In this document: piece by piece, positions 1 through 64,000 of the stretch
Position numbering within the stretch: position 1 is the stretch's first letter
Layout of the letters: the number at the start of each line of letters is the position of its first letter
Source of the DNA: Atopobiaceae bacterium
GTDB lineage: Bacteria > Actinomycetota > Coriobacteriia > Coriobacteriales > Atopobiaceae
Length of the DNA stretch: 64,000 nt
Assembly: GCA_022482785.1 (NCBI GenBank)
Contig: JAKVON010000014.1
Coordinates: 3,938 to 67,937, forward strand
Direction: 5' to 3'
Notes under the pieces: generated by a model
The model's database searches: none
What the model saw: the letters and a program-made list of their open reading frames with translations, nothing else
What the model was told of the DNA's origin: nothing
Made by a program: the position numbers and the translations under genes

Positions 1-53
1 CGTCGAGGAGGCCAACAGGTGTCACGGCGCATAGGCGAGACGGCGGCCGGACG

Positions 54-329
54 ATGACGGAGAGCCCCAAAGGCTGGTGGCTCTACCTGCTGCGCTGCTC
101 GGACGGCAGCCTCTACACCGGCATCGCCACCGACGTCGAGCGCCGCTGCGCCGAGCACAACGCCGGGACGGGCGCCAAGTACACGCGCAGCCGCCGCCCC
201 GTCGAGGTGGTCTACCGCGAGCCCTGTGCCGACAAGTCGTCCGCCCTCAGGCGCGAGATTGCCGTCAAGCGGCTCTCCCGCCGCGAGAAGGTCGCGCTCG
301 TCGCCTCGTATAACCCACCTACCAGGTAG
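54..329 (+). CDS. GIY-YIG nuclease family protein (small UPF0213/YhbQ-like)
   Basis: 91-aa ORF. The N-terminus WWLYLLRCSDGSLYTGIATDVERRCAEHN has the GIY-YIG layout. Coding-type GC3 bias. Confidence 0.85.
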   Translation: MTESPKGWWLYLLRCSDGSLYTGIATDVERRCAEHNAGTGAKYTRSRRPVEVVYREPCADKSSALRREIAVKRLSRREKVALVASYNPPTR

Positions 330-468
330 TTATTGACCCCTGCGCTACGCTTACCGTCCCGTGGCGCCTTCCGGGAGAGGCCTTCCGCGTCTGCGGCGGC
401 CCGTGCGCTACCATCCTGTGTCATACGTGAAATCGACTGGTTTCGCGCATGCGTCACGAGAATCCGGA

Positions 469-975
469 ATGGGAGGCGATGTGGTGAGCAAGCTGAACGG
501 AGCGGCCGAGAAGCAGATCGTCGAGATCTGCGATCGGTACAAGGGCGAGAAGACGCCTCTGATCATGATTCTGAGCGACATCCAGAGGGAGTACGGCTAC
601 GTGCCCCTCGAGGTGCAGGAGATTGTATCCGCCAAGACGGGGATCTCCGTCGCGGAGATATACGGCGTGGTGACGTTCTACTCGTTCTTCTCCCTCGAGC
701 CCAAGGGCAAGAACGTCATCGGGTGCTGCCTGGGGACCGCGTGCTACGTCAAGGGCGGCCAGAGGATCATCGACCAGTTCTCGGAGATCCTGGGCATCAA
801 GCCCGGCCAGACCACGGAGGACGGCCTGTTCACGCTCGACGCGCTGCGCTGCATCGGCGCCTGCGCGGCGGCGCCGGCCGTCACCATCAACGGCAAGATC
901 TACGCCCGCGTCAACGTCAAGGACATCCCCGACATCGTGGCCGAGTACCGGGAGGGGGCGGTCGCCCATGTATAG
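469..975 (+). CDS. hydC: [FeFe]-hydrogenase NuoE-like [2Fe-2S] subunit (HydC type)
   Basis: ORF 361..975 trimmed to ATG 469. GGGAGG at 471-476 would also allow GTG 481/484. Thioredoxin-like 2Fe-2S cysteines CCLGTACYVKG ... CIGACAAAPAV. Overlaps the next gene by 8 nt. Confidence 0.88.
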   Translation: MGGDVVSKLNGAAEKQIVEICDRYKGEKTPLIMILSDIQREYGYVPLEVQEIVSAKTGISVAEIYGVVTFYSFFSLEPKGKNVIGCCLGTACYVKGGQRIIDQFSEILGIKPGQTTEDGLFTLDALRCIGACAAAPAVTINGKIYARVNVKDIPDIVAEYREGAVAHV

Positions 976-2833
976 GAGCGCAGAGGAGCTCCAGAAGAGC
1001 ATCGCCACCTACACCAGGGAGCTCGACGAGAAGTTCAACGGCGAGGACGGCAAGCGCTACGTCATGCTCTGCGGCGGCACGGGCTGCATGGCCGCGAACT
1101 CCATGGGCCTCAAGGAGAAGCTCGAGAGCTACATCGAGAAGTACGGCATCGCCGACAGGGTCGGCATCCGCATGGTGGGATGCTTCGGGATGTGCTCGCA
1201 AGGGCCCTTCGTGCGCATCTTCCCCGAGAACACCCTCTATCGCCTGGTCAAGGAGGAGGACATCGAGGAGATCGTCTTCGACGACCTGCTCAACGGCAAG
1301 GTGGTCGACCGCCTGGTCTACGAGGATCCCGCAACGGGCGAGAAGATCAGGAAGATGGAGGACATCCCCTTCTACAAGAAGCAGAAGAGGATCGCCCTGC
1401 ACGGCTGTGGCGTCATCGACCCCAACAGGATCGAGGAGGCCCTCGGCTGCGGTGGCTACCAGGGGCTCATGAAGGCCCTCACGATGGACCGCGCCGACGT
1501 CATCAAGGCCGTGCTCGACTCGGGCCTGCGCGGCCGCGGCGGCGGCGGATTCCCCACGGGGCGCAAGTGGCAGTTCGCCTACAACCAGGACAGCGACGAG
1601 AAGTACGTCGTGTGCAACGGCGACGAGGGCGACCCCGGCGCGTTCATGGACCGGAGCGCCCTCGAGGACAACCCGCTCGGCGTCATCGAGGGCATGGCCA
1701 TCGCAGGCTATGCCATCGGCGCCAGGGACGGCTACTTCTACATCCGCGCCGAGTACCCCCGCGCGGTAGAGCGCATCAAGAACACGATCGCCAAGGCCGA
1801 GGAGCTGGGCCTTCTGGGCGACGACATCCTCGGCACGGGCTTCTCGTTCCACGCGCACCTGCGCCTGGGCGCGGGCGCCTTCGTCTGCGGCGAGGAGACG
1901 GCCCTCCTGAACTCCATCATGGGCCTGCGCGGCATGCCACGCGCCCGTCCGCCGTTCCCCGCGGTCTCCGGCCTCTGGGGCAAGCCCACGATCGTCAACA
2001 ACGTCGAGACGCTCGCGAGCGTGCCCTACATCTTCCGGGAGGGCGTGGAGGAGTTCACCAAGTACGGCACCGAGAGGAGCAAGGGCACCAAGGTGTTCTG
2101 CCTCGGCGGCAAGGTCGTGAACGTGGGCCTGGTCGAGATTCCCATGGGCACCACCCTGCGCGAGCTCATCTTCGACATCGGCGGCGGCATCCAGGACGGC
2201 AAGAGGTTCAAGGCCATCCAGACGGGCGGCCCCTCCGGCGGCTGCCTCACCGAGGAGGACCTCGACACCCCCATCGACTTCGACAACATGGTCGCCGCGG
2301 GCTCGATGATGGGCTCCGGCGGGGCCATCGTCATGGACGAGGACAACTGCATGGTCGACGTCGCGAAGTTCTACATGGGCTTCATCTGCGACGAGTCGTG
2401 CGGCAAGTGCTCGCCGTGCCGGATCGGCACCAAGCGCATGCTCGAGATCCTGAACCGCATCACCTCGGGTGCCGGCACCATGCAGGACTTCGACGACCTC
2501 GAGGAGATCGCGGCCGCCTGCAAGACCAACTCGCTGTGTGCCCTCGGCCAGACCTCGGCCAACCCGATCCTCTCCACCATCGCGCACTTCAGGGACGAGT
2601 ACATCGCCCACATCCAGGACAAGAAGTGTCCGGCCAAGGTCTGCAAGGACCTCATCACCTACACCATCGACCCCGACAAGTGCCGCAAGTGCTCCATGTG
2701 CTCGCGCGCCTGCCCGATGGAGACGATCCACGGGCAGCCGGGCAAGACGGTGTTCGAAATCGACCAGTCCAACTGCATCAAGTGCGGGATGTGCCTCGCG
2801 TCCTGCAAGTTCGATGCCATCTCGATCGACTAA
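968..2833 (+). CDS. hydB: [FeFe]-hydrogenase NuoF-like flavoprotein subunit (HydB type)
   Basis: 621 aa. N-terminal 2Fe-2S module (CGGTGCMAAN ... CFGMCSQGP). FMN/NADH core GRGGGGFPTGRKW. ESCGKCSPCR 4Fe-4S motif. Two C-terminal CxxCxxCxxxCP ferredoxin motifs. Confidence 0.93.
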   Translation: MYRSAEELQKSIATYTRELDEKFNGEDGKRYVMLCGGTGCMAANSMGLKEKLESYIEKYGIADRVGIRMVGCFGMCSQGPFVRIFPENTLYRLVKEEDIEEIVFDDLLNGKVVDRLVYEDPATGEKIRKMEDIPFYKKQKRIALHGCGVIDPNRIEEALGCGGYQGLMKALTMDRADVIKAVLDSGLRGRGGGGFPTGRKWQFAYNQDSDEKYVVCNGDEGDPGAFMDRSALEDNPLGVIEGMAIAGYAIGARDGYFYIRAEYPRAVERIKNTIAKAEELGLLGDDILGTGFSFHAHLRLGAGAFVCGEETALLNSIMGLRGMPRARPPFPAVSGLWGKPTIVNNVETLASVPYIFREGVEEFTKYGTERSKGTKVFCLGGKVVNVGLVEIPMGTTLRELIFDIGGGIQDGKRFKAIQTGGPSGGCLTEEDLDTPIDFDNMVAAGSMMGSGGAIVMDEDNCMVDVAKFYMGFICDESCGKCSPCRIGTKRMLEILNRITSGAGTMQDFDDLEEIAAACKTNSLCALGQTSANPILSTIAHFRDEYIAHIQDKKCPAKVCKDLITYTIDPDKCRKCSMCSRACPMETIHGQPGKTVFEIDQSNCIKCGMCLASCKFDAISID

Positions 2834-2847
2834 GGGGAGGTGACACT

Positions 2848-4614
2848 GTGAAGGTCAACATAAAGATTGAGGGCAAGGACTACCAGGTCGAAGAGGGTAC
2901 GACGATTCTGGAGGCCGCCCGGGCCTGTGGCTACGAGATTCCTTCGCTGTGCTCTTACAACCACGGCGAGTGCAGCCAGGGCTCATGCCGCGTCTGCCTC
3001 GTCGAGGCGACCGGCGCCCGTGGCCTCGTGGCCTCGTGCGTCTATCCGGTGGCGGAGGGCATGGAGGTCAAGATCTCGAGCCCCAAGGCCGTCGCCGCGC
3101 GCCGCACCTCGGTCGAGCTGCTGCTCTCGAACCACTCGCAGAACTGCCAGCAGTGCCGCAAGAACGGCCACTGCGAGCTTCTCTACGTGGCCCAGCTCAC
3201 GGGTGCCCGCGAGGGCGCCTTCACGGGCGAGAAGACCGAGACGCACTACGACGACCTCACGCCGTCGATCATCCGCGACTCCAGCAAGTGCATCTTGTGC
3301 GGCCGCTGCATCGAGCGGTGCAAGAGCGCGCACGGCAACGGGGTGCTGGGCTTCGAGAGGCGCGGCTTCAAGACGTTCGTGGCGCCTGCCGGCAACCTCT
3401 CGCTCGACAAGTCCCCCTGCCTCATGTGCGGCCAGTGCGTGAGCGTGTGCCCAACGGGCGCGCTGCTCGTCAAGTCGGAGATAGGCAAGGTCGACGCGGC
3501 CATGGTCTCGGGCAAGCACGTCATCGTGCAGACGGCCCCCGCCGTCCGCGCCGCGCTCGGCGAGGAGTTCGGCTACCCCATCGGCACGGCGGTCACGGGC
3601 AAGATGGTCGCTGCGCTCAGGCGCCTGGGCTTCGAGAAGGTCTACGACACCGACTTCGGCGCCGACCTCACGATCATGGAGGAGGCGACGGAGCTGCTGC
3701 ATCGCATCGAGTCCGGCGGCGTCCTGCCCATGATCACCTCCTGCTCGCCCGGCTGGGTCAACTACGCCGAGACCTACTACCCAGACCTGCTGCGGCACGT
3801 CTCGTCGTGCAAGTCTCCCCACGAGATGCAGGGAGCCATCCTCAAGAGCTACTACGCCCAGCAGAAGGGCATCGACCCCGCCGACATCTTCGTGGTCTCG
3901 ATCATGCCCTGCACGGCGAAGAAGTACGAGAAGGACCGCCCGCAGATGAAGAACGAGGCGGGCCTCAAGGACGTCGACGCGGTCCTCACCGTGACCGAGC
4001 TGGCCGAGATGATCCGCCGCAGCGGCATCCTGTTCAAGCGCCTCCCCGACGAGGAGTACGACCAGGACATCATGGGCGAGTACTCGGGTGCCGGCACCAT
4101 CTTCGGCGTCACGGGCGGCGTCATGGAGGCGGCGCTGCGCACGGCCTACTTCGTGCTCGAGGGCAAGGAGCACGAGGGGATCACCTTCGAGCAGGTGCGC
4201 GGCTTCGACGACGTCAAGGAGGCGAGCTTCGCCCTCGGCGGCCAGACGCTCAACGTCGCCGTCACGAGCGGCATGAGGAACGCCAGCAAGCTGCTCGACG
4301 ACGTCCGCGCCGGAAAGAGCAAGTACCAGTTCATCGAGATCATGTGCTGCCCCGGCGGCTGCATCAACGGCGGCGGCATGCCCATCGTGCGCCACGCGTT
4401 CCTGCCCGACGAGGACGTCGACATCGTCGACACCTACCGCGCCAAGCGCGCCGCCGCCCTCTATTCGGAGGACGAGCGCAACGTCCTGCGCCAGTCGCAC
4501 AACAACACGCAGATCCAGGCCCTCTACAAGGAGTTCCTGGGCGAGCCCAACTCCCACCTCGCACACGAGCTGCTCCACACCTCGTACAAGGCGAGGGAGC
4601 CGTTCCGCGCCTAG
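2848..4614 (+). CDS. hydA: [FeFe]-hydrogenase catalytic subunit, M3-type (HydA)
   Basis: GTG 2848 preceded by AAGGGGAGG (2832-2840). N-terminal 2Fe-2S, HxxxCxxCx5C and two 4Fe-4S motifs. H-domain motifs MPCTAKKYE and EIMCCPGGCINGGG. The first H-cluster motif reads TSCSPGW (see findings). Confidence 0.93.
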   Translation: MKVNIKIEGKDYQVEEGTTILEAARACGYEIPSLCSYNHGECSQGSCRVCLVEATGARGLVASCVYPVAEGMEVKISSPKAVAARRTSVELLLSNHSQNCQQCRKNGHCELLYVAQLTGAREGAFTGEKTETHYDDLTPSIIRDSSKCILCGRCIERCKSAHGNGVLGFERRGFKTFVAPAGNLSLDKSPCLMCGQCVSVCPTGALLVKSEIGKVDAAMVSGKHVIVQTAPAVRAALGEEFGYPIGTAVTGKMVAALRRLGFEKVYDTDFGADLTIMEEATELLHRIESGGVLPMITSCSPGWVNYAETYYPDLLRHVSSCKSPHEMQGAILKSYYAQQKGIDPADIFVVSIMPCTAKKYEKDRPQMKNEAGLKDVDAVLTVTELAEMIRRSGILFKRLPDEEYDQDIMGEYSGAGTIFGVTGGVMEAALRTAYFVLEGKEHEGITFEQVRGFDDVKEASFALGGQTLNVAVTSGMRNASKLLDDVRAGKSKYQFIEIMCCPGGCINGGGMPIVRHAFLPDEDVDIVDTYRAKRAAALYSEDERNVLRQSHNNTQIQALYKEFLGEPNSHLAHELLHTSYKAREPFRA

Positions 4615-4644
4615 CGGCGCGCCGGCACGTCGTGCGCACGCGAG

Positions 4645-4681
4645 GGAAGGCCCGGCATCCCATCGGAATGCCGGGCCTTCC
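4645..4681. terminator. Perfect 14-bp stem hairpin between convergent hydA and the GntR gene
   Basis: GGAAGGCCCGGCAT (4645-4658), loop cccatcgga, ATGCCGGGCCTTCC (4668-4681). No clear U-tract. Confidence 0.6.
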
Positions 4682-4698
4682 GCCTGTGCGGGGCACGT

Positions 4699-5418
4699 CT
4701 ACCTCGTGCTGATGGTGAAGAACTCGTAGCCGTGGGGATGGCGCGAGACCGAGAACTCGAAGGGGATGCCGTCGTCGAGGTAACCGATCTGCTCGACCTC
4801 GAGCAGGGGCTCGTGCTGCCCCACCCCCAGCCGCTCGCATTCCTCGGCCGTGGGCAGGCTCGCCCGCACCGTCCTGTGGGCGCTCGCTATCTTGAGCCCG
4901 AGCTCGTCCTCGACGTAGGCGTAGATGGAGGCCTCGACGTGCTTGAGCCTGAGGTCGGGGATGACCTTGATCGGCATGTAGGTGTACTCGATCGCGTAGG
5001 CCACCTCGTCGGCGAGCCGTACGCGGCAGATATGGTAGGCGAACTCGTCCGGCTCCATCCCCAGGAGCCTCGCCACCTTCTCGGGCGGCGTCGTCACGGA
5101 GAAGTCGTAGACCACCGACTCGACCTTCTCGCCCCGCGCGGAGTGCTCGGCGTTGAAGCCCGACATCTGCTGCGACATCTCGAGGCCCGAGCGCGCGACG
5201 GGCTTGGCGGCGCCGTTCTTGACGAAGGTGCCCGAGCCGCGCCTCCTGGAGATGAGGCCCATCTGCTCGAGGTCGTCCATCGCCTTCTTGATGGTGATCT
5301 TGCTCACGCCGTAGTCCTTGCACAGGGCCGCGATGGTGGGGAGCTGTCCGGTGGCCTTGAAGTCGCCACGCTCGATGCCCTCCTGGAGTCCCTTGACGAC
5401 CTCCTTGTACTTCATCAT
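4699..5418 (-). CDS. GntR-family transcriptional regulator, HutC/UTRA subfamily
   Basis: ORF 4699..5496 trimmed to MMKYKE (ATG 5418), which is preceded by GAGGGGGAGG. Winged-helix segment LPTIAALCKDYGVSKITIKKAMDDLEQMGLISRRRGSGTFV plus a UTRA-like C-terminal domain. Divergent from the PTS/GH1 operon. Confidence 0.9.
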   Translation of the reverse strand: MMKYKEVVKGLQEGIERGDFKATGQLPTIAALCKDYGVSKITIKKAMDDLEQMGLISRRRGSGTFVKNGAAKPVARSGLEMSQQMSGFNAEHSARGEKVESVVYDFSVTTPPEKVARLLGMEPDEFAYHICRVRLADEVAYAIEYTYMPIKVIPDLRLKHVEASIYAYVEDELGLKIASAHRTVRASLPTAEECERLGVGQHEPLLEVEQIGYLDDGIPFEFSVSRHPHGYEFFTISTR

Positions 5419-5532
5419 CCGAGTGCCACCTCCCCCTCTCGCCGCGGGCCGTGCCTTTGCGTCGCCTTTATTATCCCTTTCCTGCCCAAAAAACAACCGC
5501 TCGGAAAGTTAGGCAAGATAGTTCTTGAAAAA

Positions 5533-5548
5533 TAACAAGAGCGTGTTA
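5533..5548. promoter_or_regulatory. Candidate operator palindrome TAACA-N6-TGTTA in the AT-rich gntR/GH1 divergent intergenic region
   Basis: TAACAAGAGCGTGTTA lies in the visibly AT-rich stretch 5460-5605. An 8-bp palindrome GACATGTC lies nearby at 5561-5568. No experimental support. Confidence 0.3.
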
Positions 5549-5609
5549 CTTTATAAACAAGACATGTCAGGTTATAAAGCAAACATGGAAGATTGAAAGG
5601 AGGAACGAG

Positions 5610-7025
5610 ATGCAAGAAATGAGGCTGCCGGACGACTTCTTCTTCGGCGCGGCCATGTCGGGCCCACAGACCGAAGGCGCCTGGGCGCAGGGAGGCAAGC
5701 TGGAGAACCTCTGGGACACCTGGTCCAACGAGTCGCTCGACGACTTCCACAACCGCGTGGGATCCTATGGGGGAAACGACTTCACCAGGCGGCACGACGA
5801 GGACTTCGCCCTTCTCAAGGACATGGGCCTCGACTCCGTGAGGACCTCGATCCAATGGAGCCGGCTTCTCGACCGGGACGGTGCCGTGAACCCGGAGGGA
5901 GAGGCATACTACCACCGGCTCTTCGCCTCCGCGCACGCCGCGGGGCTCGAGGTCTTCGTGAACCTCTACCACTTCGACATGCCGACCTACCTCTTCCGCC
6001 GCGGCGGATGGGCGAGCCGGGACGTCGTCGAGGCGTACGCGGACTACGCCGCCAAGGCGTTTCGTGCGTTCGGCAAGGAGATATCCTGCTGGTTCACGTT
6101 CAACGAGCCCATCGTCGAGCCTGAGATGCGCTATACGGTGGGGGAGTGGTACCCGTTCGCGAAGGACTTCTCCCTCGCGCGCGCCATCCAGTACAACATC
6201 TGCATCGCGCATTCCCTCGCGGTGCGCGAGTTCAGGATCGCCCGGTCCGAGGGCGTCTTCGCGGACGGCGCCCGCATCGGGCTCATCAACTGCTTCACCC
6301 CGCCCTACACGCGCGAGGACCCCTCCGCGGAAGACCTCGAGGCCGTGCGCATGACCGACGGCATCGCGAACCGCTGGTGGCTCGACCTCGTCACCAAGGG
6401 CGAGCTCCCGCAAGACGTCCTCGAGACCCTCGCGTCCCGCGGCGTCAGGCTTCCGATCAGGCCCGGGGACGAGCAGATCCTCAGGCAGGGCACGGTCGAC
6501 TGGCTGGGATGCAACTACTACCACCCCGAGCGCGTTCAGGCTCCCGCCGCCGACACCGACGCCAACGGAGACCCGATCTTCGCAGACCCCTACGTGTGGC
6601 CCGATGCGGTCATGAACGAGAGCCGCGGCTGGGAGGTCTTCCCCCAGGGCATCTACGACTTCGGCATGATGCTCCATCGCGACTATCCCGAGCTCGAGTT
6701 CTTCGTCTCCGAGAACGGGATGGGCATCGAGCGCGAGGAGCAGTTCAAGGATGCGTCCGGCCAGGTCCAGGACGGCTATCGCATCGACTTCATTCGCGAC
6801 CACCTGCTCTGGGTGGCCAAGGCGATCGCCGACGGCGCCAAGTGCCGCGGCTACCACTACTGGGCGGTCATCGACAACTGGTCGTGGAAGAACGCCTTCA
6901 AGAACCGCTATGGGCTTGTCGAGGTCGACCTCTCCGACGGCTATTCCCGCCGCCCGAAGAAGTCCGCCTCGTGGATGAGGCAGGTCGCAACGACGCACGT
7001 CGTACCCAACAAGGAGGAGAACTGA
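5610..7025 (+). CDS. GH1 6-phospho-beta-glucosidase
   Basis: 471 aa with RBS GAAAGGAGG upstream. GH1 signatures FFFGAAMSGPQTEG, acid/base WFTFNEP and nucleophile VSENGMG. The 6-phospho specificity is inferred from the PTS context. Confidence 0.92.
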   Translation: MQEMRLPDDFFFGAAMSGPQTEGAWAQGGKLENLWDTWSNESLDDFHNRVGSYGGNDFTRRHDEDFALLKDMGLDSVRTSIQWSRLLDRDGAVNPEGEAYYHRLFASAHAAGLEVFVNLYHFDMPTYLFRRGGWASRDVVEAYADYAAKAFRAFGKEISCWFTFNEPIVEPEMRYTVGEWYPFAKDFSLARAIQYNICIAHSLAVREFRIARSEGVFADGARIGLINCFTPPYTREDPSAEDLEAVRMTDGIANRWWLDLVTKGELPQDVLETLASRGVRLPIRPGDEQILRQGTVDWLGCNYYHPERVQAPAADTDANGDPIFADPYVWPDAVMNESRGWEVFPQGIYDFGMMLHRDYPELEFFVSENGMGIEREEQFKDASGQVQDGYRIDFIRDHLLWVAKAIADGAKCRGYHYWAVIDNWSWKNAFKNRYGLVEVDLSDGYSRRPKKSASWMRQVATTHVVPNKEEN

Positions 7026-7027
7026 AA

Positions 7028-8488
7028 ATGGCAGAACAGGCAACAACCCCCGAGCAGGGCGAGGAGCAGACGTTCCTCGAGAAGTTCGCCGAGGTCTCGG
7101 CGAAGATCGGAAACCAGGTGCACCTGCGCACGCTGCGTGACGCGTTCGCGACCATCATGCCGCTCTACATCCTGGCAGGCGTCGCGGTGCTCATCAACAA
7201 CGTCGTGTTCCCGCTGTTCTTCGCGGCGAAGAGCCCCGAGCTCCTGGCCGTGCAGTACTGGGGCAACTCGCTGACGCAGGGCACGCTCAACGTCGCGGCG
7301 ATCATCCTCACGGGCCTCATCGGCTACTGCTTCGCCCGCAACAAGCGCTTCGACAACAAGCTCTCGTGCGTCGTCGTCTGCATCGCGGCCCTCGTCGTGA
7401 TGATGCCGCAGACGGTCACCGCCACGCTGGGCACCAACCTCGTCGCCACCAACTCGGCCGACAAGCTGGCCGCCTCGGTGAACGTGCCGCTCGCCACCGT
7501 CACCGCCGCGCTCGGCGACGGCTACGCGATCACGGCCGCGGACGCCTCGGGCGTCCTCAGCTTCTCCAACACCGGCGCGAACGGCCTGTTCGGCGCCATC
7601 ATCATCGGCCTTCTGGCCACGACGCTCTTCGTCAAGCTCTCCGGCATCGACAAGCTCAAGGTCAACCTGGGCGAGGGCGTGCCCCCCGCGGTCGCCGACT
7701 CGTTCAACGTCATGATCCCCATGCTCCTCACGCTCTCGATCTTCGGCCTGATCGCCGCGCTGCTCCACGGCCTGTTCGCGACCGACATGATGGCCCTCAT
7801 CGCCGCTGGCGTCTCCAACCCGCTCAAGGGCCTCATGAACGCCGGCCCCTTCGCCGTCATCATCATCTACACCCTTGCTAACCTGCTCTTCTGCCTCGGC
7901 ATCCACCAGTCCACGATTTCTGGCGTGCTGGCCGAGCCCATCCTCACCATGCTCATCGTCGACAACATGGCCACGTTCGCCTCGGGTGGCGCCATCCAGC
8001 CCGACCACTACATGAACATGCAGATCATCAACACCTTCGCCCTCATCGGCGGCTCGGGCTGCACGCTCATGCTCCTGCTCGACACGTTCATCTTCTCGAA
8101 GAGCAAGGTCTCCAAGAACATCGGCAAGCTCGCCATCCTCCCTGGCATCTTCAACATCAACGAGCCGGTCATCTACGGCTATCCCATCGTGTACAACCTG
8201 CCCCTCATGATCCCGTTCGTCCTGCTCCCCGACATCCTCATCGCCGCCACCTATGGCCTCACCTGCGCCGGCATCATCTCTCCGTGCGTGGTCATGGTCC
8301 CCTGGACGACCCCGGTCTTCATCAGCGGCTTCCTCGCCACCGCCGGCGACATCCGCGCCGTCATCTGGCAGGTCGTCGAGGTCGCGTTCGGCATGGCCTT
8401 CTACCTCCCCTTCATGAAGGTCCACGAGCGCGTCCAGGCCAAGCAGGCCCTCGAGGCCGAGCAGGCCGAGGGCGAGATCGCCGCATAG
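7028..8488 (+). CDS. PTS lactose/cellobiose-family EIIC permease
   Basis: ATG 7028 lies 2 nt after the GH1 stop. 486-aa polytopic membrane protein with an EIIC-type N-terminus FLEKFAEVSAKIGNQVHLRTLRDAFATIMP. Confidence 0.9.
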   Translation: MAEQATTPEQGEEQTFLEKFAEVSAKIGNQVHLRTLRDAFATIMPLYILAGVAVLINNVVFPLFFAAKSPELLAVQYWGNSLTQGTLNVAAIILTGLIGYCFARNKRFDNKLSCVVVCIAALVVMMPQTVTATLGTNLVATNSADKLAASVNVPLATVTAALGDGYAITAADASGVLSFSNTGANGLFGAIIIGLLATTLFVKLSGIDKLKVNLGEGVPPAVADSFNVMIPMLLTLSIFGLIAALLHGLFATDMMALIAAGVSNPLKGLMNAGPFAVIIIYTLANLLFCLGIHQSTISGVLAEPILTMLIVDNMATFASGGAIQPDHYMNMQIINTFALIGGSGCTLMLLLDTFIFSKSKVSKNIGKLAILPGIFNINEPVIYGYPIVYNLPLMIPFVLLPDILIAATYGLTCAGIISPCVVMVPWTTPVFISGFLATAGDIRAVIWQVVEVAFGMAFYLPFMKVHERVQAKQALEAEQAEGEIAA

Positions 8489-8593
8489 TCGCGGTCTCGC
8501 GCCCGCACGATCCCCTCGGGCCGTCCGGCCTGGCCCGGACGGCCCGAGGACGAGCTAGCTGACGGAACAATGACACGAAAGGAGCGAGACACA

Positions 8594-8898
8594 ATGAAGA
8601 AGATCCTGCTTGCCTGCAATGCCGGATGTCCACGAGCCTCCTCGTCCAGAAGATGAAGAAGGAGGCGGCCGCCAAGGGCCTCGACGTCGAGATCGACGCC
8701 AGCCCCCTCGCATCCGCCCTCGACAAGGTCGCCGACGCCGACATCCTCATGCTCGGGCCCCAGATCTCCTATGCGCGCAAGGAGGCCGAGGCCGCTGCCG
8801 GCAAGGTTCCCGTCGCGGTCATCGCGATGGCCGACTACGGTCGCATGAACGCCTCAAAAATCCTCGACGACGCCTTCAAGATCATCGGAAGGGACTAG
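8594..8898 (+). pseudogene. PTS lactose/cellobiose-family EIIB, frame-disrupted after codon 11 (or a sequencing error)
   Basis: ATG 8594 (RBS AAAGGAG) encodes MKKILLACNAG. The frame then slips, and the remainder MSTSLLVQKMKKEAAAKGLDVEI... is read from ATG 8626. One nucleotide is missing at 8625/8626 relative to the canonical CNAGMSTS active-site loop. Confidence 0.8.
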
Positions 8899-8903
8899 CT
8901 GCC

Positions 8904-9230
8904 ATGGCAATCTCCGAAGAGATGGTGACCACCTGCTTCGAGATCGTCGCGGCGGTGGGCTCTGCGAAGTCCTGCTACATCAACGCGGTCAACCTCGCCA
9001 AGCAAGGTGACTTCGACGGTGCCGGGAAGTCGATCGCCGAGGGCGACGCGGCCTACAAGGAGGGCCACGAGCACCACATGGCGATCCTCCAGAAGGATGC
9101 CGCCGACCAGGACACCGAGTTCTCCCTCATCCTCATGCACGCCGAGGACCAGATGATGGCCGCGGAGACCTTCCGTGTCATGGCAGAGGACTTCATCGAG
9201 GTCTACAAGAGGCTCGACGCGAACAAGTAG
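8904..9230 (+). CDS. PTS lactose/cellobiose-family EIIA
   Basis: 108 aa. Helical EIIA pattern with LILMHAEDQMM (phospho-His region). Confidence 0.88.
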   Translation: MAISEEMVTTCFEIVAAVGSAKSCYINAVNLAKQGDFDGAGKSIAEGDAAYKEGHEHHMAILQKDAADQDTEFSLILMHAEDQMMAAETFRVMAEDFIEVYKRLDANK

Positions 9231-9258
9231 CTCTCGCGACAGAGGGCATTTCCAACGG

Positions 9259-9289
9259 GAGGGGCGACCACGCCATGTGGTCGCCCCTC
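9259..9289 (+). terminator. Hairpin after the PTS operon
   Basis: GAGGGGCGACCAC, loop gccat, GTGGTCGCCCCTC. 13-bp perfect stem, followed by tctc. Confidence 0.6.
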
Positions 9290-9303
9290 TCTCGCGTCTC
9301 GGG

Positions 9304-9519
9304 CCCCTGCGCAGTTTTCGACTTTTCCCCCACAAGGCTGGGCCGACTGCACGAATTTCGACTTATCCCAAACGCTTCCTGGGCAGACACGACCTGACGA
9401 AAAGGATGCCGAGCAGCGCCGCAGGTGGGCGGGACGATAAATTCAGCAATTGTGGGATAACCCGCGATTTGTGCGTCGAACAGTCCCTTAATGGGGGATA
9501 ACCTGTGATTCGTGCGGTC
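9304..9519. repeat. Quartet of 26-nt repeat units (V-type), two reverse then two forward
   Basis: Reverse units at 9304-9331 and 9345-9370. Forward units TGGGATAACCCGCGATTTGTGCGTCG (9453-9478) and GGGGGATAACCTGTGATTCGTGCGGTC (9493-9519). Unit spacing within each pair is 40-41 bp. Confidence 0.7.
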
Positions 9520-9712
9520 AGCTGCCCCATCCCAGAAACTTTTTCCGCCGATTCCCACCGACAGGCACCGCCCACGCCTGTCGCCGCGCCGCCCGCAGCC
9601 GTGCGTTATGGCCACATAACGACGCGGCATTTGTTGGTAAAACTCGCAGGTCCCATATTCGTAGGTGCCAGGCCGGCAACCCTTCCGTCGCACGTGAGCC
9701 AGAGGAGAGACC

Positions 9713-11186
9713 ATGAGCAAACCAGCGTCACAGCAAGGCAAGGAGGCGACGCAGGAGTCCACCAGGACGAGGGACCGCAAGGCCCTCGTCTCCGGACTTG
9801 CCTGCATCGCCATCGGGCTCGTCATCTACTTCCTTCCCGTCCCCGACGGCGTCGACGCCCGCGGCATGCATATGCTCGGCATCTTCGTCGCCACCATCGT
9901 CGCGCTCGTCCTGCAGCCGCTTCCCACCGCGGCCGTGGCCATCATCGGCCTCACGGCCTCCATGCTCACCGGCGCGATGAGCGCATCCAAGGAGGCGTTC
10001 ACCGGGCCTCGGGAGCTCGTCGATCTGGCTCATCGTCGCCGCGTTCTTCATCGCCCACGGGCTTCGTGAAGACGGGCCTCGGGCATCGCATCGCTCTCAT
10101 GTTCCTCACGAGGCTGGGAAGCTCGAGCCTCGGCATCGCCTACGGCCTTGCCGCGACCGACCTCGTGCTCGCCCCGGCGACCCCGTCGAACACCGCGCGT
10201 CTCGGCGGCATCCTGTTCCCGGTCATCACCTCCATCAGCGACGTGCAGGGCTCGACGCCCAAGACCGACGAGTCGCGCCTCAGGCTCGGAGCCTACCTGG
10301 CCGTGACCGCGAACAACGTCAACGCCGTGACCTCCGCCATGTTCCTCACCGCCATGGCCTGGCGGGCCCATCTGCGTCGAGCTCGCCGCGAAGTCTGGAA
10401 TCACCCTCGACTGGGGCCAGTGGGCGCTCGGCGGCATCGTGCCGGGCCTCGTCGCCCTGCTGCTCATCCCCCGCGTCGTCCAGCTCGTCTTCCCGCCCAC
10501 GCTCCAGAAGATGCCCGAGGGCAAGCAGAACGCCAAGGACCAGCTGGCCGAGATGGGTCCCATGTCGGTCCAGGAGAAGATCATGGGCGCCACCTTCCTG
10601 GTCATGCTCCTGCTCTGGTCGCTCGGCTCCTTCTTCTCCATCCCGGCGACGGCCGTCGCCTTCCTCGGAGTCTCGATCCTGCTCGCCACGCGCGTGCTCG
10701 ATTGGAAGGACCTCTCGGGCAACAAGGCCGCCTGGCAGACCCTCATCTTCTTCGGCATCCTCGTCGGCATGGCGGGACAGCTCAACACCCTTGGCGTCAT
10801 CGGCTGGATGGGCCAGACCGTGTCGGCGGCCGTCGGTGGCATGTCCTGGCCGATGGTGCTCGTGATCCTCTCGGCCCTGTACTTCGTCCTGCACTACATG
10901 TTCGCCTCCGAGCTCGCCCAGATCGCAGCGCTGTATCCGCTGTTCCTGAGCGTCATGGTTGCCGCCGGCGTCCCGCCCGTGCTCGCGGCCCTCATGCTCG
11001 GCGCCCTCTCGGCCCTCATGGGCGCCATGACGCCACTACGCCTCCGGCCCCGCCGCGCTCATCTACGGATCCGGCTACGTGAAGACCTCCGAGTTCTTTA
11101 AAGTGGGCATTGCCTGCGGCATCCTGGTGCTCGTGGTCTGGCTTACCGTCGGGCTCGGCTGGTGGAAGATCCTCGGGATCTGGTAG
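9713..11186 (+). pseudogene. DASS-family (divalent anion:Na+ symporter / dicarboxylate) permease with four +1 frame disruptions (or sequencing errors)
   Basis: Five frame segments join into one full-length permease. Segments: 9713-~10007; ~10008-10060 (IWLIVAAFFIAHG); ~10060-10358 (FVKTGLGHRIALMF...LTAMA); ~10359-11033 (GGPICVELAAKSG...GAMT); ~11034-11186 (HYASGPAALIYGSGYVKTSEFFKVG...WKILGIW stop). Each junction lies in a short C or G run. Confidence 0.8.
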
Positions 11187-11246
11187 GGCGGCAAAACGCG
11201 CCCGAACGGCTCTCTGCACGACCCTCTGTGACATCGACTCGAAAGG

Positions 11247-12885
11247 ATGATTGACATGATCAAGAACGGACTCGCGGTACTGGCCGACCCCATGCAGAAC
11301 AAGGGGACCGGTTTCACGCAGGCAGAACGCGTCGAGCTGGGCATCGACGGGCTGCTTCCCTCGGCCGTCCAGACGATCGAGCAGCAGGAGGCCATGGTCT
11401 ACGAGCGCTTCTGCGCCCAGCCCACCGACCTCGCCAAGCGCATGTACCTCATGAGCGTGCTCGACTCCAACACGCGCCTCTACTACTACAGCATGGCCCG
11501 GCACCTCACCGAGTACATGCCCATGGTCTACGCCCCCACCGTCGCGCAGTCCATCGAGGGCTTCGACGACCACTACTTCGGCAGCCGCGTGGCCTATGTC
11601 GACGTCAAGCACCCCGAGAACATCGAGAAGGCCCTCAAGCAGTTCGCCGGCGACTCCGACATCCGCCTGGTCGTGGCCACCGACTCCGAGGGCATCCTCG
11701 GCATCGGCGACTGGGGCGTCAACGGCGCGGAGATCCTCACCGGCAAGCTCGCCGTCTACACCGCCGCCGCGGCCATCGACCCCACCAAGATCCTGCCGGT
11801 CATGATCGATGCCGGCACCAACCGCAAGGAGCTCCTCGACGATCCCCGCTACATGGGCATGCGCTGCGAGCGCATCCGCGGCAAGGAGTATGACGACTTC
11901 ATCGAGGAGTTCGTGAACGTCTCGCTCAGGCTCTACCCCGAGGCGCTGCTGCACTGGGAGGACTTCGGGCGTCCCTGCGCAGCCCCCATCCTCGAGCGCT
12001 ACCGCGACAAGGTCCTCACGCTGAACGATGACATCCAGGGCACGGGCGTCACCGTGCTCGGCGCCCTCGAGGCGAGCCGCAGGGTCGCGGGTACGAGCTA
12101 CGACGACGCGAAGATCGTCATCTTCGGCGCCGGCACGGCCGGCATGGGCATCGCCGACCAGATCGTCGACGGCATGGTGGCCTTCGGGAACATGACCCTC
12201 GAGGCCGCGCAGGCCAGGATCTATGCCGTCGACCGCCAGGGGCTCATCCTCAAGGGCATGCCCGACCTCACCGAGGGCCAGAGGCGCTATGCGCCACGAT
12301 GCCTCCGAGTTCCCTGCCGGCGCCGATCTCTCGACCCTCGAGAACGTCGTGGCGACGGTCAGGCCCACGGCCCTCGTCGGCACCTCGACCGTGCACGGCG
12401 CCTTCACCGAGAAGGTCTGCCGCGACATGGCGGCGAGCGTCGAGCGCCCCTTCATCGCCCCCATCTCCAACCCCACCAAGCTCGCGGAGGCAACCGCCGC
12501 CGACGTGCTCGCCTGGACGGACGGCCGCGCCTCGGTGATCACTGGCACCCCCTCGGCCCCGGTCGAGCTGGGCGGCGTGACCTATCGCATCGGCCAGGGC
12601 AACAACGCCCTCATGTACCCGGGCATCTGCCTGGGGGCCCTGCTCCCGAGTGCCAGGCTCGTGAGCCGCGGGATGCTGCTCGCCGGTGCCCGCGCCCTGG
12701 CCGACATGGTCGACACCACGACCCCGGGTGCCCCGATCCTTCCGCCCATGGCGGCGCTCACCGACATAACCCGCAACGTGGCGAAGGCGGTCTGCCAGTG
12801 TGCCATCGACGAGGGGATAAACCGCGTTGAGGTCGCAGACGTCGACGCCGCGATCGACGCGGCGGCCTGGCATCCCGAGTACTAG
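11247..12885 (+). pseudogene. NAD-dependent malic enzyme / malolactic enzyme family, one +1 frame disruption (or sequencing error)
   Basis: The N-terminal 348 codons (LADPMQNKGTGFTQAERVELGIDGLLP, IFGAGTAGMGIA) are in frame 0. The C-terminal ~198 codons (HDASEFPAGADL...GQGNNALMYPGI...) are in frame 1. The junction is at ~12294 (gcgCCac). ATG 11256 is an alternative start. Confidence 0.82.
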
Positions 12886-12935
12886 GCTGGGGGCATGGCC
12901 GACGACCCGATGGCGCGGGACGGGAGCATATCGCG

Positions 12936-13865
12936 ATGATGGCAATCGAGAACATCCACGACCTCGAGGTCTTCTGTGCGATCGTCGGTGCGGGCAGCTT
13001 CACGGGGGCTGCCCGCACCCTTGGCATCACCCAGCCTGCCGTCTCCCTCTCGGTCAAGCGGCTCGAGCGCCAGCTGGGCACCACGCTCCTCGACCGGCAT
13101 CGCTTCGGGTCGAACGACACGGCCCTCACCGACTCTGGAAAGGTCCTCGCGCGCCACGCCGAGGCAATCGTCAAGCACGCGGCTGAGGCGATCGACGAGA
13201 TAGAGGGGCTCGAGCGTCAGCAGGTCATCAGGCTCGGCCTGCCTCCGATGATCATGGAGTACTACCTCGCCGGCAGGATGGACGACCTCAAGCGCGCGTT
13301 CGGCGGCCGTTCCGTGAGCGTGTGCTCCTACGGCTCTGAGCGCATGATCCGCGAGGTGAAGCACCACAACATCGACGTGGGCGCGGTCGCCTCGCCGAGC
13401 GAGGCCCTGCAGATCCCCTACGTCAAGAGCGTGAAGGTGGGCTCGTTCCCGTTCTGCCTCGCGGTTCCCGCCGACCATCCTCTGGCCACGTATTCGCGGA
13501 TGAGCCTCGACGTGCTCGCGCAGCTCCCCGACTACCCGTTCGTCTCGTTCACCAAGGACTTCATGCAGCATGACGTGCTGAGCGGCCTCTTCGAGGACTG
13601 CGGCAAGGTGCTCAACGTGGCCGCCGAGACCGACCAGCTTCCCGTCCTGAAGCGGCTCGTCTCGACGGGGATCGGCATCGGCCTCGTCACGAGCCTCGCC
13701 GTGGACGAGCAACGCGATGGGCTGCACCTCATCCCCATCGTGGGGGAGGGCGTGCCCACCTTCAACGTGTTCGTGTTCGAGGACGTCTCGAGGCCCGTGC
13801 GGCAGGGCCACGAGGCGGTCACCCGAATCCTCAAGGTCCTCTACTCGGCCTCGCGCTCCACGTAG
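12936..13865 (+). CDS. LysR-family transcriptional regulator (MleR-like by context)
   Basis: 309 aa. HTH FTGAARTLGITQPAVSLSVKRLERQLG followed by a LysR substrate-binding domain. Confidence 0.9.
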   Translation: MMAIENIHDLEVFCAIVGAGSFTGAARTLGITQPAVSLSVKRLERQLGTTLLDRHRFGSNDTALTDSGKVLARHAEAIVKHAAEAIDEIEGLERQQVIRLGLPPMIMEYYLAGRMDDLKRAFGGRSVSVCSYGSERMIREVKHHNIDVGAVASPSEALQIPYVKSVKVGSFPFCLAVPADHPLATYSRMSLDVLAQLPDYPFVSFTKDFMQHDVLSGLFEDCGKVLNVAAETDQLPVLKRLVSTGIGIGLVTSLAVDEQRDGLHLIPIVGEGVPTFNVFVFEDVSRPVRQGHEAVTRILKVLYSASRST

Positions 13866-13989
13866 GCGCGTCGCGCTCGGGACCTGCCCGTCGTCACCCT
13901 TTCGCCGATAGGATCGGCCGGACACCATGCGCCAGCGTATCATCGCAGGTAAAGTATCCTGTTCGCATTCTAGTCGGGGGATGGTATCC

Positions 13990-16960
13990 ATGGGACCAAG
14001 GTCAAGGGGAATCCGTGCGTTTCTGAGCGCTGTGCTGACGGTCGTGCTCTCCGTGGCCATGGTGCCGCAGGCGGCGCTCGCCGAGGCCGTGGCCGAGACG
14101 CCCGTGGCAACGGAGTCTGCCGCCACGCCCGCATCCGAGACGTCGAGCGAGGCCGCGGCCTCCGGCTCGACGGCCGACGCCGCGTCCCCGTCCCCTTCGG
14201 AGACGTCGGCCGATGTAACCGAGCCTGCGTCGTCCGCCGAGGCCGCCCCTGCGACGGCGTCGGCCCCCGAGGCCCCCTCCGAGGCGACCCCCTCCGAGGA
14301 CGCGTCCGCCTCCGGGACGTCGACCGACAAGGAACCCGTTGCATCCGGCACGAGCGCGGATGCTGACTCGACGGGCGCGCCTGCGTCCGTCACGACGCAG
14401 GCCGACGCCGTCGGCGCTGCGGATGCCGACGAGAAGCAGGGCGGCACCGTCTCCACATACGCCGACGTCATTCGCCAGAGGGCCATCAACGAGAGCTACA
14501 ACGCGGTCCACGCTTCGGACCCCGACGCGCTCGGCACCCAGTCCACGCTGCCGTCCTCCTACAAGGTGACCGACGGCTACGACTCCACCTGGGCCGCCCG
14601 CGACCAGAACCCCTTCAACTCCTGCTGGGCGTTCGGCGCCACGGCGAGCGTCGAGAGCAACATCCTCAGGCAGAGGGGCGGCACGGGCGCCTCGGCCCTC
14701 AACCTGTCCGAGCACCAGCTCGCGTACTTCGCCGAGGTCCCGGTCACCTCCTCCACGACCATCGCCGGCCGCGCAATCGACGCCGACCAGGCGGGCGAGG
14801 GGATGTCCGTCGTCGGCGGGCTGGACGCGGGCGGGACCATCGGCGGGGCAGCCGAGGCGCTCACCTCGTGGGAGGGGCTCGCCTCCGAGTCACAGGACCC
14901 CTCGCTCGCCTACAGGGCGACAGACGGCACGATCAGCTCCGACTCCGACTGGTCGCTTGCCGAGTCGCTCCGCGGGGTCTCCGCGGCCCACGTCACCGAC
15001 GTCGAGTCCCTCCCGTCCCCGGCAACCCTCGGAGAAGAGGACGGGAAGATAACCTACACCTACAACCCCTCCGGCACGGAGGCCATCAAGAAGGCGCTCA
15101 TGGGCACGGGCGGCGTCGAGGCGATGGTGATGTACGACGAGGGGGCGGCCTACAGGGCCGATACCGGCGCGCTCTACAACCCCTCGTACGTGCAAGCCAA
15201 CCATGCGATCACCATCGTCGGATGGGACGACGACTATCCCTCCTCCAACTTCGCCAAGGCCCCCGACGATAACGGGGCCTTCCTGGTCAGGAACAGCTAC
15301 GGCTCCTATGGAACCTACGAGAAGATCGACGTGCGCGTGAACGGCAGCACCACGTCGGAGAAGTTCACGCAGCGGGTGTATACGGACCAGTCTGGCGTGG
15401 AGCACTACGTCTACCTAGACCAAAGCAATGAGTATGGGCAGGGCGAGGGAACGATGTTCGAGCTCACGAAGGGTACGGGCGGAACCTATTCGCTCGATAC
15501 GTCGAAGCCGTACAAGACTGGCGTGAAGGTGCTCGATAAGACGTCGAGCTCCATCGAGTACCAGCTGAGCGACGGCTCGAAGATCAAGGCTTCGATGACT
15601 CCCTTGGCCGGCACCGAGAACTCGCCCACCTGGGGTGGGTGCTTCTGGCTGTCCTACTACGATGCGTCCGTCATGAATGCGACGTCGTATTCCGCGGAGG
15701 AGCCCGATTCCAGCGGGAAGTTCTCCGCCGACCACATCTACGAGTACGACTACCTGGGCAATGCGAGCAGTATCCCGACGATGGAGGGCGCGTTCGACAC
15801 CACGTCCGGCCCCACGTCCGAGACGGTGGTGGCCCAGTGCGCCAACGTCTTCACCTCGGTGGGCAACGAGGTCCTCACGGCCGTCTCCGCGACGACCCAG
15901 AGCGCCGCGAGCACGGTCGAGGTCCTCGTCTACCGCCTGCTCGGCGGCGCGACGGGCCCCACCCAGAGCGCGACCGGCCAGCCCGAGGCCACCGTCACCT
16001 ACAAGGCCGCCAACGCGGGCTACCACACCATCGACCTCACGACGCCGTTCTTCCTCCACGCGGGCGAGTCCTACTCGGTGGTGGAGCGGATCACGAACTA
16101 CCAGGGCCAGGGATACGTCCCCGTCGAGATGGGACGCAAGGCCTCGCCAGGGCTGGGAAAGGGGACGTCCATAGGTACGACCGCGAAGTCGGGAGAGGGC
16201 GAGAGCTACATCAGCCAGGACGGCGGCGCGACGTGGACCGACGTGAGCACGCTCTCCGACTACATCAAGAAGATGGTCAATCCGGCCTATGCGACTGCCG
16301 GCTTGGTTCCGACGAGCGTGGGCAACGTCATGATCCGCGCGTTCACGAAGGACTGGACGCCCACGCCCGAGCCCACGCCGGCAGTGACGCCCACGCCTTC
16401 GAGCCTGTGGCCGCGACCACGTCCGAGCCGACGGCCGCGTCCGAGCCGGCGCCCAAGCCGTCCGGCCCATGCCTTCCGCGAACGTACAGACCAGGACCTA
16501 CGCGAACGGCGTCACGGCGACGCTCGTGGGCAGCGACGAGTCCATCGACGACCTGGTGGTCGCCCGCAGAGACGACGTGCCTGACGGCGAGCTCGCGGCC
16601 ACGCCCTCCCAGGAGATGCTGTCCGCGCTCGGCAATCGCACGCTCGAGAGCGACTGGGACGCCTACTTCACCGACGGGACCACCACGGGCTTCGGCACGC
16701 TGACGCTCTCCCTCCCGGCATCCGGCGACGAGGCGCAGGTCTGGCAGCTGCACGACGGGACGGTCGCCGACGGCGACGGCCTTGCGGCCGCGGGCGCCGA
16801 GGCGGCGCGCGAGGGCCTCGGCGGCCAGCTCCTCCTCATGCGGACGGGCGACCTCGACGTGGCCGCCACCACCGACGCGGCCGTGCGGCCCGACGGCCAG
16901 GTCGTGGCATCCACGCGGACGCTCCCCGGCGAGTTCTCGGTGAGCTCGGCAAAGGAGTAG
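13990..16960 (+). pseudogene. Secreted papain-like (C1 family) cysteine peptidase with low-complexity linker, two -1 frame disruptions near the C-terminus (or sequencing errors)
   Basis: ATG 13990 follows GGGGGA. Signal peptide MGPRSRGIRAFLSAVLTVVLSVAMVPQAALA. Ser/Ala/Pro/Thr-rich linker. Catalytic motifs QNPFNSCWAFGA, NHAITIVGWDDDY and FLVRNSYGS. The frame changes at ~16397 and ~16467 inside a PT-rich linker. The reading then continues as PSANVQTRTYANGVTATL... to 16960. Out-of-frame read-through would stop at 16584. Confidence 0.7.
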
Positions 16961-17084
16961 GTCGTCCTGCCGGCGGTATGACGCAGCGGATGTGACCTGT
17001 GCAATGCAGGCAAAACCTATGCTGGCCGTTTCCGTTGCAGGGAAACGTCCAGCTCGGCGCAAAGAGCTCTGGCCAGGTAAACGG

Positions 17085-17121
17085 CAGGCCCCGTCATCGT
17101 TTCTTCCGATGGCGGGGCCTG
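17085..17121. terminator. 15-bp stem hairpin downstream of the peptidase gene
   Basis: CAGGCCCCGTCATCG, loop tttcttc, CGATGGCGGGGCCTG (one G-U pair). Confidence 0.45.
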
Positions 17122-17154
17122 GCCTAGCTCGCGAGTTGGAATAGCCGCATCAGG

Positions 17155-17210
17155 CCGGTTGCCGCCCCCATGCGCTCGGCAGATACCATGCACATGGGGG
17201 CGGCAACCGG
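17155..17210. terminator. 18-bp perfect inverted repeat downstream of the minus-strand permease gene
   Basis: CCGGTTGCCGCCCCCATG (17155-17172), 20-nt loop, CATGGGGGCGGCAACCGG (17193-17210). The permease stop is at 17233. Confidence 0.55.
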
Positions 17211-17232
17211 GCGATGCGGCCTGCGTGCCCAG

Positions 17233-20200
17233 CTACACCTTGTTGATGTCGGTCAGCTTGAACTTGCCGATCCGTCGCAGCGCGATGAGATTCACCAGGA
17301 CGGAGAAGAACGCTGTGGATGCGACGCCCGCAAGGCAGGCGATCACGCTCGGGTTGGCGATGTAGTCGTCCATCTCGAACTCGATGGACTGGATCGACAG
17401 GTATCCCATGACCGACCCGACAACGATGCCGATGATGATGCCGATGATGGTGAGGACGATGCTGTCGAGGTAGATGTACCTCTTGGCATCACGTAACGAG
17501 AATCCGTTGATCATGAGCACGATGAGGTCGCGCTTCTTCTCCTCGATGAACATGATGGACTGGTTGAGCAGGACGACGAGGGCCATGAGCGCGGAGAGGG
17601 CGATGTAGAGGATCACGAGCGTGCGCGTGATCGAGGTGAGCGAGTCGAACTGCGCCTTGTCGTCGATGTAGTCCTCCTTGACCGAGAAGAACCCCTTCAT
17701 CTGGCGGAGCTGGGAGATCAGCTGCTCCTTGTCGGCCCCGTTGTTGGTGATCAGGATGGTGTTCGGGGCGTAGGTGACGCCGAAGACGGACTCGTAGTAG
17801 TCCTTCCTCATCACGAACTCGTGCCGCGTGAGCCGCCAGGGGAAGACCGTCAAGACGCTGATGTCGTGCGACGTGTTGTCGGTGGTGTAGACGTCGACGT
17901 TAAGCTCCGCGTTGGGATCGTGGACGTTCAGGCGGTAGAGTGATCCGAGGTGCTTGACGAATCCCGAGCTCACCAACGCATTGCTCGAGAGCTCTTCGTC
18001 GTACTCCTGCCTGAGCTCTTCGTCTTGGGTGTGCAGGTTTTCGTCGAACGAGGCGTTGTTGTCCGGGACGCTGACCTCGATGGGGCTGGTCGAGCCGTCT
18101 GGCTTCCTGACCAGGTAGAACTCTCTCCGGTAGAGGGCGGCGTTCGCTCCCGCGTCGTTGATGGTCTGCTCCATGGCCGCGAGGTCCTCCGCGGTCGCGT
18201 CTCTCGTGACGATCGAGTAAGTGTAGGTGTAGACCTCGGTGTACTGGTCCTGGAAGGTCTTCTCGACGTCTATGAGCATGGTCGTGGCGCTCACGACCAG
18301 CGCGGTGCAGCCCATGACACCCACGACGGTTCCGAGAACGCGCAGCTTGTCGTTGAAGAAGTTGTTGACGATCGACTGGGAGAGCACGGGCAGCTTGTTC
18401 CAGATGCGCAGCCTCTCGTAGAAGTGCTGCTTGCTGCTGGGGGGCTCCTCGCCCTTGAGGAGCTGGATGGCCTGCTTCTTGAGCATCTTGCGGCAGGCGA
18501 ACCATGCGGAGAGGAGAATCAGCGCGAGTTCGACCGCGCCTATCTGCAGCACATCCACGATGGAGGCGTATGGCCCGTACGACCCGAACGAGAACTGCGA
18601 CTGCGCGGCGCCGTTGAGCACGCCCTCGACGATCAGGATCGCGAGCAGGGCGCCTGCCGCGATCCCGATGACGACGGCGAGGCCGGCGTAGGCGAGGAAG
18701 CTCGTCGTGATCTCCCCGGAACGCAGGCCGAGTGCCTTCTTGGTGCCGATGGTCACGATCTGCTCTTTGACGATGCGCGAGATGGCCGTGTAGCAGACGA
18801 GCAGACCCACGAGCAGGAAGAGCGAGGCCATCGAGAGGCGCAGGCGGTCGGTGACGTCGGCGAAAGACGAGATCTGGGCATAGCCCGCGTTGGCGTGGCG
18901 GTTCTGCACGATCCAGCCGGTGTCCTTCGCCTGCTCGAAGGTCTCGACCTTCTGGGCGAGGGTGGCCTTGGCATCGGCGAGCTCGGCCTTCTTCTGCTCG
19001 ATGGTGGCCTTGCCGTCCTCTATCTCCTGCTGCTTCTGCTCGATGGTGGCCTTGCCGTCGGAGAGCTCCGGTCTTCTTCTGGGCGAGGGTCGCCTTGCCG
19101 TCCGCGAGTTCCTGCTCCTTCTCGTTGAGCGTGATGCGGGCCGAGTTGTACTCCCCGATGCCGCTCTCGAGCTGCGAGCGTGCCGACAGGTACTGCTTGT
19201 ATTGGGAGAGGGCGCCTCTCGGCCTGGGAGGAGAACGTCGAGACGAGCGGCTCGGGAACGCCCTTGCCGCGGGCGACCTCGGAGGCCGACTTGCCGGATG
19301 ACGCCGCCTCGTCGAGGATTGACCTCAGCAGGTCGGCGACGTTCGAGGCCGATCCGAGCGCGTTCGTGGTGTCCTTGGCCTTTATCGAGTTCGCGGCGTT
19401 GTCGATGGTGGCGTTGATCTCGCCCTCCTTGCGCACTGAGCTCGGACTCCGCCTGGTTGATCGGTGTCGAGCTTGTCGGCAAGCGTGGCCTCGGCATCAT
19501 CGGCCTGGGCCTGCCCGTCCGCGATCTCCTGCTCCTTCTCGGCGATCGTCTGCTCGCCGTCCGCGATCTCCTGCTGCTTCTCCGCGATCGTCTGCTCTCC
19601 GTCGGCGATCGTCTGCTCACCGCTGTCTATCTGGGCCTGCCCGTCGTCGATCTTGGCCTGGGCGTCGTCTATCTGGGCCTGGGCCTTGCTCCTGAAGGCC
19701 GCATAGCGCGCCGCGGCGTTGGCGTTCCCCAGATCCTGGAGCTTGTCGAGCATCGCGCTCGTGGCCGTCGTGTAGCTGGTGCCGAAGGAGGAGATTCCAG
19801 ACGTCGCGCTGCAACGCACGAGGGCATTCGAGTAGCAGCCGTCATAGGTGGCCGTGTCGAATGCCGCCTGGGGCAGGACGAGGAAGCAGTCGGCGGACCC
19901 CACCGAGAGGTTGGTCGTGCCGCGCGTGGAGAGCGTGACCGATTCGTAGCAGGGAGAGCTCACGAGGGCACACACCTTGAACGACCTGCCATTGAGGTAC
20001 TTCGAGCCGTCTGCGGCGCTCGTGTCGTCGGGGTCGAACGTGATGGTGTCGCCGATGCCCAGGCCCATCTTGCCGGCGAAGACGCTGTCCACGGCGACTT
20101 CGTCGGCATTCTGCGGGAGCGTCCCGTCGATGCAGACGGGCTGGTCGATGGTGTCGGGAATCGATATGACCGTGGCGACGTGACCCTGGCCGTCGAGCGA

Positions 20201-20485
20201 GAACGTCTCGTAGGCGCTGTAGGACCCCTCTGCCTTCTCCACCCCGTCCGTGGCCCGGATGTCGGCGAGGTCCTGCTGGGTGATGCCATAGGGATAGGCG
20301 ATGTCGAAGTCGTGGAACTGCTGGGCCTCGTAGGTTCTGTCGGCCGCCGCGTCGAGCGCCATGGCCGACCAGCGGATGCCGAGGAAGATGCATACGCCGA
20401 GTGCCACGAACATCACGATCGAGAAGAAGGAGACCCAGGTTTTCCTGATGTTCGCAAGGAGGTCTATGAGCCGTGTACGCTTCAT
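17233..20485 (-). pseudogene. Very long FtsX/MacB-type ABC permease with an extracytoplasmic coiled-coil repeat region, four frame disruptions (or sequencing errors)
   Basis: The N-terminal ORF 19382..20485 has TM1 then an extracytoplasmic domain ending in ...QTIADGEQTIAEKQQEIADGEQTIAEKEQEIADG. The C-terminal ORF (in frame from ~19070 down to 17233) has KATIEQKQQEIEDGKATIEQKK..., two FtsX 4-TM-type blocks and a second extracytoplasmic domain. Connecting pieces are INQAESELS, VRKEGEINATIDNAANSIKAKD... and YKQYLSARSQLESGIGEYNSARITLNEKEQELADGKATLAQKK. Frame changes lie at ~19460, ~19435, ~19213 and ~19070. Confidence 0.75.
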
Positions 20486-20489
20486 GGGG

Positions 20490-21698
20490 CTACCAGACCA
20501 GGTCCGTGGCAGGAGCGCGATGCCGGTTGACGGTGACCTCGTACACCTGGCCGTTCCTCATGCGCACCACGCGGTTGGCCATGCGGGTTATCTCCTCGTT
20601 GTGGGTGACCATGACGAGCGTCGAGCCGTTCGCCACGACCTTCTCCATGACCGAGAGGACCTCGATGCTCGTCGTGTAGTCGAGCGCCGCGGTGGGCTCG
20701 TCGGCCAGGATGATCTTGGGGCGCTTGACGAGGGCGCGGGCGATCGAGACGCGCTGCTGCTGGCCGCCGGAGAGCTGGGAGGGGTAGCTCGTCTTGCGCT
20801 CCGAGAGCCCTACCACGTCCAGGGCCTCGTCGGGATCCATGGGATCGTCGACGAGCTCGGCGATGAGCTGGAGGTTCCTCTTCGCGTTGAGGTTGGGCAT
20901 GAGGTTGTAGCTCTGGAAGATGAAGCCGATGTTGTGACGTCGGAACTCCGTGAGGGTCTTCTGGTCTGCCCGGGAGTAGTCCTCGCCCATGAAGTCGAAC
21001 GAGCCGTCGGTCGCCGCGTCCATGCCGCCGATGATGTTGAGCAGCGTCGACTTGCCGCATCCCGACTCGCCCAGAAGCACGAGGAACTCCCCCTCGTAGA
21101 CGTCGAGGTTCACGCCCTTGAGGACCTTCGTCACCTGGTCGCCGTTCTGGAACTCGCGCGTGATGCCACGCAGCCTCATGATCGCCTTGCCCGGCTGCCA
21201 CCGGTCCTGGACGAGGTCGCCCTCCTCGATGGAGATCGCGGCCATCATCGCCATGATCTCGCAGGTGTCGGCATCCTCGTCGGTGAGGGGCCGGCTTCCC
21301 GCGCGGTTCGAGACCTCGACGCATCCGAGGATGCCGCGGTCGCCCGTGAGCGGGGCGCATACCAACGACTCGAGCACGGGCGCGTTCTCGCCGCCCGTGC
21401 CGGCGACCCCGAGGTCGAGGAGCCTCAGCGTCTTGCCGTCCGAGAAGACGCCGCCGATGGATCCCTCTCCGGGGGCGTAGGAGCTCGACGTGATGTCGTC
21501 GGAGCCGATCCAGTAGTAGGGGTGGAGGCGGCCGTCTCCCGCCTTGTCCGGATACCAGATGACGGCCATGTCGGCCTTGCAGGCCTCGACGATGAGCTTG
21601 AGGCTCTCGTGCAGCGCGTCGTCGAGCGTCTTGGCGTTGGATATCGCCGCCTGCATCGCGCCGATCGCGCGATACTGCCTCATGAGGGTGTCATCCAT
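20490..21698 (-). CDS. GAF domain fused to a MacB/LolD-type ABC transporter ATP-binding protein
   Basis: 402 aa. Residues ~1-165 are GAF-like ([23 protein letters not shown] ... GEGSIGGVF ... SLVCAPL...[10 protein letters not shown]...[13 protein letters not shown]). Then Walker [10 protein letters not shown], signature [15 protein letters not shown], Walker [12 protein letters not shown] and THN. The stop lies 4 nt before the permease start. Confidence 0.88.
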
Positions 21699-21787
21699 GA
21701 CCTGCCCCTATCCCGTTTTCCGTCCGAGTGATGACTCACATGTCACTCACTCTATCGACGCCCGTGGGGCTACGGCGGCGGCCATGG

Positions 21788-21813
21788 CCCGAAAATCGTC
21801 GAGCGGGCGGTCA
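21788..21813. repeat. Degenerate single unit of the 26-nt repeat family
   Basis: CCCGAAAATCGTCGAGCGGGCGGTC resembles the unit TGGCAGAAAAAGTCGAGTTTGCGGTT seen at 27489 and 51438. Confidence 0.4.
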
Positions 21814-21993
21814 TGGCCGGGTGGGATTCGCTCCTGCAGGCGGAATTCCCGCAGGTGGATAAGGCATGCCGGGCAAGCTTAATAAAAAGTTAAGAAATGA
21901 GGAGGAGGGGGACGTGCAACTCGGGCGAGGGGCCCATGCCTGCCTGGCGCGCGCGGCGCCGCGCGCGGGCCTTTCTTGCCGCGAGCGTGGGCG

Positions 21994-22680
21994 CTACGGC
22001 CGCCGCACGGCCCCGTAGCGCTCGTAGTAGGCGTCGAGCGCGGCCTTGGTGGCGTCATCGATGACGACCTCGCCGGCGCACGGCTTGGCATGGAGGGCCT
22101 CGACGACCTCGTCCATGGTGACGATGGCGGCCGTCGGGAAGCCGTAGCGCTCGCTCACCTCGTCGAGCGCGCACTGCGTGCCGCCCTTGCCCACCTCCTG
22201 GCGGTCGAGCGACACCATGAGCCCCACGACCTCGACATCGCCCTGGGCCTTGATGATGGGGTAGGTCTCCTCGATTGACTTTCCGCTGGTGGTGACGTCC
22301 TCCACCATGACCACGCGGTCGCCGGAGGCAAGGGGGCTCCCCAGGAGGATGCCGGCGTCGCCGTGGTCCTTCGCCTCCTTGCGGTTGGAGCAGTAGCGCG
22401 CCTCCTTGCCGTAGAGCTCGTCCAAGGCCATGCAGGTCACGACTGCCAGGGGGATGCCCTTGTAGGCGGGCCCGAACACCACGTCGAAGTCGAGCCCGAA
22501 GCTGTCGTGGATGGCGGTCGCGTAGGCCAGCCCCAGGCGATGGAGCTGGTCTCCCGTGACGTAGGCCCCGGCGTTCATGAAGAACGGCGACTTCCTGCCG
22601 CTCTTGAGGGTGAACTCGCCGAACCTGAGCACATGGCTCTCGACCATGAACTCGATGAAATCGCGCTTGTATGCCTCCAT
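21994..22680 (-). CDS. pyrE: Orotate phosphoribosyltransferase
   Basis: ORF trimmed to MEAYKRDFIEFMV (ATG 22680). PRPP-binding loop VVMVEDVTTSGKS. FTLKSGRKSPFFMN motif. Confidence 0.92.
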   Translation of the reverse strand: MEAYKRDFIEFMVESHVLRFGEFTLKSGRKSPFFMNAGAYVTGDQLHRLGLAYATAIHDSFGLDFDVVFGPAYKGIPLAVVTCMALDELYGKEARYCSNRKEAKDHGDAGILLGSPLASGDRVVMVEDVTTSGKSIEETYPIIKAQGDVEVVGLMVSLDRQEVGKGGTQCALDEVSERYGFPTAAIVTMDEVVEALHAKPCAGEVVIDDATKAALDAYYERYGAVRRP

Positions 22681-22778
22681 GGGGCTCCTTCGGCGTCGCC
22701 GTGGCTCGTCGTGGAGATTATAGGCCTCGTGCCCCAGGCCGACCTCGATGACGGCGAGCGAGGGCCCCGGCCTTCGGG

Positions 22779-24446
22779 TCACCTCGTCTCGTAGATGACC
22801 GCCTCGAGGGGGCGGAGCGTGCCGGGGGTCGCGTGCCCGTGCGTGGAGGCGACGAGCGCGGAGCCCTGCGTCAGGCAGGGGTCGTAGCCCGCCGGCTCGA
22901 CGGAGAGGTTCGCGAGCACGGTCGCGGTCGCGTCCGCCGAGGCGCGCGTGTAGGCGTAGATCCGCTCGTCGTCCGCCAGGAGCTCGTGGTAGTCGCCGCA
23001 GAGGAGCTCGGCGTGGTCCTGCCTCATGCGGGCAAGCTCGCGGTACCAGGACAGCACCGACGCATCGTCCGCAGACTCCGCCTCGACGTTCTGGCTGGCG
23101 TAGTCGTCATGCACGGGCAGCCAGGGCGTCGCGGAGGAGAACCCGGCGTTCCTGCCCGCGTCCCACTGCATGGGGGTGCGGGCGTTGTCGCGGCTGAAGC
23201 GGTGCACGGCCTCGAGAGCCTCGGCCTCCGAGAAGCCCTCCTCGAGGGCGAACCCGTACTGCGACCTCGAGGAGACGTCGTTGTAGTCGTCGATCGAGGG
23301 CCAGGCGACGTTGGCGTATCCCAGCTCCTCCCCCTGGTAGACGAAGGGGGTGCCGCGCAGGGTGAGCAGCACCGTGGCCAGGCATCGCGCCGCCTGCGTG
23401 CGGTCCGCGCCCGCGGGGAGGAAGTTGTCGACAGAGCGGGGCTGGTCGTGGTTCTCGAAGAAGACCGGGCACCACCCGTCCGCGGCGGTCGACGTCTGGT
23501 ATCCCGTGAGGGCCTGCTTGAGCTCGGTCAGCCTCCAGGCCGGGGCATGGCACCACTCCTCGGCCGCGCCCATGGGCACGTGCATGTGGTCGAAGCCGAA
23601 GAGCATGTCGAACACGCCGTCCGCCCCCACCCACCTGGGCAGGTCGGAGGTGGGAACGCCATTCGCCTCGGCGACGGAGAAGATGTCGTGCCCCTCGAGG
23701 ACGCTTCGCTTGAACTCGCCCAGGTAGTCGAGGATGCCTTCGGTGTTGGCGGTCATGTCGTGGATGCGTGCCATGCCGTCCTCGCCGTCGGGAGTGCCGT
23801 CCACGAAGCGGTTGGGCTTCTTGATGTAGGTGATCGCGTCGACGCGGAAGCCCCCCACGCCCTTCTCGACCCAGAAGTTCGCGACGTCGAAGAGGGCCTG
23901 GCGGACATCTGGGCTCTCCCAGTTGAGGTCGGGCTGGGCCGAGGCGAAGGTGTGCAGGTAGTACTGCTGGCGCTCCTCGCACCACTCCCATGCCGAGCCG
24001 CCGAAGATGCTGCGCCAGTTGGTGGGCGCGCCGCCTCCGGGCCGGGCGTCGCGCCATACGTACCAGTCGGCCTTGTCCCCGTCCCTTCCCGCCCTCGACT
24101 CCAGGAACCAGGGGCACTGGTCGGACGTGTGGTTGAACACCAGGTCCATGACCAAGCGTATGCCGCGCTCGCCTGCACGGGCGATGAGCTCGTCCATGTC
24201 CGCCATGGTCCCGAAGCTCGGGTCGATGGCGCGGTAGTCCTGGACGTCATAGCCGTTGTCCACCATGGGGGAGCGGTAGACCGGCGTGAGCCAGAGGGCA
24301 CCCACCCCGAGCGAGGCCAGGTGGTCGAGGCGCCCGATGATGCCTCGGATGGTGCCCGTCCCCTGCCCCCGCGTGTCCTGGAAGCTCTTGGGGTAGGCCT
24401 CGTAGGCTATGGTCCTCTGCCACCATCTCATGCCATCGGGTCTCAT
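22779..24446 (-). CDS. GH13 alpha-glucosidase / oligo-1,6-glucosidase family
   Basis: ATG 24446 follows GAGAGGAG. GH13 regions DLVFNHTS, GGFRVDAITYI, SVAEANG and FFENHDQPR. Confidence 0.9.
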   Translation of the reverse strand: MRPDGMRWWQRTIAYEAYPKSFQDTRGQGTGTIRGIIGRLDHLASLGVGALWLTPVYRSPMVDNGYDVQDYRAIDPSFGTMADMDELIARAGERGIRLVMDLVFNHTSDQCPWFLESRAGRDGDKADWYVWRDARPGGGAPTNWRSIFGGSAWEWCEERQQYYLHTFASAQPDLNWESPDVRQALFDVANFWVEKGVGGFRVDAITYIKKPNRFVDGTPDGEDGMARIHDMTANTEGILDYLGEFKRSVLEGHDIFSVAEANGVPTSDLPRWVGADGVFDMLFGFDHMHVPMGAAEEWCHAPAWRLTELKQALTGYQTSTAADGWCPVFFENHDQPRSVDNFLPAGADRTQAARCLATVLLTLRGTPFVYQGEELGYANVAWPSIDDYNDVSSRSQYGFALEEGFSEAEALEAVHRFSRDNARTPMQWDAGRNAGFSSATPWLPVHDDYASQNVEAESADDASVLSWYRELARMRQDHAELLCGDYHELLADDERIYAYTRASADATATVLANLSVEPAGYDPCLTQGSALVASTHGHATPGTLRPLEAVIYETR

Positions 24447-24495
24447 GTGGGTCTCCTCTCTCGTTGGTTTAAACAAGTCTAGCCATTTTTACGAG

Positions 24496-24531
24496 AGGCC
24501 CCTCCGCCGCGTCCATGCGGCAGAGGGGCCT
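24496..24531. terminator. GC-rich hairpin just downstream of ppc (minus strand)
   Basis: AGGCCCCTCcGCCGC, loop gtccat, GCGGCaGAGGGGCCT. There is no U-tract in the minus-strand direction. Confidence 0.45.
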
Positions 24532-24553
24532 GGAAGCGGCATGTCCGGGGATT

Positions 24554-27292
24554 CTACCCCGTGTTCTGGAGGCCTGCGGCGACTCCGGAGACGGTGCAGA
24601 GGATGAGGAAGATGAACCGCTCGCGCTCCTCCGGCGTGAGCGCGTCGCCCCTGGTCCTGATCTCGCGAAGGGCGTGCACCTGCGCGAGCGAGAGGGCGTT
24701 CACGTAGGGCAGCCTCACGCGCACGACCTGGCCCAGGACCCGCCTCTTGGCGAGCGGCGCCTCGTCGCCCACGATGGCGAGGACCCACTTGCGCGTGAGG
24801 CGCATCTCGTCCATGACCTTCTTGGTGAGGTCGGGGCGGTCGCCGAGGGAGAGGTACATGGCGGCGATGCGGTCGTCGGTCTTGGCGAGCGACATCTCGA
24901 TGTTGTCGACGAAGGTGGTGAAGACGGGCCACTCCCCGTAGGCCTTGCGCAAAAGCTCGAGGTCGTCGAGCCTCTCGCAGGCGGTGCCCAGGCCGTACCA
25001 GGCGGCGAGGTTGATGCGCGCCTGCGACCACGAGAACACCCAGGGGATGGTGCGCAGGTCGTCGAGCGAGGTGGCGCCCAGGCCGCGCTTGGCCGGCCGC
25101 GAGCCGATGGGCAGCAGGCCTATCTCGGCGAGCGGCGTCACGGTCGAGAACCACTCGGGGAACCCGTCGGTGTTGAGGAGGTCGACGTAACGCTCGCGCG
25201 AGGCGAGGTCGAGCCTCTTGCCCATGTCGCCGTAGATGCGCGTGGTCTCGGTGTTGAGCCACTCGATGCTGGGCGCGGAGTTGAGCAGCGTGGCCGCCGC
25301 GACCGACTCCACGTGCCTGCGGGCGAGCGTCTGGTCCCCGTAGCGGGCGAAGATGACCTCGCCTTGCTCGGTGAGCTTGAAGCGGCAGTTGACCGAGCCC
25401 TTGGGCTGCGAGAGCACGGCGTGGTTGGCGGGCCCGCCCCCGCGGCCGACGGCGCCCCCGCGACCGTGGAACAGCGTGAGGTCGATGTGGTGCTCCTCGG
25501 CCCAGCGAGCGATGCGGCCCTGCGCGGAGTGGAGGGCGAGCGTGGCCGAGGTGGGGCCGGCGTCCTTGGACGAGTCGGAGTAGCCGAGCATGACCTCCAT
25601 CTTGCGCCCGGTCTGGGCCAGGCGGCGCTGGACGTCGGGGAGCTTGATGATCTCCTCGAGGGTGTCGACCGAGCCCTCCAGGTCCTCCAGCTGCTCGAAG
25701 AGGGGGATGACGTCGAGCGTGGGAACGTCGGCCTCGTGCTCGAAGGCGAGGCGGGCGAGCTCGTAGACGTCGGCAATGTCCTGCGCCGACTTCGTGAACG
25801 AGATGATGTAGCGCCTGGCGGCGTCGACCCCGTTCTTGCGCTGGATGTAGCCGATGGAGCGGAAGGTGTCGAGGACCTCGAGGGTCATGGGGGCGAGCGC
25901 GCCCCTCTCGCCATGGCGCCCGTGCTCGCGGATGTCGGCCAGGGCCCGCGAGTGCACGACGGAGTGCTGGCGGAACTCCATCTGCACGAGGTGGAAGCCG
26001 AAGGTCTGCGCCTGCCAGATGAGGGTCTGGACGGGCCCGTAGGCGCTGCGGACCGCCCCGGAGCCGGCGAGCGAGTCCTGGACGACGCGCAGGTCGGCGA
26101 TGTACTCGTCGGCCGAGCCGTACATGATGTCGGCGGTGCGGGCGATGGTCGCCTCGAGCCGGTTGGCGATCACGAGCATGACGGCGCGGTGCGGCTCTCG
26201 GTCGGAGACCTCGCTCGCCTGGTCGGTGAGGCGCTCGCTCATCTCCACCTGGTGGTTCCAGAGGTTGGTGAGCTCGGCCGAGGGGGTGGTGGACCCCGCC
26301 TCGAGCGTGAGGTTGCGGCCGATGGCGTGGGTCTCGGAGGCGAGGGTCTCGAGCATGTGGACGCGGAACTTCTCGGAGACGGTGCGGCTCACCTTGGCGG
26401 TGACGTTGGGGTTGCCGTCGCGGTCGGAGCCGATCCAGCTGCCGGGATGGAAGAAGGCCGGGCACACGGGCGGCACGGTGCCCGCCTCGGCTCCGAGCTC
26501 CCAGTCGTCGAAGCGGCGGTATACCTCGGGGATGGTGCGGAAGAGGGTGTTGTCGAAGATGTCGATGATGGTGTCGGCCTCCTCGACGGGGGTCGGCTTC
26601 TTGAGCGCGATGGGCGAGGTGCGGAAGAGGGCGTCGATCTCCTGGAGCATGCGCCGCTCGTTCTCGGCGAGGTCGGCCCCGCCGAGGCTGGGACGCTCGT
26701 CGAGCAGCCGTGCGATGCGGCGGATTTTGCCCTCGACCGCCTTGCGGCGCGCCTCGGTCGGGTGTGCCGTGAAGACGGGATGGAACTCGAGCCTGCCCAG
26801 GAGCTTGTCGGCCTCGTCCTTGCCCATCTCCTCGATGAGGCGGCGATAGGCGACGGTGATCTCGTTGACGGGGTCCTCGGCCGCGTCGAGGTCGACCAGG
26901 GACTCGCGGGCACGCAGCGACGACACGCGGTAGTTCTCCTCGCAGACGTTGGCGAGGTGGAAGTAGGCCGCGAAGGCCCTCATGACCAGCTGGGAGCTGT
27001 CCTCGGAGAGAGACTCGACGACGCTCACCGCGTCGGCGAAGGCCGCGTCGGCCCTCTTGGCAGGCGACTGGCTGGAGTAGGTGTCGATCATGTCGTCGAG
27101 CAGGTGGTCGAAGACCTTCCGCAGCTCGGGGTCGTACTCCTTGAGGACGCGCCTGACCAGGCGGAGGAAGAGCTCGAGGTTGTCTTTGAGGGCGTCTGGA
27201 ACGTTCACCTCCGAGAGGGCCTCGGCGGCCGCGGCCGCCTCCCCCCTCGGCTCGATCATGCGCTTGAGCTCGTGCGTTTCGTCTTGAGTCAC
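24554..27292 (-). CDS. ppc: Phosphoenolpyruvate carboxylase
   Basis: 912 aa. [12 protein letters not shown] and [10 protein letters not shown] motifs. C-terminal ...GLQNTG signature. Confidence 0.95.
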
Positions 27293-27446
27293 GGTGCCTC
27301 CCCATGGGGCGCCGCGATGGGCGTCCCTGCACGCTCGATAGTTATCGCGGACAAGGGTAGCAGCCCGGTCCCGCGTGGCAGGCGGCGCGGGCCGTTTCGT
27401 AATCTGCAGATAACAGAAGGGTCATGTGGCGACCGTGGTTGGTCCC

Positions 27447-27621
27447 TGGCAGAAAAAGCAGGGTGTGCGGTCGGAGGGCCGCGGCGCGTGGCAGAAAAAG
27501 TCGAGTTTGCGGTTCCCAAACCTCTCCCGCAACCGGCTTCGGCTCGAAAACACGACCGCACACCCTACTTTTACTGCCAGAAGATTGCTTTTGAGGACCG
27601 CACACCCTGCTTTTCCTGCCA
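27447..27621. repeat. 175-bp composite element of four 26-nt units (two forward, two reverse), copy A
   Basis: Units at 27447-27472, 27489-27514, 27554-27579 and 27596-27621. Unit starts are at offsets 0/42/107/149. See findings. Confidence 0.85.
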
Positions 27622-27720
27622 TGCGGGGCAATAGGGGGGCGGCGAGGTGGGTATCGTGATGGTGGTGGAACGTCCTCGCGCGTCCCTCCTCCTTGTATCC
27701 GCCGCAGAAGGGCTCTTCGC

Positions 27721-28347
27721 ATGGTCACCGACACCTCTCTCACAGGCTTCCTCGACGTCCTCTCGTCGGCCGCCCCGGTTCCCGGCGGGGGAGGGGCGGC
27801 TGCCGTGGCCGGTGCCATGGCGGCTTCGCTGGGCGGGATGGTCGCCAGCCTCACCAGCGGAAAGCGCCGCTATGCAGACGTGCAGGCGCAGATCGACGAC
27901 TGCGTCGGGCGTGCCGGGCGCCTCCGCGGGGAGCTCCTCGCGCTCGCCGACGCGGATGCCGCCGCATTCGAGCCCCTCTCCGTGGCCTACGGCCTTCCCA
28001 AGGGCACCGAGGGGGAGCGAGCCCGCAAGGCGGAGGTCATGGAGGCGGCGCTTCGCGAGGCGTGCGAGCCGCCCCTTCGCATGATGGAGACCCTCGGCGA
28101 GGTCATCGACCTGCTCGAGGAGCTCGGGCGCATCGGGACGCGCATCGCCGTCTCCGACGTGGGGGCGGGGGCGGCGCTCGCATCCGCCGCGCTTCGGGCG
28201 GCGAGCCTGAACGTCCTCATAAACGCGCGCTCCATGGCCGATCGCGAGCATGCCGACGCGCTGGTCGGACGGACGCGCCGCCTGGTGGACGAGGGGTGTG
28301 CCAGGGCGGATGCGCTCTACCTCGAAGTCGAGAGGGGAATCGCATGA
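27721..28347 (+). CDS. fchA: Cyclodeaminase/cyclohydrolase family protein (methenyl-THF cyclohydrolase FchA / FTCD C-domain type)
   Basis: 208-aa all-helical protein. FLDVLSSAAPVPGGGGAAAVAGAMAASL motif. Its stop overlaps the folD start (ATGA). Confidence 0.85.
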   Translation: MVTDTSLTGFLDVLSSAAPVPGGGGAAAVAGAMAASLGGMVASLTSGKRRYADVQAQIDDCVGRAGRLRGELLALADADAAAFEPLSVAYGLPKGTEGERARKAEVMEAALREACEPPLRMMETLGEVIDLLEELGRIGTRIAVSDVGAGAALASAALRAASLNVLINARSMADREHADALVGRTRRLVDEGCARADALYLEVERGIA

Positions 28348-29192
28348 GAAAGCTGCTTGCGGGCGCGCCCGTGGCCGAGGCCATGTCCGAGCGCCTGCTC
28401 AAGGAGACGGCCCAGCTCAGGGTTGCGGGGATCTTCCCGAAGCTCGCCATCGTGCGGGTGGGGGAGCGGCCCGATGACCTGTCCTACGAGCGGGCCATCC
28501 TCAAGCGCATGTCGAAGCTCGGCATCGACGTTGAGGTCGTCGCCCTGCCGGAGGACGTCTCCCAGGACGACGTCGAGGCTCGCCTTGCCCAGGCGAACGA
28601 GGACCCCGCAACCCACGGCATCCTCGTCTTCCGCCCGCTCCCCGAGCATCTCGACGAGGCCCGCATCCGTCGCGCCGTCGATCCCTCCAAGGACGTCGAC
28701 GGCATGAGCCCGCAGAACGAGGGGCTGCTCTTCGAGGGCGACGAGCAGGCCTTCGCTCCCTGCACCGCCCAGGCCGTGGTCGAGATGTTCGACCACTACC
28801 GCGGCGGGCTGCGGGGCAGGCGCGTGGTGGTGCTGGGACGGTCGATGGTGGTGGGAAGGCCGGTGGCCATGCTCCTGCTCGCCCGCGACGCGACGGTCAC
28901 CATCTGCCACTCGAAGACGAAGGACCTCGCCGATCGGTGCCGCGAGGCCGACATCCTGGTCTGTGCCATCGGGCGCGCCCGCTACGTGACCGCCGACATG
29001 GTCAGCCCGGATGCCGTCGTGATCGACGTGGGCATCAACGTGGACGCCAGCGGCGAGCTCGTGGGCGACGTCGACTACGAGGCCGTGAGCGAGCTGGCGG
29101 CCTCGATTACCCCCGTGCCCGGGGGCGTCGGCGCCGTCACGACCTCCGTGCTGGCCGATCACGTGATCAGGGCTGCCCGCGCCATCGGCTGA
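28344..29192 (+). CDS. folD: Bifunctional methylene-THF dehydrogenase / methenyl-THF cyclohydrolase
   Basis: 282 aa. Motifs DVDGMSPQNEG, VVVLGRSMVVGRPVAMLL and PVPGGVGAVTTSVL. Confidence 0.93.
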   Translation: MRKLLAGAPVAEAMSERLLKETAQLRVAGIFPKLAIVRVGERPDDLSYERAILKRMSKLGIDVEVVALPEDVSQDDVEARLAQANEDPATHGILVFRPLPEHLDEARIRRAVDPSKDVDGMSPQNEGLLFEGDEQAFAPCTAQAVVEMFDHYRGGLRGRRVVVLGRSMVVGRPVAMLLLARDATVTICHSKTKDLADRCREADILVCAIGRARYVTADMVSPDAVVIDVGINVDASGELVGDVDYEAVSELAASITPVPGGVGAVTTSVLADHVIRAARAIG

Positions 29193-29229
29193 GGGCGCGG
29201 GCAGCGTCCCTGCGCGTGTCGCGTCGCCG

Positions 29230-30169
29230 CTACCTGTACGTGTAGAACCCCTTGCCCGCGTTGACGCCGGTCTCGCCGCGGTCGATCTTCTCCTTGAGCA
29301 CCGCCGCGATCTTGCCGGGCACGGTCTCGGGGTCCTTGGCGTCCGGGCTCATGACCACGATGTTGTAGGCGGTGGCGAGGCCCACGATGTCGAGGATGCG
29401 GAAGGGGCCAGCCGGCGCTCCCGTCGCGAGCATCCAGGTCTTGTCGATGGTCTCGGGATCGGCCACGCCGGTGGCGTAGAGCATCTCCGCTGCGTTGAGG
29501 AACGGCACGAGCATGCTGTTCAGGATGTAGCCGGGCTGCTCCTTGTGCAGGCACAGCGGGATCATGCGGATGGCCGAGGCGAACTCCACGACCTCGTCGT
29601 AGGCCTCCCTGCTCGTGCCGGCATGGCCCATGACCTCGGCGGTGTTGTTCTTCCAGATCTCGTTGGCAAAGTGCAGGCCCAGGTACTTCTCGGGACGTCC
29701 CGTGTACGAGGCGAACGTGCTGGGGAGCATCGTCGAGGAGTTGGTGCAGATGATGGTCTGGACCGGCAGGTGCTTCGCAAGCTCGGTGTAGAAGGCGATC
29801 TTCTGCTTGGGGTCCTCGGCGATGGCCTCGATGACCAGGTCTGCGTCTGCGGCGGCCTCCGCGTAGCTGGTGGTGAGCACGAGCGAGTCGTAGGCCTTCT
29901 CGAGCTGGGCCTCGAGCTCGTCGATCTTCTCGGGGGTGACGTCGGGGGAGGGAGCCAGGCCGCGGCAATAGGCCGCCGGGCTCGTCTTCATGGCCTCGAG
30001 GGTCTGCAGGTAGACGCCCTTGAGACGCTCGAGCTTGGGCCTCGCGCGCCCGATCGAGCCCCTCGCTTCTCAGCCATATGGCGACGTCGAACCCGCAATA
30101 GGCACTCTGGAGCGCGATCTGGCTGCCCAGGACGCCCCCTCCTGCGACGACGACCTTCCTGATGCTCAT
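29230..30169 (-). pseudogene. 3-hydroxyacyl-CoA (3-hydroxybutyryl-CoA) dehydrogenase family, one frame disruption (or sequencing error)
   Basis: The N-terminus MSIRKVVVAGGGVLGSQIALQSAYCGFDVAIWLRSEG starts at ATG 30169 after GGGAGGAG. It is in a different frame from the remainder SIGRARPKLERLKGVYLQTLEAMKTS...HFANEIWKNNTAEVM...GKGFYTYR. The junction lies in a run of four C at 30059-30062. Confidence 0.8.
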
Positions 30170-30379
30170 GCTGCTCCTCCCGTTGTCCACGTGCGTCTCA
30201 TTGCCCTATAGGCTACCCACCGCGGCGCGGCTGCAGTGTCGCGCGGCGTCTTTTTCTCGGAGGGGATCGCTCTCAGGTCGCCTACAGGCTCATGGAGGGC
30301 GACAGTCGAATTTGCCAGGAAAACAGCACTTCATGTATACTGTTGGAAAATGCAAGCTATTTTCGCCAGGAGGTTTGTT

Positions 30380-31633
30380 TTGAACGGCAAATACTATAAG
30401 GAGCCGAGCAAGGCTCTCGATCGCGACATGGAATACAAGGTCTTCGGCGAGGCGGGCAAGATCTGCCTGCTCTTCCCGCCTTCGGACTGCCGCTTCTACG
30501 ACTACGAGGACCACGGCATGATCGACGCCCTCGCCCCCTTCATCGAGGCCGGCAAGCTCCAGGCCGTCTGCGTCGACGCCGTCGACGACGAGACCTGGTT
30601 CGCCCAGGGAGACGTGCACAGTCGCATGGAGCTCCAGGAGAGGTACTTCTCCTACATCACCGAGGAGCTTCTCCCCACGCTCAAGAAGCGCAACGGCGCC
30701 TACCCCATGGCCATGACGGCGGGCTGCTCGATGGGTGCCTTCCATGCCGCGAACTTCTTCTTCCGTCGCCCGGACTACTTCGACAAGGCGCTCTGCCTCT
30801 CGGGCGTCTACACCGCCGATCACTTCATCCCCGGCTATGACGACGAGCTCGCCTACATGAACTCGCCCTTCGACTTCCTGAGCGGCATGGCCGAAGACCA
30901 TGAGGCCATGGGCTACTACCGCGACGCCGACCTCGCGTTCTGCGTCGGCGGCGCAGAGGACGCCTCGATGATCGAGGGCGCCCACGCCATGGAGCGCCTC
31001 CTTGGCGAGAAGGGCATCGAGGCTTGGTTCGACTACTGGGGAGACGACGTCACCCACGATTGGCCCTGGTGGGACCAGCAGCTCCCGTACTTCATGGACG
31101 AGGCCCTGAAGAACCTCCCCGCGCCCGCGAAGAGGCCCGCCGCCAAGAAGGCCGCCCCTGCCAAGAAGGCCGCAGCCGAGCCCGCGCCTGCAGCCAAGCC
31201 CGCAGCCAAGAAGGCCGAGCCAGCCAAGAAGCCTGCCGCTGCCCCCAAGGCTGCCGCTGCCCCCAAGCCCGCCGCGAAGCCCGCGGCCGCTGCCAAGAAG
31301 GCCGCCCCTGCAGCCAAGCCCGCAGCCAAGAAGGCCGAGCCCGCCAAGAAGCCTGCCGCTGCCCCCAAGGCTGCCGCGAAGCCCGAGGCAGCCAAGCCCG
31401 CCGCGAAGCCCGCGGCCGCTGCCAAGAAGTCGGCCCCTGCAGCCAAGCCCGCAGCCCCCAAGGCCGCCGCGAAGCCTGCTGCAGCCAAGCCCGCTGCCAA
31501 GAAGGCCGCCCCTGCAGCCAAGCCTGCGGCAGCCAAGCCCGCAGCCACGACCAAGAAGGCTGCCCCCAAGCCCGCAGCCCCCAAGGCCGCCGCGAAGCCT
31601 GCGGCGGGGAAGGCCGCTCCCAAGAAGAAGTAG
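30380..31633 (+). CDS. Esterase family protein (alpha/beta hydrolase) with ~185-aa C-terminal Ala/Lys/Pro-rich tail
   Basis: TTG 30380 lies 6 nt after AGGAGG (30368-30373); ATG 30350 is an alternative. Nucleophile elbow GCSMGA. The tail from ~31141 consists of PAAKKA/PAAKPA-type repeats through to the stop. Confidence 0.85.
   Translation: MNGKYYKEPSKALDRDMEYKVFGEAGKICLLFPPSDCRFYDYEDHGMIDALAPFIEAGKLQAVCVDAVDDETWFAQGDVHSRMELQERYFSYITEELLPTLKKRNGAYPMAMTAGCSMGAFHAANFFFRRPDYFDKALCLSGVYTADHFIPGYDDELAYMNSPFDFLSGMAEDHEAMGYYRDADLAFCVGGAEDASMIEGAHAMERLLGEKGIEAWFDYWGDDVTHDWPWWDQQLPYFMDEALKNLPAPAKRPAAKKAAPAKKAAAEPAPAAKPAAKKAEPAKKPAAAPKAAAAPKPAAKPAAAAKKAAPAAKPAAKKAEPAKKPAAAPKAAAKPEAAKPAAKPAAAAKKSAPAAKPAAPKAAAKPAAAKPAAKKAAPAAKPAAAKPAATTKKAAPKPAAPKAAAKPAAGKAAPKKK
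31187..31377 (+). repeat. Intragenic long repeat within the AKP tail (two 71-nt copies, 120-nt period)
   Basis: 31187-31257 and 31307-31377 differ at one position (cctgcagccaagcccgcagccaagaaggccgagcc[a/c]gccaagaagcctgccgctgcccccaaggctgccgc). A further related copy lies at ~31392-31456. Confidence 0.8.
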
Positions 31634-31642
31634 GCCTGCTCC

Positions 31643-31668
31643 GATAGCTGGTCAAGATAGCTGGTCAA
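31643..31668. repeat. Tandem 13-bp duplication GATAGCTGGTCAA x2
   Basis: Lies directly after the esterase stop and abuts the terminator hairpin. Confidence 0.6.
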
Positions 31669-31700
31669 AGGTCCCGTTCGACGATTCGGACGGGACCTTT
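31667..31700 (+). terminator. Hairpin after the esterase gene
   Basis: AAAGGTCCCGT ... ACGGGACCTTT, 11-bp arms, followed by cctcc. Confidence 0.6.
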
Positions 31701-31853
31701 CCTCCAGCATCCGCCTCGCGTTTCCGCTCGCCCGTCGCGTACGCGAATGGCAATCCGGGCAGAAGCTCACGACGTTCGTGCCCCGCCTGCCCTGATAAGC
31801 TCTATGGGGATGCCTCGCGGGGCATTCGGGTCGCAACGTCTCGGGGGGACAGC

Positions 31854-33284
31854 ATGAAGCGGACCTTCACCACCATCATGCCCGACCAGGTCGGTGCCTT
31901 CCTGGCCGCCAGCCGCATCTTCGCGTCGCTCGGGCTGAACATCACGCGCGTGAGCTACAACAAGGCCGTCGACACCCACACCCTCTTCATCGAGGCAGAA
32001 GGCGACGAGGGCGCCCTCGACGATGCCGCCGGGAGGCTGCAGGCCATCGGCTACCTCCCGGACGACCGCGCCGCAGGCGACGTCATCCTCATCGAGTTCC
32101 GCCTGCGCGACCGCCCGGGCGTCGTGGGGCCGGTGCTCGAGCTCATCGATTCCTTCTCGTTCAACATCTCCTACATCTCCTCGCAGGAGAACGGCACCGA
32201 CTACCAGCATTTCCGCATGGGCCTCTTCGTCGAGGACGGGGCCTCCGTGGCTCGTTTCCTCGAGCGGGCCGCACGCCTGTGCGACGTGAGCGTCGTCGAC
32301 TACGACCCCACGGGCATCGCGCTCGACAACACCGTCTTCTACATGTCGTTCGCCAACCGGATCGCCGAGCGTTTCGGCCTGGGCGAGGAGGAGAAGCGGC
32401 GCCTCGTCATCGACTCCAACCTGGTCATGGAGACCCTCTCCCGCAGGAACGAGCCGCCCTATCGCACCTTCGACACGATCGGCAAGTACGCGGACGCCCT
32501 CGCGTCCCATGGCGGCGCGGCGTTCTCGCCGCGCATCACGAGCCATGACGTGGGCGAGGGGCTCACGGCGACGCTTCTCGAGCCGCCCTGCGGGTCGAAC
32601 CTCTGCGTCCTCGAGACGGGGGACGGCCTGCTCTGCGTCGACGGCGGCTTTCCGTGCTATCGCGACGAGACCGTCGCGATCCTGCGCGAGCGCTACCCCC
32701 GTTTCGACGAGGAGCGCAGGGTCATGCTCCTCACCCATGCAGACATCGACCACTGCGGGCTCGTCGGCGACTTCGACGAGGTCCGCCTCAGCCAGACCTG
32801 CCTCGAGAACTTCGAGCGGGAGCATGCCGGCCGGGACTCGCTGCGCGAGCAGAACCCCCTCCATGCCCCCTACTGCCGCATCAGCGAGGTGCTCTCGGGC
32901 TATCGGCCGGTGCCCCTCGGGGCCATGCGGCCCATCGGCGGCCGCGCCCCCGATGACGACGGCCTCCTCGTCCCCATAGGGCGGGTCGACTTCGGGCCCC
33001 TCTCGTTCGAGGCGCACGAAGGCGCCGGCGGGCATATCGCCGGCGAGGTGGTCTACGTGGAGAGGCGTCTCCGCATCGCGTTCACGGGCGACATCTTCGT
33101 GAACATCAAGGGCTTCACCGCCGACCAGGCCGCGTTCAACCGCCTGGCCCCCTATCTCATGACCTCGGTCGACAGCGACCCGGCGCTTGCGGCACGCGAG
33201 CGCGACGCGGTGTTCGCGCTGCTCGGCCCTGGCGAGTGGACCCTGTTCGGCGGGCATGGCGCCGCGATGCGAGTGGGGCGTTGA
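31854..33284 (+). CDS. Two ACT domains fused to an MBL-fold metallo-hydrolase
   Basis: 476 aa. ACT-like segments TTIMPDQVGAFLAASRIFASLGLNITRVSY and IEFRLRDRPGVVGPVLELIDSFSFNISYISS. The MBL segment has LLTHADIDHCG, a variant of HxHxDH. Confidence 0.8.
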   Translation: MKRTFTTIMPDQVGAFLAASRIFASLGLNITRVSYNKAVDTHTLFIEAEGDEGALDDAAGRLQAIGYLPDDRAAGDVILIEFRLRDRPGVVGPVLELIDSFSFNISYISSQENGTDYQHFRMGLFVEDGASVARFLERAARLCDVSVVDYDPTGIALDNTVFYMSFANRIAERFGLGEEEKRRLVIDSNLVMETLSRRNEPPYRTFDTIGKYADALASHGGAAFSPRITSHDVGEGLTATLLEPPCGSNLCVLETGDGLLCVDGGFPCYRDETVAILRERYPRFDEERRVMLLTHADIDHCGLVGDFDEVRLSQTCLENFEREHAGRDSLREQNPLHAPYCRISEVLSGYRPVPLGAMRPIGGRAPDDDGLLVPIGRVDFGPLSFEAHEGAGGHIAGEVVYVERRLRIAFTGDIFVNIKGFTADQAAFNRLAPYLMTSVDSDPALAARERDAVFALLGPGEWTLFGGHGAAMRVGR

Positions 33285-33294
33285 GCCGGGCGGC

Positions 33295-34953
33295 CTACTC
33301 GTCCGACATGTCCTGGAGCGTCGCCATGAGCGGCGGGATGACCTGCTTCTTGCGGCTCACGACGCCGGGCAGCACGGCCATGCCGTCCTTGGTCTTCACG
33401 CCGAAGGTCTTGCCCACGATCTCGTCGGTGTCAGGGCCATAGAAGAGGACGTCGCTGGTCTGGCTCTTCACGTCGGTGAAGAGGTAGAACACCATCGGCA
33501 GCTCCTCGTCGGCCGCGGCCTCCTTGAGGTAGGGGCCGACGAGCGCCTCCGCGGCCCTGCGGCTGTTCTCGGTCATGTAGCTGCCCTGGCCGACCCCGAA
33601 GCGGACCTTGCCGCGCGAGAAGACCTTGAAGTCCTGGTGGAAGACCTCCTCGGCCGTGCGGCCCGTGAGGTCGGCACCGGCCTCGAACATCGCGTCGGCG
33701 TACTCCTCGATGTCCTCGCCGCATATCTTGGCCAGGGCCCGGGCCGCGGCCTCGTCCTGTGGGGTGCAGGTGGGCGAGCGGAACATGAGCGTGTCGGAGA
33801 GGATGGCGGAGAGCATGAGCCCCGCGACGCCCTTGGGGATCTCGATGCCATTCTCCTGGTAGAGGCCGTAGACGATGGTGCAGGTGCAGCCCACCGGCAT
33901 GAGGCGGAACCACACGGGGCCGGTGGTCTCGAGCCCGCCGATGCGGTGGTGGTCGACGATCTCCATGATCTCGGCCTGGTCGAGCCCCTCGACCGCCTGC
34001 GAGCGCTCGTTGTGGTCCACGAGGATGACGTGCTTCTTGGTGACGTTGATGAGGTTGGGGCTGCTCACCATGCCGCAGTAGGTGCCGTCCTCGTCGAGCA
34101 CGGGGAAGTAGCGGTGGCGCGAGCTGGCCATGACCTTCTGGGCGTCGTCGAGGGCGGTGTTCACGCTGAAGCGCAGGACGTCCTCGGAGAGCATGCGGGC
34201 GCGCACCGGCATCGACATGCAGATGAGCCGTGCGGTGGCATAGGTGTCGTAGGGGGTGATGATGATGGCGCAGCCGCGCTCCTGCGCGAGCTCGCGCACG
34301 TCTTCCATGACCTCGGCCCCGCAGCAGATGATGAGGCAGCGCGCGCCGCTCCTCACGGCGAAGAGCTGGGTCTCGTAGCGGTTGGTGACGAGGACCGTGT
34401 CGCCGGGCTGGATGGTGCCCTCCATCATCTCGGGGCTCGTGCCCACGCAGACCCTGCCGTCCTCGACCCTGCCGTCCGGGTCGCCCACGACCATGGTCCC
34501 GTCGAGGGTTGTGAGGATGTTGGCGTACTTGGTATGGGCCTGCGACAGGACCCCCGTGTCGAAGATGTTCATGTTCGCGTTGGCGATGTCCTTGAGGGCG
34601 ATGAGGCCCAGGAGGTCGTTCTTCTCGTCGGTGATGCAGAGGGTGTCGAGCTGGATGTCGCGCATCAGGTTCCAGGCGGAGTAGAGGCTCGTCTCGCGGT
34701 CGATGCCCGGCTGGCGCAGGATCTCGATGTCCTTGATCTGAGGCGTGACGGTGGTGATGAGGGGCGGCTCGGCGAACCCGAAGTGCTTGAGCACGAAGGC
34801 GGTCTCGCGGTTGACGGTGCCTGCGCGCCTGGCCTCGTAGATGCTTTCCCCCAGCTGGTTCTTGAGGTAGGCATAGGAGATCGCCGAGCAGATGCTGTCG
34901 GTGTCCGGGTGCTGGTGACCGATGACGTTGACCTTGCGGATTGCCTCAGGCAT
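33295..34953 (-). CDS. CBS/DRTGG-domain-containing family II (DHH) inorganic pyrophosphatase
   Basis: ORF trimmed to MPEAIRKVNVIGHQHPDTDS (ATG 34953). DHH motifs HQHPDTDS, LVDHNE and VDHHRIG. A CBS pair plus DRTGG insert lies between them. C-terminal DHHA2 region. Confidence 0.88.
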   Translation of the reverse strand: MPEAIRKVNVIGHQHPDTDSICSAISYAYLKNQLGESIYEARRAGTVNRETAFVLKHFGFAEPPLITTVTPQIKDIEILRQPGIDRETSLYSAWNLMRDIQLDTLCITDEKNDLLGLIALKDIANANMNIFDTGVLSQAHTKYANILTTLDGTMVVGDPDGRVEDGRVCVGTSPEMMEGTIQPGDTVLVTNRYETQLFAVRSGARCLIICCGAEVMEDVRELAQERGCAIIITPYDTYATARLICMSMPVRARMLSEDVLRFSVNTALDDAQKVMASSRHRYFPVLDEDGTYCGMVSSPNLINVTKKHVILVDHNERSQAVEGLDQAEIMEIVDHHRIGGLETTGPVWFRLMPVGCTCTIVYGLYQENGIEIPKGVAGLMLSAILSDTLMFRSPTCTPQDEAAARALAKICGEDIEEYADAMFEAGADLTGRTAEEVFHQDFKVFSRGKVRFGVGQGSYMTENSRRAAEALVGPYLKEAAADEELPMVFYLFTDVKSQTSDVLFYGPDTDEIVGKTFGVKTKDGMAVLPGVVSRKKQVIPPLMATLQDMSDE

Positions 34954-35213
34954 GGCACGCTCCTCGTTGTTGTCACGATAGTTGCGGATCGGTTTCCATT
35001 GTTCCCCTCCCGGGCGTCGCAGACCTCTCGAAGGCGGCGAATGCACGCATATTCCCTGCGCGGGGCGATGCGATGGGGTCGATCGGGGAGTGCGCTTCTG
35101 TTTGTTGTGTCCGGGTGGGCGAGAGGGGGTGTCCCGTCGGCGGACCCGCTCTCATACTGTTATACTGTTCCCCAACGCGTGGCGGGAGGCCGCGCGAGAG
35201 GGGAGATGGAATC

Positions 35214-35876
35214 ATGGCAAGCATAGGCGTGGCCTCGGGGCACGAGGTCAGGGAATATAGCGTGGGCGAGGAGATCGGGAATTCGGTCACGCATGGCGTG
35301 GGGGCGCTGCTGGCGGTCGCGGCGATCGTGCTGTGCTGCGTGAAGGCGGCCCGCGACGGGGGAGGGATCCTCACCCTCGCGGCGGTGGCCTACTCCATCC
35401 CGCTGTTCCTGGAGTACCTCATGTCGACGCTCTACCACGCGTTGGCCGTGCCGGGGGCGAAGCGGGTCTTCAAGGTCCTCGACCACTGCTGCATCTATCT
35501 TCTCATCGCGGGTTCCTACACACCGTTCTGCCTGGTCACGCTCGCGAATTCGGGTGGCGGCGCCCTCGCTGCCGTCGTCTGGGGGATCGCGGCGGCCGGA
35601 ATCGTCGCGGAGACCTTCTGGGTCTTTCGCCCGAGGTGGGTCTCCACGGTCATCTACCTGGCGATGGGTTGGTCGGTCATGCTCGAGCTCCCGGCCCTGC
35701 TCGCCCTCCTCGACCCCGCCGGGCTCGCGCTCCTCGTCGCGGGCGGCCTCTGCTACTCGGTGGGCTGCGTCTTCTACGTCCTCAAGAAGGTCCCCTACCT
35801 GCACATGGTCTTCCACCTGTTCGTGCTCGCGGGCAGCGTCTGCCAGTTCCTCGCCATCGTGCTCTACGTGCTGTAG
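35214..35876 (+). CDS. Hemolysin III / PAQR family membrane protein
   Basis: 220 aa, 7 predicted TM. Motifs EEIGNSVTHGVG, LDHCCIYLLIAGSYTP and HMVFHLFVLAGS. Confidence 0.88.
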   Translation: MASIGVASGHEVREYSVGEEIGNSVTHGVGALLAVAAIVLCCVKAARDGGGILTLAAVAYSIPLFLEYLMSTLYHALAVPGAKRVFKVLDHCCIYLLIAGSYTPFCLVTLANSGGGALAAVVWGIAAAGIVAETFWVFRPRWVSTVIYLAMGWSVMLELPALLALLDPAGLALLVAGGLCYSVGCVFYVLKKVPYLHMVFHLFVLAGSVCQFLAIVLYVL

Positions 35877-36017
35877 CGGGGTCCCGAGGCTCCCGGGCGC
35901 CGCCTGTCGCATCAGGTTCCTTTAGGCCTTGAGAAGAAGCCGCGTCCGCATGGACACGTTCCGCCCAGGGGTCTATGGTGGCGGCAACGCCAGCCAGGGG
36001 ACAGATGGGAGGTCGTC

Positions 36018-36338
36018 ATGGACGCGACGGACGAGGTTCTGGAGTCGGGGCTCGCAGACGACGAGCTCGAGGCGTGCCTTCGCTACCAGCTGGAGTCCTG
36101 CCTGCAGGAACGTGCGGCGGCGGTTCTCGACGGGCGCTGCCGTTCCCTGCTCCTCGACTTCGCCCCAAGGCATCTCGCGAGCCTCTACCCCAGCCTGGAC
36201 CAGACCATGCGGGCGCTCGAGCGCGTCGTCCGACGCCTCGCGGAGCGCCTCGAGGCGAGCGGCATCATCCTGTCCATCCGCGCGCGGGTGGGAGAGGGGA
36301 TCGTCCTCTCGGTGGCGAACTCGGCGGCCTTCGCGTAA
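36018..36338 (+). CDS. Hypothetical protein (106 aa)
   Basis: GGGAGG lies 5 nt upstream of the ATG. High GC3. No recognisable family. The C-terminal IILSIRARVGEGIVLSVANS faintly resembles a kinase ATPase strand. Confidence 0.45.
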   Translation: MDATDEVLESGLADDELEACLRYQLESCLQERAAAVLDGRCRSLLLDFAPRHLASLYPSLDQTMRALERVVRRLAERLEASGIILSIRARVGEGIVLSVANSAAFA

Positions 36339-36356
36339 GGCGTCGCGGGGCGCCTC

Positions 36357-36935
36357 TCACGCGAGGTTGCGGAACTCCCCGATGGGATGGACGGCAGGCT
36401 GGTCGGCCACGTGCTCGCCGATGACCTTCTCCATCCAGGCCATGTCGTACCAGCGGCCGAACTTGTGGCCGCACTGCGAGAAGCGTCCCACGAGACGGAA
36501 GCCCATGTGCTCGTGATAGGCGATGGAATCGGCCGAGAGGCGCGCGTCCGGGCCGTTCGGGCAGGCGATGCAGGCCTCCATGTTGAGGATCCCCTGGGCG
36601 TCGAGCAGGCGCTCGAGCGAGTCGTAGAGCATCCTTCCCACGCCTCGGCGGCGCAGGTCCTGCCGCACGTAGACGCTCGTCTCGACGGCCCAGTCGTAGG
36701 CGGGCCTGTCCTTGAAGGGGCCGGCGTAGGCATAGCCCAGGGGCCCTCCCCCGCGCTCGGCCACGAGGAAGGGGTAGCGCCCGAGCGTCGTCCCGATGCG
36801 CCGCGAGAACTCCTCCGCCGAGGGAACCTCGTACTCGAACGAGACGGCGGTGTCCCTCACGTAGGGCGCGTAGATGGCGAGCAGCGCCTCCGCGTCCCGC
36901 TCGTCCGCGAACCTCACCGTGATGTCCTCTTCCAT
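36357..36935 (-). CDS. GNAT N-acetyltransferase, phosphinothricin/methionine-sulfoximine acetyltransferase-like
   Basis: 192 aa. RFADERDAEALLAIYAPYV...TAVSFEYEVPS...RRRGVGRMLY pattern typical of the PAT subfamily. Confidence 0.85.
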   Translation of the reverse strand: MEEDITVRFADERDAEALLAIYAPYVRDTAVSFEYEVPSAEEFSRRIGTTLGRYPFLVAERGGGPLGYAYAGPFKDRPAYDWAVETSVYVRQDLRRRGVGRMLYDSLERLLDAQGILNMEACIACPNGPDARLSADSIAYHEHMGFRLVGRFSQCGHKFGRWYDMAWMEKVIGEHVADQPAVHPIGEFRNLA

Positions 36936-36992
36936 GCGGCGCCTCCTCGAGACCTCGCGCCGAGTATAGCGCGCGCGTTCTCCCCATGCCCC

Positions 36993-37020
36993 TTGACACC
37001 CTATCTGTAATCTGCATAAT
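36993..37020 (+). promoter_or_regulatory. Sigma-70-like promoter for the Rrf2 operon
   Basis: TTGACA (36993-36998), 16 nt, CATAAT (37015-37020), about 68 nt upstream of ATG 37088. Confidence 0.55.
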
Positions 37021-37079
37021 TACAGATAAGAGTAACCGTTACGATTACAGATAAGAGTAACCGTTACGATTACAGATAG
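37003..37079. promoter_or_regulatory. Operator-like repeat array: inverted ATCTGTAAT/ATTACAGAT plus 2.4 tandem copies of a 25-bp unit
   Basis: ATTACAGATAAGAGTAACCGTTACG occurs at 37019-37043 and 37044-37068, with a partial copy at 37069-37079. Each full unit contains the palindrome GTAACcGTTAC. The inverted half-site lies at 37003-37011 and the palindrome formed with 37019-37027 spans the -10. Confidence 0.6.
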
Positions 37080-37087
37080 GGGCGGCG

Positions 37088-37543
37088 ATGAACAGCGAGT
37101 TCGCCATAGCGACGCATGCCCTCGTCTACGTCTCCCACGTGGGACGCTGCGTCTCGAGCGAGGAGCTCGCCGAGAACATCTGCACGAACCCCGCGCGCGT
37201 CCGCAAGGTGATGGCACGGCTCGTGCCGGCAGGCCTCGTGGAGTCGAGGGCGGGCGCGGTCGGGGGCTACTGCCCGACGGCAGGCCTCGACGCGAGGACC
37301 CTCGCTGACGTCGCGGACGCGTTGGGCACGCGGCTCGTCTCCGCGTCGTGGAGCTCGGGCGACGTCGACAGGGAGTGCCAGGTGAGCTCGGGCATGGGCG
37401 CGCTCATGCAGGGCGTCTACGACGACCTGGACGCCCTGTGCCGGCGCCGCCTCGCCCAGACGACCGTGGGCGACGTCGTGCGGGAGCTTTTCTCGGGGAG
37501 GGGAGCGGCCGCCAAGGGTGCGGCCGCCGGAAGGGACGACTGA
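37088..37543 (+). CDS. Rrf2-family transcriptional regulator
   Basis: 151 aa. N-terminal FAIATHALVYVSHVGRCVSSEELAENICTNPARVRKVMARL winged-helix. Confidence 0.88.
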   Translation: MNSEFAIATHALVYVSHVGRCVSSEELAENICTNPARVRKVMARLVPAGLVESRAGAVGGYCPTAGLDARTLADVADALGTRLVSASWSSGDVDRECQVSSGMGALMQGVYDDLDALCRRRLAQTTVGDVVRELFSGRGAAAKGAAAGRDD

Positions 37544-37558
37544 GGGAGAGGTGTGGTC

Positions 37559-38929
37559 ATGGACCGTTACGACGTCATGGTGATCGGGTTCGGCAAGGCA
37601 GGCAAGACGCTCGCGGGCGCGCTCGCGAGCAGGGGGAGGCGGGTGGCGCTCGTCGAGCGCGACAGCGGGATGTATGGCGGCACCTGCATCAACGTCGCCT
37701 GCATCCCCACCAAGGCCCTGAACGAGCAGGCGCTGCGCTCCGCCGCCATGGGAGGCGGCGACGAGGAGCGTGCCGCGCGCTACGCCGCGGCCGTCGTCTC
37801 CAAGCGGGCCCTCACGGCACGGCTCCGCCAGAAGAACCTCGCCAAGCTCGTCTCGGCGGGCGTCGAGGTGATTGACGGCACCGCCTCGTTCGTCGGCCCC
37901 CTGGCCGTGAGCGTGGCCGCCGCCGACGGCACCACGCGCGAGCTCCAGGCCGACGACGTCGTGATCAACACGGGGTCGCGTCCGTTCGTGCCTCCCATCG
38001 AGGGCCTGGCCACGAGCGCGCGGGCCTTCGTGAGCGAGACCATGATGGAGCTCGACCGGCTGCCGCGCCGCCTCGTCGTCATAGGCGGCGGCTACATCGG
38101 GCTCGAGTTCGCCTCGATCTGGGCGAACTTCGGGAGCGACGTCACCATCGTCCAGGACGGCCAGGCCTTCGTCCCACGCGAGGACGAGGAGGTCGCCGAG
38201 GTCGTGCTCGAGAGCCTCGAGCGCAGGGGGATCACGGTCCTGCGCTCGGCGAGGACCCTCTCGGTCGCCGACGGCACCGACGAGTCGCACGTCTCGGTCG
38301 AGGTCGGCGGCGAGGCGCGCGACCTCCCGGCCGACGCCGTCCTCGTCGCGACGGGCCGTCGCCCCAACCTCGAGGGCCTGCATCCCGAGGCCGCGGGCGT
38401 AGAGCTCGACGAGCGCGGCGCGATACGCGTGGACGAGCGTCTGCGCACGAGCGCGCCGCACGTCTGGGCTGCGGGGGACGTGAAGGGCGGGCTCCAGTTC
38501 ACCTACGTCTCGCTCGACGACGCGCGCATCCTGCTCTCCGCGATGGAGGGCGACGCCTCCCGCACCACCGCGAACCGCGGGGCGGTGCCCTACAGCGTCT
38601 TTCTCGATCCGCCCTTCTCGCGCGTGGGCATGACCGAGCGCGAGGCCAGGGAGGCCGGCCACGACGTCAAGGTCGCGAGGCTGGCCGCCGCGGCCATACC
38701 CAAGGCCGCCGTCCTGGGCAAGACCGACGGCATGCTCAAGGCCGTGGTCGACGCCGAGACGGGCCACGTCCTGGGCGCGCACCTGTTCTGCGCCGAGTCG
38801 CACGAGCTCGTCAACCTGCTGAAGCTCGCGATCGACCAAGGCATCCCCGCGGCGACGCTCCGCGATGCCATCTACACCCATCCCACGATGACGGAGGCGC
38901 TGAACGACCTCTTCGGCCAGGTGGGCTGA
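37559..38929 (+). CDS. Class I pyridine nucleotide-disulfide oxidoreductase (FAD; glutathione/mercuric reductase-like)
   Basis: ATG 37559 (GTG 37553 is possible). FAD fold VMVIGFGKAGKT. Redox-active GGTCINVACIPTK. Second Rossmann fold VVIGGGYIGLEF. Dimerisation-domain HPTMTEAL. Confidence 0.88.
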   Translation: MDRYDVMVIGFGKAGKTLAGALASRGRRVALVERDSGMYGGTCINVACIPTKALNEQALRSAAMGGGDEERAARYAAAVVSKRALTARLRQKNLAKLVSAGVEVIDGTASFVGPLAVSVAAADGTTRELQADDVVINTGSRPFVPPIEGLATSARAFVSETMMELDRLPRRLVVIGGGYIGLEFASIWANFGSDVTIVQDGQAFVPREDEEVAEVVLESLERRGITVLRSARTLSVADGTDESHVSVEVGGEARDLPADAVLVATGRRPNLEGLHPEAAGVELDERGAIRVDERLRTSAPHVWAAGDVKGGLQFTYVSLDDARILLSAMEGDASRTTANRGAVPYSVFLDPPFSRVGMTEREAREAGHDVKVARLAAAAIPKAAVLGKTDGMLKAVVDAETGHVLGAHLFCAESHELVNLLKLAIDQGIPAATLRDAIYTHPTMTEALNDLFGQVG

Positions 38930-38930
38930 G

Positions 38931-40130
38931 GTGGGGGCGATATCCGCGCCCCTCGTGCTCGTCGAGGGGCTCCTCTCGTTCCTCTCCCCATGCGTGCTGC
39001 CGGTGATACCGCTCTACCTGGGATACCTCGCCGGCGACGTGGCGGGCGCGGAGGGAGGGAAGGCCTCGCGGGCGCGCACGGTCGCCAACGCGATGGCCTT
39101 CTGCCTGGGCGTGGCCGCCGCGCTCTTCGTGCTGGGCCTCGGCGCGAGCGCGCTCGGGCAGGCCTTCTCCCAGAGCCGCGGCGCCATCTCCGCCGTCGGT
39201 GGCGTCGTCGTGATCGCGCTCGGCGCCTACCAGCTCGTCGCCTATGGCAGGGGAGGGGCGCTCGACCGCGAGCGCCGCCTCCCGCTCGCCCTCGACCGCC
39301 TCGCCATGAGCCCGCTGGTCGCGCTCGCGATGGGGTTCGCCTTCAGCTTCGCCTGGACGCCCTGCGTGGGCCCGGCGCTCGCGAGCGTGCTCGTCCTGGC
39401 GGCCTCCTCCGCCACGGCCGGCTCCGGCTTCGCGCTCATAGGCCTCTACGCGCTTGGGTTCTGCCTGCCGTTCCTCGCGATGGCCCTCGTGGCAGACCGG
39501 GCCGTGGCGCTCCTCCGGGGCCATGCGAGGGCGCTCTCCCACGTGGTCCAGGCCGGCGGCGTGCTCCTCCTGGTCGTGGGCGTGCTTCTGGTGAGCGGCG
39601 CGACGGGTGGCATCTCCAAGGCCCTCGCGGGCCCCTCCGGCTCGGCGGCGTCCCCCTCGCAGGCCGCCACGGCCGCGCGGCCGGCGGCCCCCGACTTCAC
39701 CCTCGTCGACCAGAACGGCGTCTCCCAGTCGCTCTCCGCCTATCGCGGCAAGGTGGTCCTCCTCAACTTCTGGGCGACCTGGTGCACCTACTGCAAGCGG
39801 GAGATGCCCGACATCCAGGCGATGTACGAGGGCTACGGCTCGAACGCGGGCGACGTGGTCGTCCTGGGGGTCGCGAACCCGTCGAGCTCGCAGTACCCGA
39901 ACAATGCCGACGGGTCGCAGGAGGAGGTCGCGGCGTTCCTCTCGGAGAACGGCTGCGCCTATCCGGTGGCCATGGACGCGACCAAGGAGGTCTTCAAGGC
40001 CTACTCCGTGACCAGCTACCCGAAGACCGTGGCGGTCGGGCCCGACGGCACGATCGCGGGCGTCATCTCCGGGGCGGCGAGCCGCTCGGCATTCGAGGGG
40101 CTCGTCGGCATCGCGCGCTCCTGCTCGTGA
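38931..40130 (+). CDS. CcdA/DsbD-type thiol-disulfide transporter fused to a TlpA/ResA-like thioredoxin domain
   Basis: GTG 38931 lies 1 nt after the previous stop. Membrane motifs FLSPCVLPVIPLYLGY and FAWTPCVGP. C-terminal FWATWCTYCKREMP thioredoxin fold. Confidence 0.85.
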   Translation: MGAISAPLVLVEGLLSFLSPCVLPVIPLYLGYLAGDVAGAEGGKASRARTVANAMAFCLGVAAALFVLGLGASALGQAFSQSRGAISAVGGVVVIALGAYQLVAYGRGGALDRERRLPLALDRLAMSPLVALAMGFAFSFAWTPCVGPALASVLVLAASSATAGSGFALIGLYALGFCLPFLAMALVADRAVALLRGHARALSHVVQAGGVLLLVVGVLLVSGATGGISKALAGPSGSAASPSQAATAARPAAPDFTLVDQNGVSQSLSAYRGKVVLLNFWATWCTYCKREMPDIQAMYEGYGSNAGDVVVLGVANPSSSQYPNNADGSQEEVAAFLSENGCAYPVAMDATKEVFKAYSVTSYPKTVAVGPDGTIAGVISGAASRSAFEGLVGIARSCS

Positions 40131-40194
40131 CCCTCGTCGGCCGGGCACGCGCCATCCGAGGTCGCAGGACGGGCCCGTGGGCCCGGCGGCCTCC

Positions 40195-40995
40195 CTACGA
40201 CGCGAAGCGTGGGTTCGCTGTCCGCACCGCCTGGGGATACGCCCCCCGCAGCTCCTCGAAGGCGTCCCGTGCGGACCGTGGGATGTCGACATGGGCGAGG
40301 TGTCCCGCCCCGCGAGGTCCGTAGCCGTGCTCGTCGTCGGCGAGGCGGGGCACCTCTCCCATGAGGAGCGCCAGGTAGCGTTCGACGTCCCACATCCCGA
40401 GCGGGGCATCCGCATACCCGACGCCCAGGCTCGCCCCCTCCTGGGCGACGACCTCCACCGAGTAGGTGGCGAAGGAGACGGGCGCGATGTCCGGGGCCTC
40501 CCGCTCGAGCTTGGCCGCCATGCGCCGCTGCATGGTGGCGTCCTGGGAGAGGATCGCGCTTCGTGGCCAGATCCCGTTGCCGTGCAGGAGGTCGAGCAGG
40601 TAGGTGATGTTGTTTCCGCAGTTGGTCGACCGTCTCTCGAGCAGGTCCGCGCGAAGCCCGTGCCTTGCCTCCAGATAGGCGGCGAAGACGTCGGCCTCGG
40701 GGGCGTCGTCGGGAAAGTCGAGGTCGGGGCAGAGCTCGCGTGCCCGCCTGCGGAACGTCTCGGTGGTGTGCCCGGCCCCGCCCACGATGACGTAGCGCTC
40801 CGCCACGTCGGCCCGCATCGCCTCGGCGAGCACGTCGCCGCCGGCCAGGATGCTCCCGCCGAAGAGCGCCATGACGTCCGCCCGCGGGCTTCCCAGCCGA
40901 GCCTCGAGCGCGGCCTGCGAGAGCCTGGGCACGTCGCGCGTCCCGAGGAACGCGGCGAGCTCGTTCATGCGCCTTGCGAGCGTCCTCGGCTCCAC
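40195..40995 (-). CDS. YdcF/DUF218 family protein
   Basis: 266 aa. VIVGGAGHTTETF and RRSTNCGNNITY motifs typical of DUF218. Confidence 0.75.
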   Translation of the reverse strand: MEPRTLARRMNELAAFLGTRDVPRLSQAALEARLGSPRADVMALFGGSILAGGDVLAEAMRADVAERYVIVGGAGHTTETFRRRARELCPDLDFPDDAPEADVFAAYLEARHGLRADLLERRSTNCGNNITYLLDLLHGNGIWPRSAILSQDATMQRRMAAKLEREAPDIAPVSFATYSVEVVAQEGASLGVGYADAPLGMWDVERYLALLMGEVPRLADDEHGYGPRGAGHLAHVDIPRSARDAFEELRGAYPQAVRTANPRFAS

Positions 40996-41014
40996 GCGCC
41001 CTCCCCTCGGGCCC

Positions 41015-41485
41015 CTACAGCACCTGCTCCATGCCGACCTTCTGCGGCGTGAGCCCGCGCGCCTCGTAGAACCTCAGGGCGGCGGGGTTGCAGCTCCATA
41101 CGTTGAGGGTCACGTTGTGGTAGCCCCCCTCGCGTGCGTAGCCGAGGACGTGCTCGTAGAGGGCCGTCCCGACGCCACTTCCGCGCAGCCGCGCGTCGAC
41201 GCAGAGGTCGTCGACGTAGAGCGTCCGCACGTCGGCGAGCACGTGGTCGCGCTCGTGCCGCTGCGAGACGCAGAAGGCGTACCCAGCCACCACGCCCTGC
41301 TCGTCCACGGCGACGAAGATGGGGCGAGACTCGTCGCCGAGCATCCCGGCGAGCTCGTCGTCGGAGTACTTGCGCGCCCCGGCGCGGAACAGGTCGGGAC
41401 GTCCCGCGTGATGGACGGCCGCGACCTGGACGAGCAGCTCCCCCAGGCGTGGGATGTCATCCTCGCGCGCTCTCCGTATCTCCAT
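41015..41485 (-). CDS. GNAT family N-acetyltransferase
   Basis: ORF trimmed to [14 protein letters not shown] (ATG 41485). Acetyl-CoA motif [20 protein letters not shown]. Confidence 0.85.
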
Positions 41486-41642
41486 GGGCAGGCTCCTCTC
41501 CGGACGAAGGCCGGTGCGTCCCAAGGATACCCCTCGGGCGCGGATGGCGACTCCTCGCCGCCGGCGTCGGCGTCATCTCTGGAAATCGACGCCCTCGCCA
41601 GGTACAGTCAGAGGAGCAGTCCTGAGGATCCTTGGAGGGAGC

Positions 41643-44063
41643 ATGCCGTCGCAACGCAATGATGGGCCATCCCCGTCGCCGGGAGCCCCCTCCCCGGACG
41701 CTCTCCGTGACGCCGAGCAGCGCTATCGCATAGCCACCTCGGGAGCCCACATCTCCGTGTGGGAGTACGACCCGAGGGCGCATCGCATCGACTCCTCCGA
41801 GCATGGCATGGACCTCCTCGGCATGCCCGATGTCATCGAGGACGTCCCCAACTCGGTCCTCTGGCAGTTCTCCGAGGCCGACCGCCCGAAGGCGATCGAG
41901 TTCTTCGCGAGCCTCGATCGCGGCATCCCCTCCATCTCGGCCGAGTTCTGGATCACCGTCCGCGTCGGCGCCGCCCCGCGCTGCCTGCGCTTCACCTACA
42001 CCAACGTGCTCGACGAGGAGGGCAGGCCGCTCAAGGCCTATGGCATCGCCCAGGACGTCACGGCCGAGAGGCGCGCGACCGAGAGCTACGAGCAGGAGCT
42101 CGAGAACCTGCGGCTGCTCAACGACGCCAACCTCATCGCGAAGGGTCGCCACGACCTCACGAGGAACAGGGTCATCGAGTACGTCCGAATGAGCGGGAGG
42201 GCCTTCGAGATCCCCGAGGGCATGACCTACGACGAGGCCTGCGCGGACTTCGCGAGGATGCCCTACCTCAGCTCGGAGCGCGAGGGGCTCGCGAACCTGA
42301 TCGACCGGCACCGTCTCATGCGGGCCTTCGGCGAGGGGGAGACCCACTTCTTCTACCGCTACTGCAGGAACAAGCCGCAGGAGGGGCCCAGCTGGGTCAC
42401 CACGGTGATCACGACCTACATGTCGCCCACCTCGGGCGACATCGAGTGCTTCGTCTACAGCTACGACGTCACCGAGGACGTGCTCAAGGGGCAGCTGGCC
42501 TCGAAGCTGCCCGAGCTGGGGTTCGAGGAGGTGGGCATCATCTATCCGGCCCTCGACCTGGTCACCAGCTACCGCGTTGCCCCGGAGGGGGAGGGTCCCG
42601 GACGGGTCACGACGTCCTACGCGAGCATGGCCGACGAGATCGTCGGGAGGGCCTTCGATGCCGATGCGCGGGAGGACCAGAGAAGGTCCCTGCGGGTCGG
42701 GGCGATTCGCTCGCGCCTTGCGGACGAGGGCCCCTTCTCGAGGGACCTGCAGCTCGCCGCCGCGGACGGCTCGAGACGGGTCAAGCGCCTCCAGTACTCC
42801 TGGGTCGACGGCTCGCACGAGACGATCTTCTACTGCCTCTCCGACGCGACCAGGCAGTTCGAGGCCGAGCAGCGCCAGATCGAGGAGCTGCGCGCGGCGA
42901 AGCTCGCCGCCGAGCGGGCGAACTCGGCCAAGAGCGACTTCCTCTCGCGCATGAGCCACGACATCCGCACGCCCCTGAACGGCATCATCGGCATGACCCG
43001 CATCGCCCGCGAGCAGGAGAGCGCTGCTGCCATGGCCGAGTGCCTCGACAAGATCGACACCTCCTCGAAGCTCCTGCTCGGCCTCGTGAACGACATCCTC
43101 GACCTCTCCAAGGTGGAGGGCGGCAAGATGGAGCTGCATCTCGAGCCCTACCCGAAAGGGGAGTTCCTCGGATACCTCGACTCCGTCATCCGTCCTGCCT
43201 GCGACGAGAAGGGCATCACGTTCGCGGTCGAGGGGGGCGACACGCAGGATGCCTACGTGCCCCTCATGGACAAGCTCCGCACCAACCAGATCCTGTTCAA
43301 CCTCCTCTCGAACGCCCTCAAGTTCACCCCCGAGGGAGGGCATGTCGGCTACGCCGTCGCCGACCGCATCCTCCCGGACGACCGCATGCTCGTCGTCATG
43401 ACGGTGACCGACAACGGCATCGGCATGTCGAAGGAGTTCCAGACCCGCCTGTTCGAGCCGTTCACGCAGGAGAGGCGCGTGAAGTCGCTCGAGGGGGAGG
43501 GCTCGGGGCTGGGTCTCGCGATCGTGAGAAGGCTGGTCGACCTCATGGGAGGGACCATCTCGGTCGAGAGCGAGCCCGGGAGGGGCACGCGCTTCTCGAT
43601 TCGCATCGAGTGCGGCCGCGTCCCCGCGGCCGAGGCCCGCCATGAGGAGCGCCCCTCCGCCATCCCCCATGGCGGCCTGCTCGGGCGGCACGTGCTGCTC
43701 TGCGAGGACCATCCGCTCAACACCGAGATAGCGACCCACCTGCTCGAGCAGGTGCGGATGATCGTGACGTGTGCGGAGGACGGCGAGCGCGGCGTCGAGG
43801 CGTTCGCGGCGTCGCCGGTGGGCTACTATGACGTTATCCTCATGGACATCCACATGCCCGTCATGGACGGCCTCGAGGCGACGCGGGCCATACGGGCCCT
43901 CGACCGTCCCGATGCCCTGGGCATCCCCATCATCGCGATGACGGCCGACGCCTTCGAGGAGGACGTTCGCACGTGCCTTGCGGCGGGCATGAACGGCCAT
44001 GTCGCGAAGCCGGTCGATCCGGAGGCGCTGTATGCGGTCATTGGTCAGGCACTCGATGGGTGA
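41643..44063 (+). CDS. Soluble multi-PAS hybrid sensor histidine kinase (HisKA-HATPase-REC)
   Basis: 806 aa with no obvious TM. H-box [34 protein letters not shown] and [12 protein letters not shown] with LLCEDHPLN ... [12 protein letters not shown] ... MTADAF. Confidence 0.9.
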
Positions 44064-46194
44064 GAGGGACAGATGGCTGGCGGACGAGGGCATCGGGTGG
44101 TGCCTCGTCGTGGTCGCCGCGGGCGTCGCGCTCGACCGTCTCGGGGCGTCGCTCGTCTCGGCTCTCGGGCTTCCCCTCTTCTTCGACACCATCGGCACCA
44201 TCGTGGTGGCGGCCCTTGCGGGAATCACCCCGGGCGTGACCGTGGCCCTGGTCTCGACGGGCATCGTGGCCATCGGCAATCCCTTCGTCCTCTACTACGC
44301 CTCCATCAACGTGCTCGTGGCGGTGATAGCCTTCGGGCTCTCCCGTCGGGGGGCGTTCACGAGGGTTGGCCCGACCGTCCTCGTCGGCCTCCTCGCGGCG
44401 GGGGTCTGCGCCCTCATCGGCGGAACGCTCGGCTGGGCCTTCGCGGGCATGGGCATCGCCTCCGACGTCACCAACGCCTCCGCCCAGGCGGTGCTCGACG
44501 CGACCGGGTGGCCCACCTATCCCGCGCAGCTCGTGGGCGAGCTCGCGGTCGAGCTGCCCGACAAGCTGCTCTCGGCCCTCGTCGCGTCCCTTGTGCTCAG
44601 GTGGCTGCCAAAGTGGGTCGTGCAGCGCTTTCCGGGCGGCGGGCTCTGGCAGTGGCGTCTCGGCGGGGACGTCCTGGAGAGGCGGCCGCTCCGCATCCGC
44701 ATGCGCTCGCTCGAGGCGAGGACCATCGCGATCGTGGCGGTGCTGGGGGCCGCGCTCGGCCTTGCCTGCGTGATCGCGGGCGCTCGCATCTACGAGAACA
44801 CCGCGAATCGCAGGTACGTCGAACAGGGCCAGACGCTCTGCTCGCTCGCCTCGGGCTACGTCGACGTGGACCGCATCGGCGACTACCTCTCTCAGGGGGA
44901 GGATGCCGACGGCTATCAGGCCACCCTCGCGTCGCTCCAGTCGCTTGCCGAGACCTACCAGGACGTTCGTTACCTCTACGTCTACCAGGTCCGTCCGGAC
45001 GGGTACCACGTCGTGTTCGATACCGACGCCGACCGGTCGACGATGGGCCATGCGGGCGACGTCGTCGCCATCGGCGCGCCCTTTCTCCCGCAGCTGCCGG
45101 CGCTGCTCGCCGGCCAGGAGATAGCGCCTGTCATGACGACCGACGAGTACGGCTGGCTCCTCTCGGTCTACCGTCCGCTTCGCGACTCGTCGGGCAGCTG
45201 CGTCGCCTATGTGTGCGCCGACATCGACATGGGCAACGTGATCTCCGACCGCGTGACGTTCGTGGCCAAGCTCGCCTCGATCGCCCTCTCCATCGTCGTC
45301 CTCTCCATCGTGACGAGCGCGGGCATCGCACGCAGGCGGGTGGTGGGCCCCGTGAACGCGCTCTCCGCCGCCGCCACAGACTTCGCCTTCTCGGACCCCT
45401 CGGAGCGCTCGGCCGACCTCGAGCGCCTGGAGTCGCTCTCCATCGCGACGGGCGACGAGATAGAGGCGCTCTACCACTCGGTGCGCCACATGGACGGCGA
45501 GGCCACCGACTACATCGAGAAGATCGGCCATCAGGTGCGGGTCATCGAGCGGTTGCAGGAGAACACCATCACGAGCTTCGCCGACCTCACCGACGCGCGC
45601 GACAAGGTCACGGGCGGCCACATCAGGAGGACCGCCCGCTACGTCGAGCTGCTCGCCCGCGCGGCCCTCGAGCGCGGGGTCTATCCCGACGAGATAACCC
45701 CCGAGTTCGTCTCCGAGGTCGAGCGCTCGGCCCCGCTCCACGACATCGGGAAGATCGAGATATCCGACGTGCTGCTCAACAAGCCCGGCAAGCTCACCGA
45801 CGACGAGTACGAGGAGATGAAGACCCACGCCGCCAAGGGAGGGGCGATCCTGAGGCGCGTCCTCGCCGGCATCCCCGACGAGGACAGCGGCTACCTCGAC
45901 ACCGCCGTCGCCATGGCGACCTACCATCACGAGCGCTGGGACGGCATGGGCTACCCCGAGGGCCTCTCCGGCACGGACATCCCGCTCTGCGCGCGCATCA
46001 TGGCCGTGGCCGACGTCTTCGACGCGCTCTCGGCCAAACGCCCCTACAAGGAGGGGTTCGACTTCGACCGCTGCCAGAAGATCATGCGCGAGGGCACGGG
46101 CAGCTCGTTCGACCCCGCGCTCATGGAGGTGTGGTTCTCGATCGCCGATCAGGTGAGAGCCGCCTTGGAGGGCTTCGGGGAGGACCAGGCCTAG
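44056..46194 (+). CDS. Membrane-bound HD-GYP domain c-di-GMP phosphodiesterase-type protein with polytopic N-terminus and extracytoplasmic loop domain
   Basis: ATG 44056 overlaps the upstream stop; earlier in-frame ATGs exist at 43999 and 44032. About 5 TM N-terminal block, a TM-flanked ~170-aa loop ([21 protein letters not shown]...), then HDIGK ... [11 protein letters not shown]. Confidence 0.85.
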
Positions 46195-46344
46195 GCGGGC
46201 GCCCTCAGCTCTCGTTGGGTTCGAGGAGAAGCCGTACATTCGCCGCATTGTGGAGGCGGGCGGCCATATAAGAGGCTATATAATAATCTTTGAAATAACT
46301 AATGCATCGGCCTGTCGGGCCGTCCGGCCAAGGGTGTCTCACAC

Positions 46345-47481
46345 ATGTATCTTGCCGTCTACGCAGAGACGACCGTCATTTGCATCGCCATGCTCTCCGT
46401 GCTGCTCTACCGCGGTGCCCATAAGGTCGACAAGCAGGCTGCGAACGTCGCCTTCATACAGGTCGTCCAGTCGGTGATCGCGCTCCTCGCGCTCAGCTTC
46501 GCGTGCGTGGCCGCCCGTGGCACCTCGCTCGCGCTCGTCGTCTGCCTCGAGATCGCCTACATGAGCTGGTCCATCGTCGCCTGCGCCCTCTGGCTCCGTT
46601 TCGTCGAGGCCCAGCTCGACCATCCCAGGCGCACGGGGAGGGCCGCGGTGCCGGTGGCCCTCCCGCTCGCCGTCGGCCTCGTCATGGTCTTCGGCTCCAT
46701 CTCGACGGGCTGGGTCTTCTCCGTCGATGACGCCCTGGTCGCCCATCCCGGGTCGCTCCAGGTGGTCTTCAACCTCCTGTGCCTCTTCTATCCCAGCCTC
46801 GCCTCGGAGGAGGTCGTCGTCAGGCTCATGGGCGAGCGCTCCCGCCAGCGCAGGACCGCGTGGCTGGGGCTCCTCTCCGTCTTCGCCCTCCTCCTGGCCG
46901 GGGTCATCCTGCGCTTCGCGTTCCCGGAGCTGCCCTGCATCTGGCCGTCCTTCTCGATCGCGCTGCTCATCGTGTTCTGCAACCGTCAGGAGGCCTCCAT
47001 CTCGACCGACGAGCTCACGGGCCTCAACAACCGCCGGCGCTTCGATGCCGAGCTGCAGCGCCTCTCCTCGGCGCCCGGCCCCCGGGGCCACGTCTTCATG
47101 CTCATGATCGACCTCGACCGGTTCAAGCGGATAAACGACGGCTTCGGCCACCCCGAGGGAGACCAGGCCCTCATCGAGACCGCCGGCATCCTCAAGAGGT
47201 CCGTCGGGAAGACCAACTCCTTCCTCGCGCGCCTCGGCGGCGACGAGTTCGCCGTGCTCTGCCGCTCGCTCGACGAAGACGGGGTCGAGGCCCTCCGCGC
47301 CGACATCGCAGAGGCGTTCTACGAGTGGAACAAGACGAGCGACAAGCCCTATAAGCTGGACGTGAGCATAGGCGTGGGCGAGCTTTCCCGCGATCACTCG
47401 ATGACCGTCGAGGAGCTCGTGCAGGAGGCGGACGCCAACATGTACGGAGCGAAGGAGCGGGCGCACCGCCGGCGCGCCTAG
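46345..47481 (+). CDS. Membrane-anchored GGDEF diguanylate cyclase
   Basis: 378 aa, about 6 TM. LTGLNNRRRF, DLDRFKRINDGFGHPEGD and RLGGDEFAVL. No RxxD I-site at the usual position. Confidence 0.88.
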   Translation: MYLAVYAETTVICIAMLSVLLYRGAHKVDKQAANVAFIQVVQSVIALLALSFACVAARGTSLALVVCLEIAYMSWSIVACALWLRFVEAQLDHPRRTGRAAVPVALPLAVGLVMVFGSISTGWVFSVDDALVAHPGSLQVVFNLLCLFYPSLASEEVVVRLMGERSRQRRTAWLGLLSVFALLLAGVILRFAFPELPCIWPSFSIALLIVFCNRQEASISTDELTGLNNRRRFDAELQRLSSAPGPRGHVFMLMIDLDRFKRINDGFGHPEGDQALIETAGILKRSVGKTNSFLARLGGDEFAVLCRSLDEDGVEALRADIAEAFYEWNKTSDKPYKLDVSIGVGELSRDHSMTVEELVQEADANMYGAKERAHRRRA

Positions 47482-47585
47482 CCGGGCCCCCTCGCGGGCC
47501 CTCATCCGCCGACGACGGACGTATGCGGGCCGTTGCGCCGACCCGCCGCCCTTCCGTACCCCGGCCGGACACAACATGGTCGAGC

Positions 47586-48725
47586 ATGTGGATGGAGGGG
47601 AGGCGCGACGTGTCGGAGGTCATGGCGATAGGACCGGATCTGCTGGGGCTGGCGATCTGCCTGTTCCTGAACTATCTCGTGCGGGCGAATCCCAACATCA
47701 TGCATGTCGACACGAAGCTCTTCCTCCGCCTCGTCGTCATCGTCTCGGTCGTCATCGTCGTCGAGATCGCCTCCGTCGAGGTCGACGCCTACGGCACGGC
47801 GTCGCTCGACGCGCTCGACGAGCTCCTCTACTGCGTCATCTACCTGGCGGCGCCCGTCACCTTCCTGCTCATGGCGATGCTCTTCGACAACGAGGTGCGT
47901 CGCTTCCGCCGCGCGATCGCCGTCTGCCTCGTCGTCTACGCCGCGTTCATCCTCTCGAACTTCCTCACCCACCAGCTGTTCACCGTCACGGGCGGCACCT
48001 CCTACTCCCGCGGCCCCCTCTACGTCGTCTACGTCGTGGCGTCGGCGGCAGCCGGCATCGTCTTCCTCGCCGCCAACAACCGGGCGGTGCGCGACGCCGA
48101 CAACTATCGCAGCTCCCTGCTCTACGGTGCCTTCGCCACGGTGCTGGCCGCGACCGTGATCGAGGCCCTCTTTCCCTCCGTGCTGCTCGTCTGGCCGAGC
48201 ATCGCCCTGGGCCTGCTGCTCTTCTACGTCTACCTGCGCGAGCTCCAGTTCGCGTTCGACCCGCTCACCGGCGTCCGGAACAGGATGGCCTTCTCGCAGG
48301 CCATTCGCGCGGCCGAGGGCGAGAAGGACGTCGGTCTCGTCATGATCGACCTCAACGGCCTCAAGGACGTGAACGACAGCATGGGCCATGCCTCCGGCGA
48401 CAGGTATCTCGTCGCCGCGGCGCAGGTGGTCGGGGATGCGTTCCGCGGCATGGGAAGCGTCTTCCGGATCGGCGGCGACGAGTTCTGCGTCATCTGCCCC
48501 TCGACGACCGAGGAAGGCATCGACGAGAGGCTGCATGCGTTCGTCGGGGCGATGCGGAAGCACGACGCGGAGTGCGACTACCGCTTCTCCATCGCCTACG
48601 GCTCGGCCATGCGCGAACCCGGCGACCTCGACCTGTTCGCGACCCTCTCCCGCGCGGATGCGCTCATGTACCGGGACAAGGAGAGGACGAAACGCTACTT
48701 TCGCGCGAGCGACGGGAGGGGGTAG
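47586..48725 (+). CDS. Membrane-anchored GGDEF diguanylate cyclase (second)
   Basis: Start uncertain (ATG 47523/47586/47592/47622). TM-rich N-terminus. LTGVRNRMAF, DLNGLKDVNDSMGHASGD and RIGGDEFCVI. Confidence 0.82.
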   Translation: MWMEGRRDVSEVMAIGPDLLGLAICLFLNYLVRANPNIMHVDTKLFLRLVVIVSVVIVVEIASVEVDAYGTASLDALDELLYCVIYLAAPVTFLLMAMLFDNEVRRFRRAIAVCLVVYAAFILSNFLTHQLFTVTGGTSYSRGPLYVVYVVASAAAGIVFLAANNRAVRDADNYRSSLLYGAFATVLAATVIEALFPSVLLVWPSIALGLLLFYVYLRELQFAFDPLTGVRNRMAFSQAIRAAEGEKDVGLVMIDLNGLKDVNDSMGHASGDRYLVAAAQVVGDAFRGMGSVFRIGGDEFCVICPSTTEEGIDERLHAFVGAMRKHDAECDYRFSIAYGSAMREPGDLDLFATLSRADALMYRDKERTKRYFRASDGRG

Positions 48726-48833
48726 GGGGCTTGCCGCTACCTGGCGTGCCATTCGCCGCGTTCGGCGGGTTCGAGCTCGTTTTTCGCGCTTAGTGGGGAA
48801 TAGAATACTGGCAGGCTTGTTAAGAGGGGGTAG

Positions 48834-49187
48834 ATGTTGGATAGGGAAATTCTCAAGGGTGCTGGCATCGACTACGAGGACGGCGTCCGCCGCTGTGGCG
48901 ACAACTCCGGCCTCTACGAGCGTCTGCTCTCCCTGTTCCTCGCCGACGACAACTTCGAGGGGGCGAAGAAGGGCCTTGCCGACAAGGACTACGACGAGCT
49001 CTTCTCCCGCACCCACGAGATCAAGGGCATGAGCGGCAACATGTCGATCACGGACGTATACCGCACCTCGTCGAACGTCGTCGCCCTCCTCCGCGCGAAG
49101 GACTACGACGCGATCCCCGCCGCCTTTGCCGAGCTTGAGGACGCCTACGGCAAGGCCACCGATGCGATCGAGTCCGCCCAGGGCTAG
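48834..49187 (+). CDS. Stand-alone Hpt (histidine phosphotransfer) protein
   Basis: 117-aa helical protein. Phospho-His context FSRTHEIKGMSGNM. RBS AGAGGGGG upstream. Confidence 0.8.
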   Translation: MLDREILKGAGIDYEDGVRRCGDNSGLYERLLSLFLADDNFEGAKKGLADKDYDELFSRTHEIKGMSGNMSITDVYRTSSNVVALLRAKDYDAIPAAFAELEDAYGKATDAIESAQG

Positions 49188-49189
49188 CC

Positions 49190-51379
49190 ATGTCGAAGAA
49201 GACCATCCTCATAGCAGACAACTCCCTCATCAACCGGACGTACCTCTCCGGCATCCTGAGCGACGAGTACGACTGCCTGGAGGCAGTGGATGGCCAGAAG
49301 GCGCTCGACATCCTGAGGGAGCGCGGCATCGACATCGCCGCCATGCTCCTCGACCTCGTCATGCCTGTCATGGATGGCTACCAGGTCCTCGAGGAGATGT
49401 CCAAGGACCCGGGGCTCCGGCAGATTCCCGTCGTCGTGGTCACCGCCGAGAGCGAGACCAGCGTCGAGGCGCGCGCTCTCGATGCCGGTGCCATGGACTT
49501 CCTCACCAAGCCCATCGAGCCCGAGATAGCCCGCCGGCGCATCAAGTCGGTGGTCAACGCGCGCGAGCTCGAGGAGCTCCACATCAGGAACCGCCTGCTC
49601 GAGGAGATGCAGTACCAGGCCGACCACGACGAGCTCACGGGAATCTTCTCCCGCAGTGCCTTCTATCGCGACACGAGGGCGATGCTTCTCGCGAACCCCG
49701 ACACGGACTACATCCTCATCCGCTGGGACATCGAGAAGTTCAAGCTCGTGAACGACCTGTTCGGCATGAAGACAGGCGACCAGATGCTCGTCGCCGCGGC
49801 GGAGAGCCTTGCCCGTCACGTCTCCGACCTGGGGACCTACGGCCGGTTCGGCTCAGACAACTTCCTCATCTGCGTGCCGGCCGCGTCCCTCGACGTCGAG
49901 AGCTTCATGGACGTCATCGTCAACGAGATCCGGAGCTCGTTCGAGGACGCCGGCATCGCTCAGTCCGTGGTCCTGGCGACGGGCGTCTTCCGCATCACCG
50001 ACCACGACCTCGCCGTCGGGCAGATGTGCGACCGCGCAGGCATGGCGCTCCAGACGGTCAAGGGCGACTATACCAGGCACGTCGCCTACTACGACGACAA
50101 GCTCGGGAATCGCCTCCTCGAGGACCAGGACATCCTCGACAACATGGAGGCGGCGCTCGCCAACGGCGAGTTCGAGGTCAACCTCCAGCCGGTCTACAGC
50201 CTCTCCACCGGCCGTCCGGCCAGCGCCGAGGCCCTCGTGCGGTGGCGGCGCCCCGGCAAGGGGCTCGTCTCGCCCGGGGTGTTCATCCCCCTCTTCGAGG
50301 AGAACGGCTTCATCTCCAAGATGGACTACAACATCTGGGAGCAGGTCTGCCAGATCCAGCACATGCGCAACGAGAAGGGCCTCACGCCCATACCCATCTC
50401 GGTGAACCTCTCCCGCAAGAGCGTCTACGACCCCAACCTCGTCGAGAGCATCGTCGGGCTCCTGAGGCGCTACGAGATCGAGCCCCGGCTCTTCCGCAAC
50501 GAGGTCACCGAGTCCGCCTACATCGACAACGCGACCCAGCTCATCAAGACCGTCGAGGACCTCCAGCGCTATGGCTTCACGGTGCTGATGGACGACTTCG
50601 GCAACGGCTACTCGTCGTTCAACACCCTGAAGGACATCCCGGTCGACATCCTCAAGATCGACATGAAGTTCATGGAGGGATTCGAGCGCGGCGGGCGCGT
50701 CGGCGTGATTCTCGCCTCGGTCCTCCGCATGACCAAGTGGCTCGGCATTCCCGTCATCGCCGAGGGCGTCGAGACGCTCGAGCAGTACGAGTTCCTCCAC
50801 TCCATCGGATGCGACTACACGCAGGGGTTCTACTTCGCGCGCCCCATGCCCTACGACGAGTTCGAGGAGCACGTCGCGGGCCTGCCCAAGGCGGCCATCA
50901 CCTCGCCGGCCCGATTCCACGTGGACGACGTCGTCGCGGCCCTGGGAAGCGGCCACCTCTTCGACCGCGTGATGGACGACATCCTCGATGCCTATGCGGT
51001 CTACGAGTTCAACGCCAGCGCCCTCGAGACGGTGCGCGGGAGCGAGGGCTACTTCAAGCTGTTCGGCTACGACATGGACGCGTTCAAGCGCGAGTCGAGC
51101 AACGTCCTCCATCACATCGTCCACGACGACCGCGAGTACGTGGTCCAGGCCTGCCATGAGGCCATCGAGACCGGCAAGCCTTGCAACCTGGCCATCTCGT
51201 GCACCGTCAGGGGAGGCGAGGTGTGTCGCCTCCATCTCACGCTCTCCTGCGTGGGCAAGTCCAACGACGAGACCGCCCTTATCTTCGCCGCGTTCCATCT
51301 CATCGACAACGGCTGCGAAGGCGACCTTCACGCCTCGTGCCCGTATGCCTCCGAGAACGTCGGCAAGCACGTCTTCTAG
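49190..51379 (+). CDS. Response regulator: REC - degenerate GGDEF - EAL - C-terminal PAS-like domain
   Basis: 729 aa. REC ILIADNS...LLDLVMPVMDG. The GGDEF position reads RFGSDNFLI. EAL domain is intact (EALVRW, EVTES, DDFGNGYSS, KIDMKF, EGVET, QGFYFARP). Confidence 0.9.
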   Translation: MSKKTILIADNSLINRTYLSGILSDEYDCLEAVDGQKALDILRERGIDIAAMLLDLVMPVMDGYQVLEEMSKDPGLRQIPVVVVTAESETSVEARALDAGAMDFLTKPIEPEIARRRIKSVVNARELEELHIRNRLLEEMQYQADHDELTGIFSRSAFYRDTRAMLLANPDTDYILIRWDIEKFKLVNDLFGMKTGDQMLVAAAESLARHVSDLGTYGRFGSDNFLICVPAASLDVESFMDVIVNEIRSSFEDAGIAQSVVLATGVFRITDHDLAVGQMCDRAGMALQTVKGDYTRHVAYYDDKLGNRLLEDQDILDNMEAALANGEFEVNLQPVYSLSTGRPASAEALVRWRRPGKGLVSPGVFIPLFEENGFISKMDYNIWEQVCQIQHMRNEKGLTPIPISVNLSRKSVYDPNLVESIVGLLRRYEIEPRLFRNEVTESAYIDNATQLIKTVEDLQRYGFTVLMDDFGNGYSSFNTLKDIPVDILKIDMKFMEGFERGGRVGVILASVLRMTKWLGIPVIAEGVETLEQYEFLHSIGCDYTQGFYFARPMPYDEFEEHVAGLPKAAITSPARFHVDDVVAALGSGHLFDRVMDDILDAYAVYEFNASALETVRGSEGYFKLFGYDMDAFKRESSNVLHHIVHDDREYVVQACHEAIETGKPCNLAISCTVRGGEVCRLHLTLSCVGKSNDETALIFAAFHLIDNGCEGDLHASCPYASENVGKHVF

Positions 51380-51395
51380 GCCCTCGCCGCACCCC

Positions 51396-51570
51396 GGGCA
51401 GAAAAAGCGGGGAATGCGGTCGTCCGGGGTTCCCTCCTGGCAGAAAAAGTCGAGTGTGTGGTCGTGTTTTTGGGCCGTTGCCCGTCTCGGGCGGGTCCCA
51501 GGGACCGCATTCTCTACTTTTTCTGCCCCCGAGCAGCTTCCGATGACCGCACACCCCATCTTTCCTGCCA
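51396..51570. repeat. 175-bp composite element of four 26-nt units, copy B
   Basis: Units at 51396-51421, 51438-51463, 51503-51528 and 51545-51570. The offsets 0/42/107/149 are identical to copy A. Confidence 0.85.
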
Positions 51571-51684
51571 TCGCCCGTCGGCCGAGACAATCGCCCGCGG
51601 CAATCCCTCTTGTGATTGCTCTCTGCCATCACATGCGATACTGAGGGACATGGTGCCTGGTCTCGGATCGAGGGGGTGGTCGTC

Positions 51685-54600
51685 ATGGAGGTGTCGGACG
51701 AGACCATCGACGTCCTCGCCGCCTCCTTCCCTGGCGACTTCGCCATCGTTCGGCTCGAGGCCGACTCCGTCGTGACCCTGCGCCGCTCCGAGGGCCTCCA
51801 TGGCCTCTTCGGCATGGACCGGCGCGAGTACGCCGACCTCGTTCGCGACGACCCGCTCTCCGTGGTCTTCGAACGCGACCGGCCCCTCGCGAGCGAGGCG
51901 CTCGCCTCGCTCGGGGCCGGCGAGGGCGAGGCCTCCCTCTCCCTCAGGCTCGTCCACAAGGCCAAGCTCGCGATGTGGTCCCGCGCGAGGGTCCGGGTCG
52001 TGGGCACGCAGGGGGGGAGCCCCGTCGCGGCATGCTCGCTCCTCGACTCCTCGGACGGCATCAACGAGCACTCCCAGCTGCTCGGCAACGCCGGCATAGG
52101 AATCTACGTCATCGACGTCGGCACCCACGAGCTGCTCTATGTCAACGACCACCTCCTCGAGGCCTGGGGTCGCTCCGACTATCCGGGCCGGCTCTGCCAC
52201 GAGTTCGTCAACGGCTTCCCCCATCCCTGCGCGTGGTGCTCCGTCCCCCTCATGGAGGACGGGTCGTTCCACGCGGACGAGGCCTATGACCCCAGGAACG
52301 ACAAGTGGTTCACCATCGACTGCCGGGACGTCGACTGGTACGGGCATGCCGCGGTGGCCGTCTACTCCATCGACGTCACGGCGCGGAAGCTTCGCGAGGA
52401 GCATCTCGAGATCGACGTCGACGGCCTCCAGTCGATAATCGAGAACATCCCGTTCGGCATCGCCGTGAGGGAGATGCGCGACGGGCGAACCGTGACGAGC
52501 GTCGTGAACCCCATGTTCTGCGGCCTGCTCGACATCACGAGGGGGCAGTACCTCGCCGACAGCGGCGACATCCTCGAAAAGGTCCTCGAGGAGGACCGCG
52601 CGAAGCTGACCGCCCACATGAGGACGCTCCTCGGGCCGAGCGACGAGAGGGAGTGCGTCTTCCGCTACGCGGTGGGCGCCGCGCGGACGGTGCGCTGGTA
52701 CTCCCTGCGCACGCGCACGATCGCGCAGCAGGGCAGCACGCTCATACTCTCGTGCCTCATCGACCTCACCGCGGAGCGCGAGGCCCAGCTCCAGGCGCTG
52801 CAGAACCAGAGGATGTACGAGGCGGCCGTCGAGGAGGCGCGCCTCTCCGTCTGGGAGTACGACATGTCGGGCCGCCACATCGCCCTGACGGGAAGGGGCG
52901 ATGCGTTCCCCGGGGCCCTCGAGGCGGAGCCGTCCCAGCTCATCGAGAACGTCCCCGACTCCCTGCTGTCCTTCGTCGCCGAGCACGACCGCGCCGCCTT
53001 CGCCGACATGTTCCGCCAGGTCGCCGAGGGAGCTCCCAGGGCGGCGTGCGAGGTCTGGTACAAGGCCCGGGACGACAGCGAGCCCCGCTGCGAGCGCATG
53101 AGCTGCACCACGGTGTTCGATGCCGACGGCCGCCCGGTCAAGGCCTATGGAATCAGCCAGGACGTCACCGTGCAGAGGATCGAGGAGGAGAACTACGCGC
53201 GCCTCTACGGCGACATCGGCCAGCTGGACACCCAGATCATCGGCAGCTACCGGCTGAACCTCACCAAGAACGGCTTCGAGCACGTCGCCGGCGAGCTGGC
53301 GCCCTCCGATCCCTCGTCGGCCGACCGCTCCGCCGACGCCTTCTTCTCGCTGCTCGCCTCCGACATCGAGGACGGCGCGATCCGCGAGCGCTTCTCCGGG
53401 ACGATCTCGCGCGAGCGCCTGCTCGAGGCCTTCCGCGAGGGCAGGCAGCGCCTCTCCATGGAGTTCCCGATCGTGCTCTCGGACGGGGGCGTCCACTGGA
53501 TCGAGAACGTCTACTCGATGGCGCAGAACCCCCTCACCGGCGACGTCGAGGCCGTCTCCTACGCGCGCGACATAAGCCTGCGCGTGAAGGACGAGGCCGT
53601 CGTTCGCCAGATCGCCGAGCAGGGCTACGACTTCGTCGGCATGGTCGACGCCAAGTCGGGCCTCTTCGAGATGCTCCAGCTGAGGCCGGGCGCGCCGCAT
53701 GCGTTTCCCCTCAACGAGAAGACGGCCTACGCGGCCTTCCTCGAGTGGCTCGGCCGCAATGCCCTCGGCGACGACGCCGAGGCCATGGGGACCGCCATAC
53801 GCCTCTCCGCGGTGCGCGACTCGCTGGGTCGCAGCCCCGTCCTGAACGTGCCCTATCGCGCCGTGGGCGACGACGGCTCCGAGCTGCGCAAGCAGCTGCA
53901 GTTCAGCTGGATGGGAAACCTCCGGCGGGAGGTCCTGATCGCCCAGACCGACGTCACCTCCTCGTATCGCCTCGAGCAGGAGCAGATACGCAGGCTCGAT
54001 GCCGCCCGCCGCGCCCAGGAGCACACGAGCGCCCTCATGCAGAGCATCCTCGACACCACGCCCGCCTCCATCTTCTGGAAGGACGCCGACCGTCGCTTCG
54101 AGGGCGCGAACAGGGCCTTCCTCGACTTCTACGGCTTCCCCTCGCTCGATGCCATCCTCGGCAGGAACGACGAGGACATGGGCTGGCATCCCGACGCGGA
54201 GCCCTACAGGAACGACGAGCTCGCCGTCATCCGCGACGGGGTCTCCACCCACCGCGTGCCCGGCATCTGCGTCGTGCGCGGCCGGGAGCGCAACATCGTC
54301 GCGAGCAAGAGCCCGCGCTACGAGCGGGGCTCGATCGTGGGGCTCGTGGGCAGCTTCGAGGACGTGACCGACGAGTACGAGCGCAACGCGGAGATCGCGC
54401 GCCTGAACGACGACCTCAAGCGCTCGCTCGGCGAGGTCGAGAAGGCCAATGCCGCCGAGCAGGCCTTCATGTCCAACCTGAGCCATGACATCCGCACGCC
54501 GCTCGGCGGGGTCCTCGGCTTCACCGAGCTGGCCATGGACACGAACGACATCACGCTCAAGCAGAGCTACCTGGAGAAGATCGACGCCTCGGGGAAGCTC

Positions 54601-55587
54601 ATGCTCGACCTCGTCAACGACGTGCTCGACATGTCCAAGATAGAGAGCGGGAAGATGGAGCTCAGGCCCGAGCCCTTCGGGTTCCGCGGCCTCATCAAGG
54701 GCATCGTCGACCCCCTGCGCATCTCCGCCAAGGCGGGCGACGTGGGCCTCGAGTACAGCGTCGACCCCCACTACCCGCGCTTCGTCCGCGCCGACCGCCT
54801 GCGCCTCCAGCAGGTCATCCTGAACCTCGTCTCCAACGCCGTGAAGTACACCCCGGCCGGCGGGAAGGTGGAGCTCGAGGTGAGCCGCCTGAGCCCGGAG
54901 CAGGACGGCTGCAACACCTGCATCAGGGTCTCGGACAACGGCATCGGCATGTCGAGGGAGTTCCAGGAGCACATGTTCGAGCCGTTCACCCAGGAGCACC
55001 AGAGCAGCATGTACTCCGTGCTAGGGACGGGGCTCGGCCTCACCATCGTGCGGCAGATCGTGAGCCTCATGAGCGGCCGCATCGAGGTCGAGAGCACCAT
55101 CGGCAAGGGCTCGACCTTCAGGGTCTACCTGCCTGTCGAGCAGGTCGAGACCGGGGCCGAGCCCCAGCTTTCCCAGGGTCCCGTGGCGAGCATCGAGGGA
55201 CGCCACCTCATGCTCTGCGAGGACAACGACCTCAACGCGGAGATAGCCACGACCATCCTCCGCGAGCGTGCCCATGCCTCGGTCGAGCGCTTCGGCAACG
55301 GGCGGCTCGGCCTCGACGCCTTCGCCTCCTCGGCCCCCGGCACCTACGACGCGATTCTCATGGACCTCAGGATGCCCGTCATGGACGGCATCGAGACGAC
55401 CAAGGCCATCCGCGCCCTCGACCGCCCCGACGCCAGGTCCATCCCCATCGTGGCCATGACGGCCGACGCCTTCGTCGAGGACGTCAGGAGATGCCGGGAG
55501 GCGGGGATGAACGCGCACGTCTCCAAGCCCGTCGACCCCCTGCGTCTCGTCTCGGTCCTCGCCGAGCAGCTTGCGGGAGGCGCATGA
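51685..55587 (+). CDS. Large soluble multi-PAS hybrid sensor histidine kinase
   Basis: ATG 51685 follows GAGGGGG (the ORF opens at 51616). About 1300 aa with several PAS-like repeats. H-box [28 protein letters not shown] and GTGLGLTIV. REC MLCEDNDLN...ILMDLRMPVMDG...MTADAF. Confidence 0.9.
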   Translation: MEVSDETIDVLAASFPGDFAIVRLEADSVVTLRRSEGLHGLFGMDRREYADLVRDDPLSVVFERDRPLASEALASLGAGEGEASLSLRLVHKAKLAMWSRARVRVVGTQGGSPVAACSLLDSSDGINEHSQLLGNAGIGIYVIDVGTHELLYVNDHLLEAWGRSDYPGRLCHEFVNGFPHPCAWCSVPLMEDGSFHADEAYDPRNDKWFTIDCRDVDWYGHAAVAVYSIDVTARKLREEHLEIDVDGLQSIIENIPFGIAVREMRDGRTVTSVVNPMFCGLLDITRGQYLADSGDILEKVLEEDRAKLTAHMRTLLGPSDERECVFRYAVGAARTVRWYSLRTRTIAQQGSTLILSCLIDLTAEREAQLQALQNQRMYEAAVEEARLSVWEYDMSGRHIALTGRGDAFPGALEAEPSQLIENVPDSLLSFVAEHDRAAFADMFRQVAEGAPRAACEVWYKARDDSEPRCERMSCTTVFDADGRPVKAYGISQDVTVQRIEEENYARLYGDIGQLDTQIIGSYRLNLTKNGFEHVAGELAPSDPSSADRSADAFFSLLASDIEDGAIRERFSGTISRERLLEAFREGRQRLSMEFPIVLSDGGVHWIENVYSMAQNPLTGDVEAVSYARDISLRVKDEAVVRQIAEQGYDFVGMVDAKSGLFEMLQLRPGAPHAFPLNEKTAYAAFLEWLGRNALGDDAEAMGTAIRLSAVRDSLGRSPVLNVPYRAVGDDGSELRKQLQFSWMGNLRREVLIAQTDVTSSYRLEQEQIRRLDAARRAQEHTSALMQSILDTTPASIFWKDADRRFEGANRAFLDFYGFPSLDAILGRNDEDMGWHPDAEPYRNDELAVIRDGVSTHRVPGICVVRGRERNIVASKSPRYERGSIVGLVGSFEDVTDEYERNAEIARLNDDLKRSLGEVEKANAAEQAFMSNLSHDIRTPLGGVLGFTELAMDTNDITLKQSYLEKIDASGKLMLDLVNDVLDMSKIESGKMELRPEPFGFRGLIKGIVDPLRISAKAGDVGLEYSVDPHYPRFVRADRLRLQQVILNLVSNAVKYTPAGGKVELEVSRLSPEQDGCNTCIRVSDNGIGMSREFQEHMFEPFTQEHQSSMYSVLGTGLGLTIVRQIVSLMSGRIEVESTIGKGSTFRVYLPVEQVETGAEPQLSQGPVASIEGRHLMLCEDNDLNAEIATTILRERAHASVERFGNGRLGLDAFASSAPGTYDAILMDLRMPVMDGIETTKAIRALDRPDARSIPIVAMTADAFVEDVRRCREAGMNAHVSKPVDPLRLVSVLAEQLAGGA

Positions 55588-56771
55588 TGGCGTCGCGCGG
55601 GGGTGCCATGCGCGAGGGGACCGGCCTCCTGGTCGCGGCCACGTTCGGCGCGATCTTCCTGAACGGCTTCGAGGCGGGCGGCTATCAGGCCTGCCTCCAG
55701 AGCATCGGCGCGGAGTACTCCCTCTCGGGCTCGCTGATGGGTGCCCTCGCCTCGGTGCAGCTCGTGGCGTGCCTCGTCGCCCCGCTCGTGTTCGGGCCCC
55801 TGGCCGACCGGCGCGGCAAGCGCCCCGTGCTCCTGGCGTTCCTCGCCGTCGAGGTGGCATCGAGCGTGCTCGCGACGGCCTCCCATGACCCCGCCGCCTT
55901 CGCCGTCGCCATCTTCGGCGTGGGCGTCGCCGTGAGCACCGTCCAATACGTCGTCCTGGCGGGGATAGCCGACGCGTTCCCTGCCACGGGAAGGCGCAAG
56001 CTCGGGTTCGTGACCGGCATGTACTCGCTCGGCGCCGTCATCTCGCCGCTCCTCTGCGGCGGCCTCATCTCCGCGGGCATGTCCTGGAGGGCCTTCTTCG
56101 TCGTCCTGGCCGCGGCCTCGGCACTCGCCTGCGGCGCGTTCGTCGCCTGCGACTTCGCCCCCAGGGAGGCTCCCTCGGCCGGCGGCGGGGCAGGCGCCGC
56201 GACGTCGGGGGAGGGTGCCTGGGACGGGCTCGGCGTGGGACTCCTCTGCCTCGTGATGTTCGTCTACGTGGGCGTCGAGAGCGGCATCGGCTACTTCATG
56301 AACTCGTTCGTGTCCACCGAGCTCTCGGGCTCCAGCTCCTACCTCGCGCTCTCGCTCTTCTGGGCCGCCATGATCCCGTCGCGCATGCTGTGCGGCGCCA
56401 AGGCCGCCCGCCGCGGGCCCCTCCTCGTGGCGGCCTGCGTCGGCGCGGGGGTCCTCACGGCGGCGATGTCGCTGCTCTCCTCGTCCGTGGCTGCCGTGGC
56501 CCTGGCCGCCGCGATGGGCTTCTTCTGCGGGGCGGTCTATCCCTGCGTGCTCGCCTACGACGTCGACTTCGCCGGCGGCCGCACGGCCACGGCCACGGGC
56601 CTCATCACCGCGGCGACGGGCCTGGGAGGGGCGATCGTGACCCTCGCGTTCGGCTGGATGTCTGACGCGCTCGGCATGAGGATGGCCTTCGCCCTGCTGG
56701 GAGGGCTTATGCTCGTCGACGTGGCGGCGGCGGTCGCCCTGCTCGCGAGGGGGAGGAGGCAGCATGCGTAG
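55584..56771 (+). CDS. MFS transporter
   Basis: ATG 55584 overlaps the kinase stop (ATGA), with GGGAGG upstream. 395 aa, about 12 TM. MFS loop GPLADRRGKRP. Confidence 0.85.
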   Translation: MMASRGGAMREGTGLLVAATFGAIFLNGFEAGGYQACLQSIGAEYSLSGSLMGALASVQLVACLVAPLVFGPLADRRGKRPVLLAFLAVEVASSVLATASHDPAAFAVAIFGVGVAVSTVQYVVLAGIADAFPATGRRKLGFVTGMYSLGAVISPLLCGGLISAGMSWRAFFVVLAAASALACGAFVACDFAPREAPSAGGGAGAATSGEGAWDGLGVGLLCLVMFVYVGVESGIGYFMNSFVSTELSGSSSYLALSLFWAAMIPSRMLCGAKAARRGPLLVAACVGAGVLTAAMSLLSSSVAAVALAAAMGFFCGAVYPCVLAYDVDFAGGRTATATGLITAATGLGGAIVTLAFGWMSDALGMRMAFALLGGLMLVDVAAAVALLARGRRQHA

Positions 56772-59583
56772 ACGCTCCCTATTGGCACACGGCGCGTTCG
56801 CGCTGCTCCTTGCCCTTGTCCTCGCCGTGTTCGCGCCTGGCCTCGCGACGCCGGCCCTTGCGGCGGAGCCCTCGGCCGCGCAGACGACGGTCCGTGTCGG
56901 CTACTTCAACAACGGCGACTTCATGCACAAGGCCGCCGACGGCAGCTACGAGGGCTATGACGTCGAGTACTACTACACGCTCGCCAGCTATGCCAACTGG
57001 AAGATACAGTTCGTCGACTACGACAGCCTGAACGCCGCGCTCGCCGGGCTCAAGGCAGGGGACATCGACATGATGAGCGGCCTCTCCAAGACCACCGAGC
57101 GGGAGAGCAGCTATCTCGCCTCTGCCCAGAAGATGTGCACCACCCACATCGCGGTGCAGACCCGCGCCGACGATGACCGCTACTCCCCGGGTGACGTCTC
57201 GGGCATGGCGGACATGACGTGCGGCATCCTCAAGGGGTCGAACGTCGTGGCCCTCTACGAGGCGTGGTGTGCGGAAGGGGGCCTCACGCCCCATGTCGTG
57301 GAATACGACACCCTCCAGGCCAGGAACGACGCGTTCGCCTCGGGCCAGGTCGATGCCATCGCGGCCGGATCCACCATCGAAGGCGCCCAGAAGGTCGCGG
57401 AGTTCCCCGGGCTCGACCTGTTCTTCATGCTCAACCAGTCGCAGACAGACCTCAAGGCCCAGGTCGACCGCTCGATGTCCGTCCTCTCGCTCACCGAGCC
57501 GGCCTATGAGACCAACCTCACCCTCAAGTACTTCCCGGCGTCCAAGAACTCGACGCCCTCCTTCTCGGCCAGGGAGAAGGCCTTCGTCGCGTCGCATCAG
57601 ACGATAAGGGTCGCGGTGCTTTCCGATGACGCGCCCTTCAGCGTGGTCGACTCCTCCGGCAACGCCACGGGGATACTGCCCGAGTACTTCGACCACCTCG
57701 GCCAGGAGATCGGCGTCACGTTCGTGTGCGTGGGATGCGCCGACAAGGACGCCGCCTGTGCGGCGCTCGCGGCAGGCGAGGTCGACGCCATCGGCAAGTA
57801 CCAGAACGACGCCTACGACGCCAACGCGCGCGCAACGATCCTGGGCGACGTCTACCTGCCGATGAGCCTCGTGCAGATCACCCGCGCGGGCACGGGCTCC
57901 GTCTCCACCGTGACCGTTCCCGAGTGCAACGCCGAGATGGTCGAGGCCCTGGCTGCGGGCGCGGGCTTCCAGGCCCCGATCACCTCGTGCAGCAACGCCG
58001 AGAAGTGCTTCGGGCGCCTCAAGGCGGGAGAGGTGGATGCTGTCATCTGCCCCCAGGTGAGCGCCTCGTGGCTCCTCACCCGCAACCGCTCGTCCGACTA
58101 CGTGGTGTCGGCGTTCGGTACGAAGAGCTGGGATGCCTGCATGGCCTTCGCTCCAGGTACGGATGGCAATCTGCTCAGGTCGATCGTGAACAAGACGATC
58201 GCCGTCGACGGCAGCTACATCGACCAGCTGATCACGAAGGACACCCTCCAGGACTCCGCCGACCTCACGGGGCTGCTCGAGCGCGTCCCCACGCCGGTCC
58301 TCGTGGCGCTCGCCACGATCCTGTTCCTCGTCGCCGCACTCGCGGTGGTCTCGGCCATCGTCCTCGCACGCCGTCGCAAGCACGAGCGTAGCCTCGCGCA
58401 GCAGCAGGCCGAGGCCGACCGCCGCGAGTCGGAGCTCCGGATCGAGGCCCGCACCAACGAGGCCCAGCAACGCTTCTTCGGCACGGTGAGCCATGACATG
58501 CGCACCCCCCTGAACGGCATCATGGGCTTCGCCGACCTCGCCCTGGAGAGCGACGACCCGGCGCGTACGCGCGATTACCTCACGAAGATCCGCACGTCGG
58601 GCCGCATCCTCACCGAACTCGTCGACGACACGCTCGTGATGTCGCGCCTCTCGAGCGGCAAGCTCGTGCTCCATCCCATCCCGTGCGACAACCACGAGGT
58701 GTTCGATGACGTCTGCCTGCCGATACGCGCGACGGCAGAGGCCAAGGGCGTCGCGTTCGAAGACGATGTCGCGGACCTCCCGCGCCGAACGGTCATGGTC
58801 GATCGGCCGGCCCTCCAGAAGGTCCTGCTCAACCTGCTCTCCAATGCGATCAAGTTCACGCCTGCCGGCGGCACGGTCACGCTCGGGGTCTCCCTCATGC
58901 CAGCGGGGTCCGAGAGCCCCGACACCGTCTTCACGGTCGCCGACACCGGCGAGGGTATCTCCGAGGAGTTCCTCCCGCACGCCTTCGATGCCTTCAGCCA
59001 GGAGAACCCCATGGTGGCAGGATCGACCACCGGCACGGGCCTGGGACTTTCCATCGCCAAGGGCGTCGTGGAGGCGATGGGCGGCACCATCTCGGTGACC
59101 AGCGAGAAGGGTGTGGGCTCCACCTTCACCGTCCGCCTGCATCTCGATCGGGCCGAGCAGCCGCAGACAGCTGCCCCGTCCGGTGCCAACACCCTCACGG
59201 GCAAGACCATCCTCGTCTGCGAGGACAACGCGCTCAACGCGGAGATAATCAGGACCATCCTCGAGAAGGCCGGCGCCGAGGTCGTGGTCGCCGGGAATGG
59301 CAAGCTGGGCGTCGAGGCCTTCCGCGCGAGCGCTCCCGGCGGCATCGACGCCGTGCTGCTCGACCTCCGCATGCCCGTCATGGACGGCTTCGCGGCCGCC
59401 CGCGCCATCCGTTCGCTCGACCGCGCGGACGCGGCCGTCGTCCCCATCTTCGCGGTCTCTGCCGATGCCTATCCGGAGGACGTCCAGAGATGCCGGGAGG
59501 CGGGCATGAACGGGCACCTCGCCAAGCCCGTGAGTGCGGCGGATGTCTTATCCGCGCTCGGTGGGGAAGGGGTACGGCCATGA
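56764..59583 (+). CDS. Hybrid sensor histidine kinase with two extracytoplasmic SBP_bac_3 (Venus-flytrap) domains
   Basis: Signal/TM MRRRSLLAHGAFALLLALVLAVFA. Two periplasmic-binding-protein-like modules (VRVGYFNNGDF..., IRVAVLSDDAPF...). TM LVALATILFLVAALAVVSAIVLA. SHDMRTPLNGIMGF, NLLSNAIKFTPAGG. REC LVCEDNALN...LLDLRMPVMDG. Confidence 0.9.
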   Translation: MRRRSLLAHGAFALLLALVLAVFAPGLATPALAAEPSAAQTTVRVGYFNNGDFMHKAADGSYEGYDVEYYYTLASYANWKIQFVDYDSLNAALAGLKAGDIDMMSGLSKTTERESSYLASAQKMCTTHIAVQTRADDDRYSPGDVSGMADMTCGILKGSNVVALYEAWCAEGGLTPHVVEYDTLQARNDAFASGQVDAIAAGSTIEGAQKVAEFPGLDLFFMLNQSQTDLKAQVDRSMSVLSLTEPAYETNLTLKYFPASKNSTPSFSAREKAFVASHQTIRVAVLSDDAPFSVVDSSGNATGILPEYFDHLGQEIGVTFVCVGCADKDAACAALAAGEVDAIGKYQNDAYDANARATILGDVYLPMSLVQITRAGTGSVSTVTVPECNAEMVEALAAGAGFQAPITSCSNAEKCFGRLKAGEVDAVICPQVSASWLLTRNRSSDYVVSAFGTKSWDACMAFAPGTDGNLLRSIVNKTIAVDGSYIDQLITKDTLQDSADLTGLLERVPTPVLVALATILFLVAALAVVSAIVLARRRKHERSLAQQQAEADRRESELRIEARTNEAQQRFFGTVSHDMRTPLNGIMGFADLALESDDPARTRDYLTKIRTSGRILTELVDDTLVMSRLSSGKLVLHPIPCDNHEVFDDVCLPIRATAEAKGVAFEDDVADLPRRTVMVDRPALQKVLLNLLSNAIKFTPAGGTVTLGVSLMPAGSESPDTVFTVADTGEGISEEFLPHAFDAFSQENPMVAGSTTGTGLGLSIAKGVVEAMGGTISVTSEKGVGSTFTVRLHLDRAEQPQTAAPSGANTLTGKTILVCEDNALNAEIIRTILEKAGAEVVVAGNGKLGVEAFRASAPGGIDAVLLDLRMPVMDGFAAARAIRSLDRADAAVVPIFAVSADAYPEDVQRCREAGMNGHLAKPVSAADVLSALGGEGVRP

Positions 59584-62414
59584 GGGCGCAAGGGGGGGCA
59601 CGCCGTCTTCTGCGTGCGCTGGCGCTGCGGGTCGTCATCGCGGCATCCGTAATCGTGGTCGGAGCCTCGCCCTGCGTCGCCTGGGCGGACGAGTCGCAGC
59701 CGACCACGGGCTCCAACGTGGTGCGCGTGGGCATCTCCGAGTACCCGCAATACGCCTACTACGACGCCAACGGCAACCCCACGGGCGCGGACGTGGAGTA
59801 CGCCTATCGCATCGCCCAGTACGAGGGCCTCGACGTGCAGGTGGTGCTCATTCCCGACGCCTCGAGCTATTTCTCCGCGCTCGACTCCGGCCAGGTCGAC
59901 ATGCTCTTCGACGTCATCAAGACCGACGAGCGCGAGCAGCGCTACCTCTTCGCCGAGTACCAGACAGGGAGCACCCCCAACTCCATCTACGTTCGCAAGG
60001 GCGACACGCGGTTCGAGTACGGCGACATCAACGCCCTCGGGGACAAGGTCTTCGGGTCCGAGCGCGACAGCTACGTCACCACGATCTTCAGGAACTGGTG
60101 CGCGAGCGTGGGCATCGCGCCCCAGATCCGGGAGTATGCCAGCAGCGACGAGGTGAACGCGGCGCTCGACGCGGGTGAGGTCGATGCCGGCGTCTACGGA
60201 GACTCGGAGATGGTGGGCTACACGACCGTCGAGAGGTTCTCTCCCACGCCCTACTACAACATCTTCCGGCGGGACGAGACCGCCCTCAAGGCGAAGGTCG
60301 ACGAGGCCATGAGCCAGATCCTCTCGGCCGACCCCCTCTACGGCTCGCGTCTCGTCGAGAAGTATGCGGGGTCGACGAACTCGACGATGTCGACGCTTTC
60401 CATCGAGGAGTCCGACTACGTCGCCTCGCATCCCACCGTGACCGTGGCCGCCATCGAGAACGACGCCCCCTACTACTGGGTCTCCTCCGACGGCAGGGCG
60501 CGAGGCGTCCTCGTCGACTACTGCGCCAAGCTCGGCCAGCTCACCGGCCTGGACTTCAGCATCGTCAGCTTCCCGTCGCAGGCAGACGCGGAGGCGGCCG
60601 TGAAGGACGGGCAGTGCGACATGGTCGGCATCTACAGCAACGGCCTCGTGAAGGCCTACTCGTCCGGCTTCGCCCTCACGAGCACCTATGCCACCGAGGA
60701 CGTCGTGGAGCTCACCCGTTCGGGCGTGAGCTCGTCCGACGTCAAGCGGATAGCCGTGAAGGAGCGCAGCAGGAAGGGATTCGAGGACACGCTCGGAATC
60801 GAGGGGGTCGAGTACGTGGGCTACGAGAGCGCGAGCGCATGCTTCGCAGCCCTCGAGTCCGGCCAGGTGGATGCCGTGATCGCCGGCCAGCCCAGCATCA
60901 CCTACCTCATCAACCAGGCGGACTCGGCCGCCTACAGCATCGATCCCGTCCCGCTGCTCACCATGGAGATGTGCGGCGCCGTCGCCGCCGACAACGGCGT
61001 GCTCTGCTCTATTCTCGACAAGGCCGTCGCCGTGTCGTCGTCGGACTTCGACGCCTACGTGAGCACGAGCACGATGACGGAGAACAACCTCCGCTCGTTC
61101 GTGGCGCACATGCCGCCAGGGCTCATCGTGGGGGTGGGGCTGATCCTCGCGGCCCTCGTCGTAGGGCTCATCGTGGCCCTCGTCGTCATCGTCCGCCACC
61201 AGCGCGAGACGGCCGAGCTCGTGCGGGCGAAGGCCGCCAACGACCGCCGCGAGGCGCAGCTTGCCGCGGCCGAGCGGGCAAACGACGAGCGCAACCGCTT
61301 CTTCTCCAACATCAGCCACGACATGCGCACGCCCCTGAACGCCATCATCGGCTTCTCGTCGCTCGCCCAGAAGAAGGCGCGCTCTCCCGAGGTCAAGGAC
61401 TACCTGGCCAAGATCGGGACCTCGGGCAACGTCCTGCTCGACCTCATCGACGACACCCTCATGGTCTCGAAGATGAGCAGCGGGAAGGTGCAGATCAACC
61501 CCCAGCCCATCGCGCTTGCCGAGCTCGTCGAGTCCATCACGATTCCCATCCAGGAGTTCGCCCTGCAGCACGGCGTCGAGTTCGCCGAGGACGTCTCGGC
61601 GAGGCCGCGCACCGTGCTGTGCGACCGCCTCAACACCGAGAAGATCATGCTCAACCTGCTCACCAACGCCGTGAAGTACACCCCGCGCGGCGGCCACGTG
61701 AGGTTCTCCATCGCCGACGCCCCCGGCGACGCCTCCGATCCGGAACTGGTCTTCACGGTGGCCGATGACGGCGTGGGCATGGCGGACTCGTTCCTGCCCC
61801 ACATCTACGAGCCGTTCATCCAGGAGAACAAGCTCGGCACCACCTCGGGCACGGGCCTGGGCCTCTCCATCGTCAAGCAGCTCGTCGACCTCATGGGCGG
61901 CACCATCGAGGTGCGGAGCAAGCCGGGCGAGGGCACCACGTTCGTCGTGCAGCTTCACCTGGCCGCGACCGACGAGGTGCCGAACGCCCACCCCGAGGCC
62001 GCCTGCCAGGCGTCGGGCGTCGAGCTCTCCGGGCGAAAGGTGCTGCTCTGCGAGGACAACGCCATGAACGCCGAGATAGCGCGCGCCCTTCTCGAGGAGG
62101 AGGGCATTGAGGTGGTCGTCGCCACGAACGGGCGCGTGGGCGTGCGCTACTTCGAGGCGAGCGAGGTGGGGGAGTACTCCGCCGTGCTCATGGACCTGCG
62201 CATGCCCGTGATGGACGGTCTCGAGGCCGCGCGACAGATTCGCGCGCTCGACAGGAAGGACGCAGCGAGCGTCCCCATCGTCGCGATGACCGCGGACGCC
62301 TTCCCCGACGACGTCGAGCGCTGCCTCGATGCCGGCATGAACGCCCATGTCGCCAAGCCCATCGACCCGAATGCGCTCATGACGACGCTCCGCGAGCAGA
62401 TGGTGCGGAGATAG
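59580..62414 (+). CDS. Second hybrid sensor histidine kinase with two SBP_bac_3 domains (paralog of the preceding gene)
   Basis: ATG 59580 overlaps the previous stop (ATGA). Same architecture: VRVGISEYPQYAY..., TVTVAAIENDAPYY..., TM, SHDMRTPLNAIIGF, NLLTNAVKYTPRGG, REC LLCEDNAMN...LMDLRMPVMDG. Confidence 0.9.
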   Translation: MRAQGGARRLLRALALRVVIAASVIVVGASPCVAWADESQPTTGSNVVRVGISEYPQYAYYDANGNPTGADVEYAYRIAQYEGLDVQVVLIPDASSYFSALDSGQVDMLFDVIKTDEREQRYLFAEYQTGSTPNSIYVRKGDTRFEYGDINALGDKVFGSERDSYVTTIFRNWCASVGIAPQIREYASSDEVNAALDAGEVDAGVYGDSEMVGYTTVERFSPTPYYNIFRRDETALKAKVDEAMSQILSADPLYGSRLVEKYAGSTNSTMSTLSIEESDYVASHPTVTVAAIENDAPYYWVSSDGRARGVLVDYCAKLGQLTGLDFSIVSFPSQADAEAAVKDGQCDMVGIYSNGLVKAYSSGFALTSTYATEDVVELTRSGVSSSDVKRIAVKERSRKGFEDTLGIEGVEYVGYESASACFAALESGQVDAVIAGQPSITYLINQADSAAYSIDPVPLLTMEMCGAVAADNGVLCSILDKAVAVSSSDFDAYVSTSTMTENNLRSFVAHMPPGLIVGVGLILAALVVGLIVALVVIVRHQRETAELVRAKAANDRREAQLAAAERANDERNRFFSNISHDMRTPLNAIIGFSSLAQKKARSPEVKDYLAKIGTSGNVLLDLIDDTLMVSKMSSGKVQINPQPIALAELVESITIPIQEFALQHGVEFAEDVSARPRTVLCDRLNTEKIMLNLLTNAVKYTPRGGHVRFSIADAPGDASDPELVFTVADDGVGMADSFLPHIYEPFIQENKLGTTSGTGLGLSIVKQLVDLMGGTIEVRSKPGEGTTFVVQLHLAATDEVPNAHPEAACQASGVELSGRKVLLCEDNAMNAEIARALLEEEGIEVVVATNGRVGVRYFEASEVGEYSAVLMDLRMPVMDGLEAARQIRALDRKDAASVPIVAMTADAFPDDVERCLDAGMNAHVAKPIDPNALMTTLREQMVRR

Positions 62415-62431
62415 CGGGTTTCGGCCTTCGC

Positions 62432-62524
62432 GCCGACCCCCACGAATGCAGTCTGCGACCAAAAGTGGCGGGAATCGCCGCCTCGTGGCCAATGGTTGCA
62501 TTCGTGGGGATTCGCCGGGAAGGG
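62432..62524. repeat. 93-bp direct repeat, left copy (contains an inverted pair of W-type units forming a 13-bp stem)
   Basis: Matches 63908-64000 at 89/93 positions. All 4 differences lie in one 5-nt block (cagtc versus gcatt). CCCCACGAATGCA (62438-62450) pairs with TGCATTCGTGGGG (62497-62509). Confidence 0.9.
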
Positions 62525-62577
62525 CGCTGAGAGGGGCGCCTCGTCTGCCAGGCGTTTCTCTCCGCCTTATGAGACGT

Positions 62578-62695
62578 GACCCCCACGAATGGCATTTGCG
62601 ACCGCCGCAGACCCCCACGAATGCAGTCTGCGACCAGGAGTAGCCCCAAACCGCCCCACAAACTCCGCCGACCCCCACGGATCCAGTTTGCGACC
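62578..62695. repeat. Three further direct W-type 26-nt units
   Basis: GACCCCCACGAATGGCATTTGCGACC (62578-62603), GACCCCCACGAATGCAGTCTGCGACC (62610-62635) and GACCCCCACGGATCCAGTTTGCGACC (62670-62695). Confidence 0.85.
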
Positions 62696-62709
62696 ACCGG
62701 TCAACGCCC

Positions 62710-63714
62710 TCATCCCTTCGCGCGCGGCAGCATGACGCGGCAGAACTCCTGGCGGTGGGCCTCGAAGGAGCGAGCGCGTATCCGCAGCCTCATTCCCTGC
62801 GCGGATGCCACGTCTCGGGCGATTTGCGCCATCGCCTCGCGGGACCTCAGCTGTCGGGCGGTGACGGTGATGATTCTCCATCCCATATGGGAGAGGTCGT
62901 TTCTCCGCTGGGCGTCCCGGGCGATGCGCGGCGGATCGGCGTGTCCCTCTCCGTCGTATTCGATGGCGAGCCGGGCGTCCGGGTAGCAGAGGTCGATGCG
63001 ATAGGATCGCGGGCCTCCTGGCAAACGGAGCCCTTCGTCTATGTCCACCGTGTAGTTCAGCTGCGGGCGTCCCGCGCAGAAGCAGCCGAGATGATGGGGA
63101 AGCCACAGATGCATGGACAACGCGGTCTCTCTCGGAGAGGCAGATTTCTCAAGCACGTAGGGAAGAAGCGACGCCGCGCGGTTGCTGCCGCGAACGTCGG
63201 CGCTCGAGAGGAATCTCTTCAACGATTCGGCAGATGAGAGGGGTTGGCGCACGGCGACGCCGTCTTCCCCCGCGTCGCATGAGGCCAGGGAGTAGGTTCC
63301 GCAGAGCCTGAAGCCCATTCGGATGATGTCGAGATCGCCCGCGATCCTCGTCTCGTGACTGGCGCGCGTCCGTTCGAGCAGGCATTGCTCTGGGGTGGCC
63401 ACGAAGACATTGGAGGATATCTGCTGCATCGCGCCTGTGGGGAGCGGCCCGCTCCAGACGTGGCATTCGATGCCTGACAGGTACGAGCGATTGGCCTCCA
63501 ATCCAACAGAGATCGAGATGGGCTCGGCGAGAATCTCCTCGGAACGCGTGCCGAAGAATCGCCGACAATCGTCGTGGAACTCGTCGATATCCGCACGGAT
63601 GGGTTTCCCGAGGTCGAGGATCTCCATGCGGCGTGATCTCCGGTCGCCATGGGGAGGGCGGCGGAGTAAATCCCAAAAGCGCAAGGCGGTATCGTATGTC
63701 ACGTAGATGCTCAT
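62710..63714 (-). CDS. DUF559 / Vsr-like endonuclease-fold domain protein
   Basis: ORF 62710..63774, probably starting at MSIYVTYD (ATG 63714). C-terminal YRIDLCYPDARLAIEYDGEGHADPPRIARDAQRRNDLSHMGWRIITVT matches the DUF559 pattern. AT-rich upstream region at 63720-63900. Confidence 0.75.
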   Translation of the reverse strand: MSIYVTYDTALRFWDLLRRPPHGDRRSRRMEILDLGKPIRADIDEFHDDCRRFFGTRSEEILAEPISISVGLEANRSYLSGIECHVWSGPLPTGAMQQISSNVFVATPEQCLLERTRASHETRIAGDLDIIRMGFRLCGTYSLASCDAGEDGVAVRQPLSSAESLKRFLSSADVRGSNRAASLLPYVLEKSASPRETALSMHLWLPHHLGCFCAGRPQLNYTVDIDEGLRLPGGPRSYRIDLCYPDARLAIEYDGEGHADPPRIARDAQRRNDLSHMGWRIITVTARQLRSREAMAQIARDVASAQGMRLRIRARSFEAHRQEFCRVMLPRAKG

Positions 63715-63907
63715 GGCCCAAGCATGCACGAAGGCTCTAACAGATTTTTGTACGCAATTTACAAATAGTGACACTCTAGCGTAAATACGCTGCTCAACGG
63801 TGCTAATTGCGATGTGCTGGTGGGAATATCTCGACCGAATTCACATAAAATAAGCATACACATCACCATCGGCGCTGCCCAACGTATAGATTATTGCCGC
63901 GAGTGGT

Positions 63908-64000
63908 GCCGACCCCCACGAATGGCATTTGCGACCAAAAGTGGCGGGAATCGCCGCCTCGTGGCCAATGGTTGCATTCGTGGGGATTCGCCGGGAAGGG
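63908..64000. repeat. 93-bp direct repeat, right copy (runs to the window edge)
   Basis: See 62432-62524. The true extent is unknown because the window ends here. Confidence 0.9.

Follow-up and report, generated by a model that had tools for sequence, protein, structure and literature searches.

The 64,000-nucleotide stretch of Atopobiaceae DNA analysed here (the window) carries a pair of genes on its minus strand, an ABC ATPase followed by a permease that starts 4 nt past the ATPase stop codon:

20490..21698, minus strand: GAF-ABC ATPase gene, intact (ORF of 402 aa; Pfam GAF and ABC_tran)
17233..20485, minus strand: permease gene, 1082 aa when four extra bases are ignored (reading frames, an intact twin and FtsX PF02687)

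In the window the permease is read along the minus-strand frame path 0 → 1 → 2 → 0 → 1, with an extra G on the coding strand at each break:

19462, minus strand: first frame break, an added G that contigs C23 and L100 lack
19432, minus strand: second frame break, an added G that C23 and L100 lack
19218, minus strand: third frame break, an added G that C23 and L100 lack
19068..19069, minus strand: fourth frame break, an added G in a GG pair that C23 and L100 lack

Contig C23, which belongs to the same assembly, encodes an ATPase identical to that of the window and the permease as an unbroken 1082-aa ORF. Across window positions 16500–21500, the four extra bases are the sole differences between C23 and the window contig (C14), with zero substitutions. 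Similarly, the permease is intact (1082 aa, no indels) on L100, a syntenic JGI metagenome contig that is 93% identical. An earlier reading made from the letters alone (the sequence-only reading) had taken the permease to be one long protein rather than several genes, and the intact single ORFs on C23 and L100 confirm this. Because both contigs lack all four insertions, consensus errors are the likeliest source of the frame breaks, and on this comparison the permease that appears broken is most likely intact in the organism. A true pseudogene, in which one strain was inactivated by the four insertions while a co-resident strain kept an intact copy, is improbable. The insertions are present in the assembled sequence, they lie outside long homopolymers, and the assembly does contain two versions of the region; however, zero substitutions against four indels per ~5 kb is a ratio unlike natural decay, and the ATPase gene is untouched. 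Compared with C23, five further breaks in the window each come from one inserted C or G, so that all nine of the breaks compared are insertions in C14 and never deletions.

The ATPase consists of an N-terminal sensory-type domain, a nucleotide-binding cassette and a short conserved tail:

21228..21626, minus strand: GAF domain, residues 25–157 (Pfam, AF2 and family profile)
20529..21185, minus strand: nucleotide-binding cassette of the MacB/LolD/FtsE type, residues 172–390 (NCBIfam and Foldseek)
20493..20528, minus strand: C-terminal tail NRHxAxAxDLVW, residues 391–402, a signature of the ATPase subfamily (conservation)

The cassette matches Pfam ABC_tran with 119.4 bits (residues 193–337) and is complete, with the Walker A, Q-loop, signature motif, Walker B with its catalytic Glu and H-loop all invariant among 34 homologues. 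Its top NCBIfam matches are DevA, MacB and LolD, together with a bacteriocin-export ABC model, each falling under its own cut-off. The ATPase lies outside both the DevA-family exporter ATPases (TIGR02982, 211.5 bits; cut-off 295.8) and the FtsE equivalog (TIGR02673, 175.6 bits; cut-off 264.85). A Foldseek search with the NBD returned the MacB NBD (5lj9, TMt 0.92) first, followed by Spr0694, BceA, YbbA, HrtA, FtsE and YtrE, with LolD also among the closest. The protein is therefore a member of the MacB/LolD/FtsE cassette subfamily, and its closest solved NBDs are all from type VII systems. In the tail, N391, R392, L400, V401 and W402 are invariant across 34 sequences, and GAF-less relatives of the ATPase also align through residue 402.

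The sequence-only reading had described a GAF-like domain ahead of a complete MacB/LolD-type cassette, an arrangement borne out by Pfam, NCBIfam and Foldseek, and it had staked the fusion on the N-terminal domain scoring as GAF. The domain does so, with 36.9 bits against GAF PF01590 (cut-off 22.4; residues 25–157) and 34.9 bits against GAF_2 PF13185 (cut-off 28.6). The topology in the AF2 model, helix/six strands/helix, fits the same fold, and the score above the gathering threshold together with the fold identifies the domain as GAF. The top sequence-profile matches of the family's GAF are the cNMP-type GAFs of PDE2A, PDE5, PDE10 and cyanobacterial CyaB2 (E 6e-12 to 3.5e-9 for PDE2A, PDE5 and CyaB2), with which it has the GxGxxG, CVP and N-K...F..D elements in common. 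The family retains N131, R/K132, F138 and D142, but the final Glu of the cNMP-type NKFDE motif is replaced by an invariant Ala (A143), and the Phe that the family has in this NKFDE-like motif is Leu in the window's domain (L138). On these sequence comparisons, the ligand identity of the PDE/CyaB2 domains cannot be transferred to the family.

The permease can be divided into two FtsX modules, each preceded by an extracytoplasmic domain, the first of which ends in a long helical stalk:

20324..20437, minus strand: TM1 and its extension, residues 17–54 (hydropathy peak; AF2 helix 17–54)
19781..20323, minus strand: ectodomain 1, globular beta-rich part, residues 55–235 (AF2 strands 60–225; Foldseek)
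18934..19780, minus strand: predicted helical hairpin stalk at the end of ectodomain 1, residues 236–516 (AF2)
18481..18888, minus strand: first FtsX module, TM2–TM4 and coupling helix, residues 532–667 (hydropathy, AF2)
18232..18480, minus strand: conserved cytoplasmic linker and TM5, residues 668–750 (conservation, hydropathy, AF2)
17674..18231, minus strand: ectodomain 2, alpha/beta, MacB_PCD-like, residues 751–936 (weak Pfam match, AF2)
17236..17673, minus strand: second FtsX module, TM6–TM8, residues 937–1082 (best Pfam FtsX stretch)

Pfam FtsX (PF02687) matches the permease in two stretches (69.3 bits; cut-off 25.5), and hydropathy and AF2 both give the order TM1–ectodomain–TM2–4, twice over, so that the FtsX 4-TM module is present, its TM1 and TM2 separated by a large extracytoplasmic domain. 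The AF2 model (pLDDT 83.9, pTM 0.68), a prediction built from 50 sequences, has two ectodomains, the hairpin and 8 TM helices; both this count and the hairpin are results of prediction and hydropathy. Foldseek places the model closest to YbbP (9ge6_A, E 8e-14, TMt 0.57), with BceB, LolE, MacB, Spr0695, YtrF and HrtB next. In the model, two 4-TM FtsX modules are joined in one chain as a pseudo-dimer, a fused duplicate like that of YbbP. The permease had been described as more than twice the usual length, and it is indeed of a double-length MacB/FtsX type; that description left out the duplication of the FtsX module (8 TM), which, with the inserted coil, accounts for the length.

Conservation is concentrated outside the stalk. 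The globular part of ectodomain 1, which matches YbbP and the ectodomains of LolE, MacB and YknZ in Foldseek, has invariant residues at G121, P124, G145, D146, G189 and F209. The coupling-helix motifs are invariant in both halves of the permease, and invariant residues occur in the first FtsX module (R569, G579, K582, A583, G585 and E590) and the second (E981, K982, I991, G993 and Y1002). The linker and TM5 are similarly marked by F687, E689, W694, N707, D711, R714 and G724, with no extra TM pair in the linker by hydropathy or AF2. Ectodomain 2 gave a weak MacB_PCD match (E 0.052; 14.3 bits, cut-off 27) at residues 244–375 of the query, which was the break-free 611-aa C-terminal piece of the permease from the window.

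Residues ~236–516 are rich in Ala, Glu, Gln and Lys with a 7-residue periodicity, and AF2 predicts two antiparallel helices (residues 236–370 and 411–516) joined by a short tip (residues 371–410) at a block pLDDT of about 78–92. This agrees with the earlier description of a heptad-like coil built into the first ectodomain. The predicted hairpin would be about 16–20 nm long and lie outside the cell. Its matches in the PDB and NCBIfam are to coiled coils only. The stalk is poorly conserved in sequence and is the least conserved part of the permease; the length of ectodomain 1 ranges from ~210 to 510 aa across homologues, and that of ectodomain 2 is steady near 210 aa. An xxIxDGx repeat in the permease is visible by eye only.

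The ATPase–permease pair is kept in Atopobiaceae, Coriobacteriaceae, Lachnospiraceae, Oscillospiraceae and other Clostridia, with a patchy distribution within Coriobacteriia and Clostridia. Across 17 loci no other neighbour is conserved, and specifically no MacA/HlyD adaptor, BceRS-type two-component system, bacteriocin gene, PcsB- or EnvC-like enzyme partner, other hydrolase or TesA-like esterase. GAF-less sister ATPases likewise pair with 8-TM permeases of the same kind, and one of these, from R. flavefaciens, has a coil-like stretch by eye. Because ectodomain 1 varies in length and GAF-less ATPases pair with similar 8-TM permeases, sensor and stalk look like independent optional modules. 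The sequence-only reading had allowed that the architecture might be a common annotated family with a known function; it is recurrent but carries generic names only, with every curated NCBIfam cut-off missed, no curated family found for the pair and no paper found on it in the literature.

Type VII ABC systems (MacB, LolCDE, FtsEX, BceAB and YbbAP) are the known means by which bacteria power mechanical work beyond the membrane with cytoplasmic ATP, and to our knowledge the outside partner is a separate protein in every solved case. The closest solved permease structure comes from the lipid-hydrolase complex YbbAP(-TesA) of E. coli, itself a type VII ABC system (PDB 9GE6–9GE8). YbbP and the window permease are both fused, internally duplicated FtsX-type proteins with two Porter/Sabre-like ectodomains, and the two MacB-type ATPase copies per permease in YbbAP suggest the same stoichiometry here. 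YbbAP performs ATP-driven mechanotransmission in a fused permease with 10 TM helices, including a linker pair, TM5–6 (PMC12646458), whereas the window permease has 8 TM helices and a cytoplasmic linker. In addition, YbbP has no hairpin and YbbA no GAF domain, whereas the window pair has both. The pair falls outside the YbbP family (NF041854, 21.9 bits; cut-off 999), with 8 TM helices and no conserved esterase neighbour.

The window pair has its NBD and 4-TM FtsX fold in common with MacAB-TolC, Spr0693-0694-0695 and YknXYZ, in which a long alpha-helical hairpin also stands above the permease. In those systems the hairpins are part of a distinct adaptor protein that assembles into a hexameric tube, whereas here the hairpin is covalently part of ectodomain 1 and an adaptor gene is absent nearby. 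With one hairpin per transporter, a MacA-like hexameric tube is impossible from one complex, so the likeness to MacA hairpins that had been drawn holds only loosely. An assignment as a MacAB-type adaptor-dependent pump was rejected, as no adjacent MacA/HlyD gene is conserved in the 17 loci. BceAB-type systems have a 10-TM permease with a single ectodomain and are encoded with a BceRS two-component system; the 8 TM helices, two ectodomains and lack of a conserved kinase/regulator pair set the window pair apart from BceAB-type peptide resistance. FtsEX, another type VII ABC system, is reported to transport nothing and, with EnvC, PcsB or RipC, to move an external coiled-coil protein so as to control wall enzymes (PMC7668044, PMC6355983). 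The FtsEX coiled coil is a separate protein that carries or binds a hydrolase, whereas the tip of the window stalk has no enzyme domain. The missed FtsE cut-off, the duplicated permease and the lack of a conserved partner distinguish the pair from FtsEX, and the suggested analogy to PcsB-like coiled-coil partners finds no support in the gene neighbourhood, with no enzyme partner conserved beside the genes in the 17 loci.

We consider that the pair is probably a self-contained two-gene type VII (MacB/FtsX-fold) ABC machine of the mechanotransmission type, in which the GAF domain would gate the ATPase cycle and the resulting work would go to a built-in stalk spanning the wall. Two copies of the GAF-NBD protein would assemble under one pseudo-dimeric 8-TM permease, at the 2:1 ratio seen in the solved structures of YbbAP and BceAB. 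ATP binding and hydrolysis would close and open the cassettes, and the two conserved coupling helices would pass this motion to the TM1/TM2 helices, moving both ectodomains. The single hairpin on ectodomain 1 could, at its predicted length, reach into or through the Gram-positive wall. Its task is probably to pull out or expel a molecule associated with the membrane or the wall, or else the stalk may serve to move a partner located in the wall. A more specific form of this proposal, which we offer tentatively as a possibility, is a signal-gated mechanical arm in which a GAF-bound cytoplasmic messenger would license ATP cycles and the hairpin would swing or piston through the peptidoglycan free of any separate adaptor, so acting at the wall or the cell surface, with the stalk length tuned to wall thickness via repeat expansion.

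MetN (through its C2 domain), ModC and MalK are ABC ATPases with a fused regulatory domain that controls NBD closure. The window ATPase resembles them in having a ligand- or partner-binding domain fused to its cassette, and its GAF domain most likely sets cassette cycling according to a cytoplasmic small molecule or partner protein in a similar manner. Their domains are C-terminal, non-GAF and in type I importers, whereas here an N-terminal GAF sits on a type VII system; structure and literature searches returned no GAF-fused motor. A somewhat unlikely alternative is that the GAF domain is a docking or dimerisation module rather than a small-molecule sensor, through which a protein partner (such as a STAS/SpoIIE partner-switching pair) would control the ATPase or which would simply keep it dimeric. 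GAF domains commonly dimerise and can act purely as dimerisation modules, a SpoIIE-type phosphatase gene adjoins the pair in three Clostridial loci, and no class III cyclase (PF00211) was found in the source genome, which is 85.5% complete. However, neither a STAS nor a SpoIIE gene lies beside the pair in the source genome, L100 or the Atopobiaceae loci, the source genome's STAS and SpoIIE genes are located on other contigs, and the conserved GxGxxG, CVP and N-R/K...F..D elements are those of ligand-binding PDE/CyaB GAFs.

It is unlikely that the pair is simply a resistance pump for drugs or antimicrobial peptides like MacB, BceAB or Spr0693-0695, with the coil as a non-mechanical spacer or shield. 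The NBD and TMD folds do match MacB, BceB and Spr0695, and the bacteriocin-export model ranks high, under its cut-off. Yet the pair misses every curated family cut-off, the neighbours expected of such pumps (BceRS-type system, MacA/HlyD adaptor, bacteriocin gene) are not conserved, and a stalk that varies in length and can run to several hundred residues is kept across two phyla, which would be costly for a passive spacer. YhgE/Pip/EsaA-type elongated ectodomains carry LxxG heptad repeats. That the stalk is mainly a surface receptor or adhesin, as in Pip/YueB/EsaA ectodomains, evolving fast under phage or host pressure, would suit its low conservation, variable length and predicted reach to the wall surface, but is highly improbable, given that the stalk forms part of an ATP-driven module whose coupling elements are conserved and that, in an NCBIfam search (E up to 10), four permeases matched no YhgE/Pip/EsaA-type model and gave generic coiled-coil matches alone (SMC, Rad50, PgrA and HmpF).

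The GAF-ATPase/permease family builds both elements into the machine itself, giving the motor a sensor and the permease a long stalk. Adaptors such as MacA and EnvC solve the distance problem in diderms; should force pass along the stalk and through the wall, this family would show how monoderms solve the same problem. If the GAF domain gates the ATPase, the machine would couple signals in the cytoplasm directly to the mechanics of the envelope in Gram-positives of the gut and rumen. A mechanical arm without a separate adaptor, if true, would be a type VII ABC mode not yet described.

An intergenic region lies upstream of the pair:

21699..21993, minus strand: intergenic region separating pyrE from the ATPase gene (sequence inspection)

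A consensus scan found no sigma-70-like site in this region, which contains an AT-rich patch near 21870–21895 and a Shine-Dalgarno-like site, GGGGCAGG.

The GAF-ABC ATPase and its partner permease are encoded side by side on the minus strand of the window, the G+C content of which is 65%:

20490–21698, minus strand: GAF-ABC ATPase gene, an intact open reading frame of 402 aa
20485 (start) to 17233 (end), minus strand: permease gene, starting 4 nt past the ATPase stop codon

Three-frame translation showed that the permease is readable to 17233 only via changes of frame (0, 1 briefly, 2, 0 and 1). The assembly (2.61 Mb, 33 contigs) carries a second version of the region on another contig, C23, where the permease open reading frame is unbroken and encodes 1082 aa, from MKRTRLIDLL to TDINKV. 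Across 16500–21500, C23 and the window differ by four single bases, each present in the window only:

19462, minus strand: extra G (coding strand) in the permease gene, absent from C23
19432, minus strand: extra G (coding strand) in the permease gene, absent from C23
19218, minus strand: extra G (coding strand) in the permease gene, absent from C23
19068/9, minus strand: extra G (coding strand) in the permease gene, absent from C23

The syntenic JGI metagenome contig L100 (gene order ppc, amylase, pyrE, GAF-ABC, permease, C1 peptidase, LysR, malic enzyme) also encodes a permease of 1082 aa, at 93% DNA identity and with zero indels throughout the gene. A scan of metagenome contigs for exact patterns across two of the break sites gave no match. 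Because C23 and L100 both lack the insertions, the frame-break question is settled, and the permease is a single long gene, as the sequence-only reading had proposed. The combination of four indels with zero substitutions, the indels always being insertions, is unlike natural gene decay, and we read the four extra bases as probable consensus errors of the window's contig (C14). Programmed frameshifting was rejected, since it would require four sites, the sites share no slippery motifs and the twin contig is identical minus the extra bases. The intact 1082-aa frames on C23 and L100 rule out several separate permease genes. At five more breaks in the window (10002, 10054, 10358, 11033 and 12293), which fall in the DASS permease and malic enzyme genes, the window has one C or G more than C23; on L100 the malic enzyme (545 aa) and the C1 peptidase (988 aa) are both intact. 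C14 looks poorly polished throughout this 11-kb stretch. A perfect 8-bp G+C palindrome (CGCGCGCG GCGC CGCGCGCG, 21948–21967) lies just downstream of pyrE, before an AT-rich patch in the upstream region of the ATPase gene; no T tract accompanies it on the minus strand, so it is a doubtful terminator.

The fusion of a GAF domain ahead of a MacB/LolD-type cassette, inferred earlier from the sequence, was borne out by both profile searches and structure prediction. Pfam places GAF at residues 25–157 (PF01590, 36.9 bits, cut-off 22.4; GAF_2, 34.9 bits, cut-off 28.6) and ABC_tran at residues 193–337 (119.4 bits). The AlphaFold2 model (pLDDT 84.5) consists of a GAF fold with helix/beta-sheet/helix order that a short linker connects to a canonical cassette. 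Foldseek matched the ATPase best to the nucleotide-binding domains of MacB (TMt 0.92), Spr0694, BceA, YbbA, HrtA, FtsE, YtrE and LolD, which, as judged from the predicted model, is the set of type VII ABC systems, those of the MacB/FtsX fold. All 34 aligned homologues share, without variation, Walker A (GESGCGKST), Q262, the SGGQQQR signature, D333-E334 and H366, together with a C-terminal tail that ends in DLVW. The top NCBIfam models (DevA, MacB, LolD, bacteriocin exporter, DarD and FtsE) all fell short of their curated cut-offs, which leaves the ATPase unclaimed by any curated family. PADLOC defence models recovered just generic ABC and coiled-coil similarity, and a defence-system reading was rejected.

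A single-sequence search with residues 1–174 among 1.84 billion cluster representatives returned 627 matches, the nearest of which, beyond the family's own representative and fragments, were repeats in giant multi-GAF sensor proteins; a separate single-sequence search of PDB gave weak matches only, to DosT/DevS. These are superseded by the matches of a family profile built from 17 sequences, so a haem-sensor reading was set aside. The profile matched GAF domains from PDE2A (E 6e-12), PDE5, PDE10, PDE6 and the cyanobacterial cyclase CyaB2 (3.5e-9), as well as that of PtsP and an HD-GYP protein, all of which outrank DevS. Of an NKFDE-like pattern, the family has N131, R/K132, F138 and D142, the last position being an invariant Ala; the window ATPase has Leu at 138. 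From the Pfam scores, profile matches and kept residues, the N-terminal domain is, at the level of sequence, a bona fide GAF of the PDE/CyaB type. In the genome, which is 85.5% complete, 12 GGDEF proteins and no class III cyclase were detected; c-di-GMP therefore appears to be its dominant nucleotide messenger. Three GGDEF-domain genes stand in a row at 47005–50062.

Hydropathy analysis identified eight TM segments in the permease, and an AlphaFold2 model built with 50 homologues (pLDDT 83.9, pTM 0.68) predicted the following arrangement by permease residue:

17–54: TM1
60–225: beta-rich ectodomain
236–370: single long helix of 135 residues, ~20 nm
371–410: small helical tip
411–516: return helix of 106 residues, ~16 nm
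532–667: TM2–4
668–711: conserved cytoplasmic linker
712–750: TM5
755–935: second alpha/beta ectodomain
937–1068: TM6–8

The coil that had been proposed to be built into the first ectodomain thus appears in the model as a helical hairpin (residues 236–516). This hairpin is barely conserved; the invariant residues are concentrated in TM1, the base of ectodomain 1, the linker and both coupling-helix regions (R569...G579-K582-A583-G585 and E981-K982...I991-G993). By sequence, the permease profile recovered coiled-coil proteins only (myosin, SMC and tropomyosin) among the 60 PDB matches listed, which was uninformative. By structure, the closest fold was E. coli YbbP (9ge6_A, E 8e-14, TMt 0.57), followed by BceB, LolE, MacB, Spr0695, YtrF, HrtB and isolated ectodomains of YknZ, LolE and MacB.

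To our knowledge, the fold relatives of the pair all work by mechanotransmission. In this mechanism, ATP closes the cassettes, and coupling helices together with the TM1/TM2 stalk relay this motion to the ectodomains, which work outside. The superfamily's testable features are found in the pair, which by analogy would work as type VII ABC systems do: one pseudo-dimeric permease would be driven by two GAF-NBD subunits, and the single long hairpin carried by ectodomain 1 would be moved by the ATPase cycle. The GAF domain would gate this cycle; functional precedents are offered by MetN, ModC and MalK through their regulatory domains. Like gating, stoichiometry and stalk motion, any substrate is a matter of inference. 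A single hairpin cannot form a tube like that of MacA, and it bears no enzyme domain, unlike PcsB; a role as lever, reach-through arm or wall-spanning guide is more plausible. The latest documented case of such mechanotransmission is the fused YbbAP (PMC12646458). The ten TM helices of YbbP include an extra pair that joins its two halves (PMC12646458), whereas the halves of the present permease are joined in the cytoplasm. The permease is therefore YbbP-like rather than a member of the YbbP family, the NCBIfam model of which gave 21.9 bits where the cut-off is 999. In membership tests, the pair fell outside YbbP, BceAB, MacAB, FtsEX and DevA. Within the partial coverage of our literature search, we found no paper on a GAF domain combined with MacB/FtsX/type VII ABC proteins or on coil-bearing FtsX permeases, nor any type VII motor with an N-terminal GAF. 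The architecture is unstudied in the literature found and is mechanistically suggestive.

Homologues of both proteins bear generic names only, and the pair does not correspond to an annotated family of known function. The many ATPase homologues (~406 aa, with GAF and ABC alike) are named "ATP-binding cassette domain-containing protein", and the 697 permease matches, mostly 1000–1200 aa, "FtsX-like permease family protein" or "hypothetical"; named homologues come from MAGs of Coriobacteriaceae, Atopobiaceae and Eggerthellaceae. Co-occurrence of GAF-ABC ATPases with long FtsX permeases was found as adjacent genes in Atopobiaceae (permease 1113–1127 aa), a Clostridiales MAG (1173 aa) and Oscillospiraceae, Lachnospiraceae, Coprococcus and other Clostridia (~880–1040 aa). 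The window provides a Coriobacteriia-type example, with its putative assembly artefact resolved. Sister ATPases, for example in Ruminococcus flavefaciens, Lachnospiraceae and Clostridium senegalense, lack GAF, keep the DLVW tail and are paired with permeases of 770–925 aa that share the 8-TM layout. The length of ectodomain 1 varies between ~210 aa (C. senegalense, no obvious coil) and ~510 aa, whereas ectodomain 2 is steady near 210 aa. Statements on coils in relatives are based on ectodomain lengths and inspected sequences, a composition-based detector having been excluded as too permissive. Judging by these GAF-less sisters and the variable ectodomain 1, sensor and stalk appear to be separable additions to a common core.

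All-against-all ORF comparison revealed no conserved neighbour beyond the pair in 17 loci. An EamA-family transporter gene directly adjoins it in two lineages, namely Atopobiaceae (loci L009–L011, 12584–13546) and the Clostridiales MAG (locus L012, 5748–6707), and is absent beside it in the window and L100. A 5TM-LYT/SpoIIE-type membrane phosphatase gene adjoins it in three Clostridial loci (L012, 1063–3504; L014, 5425–6915; L015, 11206–14190); the window has no SpoIIE-type/STAS genes near the pair, the genome's copies sitting on other contigs. The distribution is patchy, the GAF type being found as follows:

Species-representative genomes of the window's class: 0 of 150
Other genera of the window's family: 4 of 24
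Sampled genomes of the class of a pair-carrying Lachnospiraceae MAG, the query's own left out: 2 of 199

Between the window (9540–27600) and C23, the flanks are 94–97% identical (3–6% substitutions), and ~5 kb around the ABC operon (16500–21500) is free of substitutions. The patchy distribution and this identical block in otherwise diverged contigs suggest horizontal mobility; the block could be an assembly artefact, or co-resident strains may recently have exchanged it. The presence of two versions of the region suggests that the bin mixes two strains. C23 additionally carries a gene for a 1272-aa secreted subtilisin-like (S8) protease (4499–8314; motifs DTGVD, HGTHCAG and GTSMSTP), in place of which the window contig has ~118 bp (~13856 to ~13974).

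What the first reader, a model, noticed from the sequence alone, without database searches (positions are those of the whole stretch)
27447..27621. 175-bp module of four 26-nt units at fixed offsets in the ppc/fchA divergent intergenic region (copy A)
A 175-bp module lies between ppc (start 27292, minus strand) and fchA (27721). It has two forward units: U1 TGGCAGAAAAAGCAGGGTGTGCGGTC (27447) and U2 TGGCAGAAAAAGTCGAGTTTGCGGTT (27489). It has two reverse units, U3 (27554) and U4 (27596), whose reverse complements are TGGCAGTAAAAGTAGGGTGTGCGGTC and TGGCAGGAAAAGCAGGGTGTGCGGTC. Unit starts fall at offsets 0, 42, 107 and 149. A 42-bp spacing is about four helical turns, so the units would sit on one face of the duplex. 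No CDS, tRNA or riboswitch shape that I recognise explains this stretch. I see two explanations. It could be a phased array of protein-binding sites in a divergent promoter. It could be a REPIN/MITE-like mobile hairpin.
Basis: partly seen in the sequence, partly recalled or inferred. Interest (0 to 1): 0.7.

Follow-up and report, generated by a model that had tools for sequence, protein, structure and literature searches.

The report
Four-unit palindromic intergenic repeat element
The 175-bp module is real, but it is one copy of a small repeated DNA element scattered between unrelated genes of an uncultured gut-type actinobacterium, built from four protein-recognition-like 26-bp units at fixed spacing, rather than a control region special to ppc and fchA.

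Summary
Four 26-nt units lie in the order + + - - at offsets 0/42/107/149 (27447-27621). Chance expectation is 0.

The module is not specific to this locus. A second copy lies at 51396-51570. A third lies 867 nt left of the window on the same contig, between convergent genes. The host is an uncultured Atopobiaceae, not a methylotroph; 'fchA' is an FTCD_C gene next to folD. In a sister lineage the locus is not even divergent, because Fur and catalase sit between fchA and the module.

All five distinct modules keep the same geometry. Fourteen of 26 unit positions are invariant. The outer spacers are randomised between loci but keep their length. Units are better conserved than spacers between orthologues (p = 2e-5). 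Hairpin partners show no covariation (86.3% paired, 86.2% in shuffles). This points to sequence-specific protein recognition rather than RNA structure.

No RAYT, no matching transposase, no consistent target duplication and no Rfam, plasmid or phage match were found.

Best reading: a new dispersed palindromic repeat family. Its arms resemble multi-site DDE transposon ends (two bipartite repeats per end, TG...CA termini, as in IS21). It now sits at fixed positions.

Genome-wide copy number is unresolved, partly because one of my scans was mis-specified.

The parts
27447..27621 (.). Module A, 175 bp, four units in the order + + - -. It lies between ppc (-) and the FTCD_C/folD operon (+).
   Evidence: The nhmmer model of the family scores it at 178 bits.
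27447..27472 (+). A-U1, outer unit: TGGCAGAAAAAGCAGGGTGTGCGGTC. It is identical to two units of copy C.
27489..27514 (+). A-U2, inner unit carrying the 'GTCGAG' variant. One inner unit of every module carries this variant.
27515..27553 (.). Central 39-bp spacer. It is partly conserved across loci: 25/39 identical to copy B, but only when inverted relative to the GTCGAG unit.
27554..27579 (-). A-U3, inner unit
27596..27621 (-). A-U4, outer unit of the 'GGAAAAG' type. Bases 27622-27623 read as CA just before it on the unit's own strand, as in copy C and in the sister-lineage module A' (copies B and B' share only the A). The Fur-catalase indel of the sister lineage joins at 27623|27624.
27473..27488 (.). 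Outer spacer 1, 16 bp. Its length is fixed. Its sequence is unrelated between loci.
   Evidence: 5/16 identical to copy B
27580..27595 (.). Outer spacer 3, 16 bp. Its length is fixed. Its sequence is unrelated between loci.
   Evidence: 6/16 identical to copy B
51396..51570 (.). Module B, with the same 0/42/107/149 layout. It starts 16 nt after the stop of a response-regulator GGDEF-EAL gene. It ends 114 nt upstream of the start of a hybrid histidine kinase gene.
51396..51421 (+). B-U1: GGGCAGAAAAAGCGGGGAATGCGGTC
51438..51463 (+). B-U2: TGGCAGAAAAAGTCGAGTGTGTGGTC
51503..51528 (-). B-U3: GGGCAGAAAAAGTAGAGAATGCGGTC
51545..51570 (-). B-U4: TGGCAGGAAAGATGGGGTGTGCGGTC

Best explanation
The module is one copy of a dispersed family of roughly 175-190-bp palindromic intergenic repeat elements in an uncultured Atopobiaceae. 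At least three copies lie within about 90 kb.

Each copy consists of four 26-bp units that are not themselves palindromes. The unit consensus is tGGCaGnAAAagnnGnGtnTGcGGTc. Two units run in direct order on each arm, and the two arms are inverted. Within an arm the units start 42 bp apart, which is four helical turns.

I infer that the units are recognition sites for one sequence-specific DNA-binding protein. Four protomers would assemble on one face of the DNA.

The most likely origin is the pair of ends of a non-autonomous DDE-type transposon, with two transposase-binding repeats per end. This resembles IS21, and more loosely Mu, Tn7 and IR/DR Tc1 elements. Each unit has two conserved GC-rich blocks around an A-tract, and the outer termini read 5'-TG...CA-3'.

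The copies seen here are fixed at their loci. In the arrangement seen in most lineages they lie just downstream of stop codons, where a read-through transcript would also fold into a long hairpin.

Shown: the family, its geometry, its contexts, and its conservation pattern. Inferred: the protein binding, the transposon origin, and any present function.
For: Three loci sit in three different gene contexts. Module A is at 27447-27621. Module B is at 51396-51570. Module C is at L175:2900-3075, between convergent CLC and SAM_MT genes.

Orthologous modules exist in a sister lineage, A' at L148:2539-2713 and B' at L147:555-729.

The offsets 0/42/107/149 are identical in all distinct modules. The only indel is a 1-nt G-run difference in the central spacer of C.

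Fourteen of 26 unit positions are invariant in the 16 units of A, A', B and B'. Between loci the outer spacers are at random-level identity (5-6 of 16), yet they always measure 16 bp.

Between orthologues the units are 87.5% identical and the spacers about 69% (182/208 against 97/142, Fisher p = 2e-5). There are 0 indels among 69 substitutions (Poisson p about 0.017 at one indel per 17 substitutions).

Hairpin partners do not co-vary. Pairing is 86.3%, against 86.2% in shuffles, and 267 of 500 shuffles reach the observed value. One pair is never formed. The constraint is therefore on sequence, not on pairing.

IS21 ends are described as two direct repeats per end. Each repeat has two conserved GC-rich blocks separated by about 10 AT-rich bp, with a terminal CA, and the ends are bound by an IstA tetramer (PMC10122671).

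The 2140-bp Fur-catalase indel between lineages joins exactly at the outer terminus of module A (window 27623|27624). This is the pattern an element-adjacent deletion would leave. By my rough estimate, chance coincidence is about 5%.

Module A' is flanked by TGGCTCG and TGGCTCC, a 6/7 direct repeat.
Against: No transposase with matching ends was found. The only transposase near the window is an IS256-family gene, and its inverted repeats (GAAAGTTGGTGTARGC) are unrelated. The Pfam results for the window show no integrase, IstA/IstB or Y1 transposase (gene tables).

There is no consistent target-site duplication at A, B, B' or C.

No filled-versus-empty site polymorphism was seen among about 40 strain contigs.

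Copies differ completely in their outer spacers. This is not what a recent MITE burst looks like. Conservation of units at a fixed locus is also not expected for dead transposon relics.

Unit spacing here is 42 bp, whereas in IS21 the two repeats fit within a 55-bp end.

Genome-wide copy number is unknown. The genome scan was swamped by chance hits. My metagenome scan pattern was mis-specified and could not have matched the modules.
Confidence: 0.45

Rival explanations
1. A host nucleoprotein platform. The four units are operators for a host transcription factor or nucleoid-associated protein that binds as a tetramer or as two dimers on one DNA face. It would act as an upstream regulatory element, insulator or architectural element. 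Selection by the host keeps it at each locus. It may be a domesticated repeat.
For: Units and spacer lengths are conserved at fixed loci while spacer sequence drifts. There is no covariation, so the constraint is on sequence. The copies are stable at orthologous sites in all strains and in the sister lineage. Modules A and B each sit directly upstream of a very conserved leader: 100% identity over about 140 nt before ppc, and 97.4% over 114 nt before the kinase gene. The central spacer has the same orientation relative to the downstream gene at A and B.
Against: Copy C lies between two convergent genes, where no promoter is expected. The neighbouring genes have no common theme: ppc, folate genes, catalase, c-di-GMP and kinase genes, a chloride channel, a methyltransferase. 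The module lies about 155 nt from the ppc start codon and 114 nt from the kinase start codon. By my own reading of possible -10 elements, these distances differ by a non-integral number of helical turns. No candidate regulator gene is linked to the modules. The two relatives sampled, 22 kb around ppc in each, lack the module.
Confidence: 0.3
2. An RNA-level or single-strand-level hairpin element. When read-through transcripts cross the module it folds into a long hairpin, with U1 pairing U4 and U2 pairing U3. The hairpin would act as a factor-independent terminator without a U-tail, a 3'-end mRNA stabiliser or an RNase III target, as described for REP/BIME and Correia elements.
For: Predicted folds are -92 and -97.9 kcal/mol, with z about -6 against shuffles. 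Modules B, C and A' begin 11-62 nt after a stop codon. Copy C fills the gap between convergent genes, which is the classic place for a bidirectional terminator.
Against: Pairing at variable positions is no better than in shuffled partners. Outer spacers do not pair in module A. No T-run follows either arm, and the terminator scan found nothing in the modules. In the window lineage, module A lies between divergent genes and need not be transcribed. A pure structure model does not explain why the same 14 bases are invariant at unrelated loci. No Rfam match was found.
Confidence: 0.15
3. A REPIN-type element maintained by a RAYT (an IS200/IS605-like Y1 transposase) that recognises the units as single-stranded hairpins.
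For: It is a dispersed intergenic palindromic repeat with inverted arms. There are three copies in about 90 kb.
Against: A single unit is not an imperfect palindrome and has no REP-like stem. No Y1_Tnp gene was seen in the window or the flanking 30 kb. There is no covariation of the arms. The spacers are not conserved between copies, unlike REPIN populations. To my knowledge RAYTs are mainly proteobacterial.
Confidence: 0.05

Closest known systems
Terminal inverted repeats of IS21-family insertion sequences (IS5376 IstA/IstB system; PMC10122671)
   Same: Each end has two direct repeats, giving four sites for a transposase tetramer. Each repeat is bipartite, with two conserved GC-rich blocks separated by a more variable A/T-containing stretch. 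The outer termini read 5'-TG...CA-3'.
   Different: No istA/istB or any matching transposase was found. Repeats here are 42 bp apart (a 68-bp arm), against two repeats within a 55-bp end. Only 39 bp separate the arms. There is no consistent target duplication. The unit sequence could not be compared with any IS21 end, because no ISfinder copy was available.
Bacterial MITEs such as Correia/CREE (Neisseria), RUP and ERIC
   Same: Short, non-coding, intergenic and palindromic. Present in several copies in unrelated contexts. Able to form long hairpins in transcripts. One structural rearrangement ends exactly at an element terminus.
   Different: Copies are not near-identical: outer spacers are randomised while units and spacing are kept. 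There is no target duplication, no empty sites and no parent IS. Each arm has two internal direct repeats rather than one simple terminal inverted repeat.
REP / BIME / REPIN elements of Proteobacteria
   Same: A mosaic of short conserved units in alternating orientation, with linkers of fixed length. Located at gene 3' ends. Conserved at orthologous loci.
   Different: The units are not palindromic REP hairpins. No RAYT was found. The order is + + - - rather than alternating. The host is an actinobacterium. No covariation was detected.
IR/DR ends of Tc1-like transposons (Sleeping Beauty type) and the multi-site ends of Mu and Tn7
   Same: There is an outer and an inner transposase-binding repeat in direct order on each end. 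The fixed spacing is needed for ordered assembly of the synaptic complex.
   Different: Those elements are eukaryotic or much larger and have asymmetric ends. Their site spacing and sequences differ. This is an analogy only.

Membership tests
MITE (non-autonomous DDE transposon) | Terminal inverted repeats at both ends | tested here: met
   The outer units U1 and U4 are 96% complementary, and the ends read TG...CA.
MITE (non-autonomous DDE transposon) | Target-site duplication flanking each copy | tested here: not met
   No direct repeat flanks A, B, B' or C. Only A' has a 6/7 match (TGGCTCG/TGGCTCC), which is marginal after multiple testing.
MITE (non-autonomous DDE transposon) | An autonomous element in the same or related genomes whose ends match | tested here: inconclusive
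   None was found in about 95 kb of this genome. The only transposase is IS256-type with unrelated inverted repeats. A whole-genome or ISfinder search was not possible.
MITE (non-autonomous DDE transposon) | Insertion polymorphism (filled versus empty sites) or near-identical copies showing recent movement | tested here: not met
   All three loci are occupied in every strain contig and in the sister lineage. Copies share units but not outer spacers.
REP/REPIN with RAYT | The unit is itself an imperfect palindrome that forms a short stem-loop | tested here: not met
   The 26-nt unit has no internal inverted repeat.
REP/REPIN with RAYT | A RAYT (Y1 transposase) gene is present and flanked by the repeats | tested here: inconclusive
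   No Y1_Tnp appears in any Pfam result for about 95 kb. The rest of the genome was not seen.
IS21-type transposon end | Two direct repeats per end, each bipartite (GC block, A/T-rich stretch, GC block), with a terminal CA | tested here: met
   In the unit logo GGCAG, AAAA and TGCGGT are invariant or nearly so. There are two units per arm and the termini read TG...CA. The feature is defined in PMC10122671.
IS21-type transposon end | Recognition by an IstA transposase with an IstB helper | not testable with these tools
   No istA or istB was seen in the sequence available. A binding assay is needed.
Operator array of a transcription factor regulon | Sites sit at promoters, at a consistent position, next to functionally related genes | tested here: not met
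   Copy C lies between convergent genes. The module lies about 155 nt from the ppc start codon and 114 nt from the kinase start codon. The neighbouring genes are functionally unrelated.
Structured RNA family | Base pairs maintained by compensatory change, or a match to a curated model | tested here: not met
   86.3% of cells are paired against 86.2% in shuffles, and 267 of 500 shuffles reach the observed value. No Rfam hit reached the gathering score, and no meaningful hit had E < 1.
Intrinsic terminator | A GC-rich hairpin followed by a T-run | tested here: not met
   The terminator scan found no site inside either module. Hairpins without a T-run are not excluded for Actinobacteria.
Invertible promoter (inverton) | Both orientations of the segment between the inverted repeats occur at one locus, and a linked invertase gene is present | tested here: not met
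   Each locus has one orientation in all contigs. The orientation of the inner block differs only between loci. No recombinase gene is nearby. Read-level data were not available.

The most novel reading that the evidence does not exclude
The modules are a dispersed, selectively maintained four-site nucleoprotein platform. An unknown protein, possibly a domesticated transposase, would bind as a tetramer at gene boundaries. It would act as a chromosomal insulator, boundary or recombination-organising element. Such a system has not been described in Actinobacteria. The units and the 42-bp ruler would be kept by host selection while everything between them drifts.
Probability: 0.15. Interest if true: 0.7.

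Novelty: new variant of a known kind. Interest (0 to 1): 0.4.

Why it matters
If the reading is right, this is a previously undescribed family of small repeats in the Coriobacteriia. I found no report of REP- or MITE-like elements in that class.

Its evolutionary signature is unusual for a selfish repeat. The binding-site-like units and an exact spacing are preserved at fixed loci, while the spacers are randomised.

That makes it a compact test case for two questions. One is how transposon ends become host-maintained DNA architecture. The other is which protein reads a 26-bp bipartite site with a 42-bp ruler.

In practical terms, the element marks strain-variable junctions and contig breaks in metagenome assemblies of these gut and rumen bacteria. 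It also corrects a tempting but wrong link to ppc and one-carbon regulation.

Tried and rejected
No four-unit module appeared in its 113 loci.

(2) A REP-like palindrome in a Thermoanaerobaculia MAG matched the pattern at five loci. Only its AAAAG...TGCGGTC core is conserved and its arms face the other way. I treat it as a chance resemblance.

(3) My metagenome-contig scan used a pattern with one N too many. It cannot match the modules (verified). Its five hits are irrelevant and the scan says nothing about abundance.

(4) The first viral two-unit scan was also mis-spaced. The corrected scan found nothing. The single-unit viral scan gave only chance hits.

(5) blastn against plasmids and phages found nothing relevant.

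(6) I tried to find further copies through spurious ORFs called across modules. I used a synthetic six-frame query, a four-sequence frame alignment and a profile search of 1.84 billion representatives. None gave a true hit. The searches did not recover the 66-aa ORF that JGI called over A', so this route has little sensitivity.

(7) Sigma-54 promoter reading: in the unit, GG and GC are 8 nt apart, not 10. Rejected by inspection.

(8) A small protein (MAGK...) reading through the module: substitutions between orthologues fall at all codon positions and are non-conservative. Rejected.

(9) Hypermutability of modules: A and A' are 80% identical against 96.9% at ppc third codon positions. However, C is 97% identical between strains and B is identical in ten contigs. 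I therefore explain the A/A' difference as an old allele next to an indel, not as hypermutation.

(10) The IS256-family element on the same contig as a possible parent: its inverted repeats are unrelated.

(11) A literature string search for the unit found only primer coincidences.

Full report
**Observation.** It has two forward 26-nt units, at 27447 and 27489, and two reverse units, at 27554 and 27596. Start offsets are 0, 42, 107 and 149. U1 is 96% complementary to U4 and 93% complementary to U3. A search with U1 at up to 3 mismatches, and a degenerate search, gave 3 and 8 matches. No dinucleotide-preserving shuffle gave any. The eight matches are this module plus a second one at 51396-51570 with the same four offsets. 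No tRNA and no Rfam family covers either module, at gathering score or at E < 1.

**Organism and neighbours.** The gene on the left is a phosphoenolpyruvate carboxylase. The gene on the right is an FTCD_C-family cyclodeaminase/cyclohydrolase followed by folD. The closest ppc proteins (72-77% identity) belong to Olsenella, Tractidigestivibacter, Thermophilibacter and unnamed Atopobiaceae. NCBI names the window's own proteins 'MAG... [Atopobiaceae bacterium]'. The setting is therefore an anaerobic Coriobacteriia genome of about 67% G+C, not a serine-cycle methylotroph. Module B lies 16 nt after the stop of a response-regulator GGDEF-EAL gene and 114 nt before a PAS hybrid histidine kinase, inside a cluster of signalling genes.

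**More copies and orthologues.** Contigs carrying identical neighbour proteins gave many copies of the same strain. Modules A and B are unchanged in them.

- A sister lineage occurs in the same samples. Module B' (L147:555-729) sits at the orthologous site, in a region 88.5% identical to the window.
- Module A' (L148:2539-2713, also on L125, L126 and L151) sits 154 nt upstream of ppc, in flanks 97-98% identical.
- Looking up the first gene of the window gave the left end of the window's own contig. This revealed a third locus. Module C (L175:2900-3075) lies 867 nt left of window base 1. It starts 11 nt after the stop of a CLC channel gene and ends 28 nt from the stop of a convergent methyltransferase gene. 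Three strain variants of C were recovered.
- No further copy lies elsewhere in the window, in 20 kb to its right, or anywhere in the 1.47 Mb of loci fetched up to that point. That makes three copies in about 90 kb of this genome.
- The relatives sampled have none: 22 kb around a 77%-identical ppc, 22 kb of Olsenella sp. KH1P3, and 15 kb of a 61% G+C species.

**Anatomy and evolution.**

- *Geometry.* All five distinct modules (A, A', B, B', C) have units at 0/42/107/149. The only length change is one extra G in a G-run of the central spacer of C on L175.
- *Unit conservation.* Fourteen of 26 positions are invariant in the 16 units of A, A', B and B'. The consensus is tGGCaGnAAAagnnGnGtnTGcGGTc. 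This amounts to two conserved GC-rich blocks (GGCAG and TGCGGT) around an A-tract and a variable G-rich stretch.
- *Spacers between loci.* The 16-bp outer spacers are no more alike than random sequence (5-6 of 16). The 39-bp central spacer keeps about 55-64% identity.
- *Orthologous pairs.* Units are 87.5% identical at both loci (91/104 each). Spacers are about 69% identical. The combined Fisher test gives p = 2e-5. There are no indels among 69 substitutions, with p about 0.017 at the indel rate of the flanks.
- *Flanking leaders.* The DNA between each module and the downstream start codon is far better conserved: 97.4% before the kinase gene and 100% over about 140 nt before ppc.
- *Divergence differs by locus.* Module A differs by 20% from A', while ppc third codon positions differ by 3%. 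Module C differs by only 3% between strains. B is identical across ten contigs. Modules are therefore not intrinsically hypervariable. The A/A' pair looks like an old allele retained next to a structural difference.
- *Orientation of inner parts.* Three markers differ in relative orientation among A, B and C: the 'GTCGAG' inner unit, the central spacer, and the 'GGAAAAG' outer unit. Nested inversions between the inverted units would produce this pattern. Each locus shows one orientation in all contigs.

**Structure or sequence?** Both window modules fold into long hairpins of -92 and -97.9 kcal/mol, with z about -6. That follows trivially from the inverted arms. I tested the hairpin on the seven distinct module sequences, pairing U1 with U4 and U2 with U3. 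Of all cells, 86.3% are paired. Shuffling partners among sequences gives 86.2%, and 267 of 500 shuffles reach the observed value. One pair is never formed, and several variable positions are mostly unpaired. The outer spacers of module A do not pair. Complementarity is thus a by-product of all units sharing one consensus. What is conserved is the base sequence of each unit and the distances between units. This points to recognition by a sequence-specific protein rather than to an RNA or cruciform structure. The 42-bp unit spacing is 4.0 helical turns. The A-tracts of the inner units are 73 bp apart, which is 6.95 turns. All four sites therefore face one side of the helix, by my arithmetic.

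**Why it is not a ppc/fchA promoter array.** Three findings argue against it.

- The same module occurs between tandem genes (B) and between convergent genes (C).
- In the sister lineage, a 2140-bp segment encoding Fur and catalase lies between fchA and module A'. There the module follows the catalase terminator and the locus is not divergent.
- The module lies about 155 nt from the ppc start codon and 114 nt from the kinase start codon. The sigma-70 consensus scan found no promoter in or near the modules.

In the arrangement seen in most lineages, each module begins 11-62 nt after a stop codon.

**What it most resembles.** The layout is two direct repeats per arm with inverted arms, bipartite GC/A-tract/GC units and 5'-TG...CA-3' outer termini. 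This is the layout of DDE transposon ends that carry several transposase sites. For IS21, each end has two direct repeats (L1/L2 and R1/R2). Each repeat has two conserved GC-rich blocks about 10 AT-rich bp apart. The end carries a terminal CA. An IstA tetramer binds with catalytic subunits on the outer repeats and structural subunits on the inner ones (PMC10122671).

One event in the data fits past transposase action. The Fur-catalase indel joins exactly at the outer terminus of module A (window 27623|27624), as an element-adjacent deletion would. A' also has a 6/7 direct repeat at its two ends.

Several points count against membership in any transposon family.

- No matching transposase was found. 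The one on the contig is IS256-type with unrelated ends.
- No consistent target duplication was found.
- No empty site was found.
- The copies share only their units.

REPIN membership fails because the unit is not a palindrome and no Y1 transposase was seen.

**Conclusion.** The finding is a real, non-random feature. It is one member of a dispersed palindromic repeat family that, as far as the tools and the literature searches show, has not been described.

My preferred reading (0.45) is a non-autonomous element that resembles transposon ends. Its four units are protein-binding sites, and it is now fixed at gene boundaries.

The main rival (0.30) is that a host protein uses these sites and host selection maintains them. 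The conservation pattern at fixed loci favours this rival. The convergent-gene copy and the unrelated neighbours count against a classical regulon.

An RNA hairpin role (0.15) is possible as a side effect but has no specific support.

**Limits.** Genome-wide copy number, the binding protein and any activity are unknown. One of my two large DNA scans was saturated by chance matches. The other was mis-specified by one base and is void.

Noticed in passing
window 62437-62700 (also L169:1006-1267 and 2482-2743; L170:1928-2046 and 3262-3523): A second, unrelated repeat family. The unit is about 27 nt, GACCCCCACGAATGCAGTCTGCGACCA. It occurs four times in direct order plus one inverted copy, between a hybrid kinase gene and a DUF559 endonuclease-like gene. 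On longer contigs the same array of roughly 260 bp lies on both sides of the DUF559 gene, as if bracketing it.
   Followed up: partly
window 27402-27411: A perfect 10-bp palindrome, ATCTGCAGAT. It lies inside the roughly 140 nt between module A and the ppc start that are 100% identical between lineages. It is probably the real operator or promoter region of ppc.
   Followed up: no
window 27623|27624; L148:397-2536: The sister lineage carries a 2140-bp Fur plus catalase segment that the window lineage lacks. It also carries an extra 972-aa hybrid kinase gene between ppc and the alpha-amylase gene. The Fur-catalase junction coincides with the outer end of module A.
   Followed up: partly
window 50842-64000 versus L147:1-13104: A divergent island of about 13 kb of signalling genes (EAL C-terminus, PAS kinase, MFS transporter, two SBP-type kinases, DUF559). 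It is only 88.5% identical between the two lineages. Neighbouring regions (ppc, type IV pilus genes) are 97-100% identical. The sister-lineage contig starts exactly where the divergence begins.
   Followed up: partly
L175:95-1565 (same contig, about 2.4-3.8 kb left of window base 1): An IS256-family insertion sequence (Transposase_mut/MULE, 429 aa) with inverted repeats GAAAGTTGGTGTA(G/A)GC. It lies about 1.3 kb from module C. Its ends are unrelated to the module units.
   Followed up: yes
L014:4600-4720, L068:3360-3450, L095:585-685, L099:7370-7470, L111:2605-2715: A Thermoanaerobaculia MAG (SMAG_U11898) carries a REP-like palindromic element at gene ends at five or more loci. Its form is TTTGGAGTGCGGTGACCGCAGTCACCGCTTTT...AAAAGCGGTGACTGCGGTCACCGCACTCCAAA. 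It was picked up only because part of it fits the search pattern.
   Followed up: partly
window about 35908-36389 (L001:18188-18669 versus L002): An indel of about 450 bp between two strains 98% identical elsewhere. It contains a 106-aa ORF (36018-36338) with no Pfam match.
   Followed up: no
L076:1530-1767: The end of a contig of a Pseudomonadota MAG is a long perfect inverted duplication that includes the start of an Rrf2-family gene. This is probably an assembly artefact. It produced the only two-hit locus in the genome scan.
   Followed up: partly

What the first reader, a model, noticed from the sequence alone, without database searches (positions are those of the whole stretch)
41643..62414. 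Twenty-one-kb block: four Hpt-less hybrid kinases, one free Hpt, and four c-di-GMP turnover proteins
All genes in this block are on the plus strand. They comprise four HisKA-HATPase-REC hybrid kinases, none with its own Hpt domain. Two are soluble multi-PAS kinases and two are extracytoplasmic double-SBP kinases. The block also holds one 117-aa Hpt, a REC-GGDEF(degenerate)-EAL regulator, an HD-GYP protein, two membrane GGDEF cyclases and an MFS transporter. Four junctions overlap start and stop codons (44056/44063, 55584/55587, 56764/56771, 59580/59583). By the established logic of multistep phosphorelays, hybrid kinases lacking Hpt need a separate Hpt. I infer a many-inputs-to-one-Hpt relay that controls c-di-GMP hydrolysis. 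I cannot tell whether this wiring has been described for this lineage.
Basis: partly seen in the sequence, partly recalled or inferred. Interest (0 to 1): 0.7.

Follow-up and report, generated by a model that had tools for sequence, protein, structure and literature searches.

The report
Atopobiaceae c-di-GMP phosphorelay gene cluster
The described genes are all present, in an uncultured gut/fermenter actinobacterium (family Atopobiaceae). They most likely form an ordinary multistep phosphorelay that switches a c-di-GMP-degrading enzyme, of which only the Hpt-plus-regulator gene pair is conserved in relatives.

Summary
Window 41643-62414 carries ten plus-strand genes:
- four HisKA-HATPase-REC hybrid kinases that lack Hpt;
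- one 117-aa Hpt;
- one REC-GGDEF(degenerate)-EAL-PAS regulator, here called RGE;
- one HD-GYP protein, two membrane GGDEF cyclases and one MFS permease.

All four start/stop overlaps are real.

Hpt is immediately followed by RGE in seven Coriobacteriia lineages (Hpt identity 51-100%) whose flanking genes differ. This supports Hpt as RGE's dedicated partner. RGE has a full EAL catalytic set and a family-wide dead GGDEF motif (GSDNF), so hydrolysis is the likely output.

The "four kinases feed one Hpt" part rests on logic and local evidence only. The full block recurs only in a sister strain. One relative at 73% Hpt identity keeps kinase-GGDEF-Hpt-RGE-kinase. More distant relatives keep no adjacent kinase. 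The block is a mosaic of modules. HK2-MFS is itself a conserved, translationally coupled pair found elsewhere without Hpt-RGE.

The HD-GYP and GGDEF enzymes have no receiver and lie outside the relay.

One caveat: RGE's receiver has Asn at the second metal-binding acidic position.

This is a new member of a known kind (compare HptB, LuxU, Silicibacter HK-Hpt-DGC, VieSA). Interest is modest.

The parts
41643..44063 (+). HK1: soluble hybrid histidine kinase (N-terminal ~420 aa with one weak PAS_4 hit; HisKA-HATPase_c-REC; no Hpt). An alternative start lies at 41757.
   Evidence: Pfam. No hydrophobic segments. Shine-Dalgarno GGAGGGAGC lies before ATG 41643. Best NCBIfam match is LuxQ, E 1e-90, below cut-off.
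44056..46194 (+). Membrane-bound HD-GYP phosphodiesterase without a receiver. It has an N-terminal ~6-TM domain resembling an ECF-transporter S component, then a Cache-like extracytoplasmic domain between two TM helices, a HAMP-like linker and an HD-GYP domain (HD, HHE..DG.GYP intact).
   Evidence: Pfam HD_5/HD. NCBIfam NF045596, E 1.1e-15, covering profile positions 1-171 of 174. Weak sCache_3_2 and HAMP hits. TM scan and motifs read from the sequence. The AlphaFold2 model is confident only for aa ~250-400, which form an alpha/beta fold.
46345..47481 (+). GGDEF-A: diguanylate cyclase with ~6-7 TM helices, intact GGDEF motif and no RxxD I-site.
   Evidence: Pfam GGDEF 122 bits. Motif and TM scan.
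47523..48725 (+). GGDEF-B: diguanylate cyclase with ~7 TM helices, intact GGDEF motif and no RxxD I-site. The start codon is uncertain; public gene calls give 371-380 aa.
   Evidence: Pfam. Motif and TM scan. Gene calls. Ortholog at 48% identity sits upstream of Hpt in L037/L038.
48760..48786 (+). Terminator-like hairpin with a T-run between GGDEF-B and Hpt. It suggests that Hpt-RGE is its own transcription unit.
   Evidence: a consensus match only; 3 sites were found against 5.4 expected by chance. Sequence.
48834..49187 (+). Stand-alone Hpt phosphotransfer protein (117 aa). The phospho-accepting residue is His61, in the motif THEIKGMSGN.
   Evidence: Pfam. His61 and the motif are invariant in 18 homologues. 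AlphaFold2 pLDDT 96. Best fold matches are Hpt domains. Shine-Dalgarno GAGGGGG lies upstream.
49190..51379 (+). RGE: response regulator with REC, a degenerate GGDEF domain (GSDNF), a catalytically complete EAL domain and a C-terminal PAS-like domain. It is the predicted terminal acceptor and a c-di-GMP phosphodiesterase. REC residues are D54/T85/F(switch)/K107, with acidic pair D10-N11.
   Evidence: Pfam. Alignment to MorA 4rnh. Family alignment. REC alignment.
51685..55587 (+). HK2: soluble multi-PAS hybrid histidine kinase (1300 aa), translationally coupled to the MFS gene.
   Evidence: Pfam. No TM segments. The HK2-MFS pair is conserved in L050 (47% and 56% identity) and as MFS-then-hybrid kinase in the Eubacteriaceae locus L052.
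55584..56771 (+). MFS permease (some sources name homologues FHS/fucose-glucose-mannose permease-like). Its coding sequence overlaps both HK2 and HK3.
   Evidence: Pfam MFS_1. Homologue names. ATGATG overlap with the HK2 stop codon.
56764..59583 (+). HK3: hybrid kinase with an extracytoplasmic sensor, in the order signal/TM1, 2x SBP_bac_3 (Venus-flytrap), TM2, HisKA-HATPase_c-REC. No Hpt.
   Evidence: Pfam. TM scan. PDB match to BvgS VFT 4q0c, E 6e-11, for aa 263-479.
59580..62414 (+). HK4: second double-SBP_bac_3 hybrid kinase. No Hpt.
   Evidence: Pfam. TM scan. ATGA overlap with HK3.

Best explanation
The block is a lineage-specific cluster of c-di-GMP signalling genes in an uncultured Atopobiaceae (Coriobacteriia) bacterium. 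It is assembled from modules that are each conserved separately.

**The core.** The core is a two-gene unit, Hpt followed by RGE. Hpt~P (on His61) donates phosphoryl to Asp54 of the RGE receiver. This changes the activity of the RGE EAL domain, so the output is c-di-GMP hydrolysis. The dead GGDEF domain and the C-terminal PAS domain are regulatory.

**The inputs.** Phosphoryl groups reach Hpt from Hpt-less hybrid kinases by the route His -> Asp (kinase REC) -> His (Hpt). The four kinases encoded alongside are the most likely donors. HK1 and HK2 sense cytoplasmic cues. HK2 probably works with the co-translated MFS permease. HK3 and HK4 sense extracellular small molecules through Venus-flytrap domains.

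**Outside the relay.** The HD-GYP phosphodiesterase and the two GGDEF cyclases are not relay members. Each has its own membrane sensor and acts on the same c-di-GMP pool in parallel.

**What is shown and what is inferred.** Shown: domain content, motifs, gene overlaps and conservation of the Hpt-RGE pair. Inferred: every phosphotransfer step, the sign of regulation and which kinases actually feed Hpt.
For: **Architecture**
- Domain architecture and absence of Hpt in all four kinases.
- The kinase cores are of LuxQ/TorS/BarA/ArcB type.
- The Hpt fold and invariant His are confirmed.

**Hpt-RGE pairing**
- Hpt and RGE are 2 nt apart.
- They are adjacent in seven Coriobacteriia lineages at 51-100% Hpt identity. 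Flanking genes differ: UvrD/HTH in L035, NlpC-P60/CmpB in L014, Flg_new/DegV in L011.

**RGE as output enzyme**
- The EAL catalytic set is intact against MorA, and GGDEF is degenerate in all eight RGE sequences aligned.
- The RGE receiver keeps D54, T85 and K107. It has the aromatic switch residue (F) typical of terminal receivers. The four kinase RECs have His at that position (criterion from PMC9981736).

**Kinase-to-Hpt link**
- The four kinase REC domains are 52-62% identical to each other. This is more than their DHp domains (41-53%) or CA domains (43-53%). It is consistent with a shared partner.
- The window holds exactly one Hpt, and RGE is its only non-kinase REC.
- Partial synteny (hybrid kinase, GGDEF-B, Hpt, RGE, HK2) is kept at 73% Hpt identity. 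The whole block is kept in a sister strain.

**Precedent**
- Phosphotransfer from a hybrid kinase through a free Hpt to a c-di-GMP enzyme has been shown in vitro in Silicibacter (PMC4436077).
Against: - No phosphotransfer data exist.
- The kinases are not co-conserved with Hpt-RGE beyond close relatives.
- HK2-MFS occurs without Hpt-RGE in L050.
- In Firmicutes, homologous Hpt proteins are orphans next to housekeeping genes. This Hpt type can therefore serve kinases encoded anywhere, and the rest of this genome could not be examined for other Hpt genes or receivers.
- RGE's receiver has Asn11 where CheY has Asp13 and Spo0F has Asp11. The Asn is conserved in all six Coriobacteriia orthologues. 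That position binds magnesium and is conserved in both receiver classes (PMC9981736), so phosphorylation chemistry may be altered.
- A 305-nt gap separates RGE from HK2, and gaps of 108-150 nt flank the GGDEF genes. The block is therefore several transcription units.
Confidence: 0.6

Rival explanations
1. Co-location without convergence. The block is a patchwork of independent signalling modules (HK1/HD-GYP; GGDEF-A; GGDEF-B; Hpt/RGE; HK2/MFS; HK3/HK4) that accumulated in one variable region. Only some, or none, of the four local kinases feed this Hpt. The others use a different Hpt or receiver elsewhere, or act mainly as phosphatases or phosphate sinks.
For: - Conservation is graded and module-wise. 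Hpt-RGE occurs alone in L011, L018, L020 and L035.
- HK2-MFS occurs alone in L050, and MFS-then-hybrid kinase occurs in the Eubacteriaceae locus L052.
- HD-GYP homologues occur alone.
- Divergence from the sister strain is mosaic, 84-99% amino-acid identity from gene to gene.
- Intergenic gaps split the block into about five transcription units.
- Firmicutes Hpt homologues are orphans.
Against: - All four kinases lack Hpt, and the only Hpt in 64 kb sits among them.
- Their REC domains are more alike than their catalytic cores.
- A relative at 73% Hpt identity still brackets Hpt-RGE with two hybrid kinases.
Confidence: 0.27
2. RGE's receiver is atypical. With Asn at the second acidic metal-binding position, RGE may not be a conventional phospho-acceptor. 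Hpt could regulate RGE by binding. Alternatively, RGE could act as a slow or altered-metal acceptor, or as a sink that drains phosphoryl groups from Hpt so that a different regulator encoded elsewhere is the real output.
For: - The D10-N11 (or E-N) pair is conserved in all six Coriobacteriia RGE orthologues. The Oscillospiraceae homologue and all four kinase RECs have the canonical DD or ED pair.
- The acidic pair is described as conserved for magnesium binding in both receiver classes (PMC9981736).
Against: - The phospho-acceptor Asp, the Thr, the Lys and the aromatic switch residue are all conserved. This would not be expected in a pseudo-receiver.
- An Asn side-chain oxygen can still ligate a metal (inference).
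- Tight Hpt-RGE coupling is what a normal donor-acceptor pair looks like.
Confidence: 0.1
3. RGE is a c-di-GMP sensor or trigger protein rather than a hydrolase, as in the LapD and FimX class.
For: The GGDEF domain is degenerate and a PAS-like domain is attached. Weak NCBIfam similarity to LapD.
Against: All EAL catalytic residues are present and align to the active enzyme MorA: EAL, N, E, DDFG, KID, EGVE, QG. They are conserved across the family. The best NCBIfam similarities are to phosphodiesterases (DibA, GepA, PvrR).
Confidence: 0.03

Closest known systems
Pseudomonas aeruginosa HptB network: hybrid sensors PA1611, PA1976, PA2824 (and PA4856) -> HptB -> PA3346/HsbR. It is linked to c-di-GMP through HsbD (PMC7467158, PMC5085249).
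   Same: Several Hpt-less hybrid kinases converge on one free Hpt, which passes phosphoryl to one receiver protein. The predicted Hpt model superposes on HptB 7c1i (TM 0.70).
   Different: The output there is a REC-PP2C phosphatase in a partner-switch, not an EAL enzyme. The kinases are scattered orphans in a proteobacterium. Here the genes are clustered in an actinobacterium, and convergence is unproven.
Vibrio LuxN/LuxQ/CqsS -> LuxU -> LuxO quorum-sensing relay (own knowledge; the LuxQ NCBIfam model is HK1's best hit).
   Same: This is the textbook many-kinases-to-one-Hpt funnel. The kinase cores are of the same subfamily (HK1 against LuxQ, E 1e-90, below the equivalog cut-off).
   Different: The output there is a sigma-54 activator. 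The sensor domains are unrelated. None of the window proteins reaches any equivalog cut-off.
Silicibacter sp. TrichCH4B: H-NOX / hybrid HK -> stand-alone Hpt -> REC-GGDEF cyclase (PMC4436077).
   Same: A hybrid kinase lacking Hpt, a separate Hpt, and a receiver-controlled c-di-GMP enzyme as terminal acceptor. Transfer was shown in vitro.
   Different: That system has one kinase, and its output is a cyclase inhibited by phosphorylation. Here the output is an EAL phosphodiesterase and up to four kinases are involved.
Vibrio cholerae VieS-VieA (PMC4352251). Related systems from own knowledge: BvgS/EvgS Venus-flytrap kinases, Borrelia Hk1-Rrp1, P. aeruginosa RocS1-RocR.
   Same: VieS has two periplasmic solute-binding domains, a kinase and a REC, like HK3 and HK4. 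It relays phosphoryl to a receiver-EAL phosphodiesterase. HK3 aa 263-479 match the BvgS VFT domain (4q0c, E 6e-11).
   Different: VieS and BvgS carry their own fused Hpt, which HK3 and HK4 do not. VieA is REC-EAL-HTH. RGE is REC-GGDEF*-EAL-PAS.
Pseudomonas putida CfcA (hybrid kinase) / CfcR (REC-GGDEF-EAL response regulator) (PMC6849547, abstract seen).
   Same: A GGDEF/EAL response regulator whose activity depends on a multisensor hybrid kinase.
   Different: CfcR acts as a cyclase. RGE's GGDEF motif is dead (GSDNF) and its EAL domain is intact, so the opposite enzymatic output is predicted.
Xanthomonas RpfC -> RpfG (REC-HD-GYP) (own knowledge; the RpfC REC 3m6m appears among PDB hits).
   Same: A hybrid kinase gene lies next to an HD-GYP phosphodiesterase gene, as HK1 overlaps HD-GYP here.
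   Different: RpfG is controlled through its own receiver, and RpfC has a fused Hpt. The HD-GYP protein here has no REC and has membrane sensor domains instead, so it cannot be a phosphorelay target.

Membership tests
Multistep His-Asp-His-Asp phosphorelay with a free Hpt (LuxU/HptB type) | Hybrid kinase(s) with an H-box His, an ATPase domain and a C-terminal receiver carrying the acceptor Asp | tested here: met
   HisKA, HATPase_c and Response_reg are all above Pfam cut-offs in four proteins. H-box SHD(I/M)RTPL, and REC residues E-D/D/T(S)/K, are present.
Multistep His-Asp-His-Asp phosphorelay with a free Hpt (LuxU/HptB type) | The kinases lack their own Hpt domain | tested here: met
   There is no PF01627 hit in any kinase. 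Each protein ends within about 10 residues of its REC domain. A family-specific Hpt HMM hits only 48834-49184.
Multistep His-Asp-His-Asp phosphorelay with a free Hpt (LuxU/HptB type) | A stand-alone Hpt: helical bundle with a solvent-exposed conserved His in an H-x-x-K-G context | tested here: met
   PF01627 at 25.9 bits, just above the 24.6 cut-off. H61-E-I-K-G is invariant. AlphaFold2 pLDDT 96. Top PDB fold hits are all Hpt domains, TM 0.70-0.82.
Multistep His-Asp-His-Asp phosphorelay with a free Hpt (LuxU/HptB type) | A terminal response regulator with a complete receiver active site (acidic pair, Asp, Thr/Ser, aromatic switch, Lys) | tested here: inconclusive
   D54, T85, the F switch residue and K107 are conserved. 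The acidic pair is D10-N11, with the Asn conserved in all six Coriobacteriia orthologues.
Multistep His-Asp-His-Asp phosphorelay with a free Hpt (LuxU/HptB type) | Demonstrated phosphotransfer from kinase REC to Hpt to regulator REC | not testable with these tools
   This needs in vitro phosphotransfer profiling.
Catalytically active EAL c-di-GMP phosphodiesterase | Conserved catalytic and metal-binding residues (E of EAL, N, E, DD, K, E of EGVE, Q) | tested here: met
   Residue-by-residue alignment to MorA 4rnh gives EALVRW, SVNLS, EVTES, DDFGNGYSS, KID, EGVE and QG. These are conserved in orthologues.
Active GGDEF diguanylate cyclase | GG(D/E)EF active-site motif | tested here: not met
   This row concerns RGE. 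Its motif is GSDNF, aligned to GGDEF of MorA. The motif is degenerate in all orthologues: GNDDF, DSDNF, ESDNF, TADHY. In contrast, GGDEF-A and GGDEF-B have an intact GGDEF motif and so meet the feature.
HD-GYP c-di-GMP phosphodiesterase | HD and HHExxDGxGYP motifs within an HD_5-type domain | tested here: met
   HD_5 at 93.9 bits. HDIGK, HAAKG and [12 protein letters not shown] were read from the sequence. These motifs are invariant among 5 family members.
RpfG-type response-regulator HD-GYP | An N-terminal receiver domain controlling the HD-GYP domain | tested here: not met
   There is no Response_reg hit. The N-terminus is instead polytopic membrane plus Cache-like plus HAMP-like.
BvgS/EvgS/VieS-type Venus-flytrap sensor kinases | Tandem periplasmic solute-binding (SBP_bac_3/VFT) domains between two TM segments, followed by a hybrid kinase | tested here: met
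   HK3 and HK4 each have two SBP_bac_3 stretches, TM segments at about 6-28 and about 516-537, and a BvgS VFT match.
BvgS/EvgS/VieS-type Venus-flytrap sensor kinases | A C-terminal fused Hpt domain (unorthodox kinase) | tested here: not met
   HK3 and HK4 end at the REC domain. The EvgS NCBIfam score is 153-154 against a cut-off of 1995.

The most novel reading that the evidence does not exclude
In Coriobacteriia, Hpt-RGE is a lineage-wide, dedicated c-di-GMP off-switch. Its receiver has evolved a non-canonical metal site (Asp-Asn), which would give unusual phosphotransfer chemistry or kinetics. In this organism the switch integrates nutrient status through transporter-coupled hybrid kinases: the conserved HK2-MFS pair and the Venus-flytrap kinases. 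An ECF S-component-like domain fused to the HD-GYP protein adds a further input. Together these would form a previously undescribed nutrient-to-c-di-GMP network in non-motile Gram-positive anaerobes.
Probability: 0.12. Interest if true: 0.55.

Novelty: new member of a known kind. Interest (0 to 1): 0.3.

Why it matters
c-di-GMP signalling and His-Asp-His-Asp phosphorelays have been studied almost entirely in Proteobacteria. My two full-text searches pairing c-di-GMP with Coriobacteriia or with five of its family and genus names listed no paper that treats it in these taxa.

The conserved Hpt-RGE pair gives a concrete, small and testable entry point into how these abundant gut and fermenter actinobacteria set their c-di-GMP level. 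The clustered kinases offer candidate inputs.

The logic itself (Hpt-less hybrid kinases, a free Hpt, a receiver-controlled c-di-GMP enzyme) is established elsewhere. The finding therefore extends known biology to a new lineage and does not reveal a new mechanism.

Tried and rejected
**Searches and predictions that led nowhere**
- Rfam scan of the whole window: no RNA families.
- Promoter/terminator scan: counts were at or below chance. Only one plausible hairpin was found, after GGDEF-B. It is not decisive for operon structure.
- Metagenome scan with the Hpt alignment: only 6 loci, of which 2 were informative. Both again showed Hpt followed by RGE. No large synteny statistic was possible.
- AlphaFold2 model of the full HD-GYP protein from a 5-sequence alignment: mean pLDDT 62. 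Only the extracytoplasmic alpha/beta domain was confident. The S-component-like fold of the N-terminus could not be confirmed, so no fold search was run on this model.
- Literature search for the effect of Asn at the CheY-D13 position (term "D13N"): no hits.

**Readings considered and rejected**
- An RpfC/RpfG-like HK1 -> HD-GYP pair: rejected because the HD-GYP protein has no receiver.
- RGE as a bifunctional cyclase/phosphodiesterase: rejected because the GGDEF motif is GSDNF.
- A recent horizontally acquired island: not supported by composition. GC is 0.65-0.69 and GC3 about 0.9, like the rest of the window. The block does end next to a DUF559/REase-like gene, and relatives lack it.

**Could not be done**
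- Whole-genome census of Hpt and REC genes in this organism. Only the window and 20-kb loci were accessible, and the single genome-contig scan did not return this species.
Full report
**1. What is there**

The window has 63-72% G+C. The frames with GC3 of 0.83-0.95 define ten consecutive plus-strand genes between 41643 and 62414.

Pfam assigns them as follows:

| Gene | Coordinates | Domains |
|---|---|---|
| HK1 | 41643-44063 | one weak PAS_4, HisKA, HATPase_c, REC |
| HD-GYP | 44056-46194 | HD_5/HD at the C-terminus |
| GGDEF-A | 46345-47481 | GGDEF |
| GGDEF-B | ~47523-48725 | GGDEF |
| Hpt | 48834-49187 | Hpt |
| RGE | 49190-51379 | REC, GGDEF, EAL, PAS_3 |
| HK2 | 51685-55587 | several PAS, HisKA, HATPase_c, REC |
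| MFS | 55584-56771 | MFS_1 |
| HK3 | 56764-59583 | 2x SBP_bac_3, HisKA, HATPase_c, REC |
| HK4 | 59580-62414 | 2x SBP_bac_3, HisKA, HATPase_c, REC |

Every kinase ends within about ten residues of its receiver, so none contains an Hpt domain.

Hpt and RGE are 2 nt apart. Larger gaps lie between the other units: 150, 41, 108 and 305 nt.

A local hmmsearch of all six-frame ORFs finds exactly one Hpt and five receiver domains in the 64-kb window.

**2. Identity of the individual parts**

*Hpt.* The Pfam score is marginal (25.9 bits against a cut-off of 24.6). However:
- the THEIKGMSGN motif is invariant in 18 homologues;
- the AlphaFold2 model is very confident (pLDDT 96);
- its best PDB matches are Hpt domains from a Shewanella hybrid kinase, BarA, HptB and plant AHPs, at TM 0.7-0.8.

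*RGE.* Aligned to the active enzyme MorA, RGE keeps every EAL catalytic residue, but reads GSDNF where MorA has GGDEF. Both properties hold in the orthologues.

The RGE receiver keeps the acceptor Asp54, Thr85, Lys107 and an aromatic switch residue. Its acidic pair is Asp10-Asn11, and the Asn is conserved in all six Coriobacteriia orthologues. That position is a magnesium ligand, described as conserved in both intermediary and terminal receivers (PMC9981736). This remains an unexplained caveat.

*Kinase receivers.* All four have the canonical Glu-Asp pair and a His at the switch position. That fits the variability reported for intermediary receivers.

*Kinase cores.* Their best matches are the LuxQ, TorS, BarA and ArcB models, all far below the equivalog cut-offs.

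*HK3 and HK4.* The order is signal/TM1, two Venus-flytrap domains, TM2, then the kinase. HK3 also gives a BvgS VFT match.

*HD-GYP protein.* It has intact HD and HHE..GYP motifs and no receiver. Its N-terminus is a polytopic membrane domain that matches an ECF S-component model over the model's full length (E 1e-15). A Cache-like extracytoplasmic domain and a HAMP-like linker follow.

*GGDEF-A and GGDEF-B.* Both have 6-7 TM helices, an intact GGDEF motif and no I-site.

**3. Organism**

- The exact Hpt sequence occurs on 19 public metagenome or MAG contigs. The 10 contigs shown have the same gene order.
- Relatives are annotated as Atopobiaceae or Coriobacteriaceae MAGs.
- The neighbouring genes fit a saccharolytic Gram-positive anaerobe: GH1, alpha-amylase, PEP carboxylase, malic enzyme and a CBS-DRTGG pyrophosphatase.
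- The species itself was not among the GTDB representative genomes that were scanned.

**4. Synteny test**

Hpt immediately followed by RGE is found in seven lineages, graded by Hpt identity:

| Hpt identity | Loci |
|---|---|
| 99-100% | window and sister strain L049 |
| 73-74% | L037, L038, L041 |
| 68-69% | L035, L036, L042 |
| 62% | L014-L017 |
| 61% | L020 |
| 54% | L018 |
| 51% | L011-L013, L021 |

The flanking genes are unrelated between lineages: UvrD/HTH, NlpC-P60/CmpB, Flg_new/DegV.

In an Oscillospiraceae MAG, a longer RGE-like protein is the divergent neighbour of Hpt. In Lachnospiraceae and Clostridia MAGs, the Hpt sits alone next to housekeeping genes.

The kinases behave differently:
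- the whole block recurs only in the sister strain;
- at 73% Hpt identity the order is hybrid kinase, GGDEF-B, Hpt, RGE, HK2 homologue;
- at 69% or below no kinase is adjacent, except one hybrid kinase with an unrelated (ABC_sub_bind) sensor 3 kb away in L014.

Separately, HK2-MFS is a conserved and translationally coupled pair:
- it recurs at 47% and 56% identity without Hpt-RGE upstream (L050);
- in a Eubacteriaceae MAG the MFS orthologue overlaps a PAS hybrid kinase in the reverse order (L052).

HD-GYP homologues with the same unusual architecture stand alone.

The block is therefore a mosaic of modules with different depths of conservation.

**5. Mechanism**

*Best explanation (confidence about 0.6).* Hpt is the dedicated phosphodonor of RGE, and phosphorylation of RGE Asp54 tunes its EAL phosphodiesterase. 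The Hpt-less hybrid kinases encoded around it are the most likely upstream donors.

Support for the kinase-to-Hpt step is indirect:
- the kinases need an external Hpt;
- this is the only Hpt in 64 kb;
- there is partial synteny at 73% Hpt identity;
- the kinase receiver domains are more similar to one another (52-62%) than their DHp or CA domains (41-53%).

All phosphotransfer steps and the sign of regulation are inferred. HD-GYP, GGDEF-A and GGDEF-B act in parallel on the same second messenger through their own sensors.

*Rivals.*
- Only some or none of the local kinases use this Hpt (about 0.27).
- The Asn-containing receiver behaves non-canonically (about 0.1).
- RGE is a sensor rather than an enzyme (about 0.03; contradicted by its intact catalytic set).

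**6. Comparison with known systems**

The wiring is of a well-known type:
- several orphan hybrid kinases feeding HptB in P. aeruginosa (PMC7467158);
- the LuxN/LuxQ/CqsS-LuxU funnel (own knowledge);
- a hybrid kinase, free Hpt and receiver-cyclase relay shown in vitro in Silicibacter (PMC4436077);
- VieS, with two periplasmic binding domains, relaying to the receiver-EAL protein VieA (PMC4352251);
- CfcA/CfcR in P. putida (PMC6849547).

None of the window proteins reaches an equivalog cut-off for any named family.

What is new is the lineage. My two full-text searches pairing c-di-GMP with Coriobacteriia or with five of its family and genus names listed no paper that treats it in these taxa. 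Also new is the tight, conserved Hpt-RGE operon.

**7. Verdict**

- Novelty: a new member of a known kind.
- Interest: 0.3.

The more unusual details are side observations that may merit separate follow-up:
- the Asn in the RGE receiver's metal site;
- the conserved pairing of a soluble hybrid kinase with an MFS permease;
- the S-component-like domain on the HD-GYP enzyme.

Noticed in passing
window 49190-49550 (RGE receiver, aa 1-120): The acidic metal-binding pair is Asp10-Asn11 instead of the usual Asp/Glu-Asp. The Asn is conserved in all six Coriobacteriia orthologues. The Oscillospiraceae homologue and all four kinase receivers have the canonical pair.
   Followed up: partly
window 51685-56771; L050 6099-11215; L052 2828-6029: A soluble PAS hybrid kinase and an FHS-like MFS permease form a conserved pair with overlapping coding sequences. 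It is seen in Atopobiaceae (kinase then MFS) and in a Eubacteriaceae MAG (MFS then kinase), independently of Hpt-RGE. This suggests transporter-coupled sensing.
   Followed up: partly
window 44056-45345 (HD-GYP protein, aa 1-430): The N-terminal ~170 aa match the NCBIfam 'CD3073 family putative ECF transporter S component' model over its full length (E 1.1e-15, below cut-off). A Cache-like domain follows. Only four other protein clusters with this ~710-aa architecture were found. The structure model was too weak to confirm the fold.
   Followed up: partly
L049 versus window 44056-62414: Amino-acid divergence from the sister strain is mosaic: HD-GYP, both GGDEF proteins and Hpt 98-99%, RGE 91%, HK2 86%, MFS 85%, HK3 84%, HK4 94%. 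This suggests recombination, or faster evolution of the sensor kinases.
   Followed up: no
window 52190-52245 (HK2, aa ~169-186): A Cys/His cluster, CHEFVNGFPHPCAWC (C-H-x9-C-x2-C), lies inside a PAS-like region of HK2. It is a possible metal or cofactor site.
   Followed up: no
window 62710-63774 (minus strand): A DUF559/MTES_1575 restriction-endonuclease-like gene directly follows the block. It is also present after HK4 in the sister strain L049.
   Followed up: no
window 20490-21698 (minus strand): An ABC transporter ATPase is fused to an N-terminal GAF domain, next to an FtsX-type permease at 17233-19620. This is an uncommon domain fusion.
   Followed up: no
L014 12626-15259 and L047 3097-4151: ABC_trans_CmpB (PF06541) membrane proteins lie next to RGE in one relative and next to an HD-GYP homologue in another. 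This may be a recurring association, or coincidence.
   Followed up: no

What the first reader, a model, noticed from the sequence alone, without database searches (positions are those of the whole stretch)
51396..51570. Second copy of the module: identical geometry, conserved units, unrelated spacers
Copy B lies between the REC-GGDEF-EAL gene and the large PAS kinase. Its units start at 51396, 51438, 51503 and 51545, which gives exactly the same offsets 0/42/107/149 and the same 175-bp length as copy A. The 26-nt units are recognisably the same family; for example, U2 is TGGCAGAAAAAGTCGAGTGTGTGGTC versus TGGCAGAAAAAGTCGAGTTTGCGGTT. The 16-nt and 39-nt spacers share no obvious similarity (ggagggccgcggcgcg versus gtccggggttccctcc). 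The best reverse-complement partner of U1 is U4 in copy A (25/26) but U3 in copy B (23/26). Conservation therefore looks unit-wise rather than compensatory. This favours spacing-constrained sites, or a repeat family, over a single conserved RNA fold.
Basis: seen in the sequence. Interest (0 to 1): 0.65.

Follow-up and report, generated by a model that had tools for sequence, protein, structure and literature searches.

The report
Species-restricted four-unit palindromic intergenic repeat
This is one of two copies of a 175-bp non-coding repeat, built from four 26-nt units at fixed spacing that can fold into a two-tier hairpin; I found it only in one uncultured gut-type Atopobiaceae species, and it looks like a new family of the ordinary class of bacterial palindromic intergenic repeats rather than an RNA gene.

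Summary
The coordinates, the 0/42/107/149 offsets and the 175-bp length are correct. The window holds exactly eight units, all of them in the two modules.

"Unrelated spacers" is only partly right. The two 39-nt central spacers match at 25/39 when one is reverse-complemented (p<5e-5).

Sister-strain contigs gave one diverged allele per locus, at 79-80% identity with no indels. So the geometry holds in four independent sequences, while adjacent DNA is 97-99% identical.

Changes between alleles are shared by all four units of a module. Nested pairing (U1:U4, U2:U3) and crossed pairing (U1:U3, U2:U4) are supported equally (87.5% vs 88.5% paired). G·U and A·C mismatches show no clear strand preference, and no Rfam family matches. 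None of this supports one specific RNA fold.

In the sister allele of copy A, as in copy B, the module lies just after a stop codon between co-directional genes. One end of a diverged tract coincides with a module end at both loci. A 2,137-bp Fur-catalase indel starts 2 nt from copy A.

No copy was found in any public collection searched.

Best reading: a lineage-restricted dispersed palindromic repeat of the REP/BIME/Correia kind. A four-site protein-binding array is the main rival.

The parts
51396..51570 (.). Copy B of the module (175 bp): U1-16 nt-U2-39 nt-U3-16 nt-U4. It starts 17 nt after the stop codon of the REC-GGDEF-EAL gene and ends 114 nt before the ATG (51685) of the PAS hybrid kinase.
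51396..51421 (+). B-U1: GGGCAGAAAAAGCGGGGAATGCGGTC
51438..51463 (+). B-U2: TGGCAGAAAAAGTCGAGTGTGTGGTC
51464..51502 (+). B central 39-nt spacer. It is asymmetric and is the reverse complement of copy A's central spacer at 25/39. It reads GUGUUUUUGGG...CCCAGG in the sense of the flanking genes.
51503..51528 (-). B-U3 (unit on the minus strand)
51545..51570 (-). B-U4 (unit on the minus strand)
27447..27621 (.). Copy A of the module, with the same geometry. In the window it lies between the divergent PEP carboxylase gene (24554-27292, minus strand) and the FTCD_C/FolD genes (27721 onward, plus strand).
27623..27624 (.). Junction 2 nt after copy A's right end. Sister-strain contigs carry 2,137 bp (catalase plus Fur-family regulator) here that the window lacks.
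27429..27617 (.). Diverged tract at locus A (window vs L205): 44 differences in 189 nt, covering the module plus 18 nt to its left. The flanks are about 99% identical.
50871..51570 (.). Diverged tract at locus B (window vs L200), 78-80% identical. Its right edge coincides with the module's right end; identity is 97% from 51571 on.

Best explanation
The module is a copy of a lineage-restricted, dispersed, non-coding palindromic repeat. It belongs to the same general class as REP/BIME, ERIC, Correia and other MITE-like elements, and occurs in an uncultured Atopobiaceae species.

Architecture (shown):
- Each half carries two 26-nt units in direct orientation, 42 bp apart start to start. The other half is the inverted image.
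- Each unit has a conserved outer block (T)GGCAG-A(4-5)-G, a variable middle (positions 13-19) and a conserved inner block TGCGGTC.

How it probably works (inferred):
- As single-stranded DNA, or as RNA read through from the upstream gene, it folds into a two-tier hairpin: U2:U3 inside U1:U4, separated by a 16x16-nt internal loop. The predicted energy is -87 to -102 kcal/mol.
- The arms are kept alike by DNA-level homogenisation within the module. Candidate processes are template switching or gene conversion between arms, or selection for complementarity.
- The palindrome is a preferred end-point for recombination tracts and deletions.
- At the RNA level, a hairpin just after a stop codon would most plausibly act as a 3'-end barrier or RNase III target that separates neighbouring co-directional genes. 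Other palindromic repeats do this.

How the element spreads is not known.
For: A discrete repeat:
- Two copies share only the 175 bp, with sharp edges and unrelated flanks.
- There are 8 units in the window and none is isolated.

Palindrome and hairpin:
- Both strands of both copies fold far better than shuffles (z -5.1 to -8.3).
- The inner hairpins fold at -44 to -53 kcal/mol.

Constrained geometry:
- Alleles from sister strains are 79-80% identical with no indel.
- At locus A the flanking DNA is about 99% identical. DNA to the right of copy B is 97% identical.
- Four-fold degenerate sites of the flanking genes are 87% (GGDEF-EAL gene, locus B) and 98.6% (FTCD_C gene, locus A) identical.

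Concerted change that keeps the arms complementary:
- U1:U4 is 25/26 in both A alleles, although each unit differs at 3 positions between alleles.
- The transition:transversion ratio is about 1, which fits exchange of diverged sequence better than point-mutation drift.

Position and orientation:
- B starts 17 nt after a stop codon.
- In the L205-type arrangement, A lies 59 nt after the catalase stop, on the minus strand.
- The asymmetric central spacer has the same orientation relative to transcription in both loci.

Recombination association:
- The Fur-catalase indel starts 2 nt from A's end.
- The right edge of the diverged tract lies within about 10 nt of the module's right end at both loci.

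Not an RNA family or a protein:
- Rfam finds nothing.
- A search with the translated module finds nothing.
Against: - Only two loci could be examined, because the rest of the genome is out of reach. Copy number, target duplications and empty sites are therefore untested.
- The best-conserved bases (GGCAG/CTGCC and TGCGGTC) and the exact 16/39/16 spacing are not needed for a hairpin as such. They would suit a sequence-specific DNA-binding protein better.
- The 16-nt spacers of the two arms are not complementary to each other.
- The U-tracts lie inside the helix and are followed by the paired CUGCC, so this is not a canonical intrinsic terminator.
- In the window itself copy A lies between divergent genes.
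- Diverged recombination tracts are common between these strains: 10 of 28 windows near locus B. Other gene-sized indels also exist. Part of the 'hot-spot' signal could therefore be coincidence; my rough estimate for the indel end-point alone is p 0.02-0.08.
- No transposase, integrase or RAYT-like gene is present in the window.
Confidence: 0.5

Rival explanations
1. The module is an array of four binding sites on double-stranded DNA for one sequence-specific protein. One version is a transposase or recombinase that recognises two sites per end, as in IR/DR-type or Tn552-, Tn402-, Mu- or Tn7-like transposon ends; the module would then be a miniature non-autonomous element made of two ends. The other version is a host regulator or architectural protein. 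The spacing is fixed because the sites must lie on one face of the helix.
For: - Each unit has a bipartite conserved pattern around a variable middle.
- Spacing is identical in four diverged sequences.
- The 42-bp unit period equals 4.0 helical turns. The A/T tracts of all four units lie 42, 74 and 42 bp apart, which is 4.0, 7.05 and 4.0 turns (read from the sequence).
- The module ends are 5'-TG...CA-3' in both A alleles.
- A 6-nt direct repeat TGGCTC flanks the L205-type allele of A (chance about 0.002 before correction for the many ways of looking).
- An indel begins 2 nt from the module end, as in adjacent deletions made by transposable elements.
- The 16-nt spacers of the two arms are not complementary, so the hairpin is not optimised.
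Against: - Within one species, alleles of one locus differ by changes shared across all four units. This is hard to explain by one protein's fixed specificity.
- There is no flanking repeat at copy B.
- B's left end is GG/AG rather than TG.
- No partner element or protein gene is in the window.
- No longer element carrying these units was found in GTDB species genomes, JGI metagenome contigs, IMG/VR or PLSDB plasmids.
- No empty site was seen: every strain contig that reaches either locus carries the module.
Confidence: 0.27
2. The module is a functional structured RNA element: a dedicated double terminator or attenuator, an RNase III processing site, or a small RNA. Its two-tier hairpin would be the selected feature.
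For: - The predicted folds are strong.
- The position is just after a stop codon in B and in the L205-type arrangement of A.
- The central spacer has the same orientation relative to transcription in both loci.
- An A-tract precedes and a U-tract follows each GC-rich stem arm, as in bidirectional terminators (sequence).
- Some base pairs changed on both sides.
Against: - The incompatible crossed pairing is supported at least as well as the nested one (88.5% vs 87.5% paired; 7 vs 5 pairs with double changes).
- Across the four modules, G·U-type and A·C-type mismatches show no clear strand preference.
- The inner helix carries a mismatch at unit position 14 in all four modules.
- The U-tract is buried in the helix.
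- No Rfam family matches even at E<=10.
- Copy A in the window lies between divergent genes.
Confidence: 0.12
3. There is no element. The two copies would be a chance resemblance or a simple segmental duplication of an intergenic region.
For: Only two loci are available.
Against: - Eight units score 18.6-26 bits each, with nothing else above noise in 64 kb.
- The edges of similarity are sharp and the flanks are unrelated.
- Internal geometry is identical in four diverged sequences.
Confidence: 0.02

Closest known systems
REP / BIME elements of enterobacteria and REPINs of Pseudomonas
   Same: - They are short non-coding units dispersed in intergenic regions, often just after stop codons.
- Units in inverted orientation form hairpins.
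- Linkers are less conserved than the units but have characteristic lengths (BIME linkers).
- They are associated with recombination break-points and with mRNA 3'-end effects.
   Different: - REP units are themselves imperfect palindromes; these 26-nt units are not.
- BIMEs alternate orientation (> < > <), whereas this module is > > < <.
- No RAYT-type gene could be looked for outside the window.
- There is no sequence similarity.
Correia elements (NEMIS) of Neisseria and other MITE-like palindromic repeats such as ERIC and RUP (from my own knowledge)
   Same: - Size of 100-200 bp.
- Terminal inverted repeats; those of Correia elements are also 26 bp.
- Intergenic location, co-transcription with neighbouring genes and long hairpins that RNase III can cut.
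- Restriction to one lineage.
   Different: - Correia elements have one pair of inverted repeats, a TA target duplication and a conserved interior.
- Here there are two pairs of units, unconserved 16-nt spacers of fixed length, and no consistent target duplication.
- There is no sequence similarity.
Transposon ends with two transposase-binding sites per end: the IR/DR structure of Sleeping Beauty-type elements, Tn552, Tn402/Tn5090, Mu and Tn7-like ends (from my own knowledge)
   Same: - Direct repeats of a 19-30-bp site within each end, inverted between ends.
- Fixed spacing.
- TG...CA termini.
   Different: - No transposase gene or longer element with these units was found anywhere.
- Target duplication is seen, at best, at one of two loci.
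- The units of a module co-vary between alleles.
Integron attC sites (from my own knowledge)
   Same: - Two pairs of inverted sites (R''-L''...L'-R') around a variable centre.
- Structure is conserved more than sequence.
- Conserved mismatches are present in the folded form.
- They lie next to a gene-sized presence/absence polymorphism.
   Different: - attC boxes are 7-8 bp with about 5-bp spacers, and carry a conserved GTTRRRY.
- The length of the attC centre varies.
- No integrase or cassette array is present here.

Membership tests
MITE (miniature inverted-repeat transposable element) | Terminal inverted repeats | tested here: met
   U1 vs reverse complement of U4: 25/26 (A, both alleles), 19/26 (B window), 23/26 (B L200)
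MITE (miniature inverted-repeat transposable element) | Target-site duplication flanking each copy | tested here: inconclusive
   TGGCTC flanks the L205-type allele of A (chance about 0.002 uncorrected). Nothing comparable flanks B or the window allele of A.
MITE (miniature inverted-repeat transposable element) | Autonomous partner element with the same ends and a transposase | tested here: not met
   No transposase in the window. Unit patterns gave only chance hits in GTDB genomes, JGI metagenome contigs, IMG/VR and PLSDB. The organism's own genome outside the window could not be searched.
MITE (miniature inverted-repeat transposable element) | Insertion polymorphism (filled and empty sites among strains) | tested here: not met
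   Every strain contig that reaches a locus carries the module (L098-L101, L200-L202, L205, L333, L334). The 70%-identical orthologue in another species has an 80-bp spacer, but also a different downstream gene.
REP / REPIN | Each unit is an imperfect palindrome; doublets are inverted; a RAYT gene is in the genome | tested here: not met
   The units are not self-complementary (sequence). Inverted pairs do form hairpins.
BIME | Units in alternating orientation, joined by linkers of characteristic length | tested here: not met
   Orientation is > > < <. Linker lengths are fixed at 16/39/16 in four sequences.
Intrinsic (bidirectional) terminator | GC-rich hairpin followed immediately by an unpaired U-tract, at a gene's 3' end | tested here: inconclusive
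   The position after a stop codon is met in B and in the L205-type arrangement of A. The U-tract is present but pairs with the A-tract and is followed by the paired CUGCC. The terminator scan does not flag the module.
Any Rfam RNA family | Score at or above the family's gathering threshold | tested here: not met
   No match in the window. At E<=10 only noise appears, 11.7-14.8 bits against thresholds of 44-137.
Structured RNA with one conserved fold | Covariation specific to one set of pairs, with strand-specific G·U tolerance | tested here: not met
   Nested 87.5% vs crossed 88.5% paired; double changes in 5 vs 7 pairs. G·U vs A·C mismatch counts show no clear strand preference. Only 4 distinct sequences were available.
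Integron attC | R''/L''/L'/R' boxes with GTTRRRY, next to an integron integrase or cassette array | tested here: not met
   No such motif is present at the module ends (sequence), and there is no integrase in the window.

The most novel reading that the evidence does not exclude
The four phased units could be the cis-site of an unrecognised recombination or transposition system. A protein encoded elsewhere in this genome would assemble on two sites per arm and move DNA next to the module. The Fur-catalase block that begins 2 nt from copy A, and the recombination-tract edges at the module ends, would then be its footprints. This would be a cassette-exchange mechanism with no described relative.
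Probability: 0.08. Interest if true: 0.75.

Novelty: new variant of a known kind. Interest (0 to 1): 0.33.

Why it matters
If the reading is right, this adds a new family, with an unusual two-plus-two unit architecture, to the palindromic intergenic repeats of bacteria. It comes from the Coriobacteriia, a class for which my one literature search on such repeats found nothing.

Its practical value is modest:
- It marks sites where strains of this gut-associated species differ, both in recombination-tract edges and in a Fur-catalase gain or loss.
- It offers a clean case of a repeat whose spacing is held exactly while its spacers diverge.
- It could serve as a strain-typing marker.

It would matter more if a protein turns out to read the four phased sites.

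Tried and rejected
Searches for more copies:
- Single-unit and two-unit DNA patterns in GTDB species genomes, JGI metagenome contigs and IMG/VR, plus blastn against PLSDB plasmids, gave only scattered single chance matches. The phage collection was not searched.
- A unit HMM run on 1.4 Mb of related Coriobacteriia loci found nothing. A sequence-independent search there for > > < < modules also found nothing, but it detected only copy A in the positive control; copy B fell below threshold.
- A profile of the module translated in all open frames, searched against 5.8 billion proteins to catch spurious ORFs laid over other copies, returned nothing at E<=10. The 66-aa ORF that a gene caller placed on the L205 module is not in the collection.

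Orthologous regions in other genera:
- The neighbours differ there. FTCD_C is not next to PEP carboxylase, and no catalase or Fur gene lies near it.
- The nearest PEP carboxylase outside the species is 77% identical.

Look-ups that failed:
- Several exact-protein look-ups found nothing, in some cases apparently because of start-codon choice.

Ideas dropped:
- Sigma-54 promoter: the GG...GC spacing is wrong.
- Invertase hix-type 26-bp site: the unit is not a dyad.
- Diversity-generating retroelement target: the substitutions are not adenine-specific.
- A degenerate fifth unit at the far end of the Fur-catalase block: not detected by HMM.
- Module-specific hypermutation at locus B: the diverged tract there also covers 525 bp of the upstream gene.

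Two literature searches found nothing relevant.

Full report
**The observation.** Copy B lies at 51396-51570 and copy A at 27447-27621. Each is 175 bp, with 26-nt units at offsets 0, 42, 107 and 149: the first two direct, the last two inverted. The unit consensus is TGGCAGAAAAAGyNGrGTGTGCGGTC. Pairwise unit identity is 18-25 of 26. A 12-nt core occurs 10 times with up to 2 mismatches against 1.16 expected. An HMM and a weight matrix built from the units find exactly eight units in 64 kb, all inside the two modules, and nothing else above noise. One claim is not. The 16-nt spacers of the two window copies are at chance level, but the 39-nt central spacers match at 25/39 when one is reverse-complemented, against 11/39 direct (p<5e-5).

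**Context and organism.**
- Copy B starts 17 nt after the stop codon of a REC-GGDEF-EAL gene (49190-51379). It ends 114 nt before the ATG (51685) of a PAS hybrid histidine kinase on the same strand.
- Copy A lies between PEP carboxylase (24554-27292, minus strand) and FTCD_C/FolD (27721 onward, plus strand).
- The window is 67% G+C. Its genes encode ordinary metabolism and many signalling proteins. I found no transposase, integrase or recombinase.
- Named homologues point to the Atopobiaceae. The nearest PEP carboxylase outside the species is only 77% identical, and GTDB genera such as Tractidigestivibacter and Olsenella reach about 75%. The lineage is therefore poorly sampled.

**Distribution.** Unit patterns in GTDB species genomes, JGI metagenome contigs and IMG/VR, and blastn against PLSDB plasmids, returned only isolated chance matches. 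There is no unit in 1.4 Mb of related Coriobacteriia loci. A looser search there for the > > < < architecture also found nothing, but it recovered only copy A as a positive control.

**Alleles from sister strains.** Members of the 90%-identity protein clusters led to contigs of related strains. L201 and L202 carry copy B identical to the window. L200 carries a diverged allele of B. L205, L333 and L334 carry a diverged allele of A.
- The diverged alleles are 140/175 and 139/175 identical to the window copies, with no indel.
- Within them, units are about 88% identical and spacers about 68-69%.
- At locus A the flanks are about 99% identical. The 44 differences cluster at 27429-27617, which is the module plus 18 nt to its left. 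Four-fold degenerate sites of the neighbouring FTCD_C gene are 98.6% identical.
- At locus B the module forms the right end of a roughly 700-bp tract that is 78-80% identical (50871-51570), with 97% identity from 51571 on. Such tracts are common between these strains, at 10 of 28 windows near locus B. The divergence at B is therefore not specific to the module, but the edge of the tract falls at the module's end.
- The geometry 26-16-26-39-26-16-26 thus holds in four independent sequences whose spacers have largely or wholly diverged. That indicates constraint on length.

**A gene-sized indel at the module edge.** Window 26800-27623 aligns to L205 16-839, and window 27624-28000 aligns to L205 2977-3353. 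The window therefore lacks 2,137 bp carrying a catalase gene and a Fur-family regulator gene, and this block begins 2 nt after the last base of copy A. At least 18 contigs carry the FTCD_C variant that lies next to Fur in all ten places shown. I cannot tell which state is ancestral. Other gene-sized indels exist between the strains, for example a 3-kb kinase gene in L333 that replaces 93 bp of the window. My rough estimate for an end-point this close to a module end by chance is 0.02-0.08.

**Folding.** Both strands of both copies fold into the same two-tier hairpin, with U2:U3 inside U1:U4 and a 16x16-nt internal loop. Energies are -87 to -102 kcal/mol, with z -5.1 to -8.3 against shuffles. 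The inner hairpins alone fold at -44 to -53 kcal/mol. In these folds the A-tract of one arm pairs with the U-tract of the other, and GGCAG pairs with CUGCC. The U-tract is therefore buried, and the hairpin is not a canonical terminator. The simple terminator scan does not flag the module, and such terminators are scarce in this window anyway.

**Structure or sites?** On the four distinct sequences:
- The nested pairing has 87.5% of cells paired and 5 pairs changed on both sides.
- The mutually exclusive crossed pairing (U1:U3, U2:U4) has 88.5% paired and 7 such pairs.
- G·U-type and A·C-type mismatches show no clear strand preference across the four modules.
- The inner helix has a mismatch at unit position 14 in all four modules. 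It arises because U2 always carries TCG at positions 13-15.

The changes between alleles are shared across the units of a module. In the L205 allele of A, all four units have T at position 19 and G at position 7, whereas the window allele mostly has G at position 19 and A, T or G at position 7. U1 and U4 remain 25/26 complementary in both alleles, although each differs at three positions between alleles. This is concerted evolution of the units within a module. It does not identify one RNA fold. It is also not what one protein of fixed specificity would produce within one species. The transition:transversion ratio between alleles is about 1, which fits exchange of already diverged sequence better than slow point mutation.

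**Orientation.** The central spacer is asymmetric: its identity to its own reverse complement is only 8-10/39. In the L205-type arrangement, Fur, catalase and PEP carboxylase all lie on the minus strand, and the module sits 59 nt after the catalase stop. Read in the sense of the flanking genes, the central spacer begins GUGUUUU and ends GGG (AGG in the window copy of B) at both loci. With two loci, agreement by chance has probability one half, so this is only a lead. The 16-nt spacers keep weak similarity to a common arm spacer in both orientations. That would follow if the module began as a perfect inverted duplication of one arm.

**Interpretation.**
- I read the module as a lineage-restricted dispersed palindromic repeat of the REP/BIME/ERIC/Correia class (confidence 0.5). 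Its hairpin-forming arms are homogenised at the DNA level, and its ends attract recombination end-points. When transcribed, it most plausibly acts as a 3'-end hairpin between co-directional genes.
- The main rival (0.27) is an array of four phased protein-binding sites, either a pair of two-site transposon ends or a regulator's sites. In its favour: the best-conserved bases and the exact spacing are not required by a hairpin; the 42-bp period is four helical turns; the A/T tracts of all units are 42, 74 and 42 bp apart; the termini are TG...CA; and a 6-nt repeat, TGGCTC, flanks one allele. Against it: the within-species co-variation of units, no consistent target duplication, no partner element and no empty site.
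- A dedicated structured RNA (0.12) and chance (0.02) rank lower.

**Comparison and novelty.** The comparisons with known families rest on my own knowledge of them. There is no sequence similarity to any of them, and two literature searches found nothing on such repeats in this group. Membership of the MITE, REP/REPIN, BIME, attC, terminator and Rfam families was tested feature by feature. It fails or is inconclusive for each one (see the membership table). I therefore class this as a new variant of a known kind. Interest is moderate to low (0.33): new palindromic repeat families are found often. The rigid two-plus-two architecture, the concerted change of units and the link with strain-level rearrangements are the unusual points.

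**Main limitation.** Only two loci, with two alleles each, could be reached.

Noticed in passing
window 62431-62524 and 63908-64000 (also 62575-62704): A second, unrelated repeat family. Two 93-nt direct repeats (96% identical) each contain the inverted pair CCCCACGAATGCA...TGCATTCGTGGGG. They flank a low-G+C segment of about 1.4 kb with a minus-strand ORF (62710-63774) that weakly matches DUF559/REase_MTES_1575 endonuclease-like domains. Three further partial copies lie just upstream. It looks like an inserted element.
   Followed up: partly
window 27623|27624; L205 840-2976: Sister strains carry a 2,137-bp block with a catalase gene and a Fur-family regulator gene between copy A and FTCD_C. 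The window lacks this block and has no catalase or Fur homologue anywhere in its 64 kb.
   Followed up: yes
window 24457-24549; L333 3101-6093: Another strain difference. L333/L334 have a 972-aa SBP-domain hybrid histidine kinase gene between PEP carboxylase and alpha-amylase, where the window has only 93 bp.
   Followed up: partly
window 50871-51570 and 52446-53495 vs L200: Between the window and L200 there are sharp-edged tracts of 72-80% identity within otherwise 92-99% identical DNA. This indicates frequent recombination with diverged lineages in this species.
   Followed up: partly
L205 745-756 (centre of the A module's central spacer): In the L205 allele the centre of the central spacer is the perfect palindrome GACCGCGCGGTC. 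It consists of the inner six bases of a unit and their reverse complement. The window allele has ACCGGCTTCGGC there, with eight consecutive differences.
   Followed up: no
window 51396-51570 and 27447-27621: The A5/T5 tracts of the four units are 42, 74 and 42 bp apart, which is 4.0, 7.05 and 4.0 helical turns. They would all face the same side of the duplex, so the module may be intrinsically bent DNA.
   Followed up: no
L201 5203-7656: In this low-coverage ENA contig the GGDEF-EAL ORF is called as 817 aa and runs through the whole module in an open frame. The stop-codon region and the module are identical to the window, so this is probably an upstream frameshift or an assembly error.
   Followed up: partly
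window 37032-37073: Two tandem copies of the 17-nt palindrome GTAATCGTAACGGTTAC lie just upstream of an Rrf2-family regulator gene (37088-37543), next to a near-consensus promoter-like site at 36993-37020. These are probably the regulator's operators.
   Followed up: no
window 41454-62414: A dense signalling cluster: four paralogous hybrid histidine kinases, two GGDEF proteins, an Hpt protein, a REC-GGDEF-EAL protein and, in L200's gene calls for the equivalent region, an HD-domain protein. Elsewhere there are Lys/Ala/Pro-rich coding repeats at 31116-31627 in an esterase-domain protein, and 42-nt periodic coding repeats at 18922-19690 in an FtsX-like permease gene.
   Followed up: no
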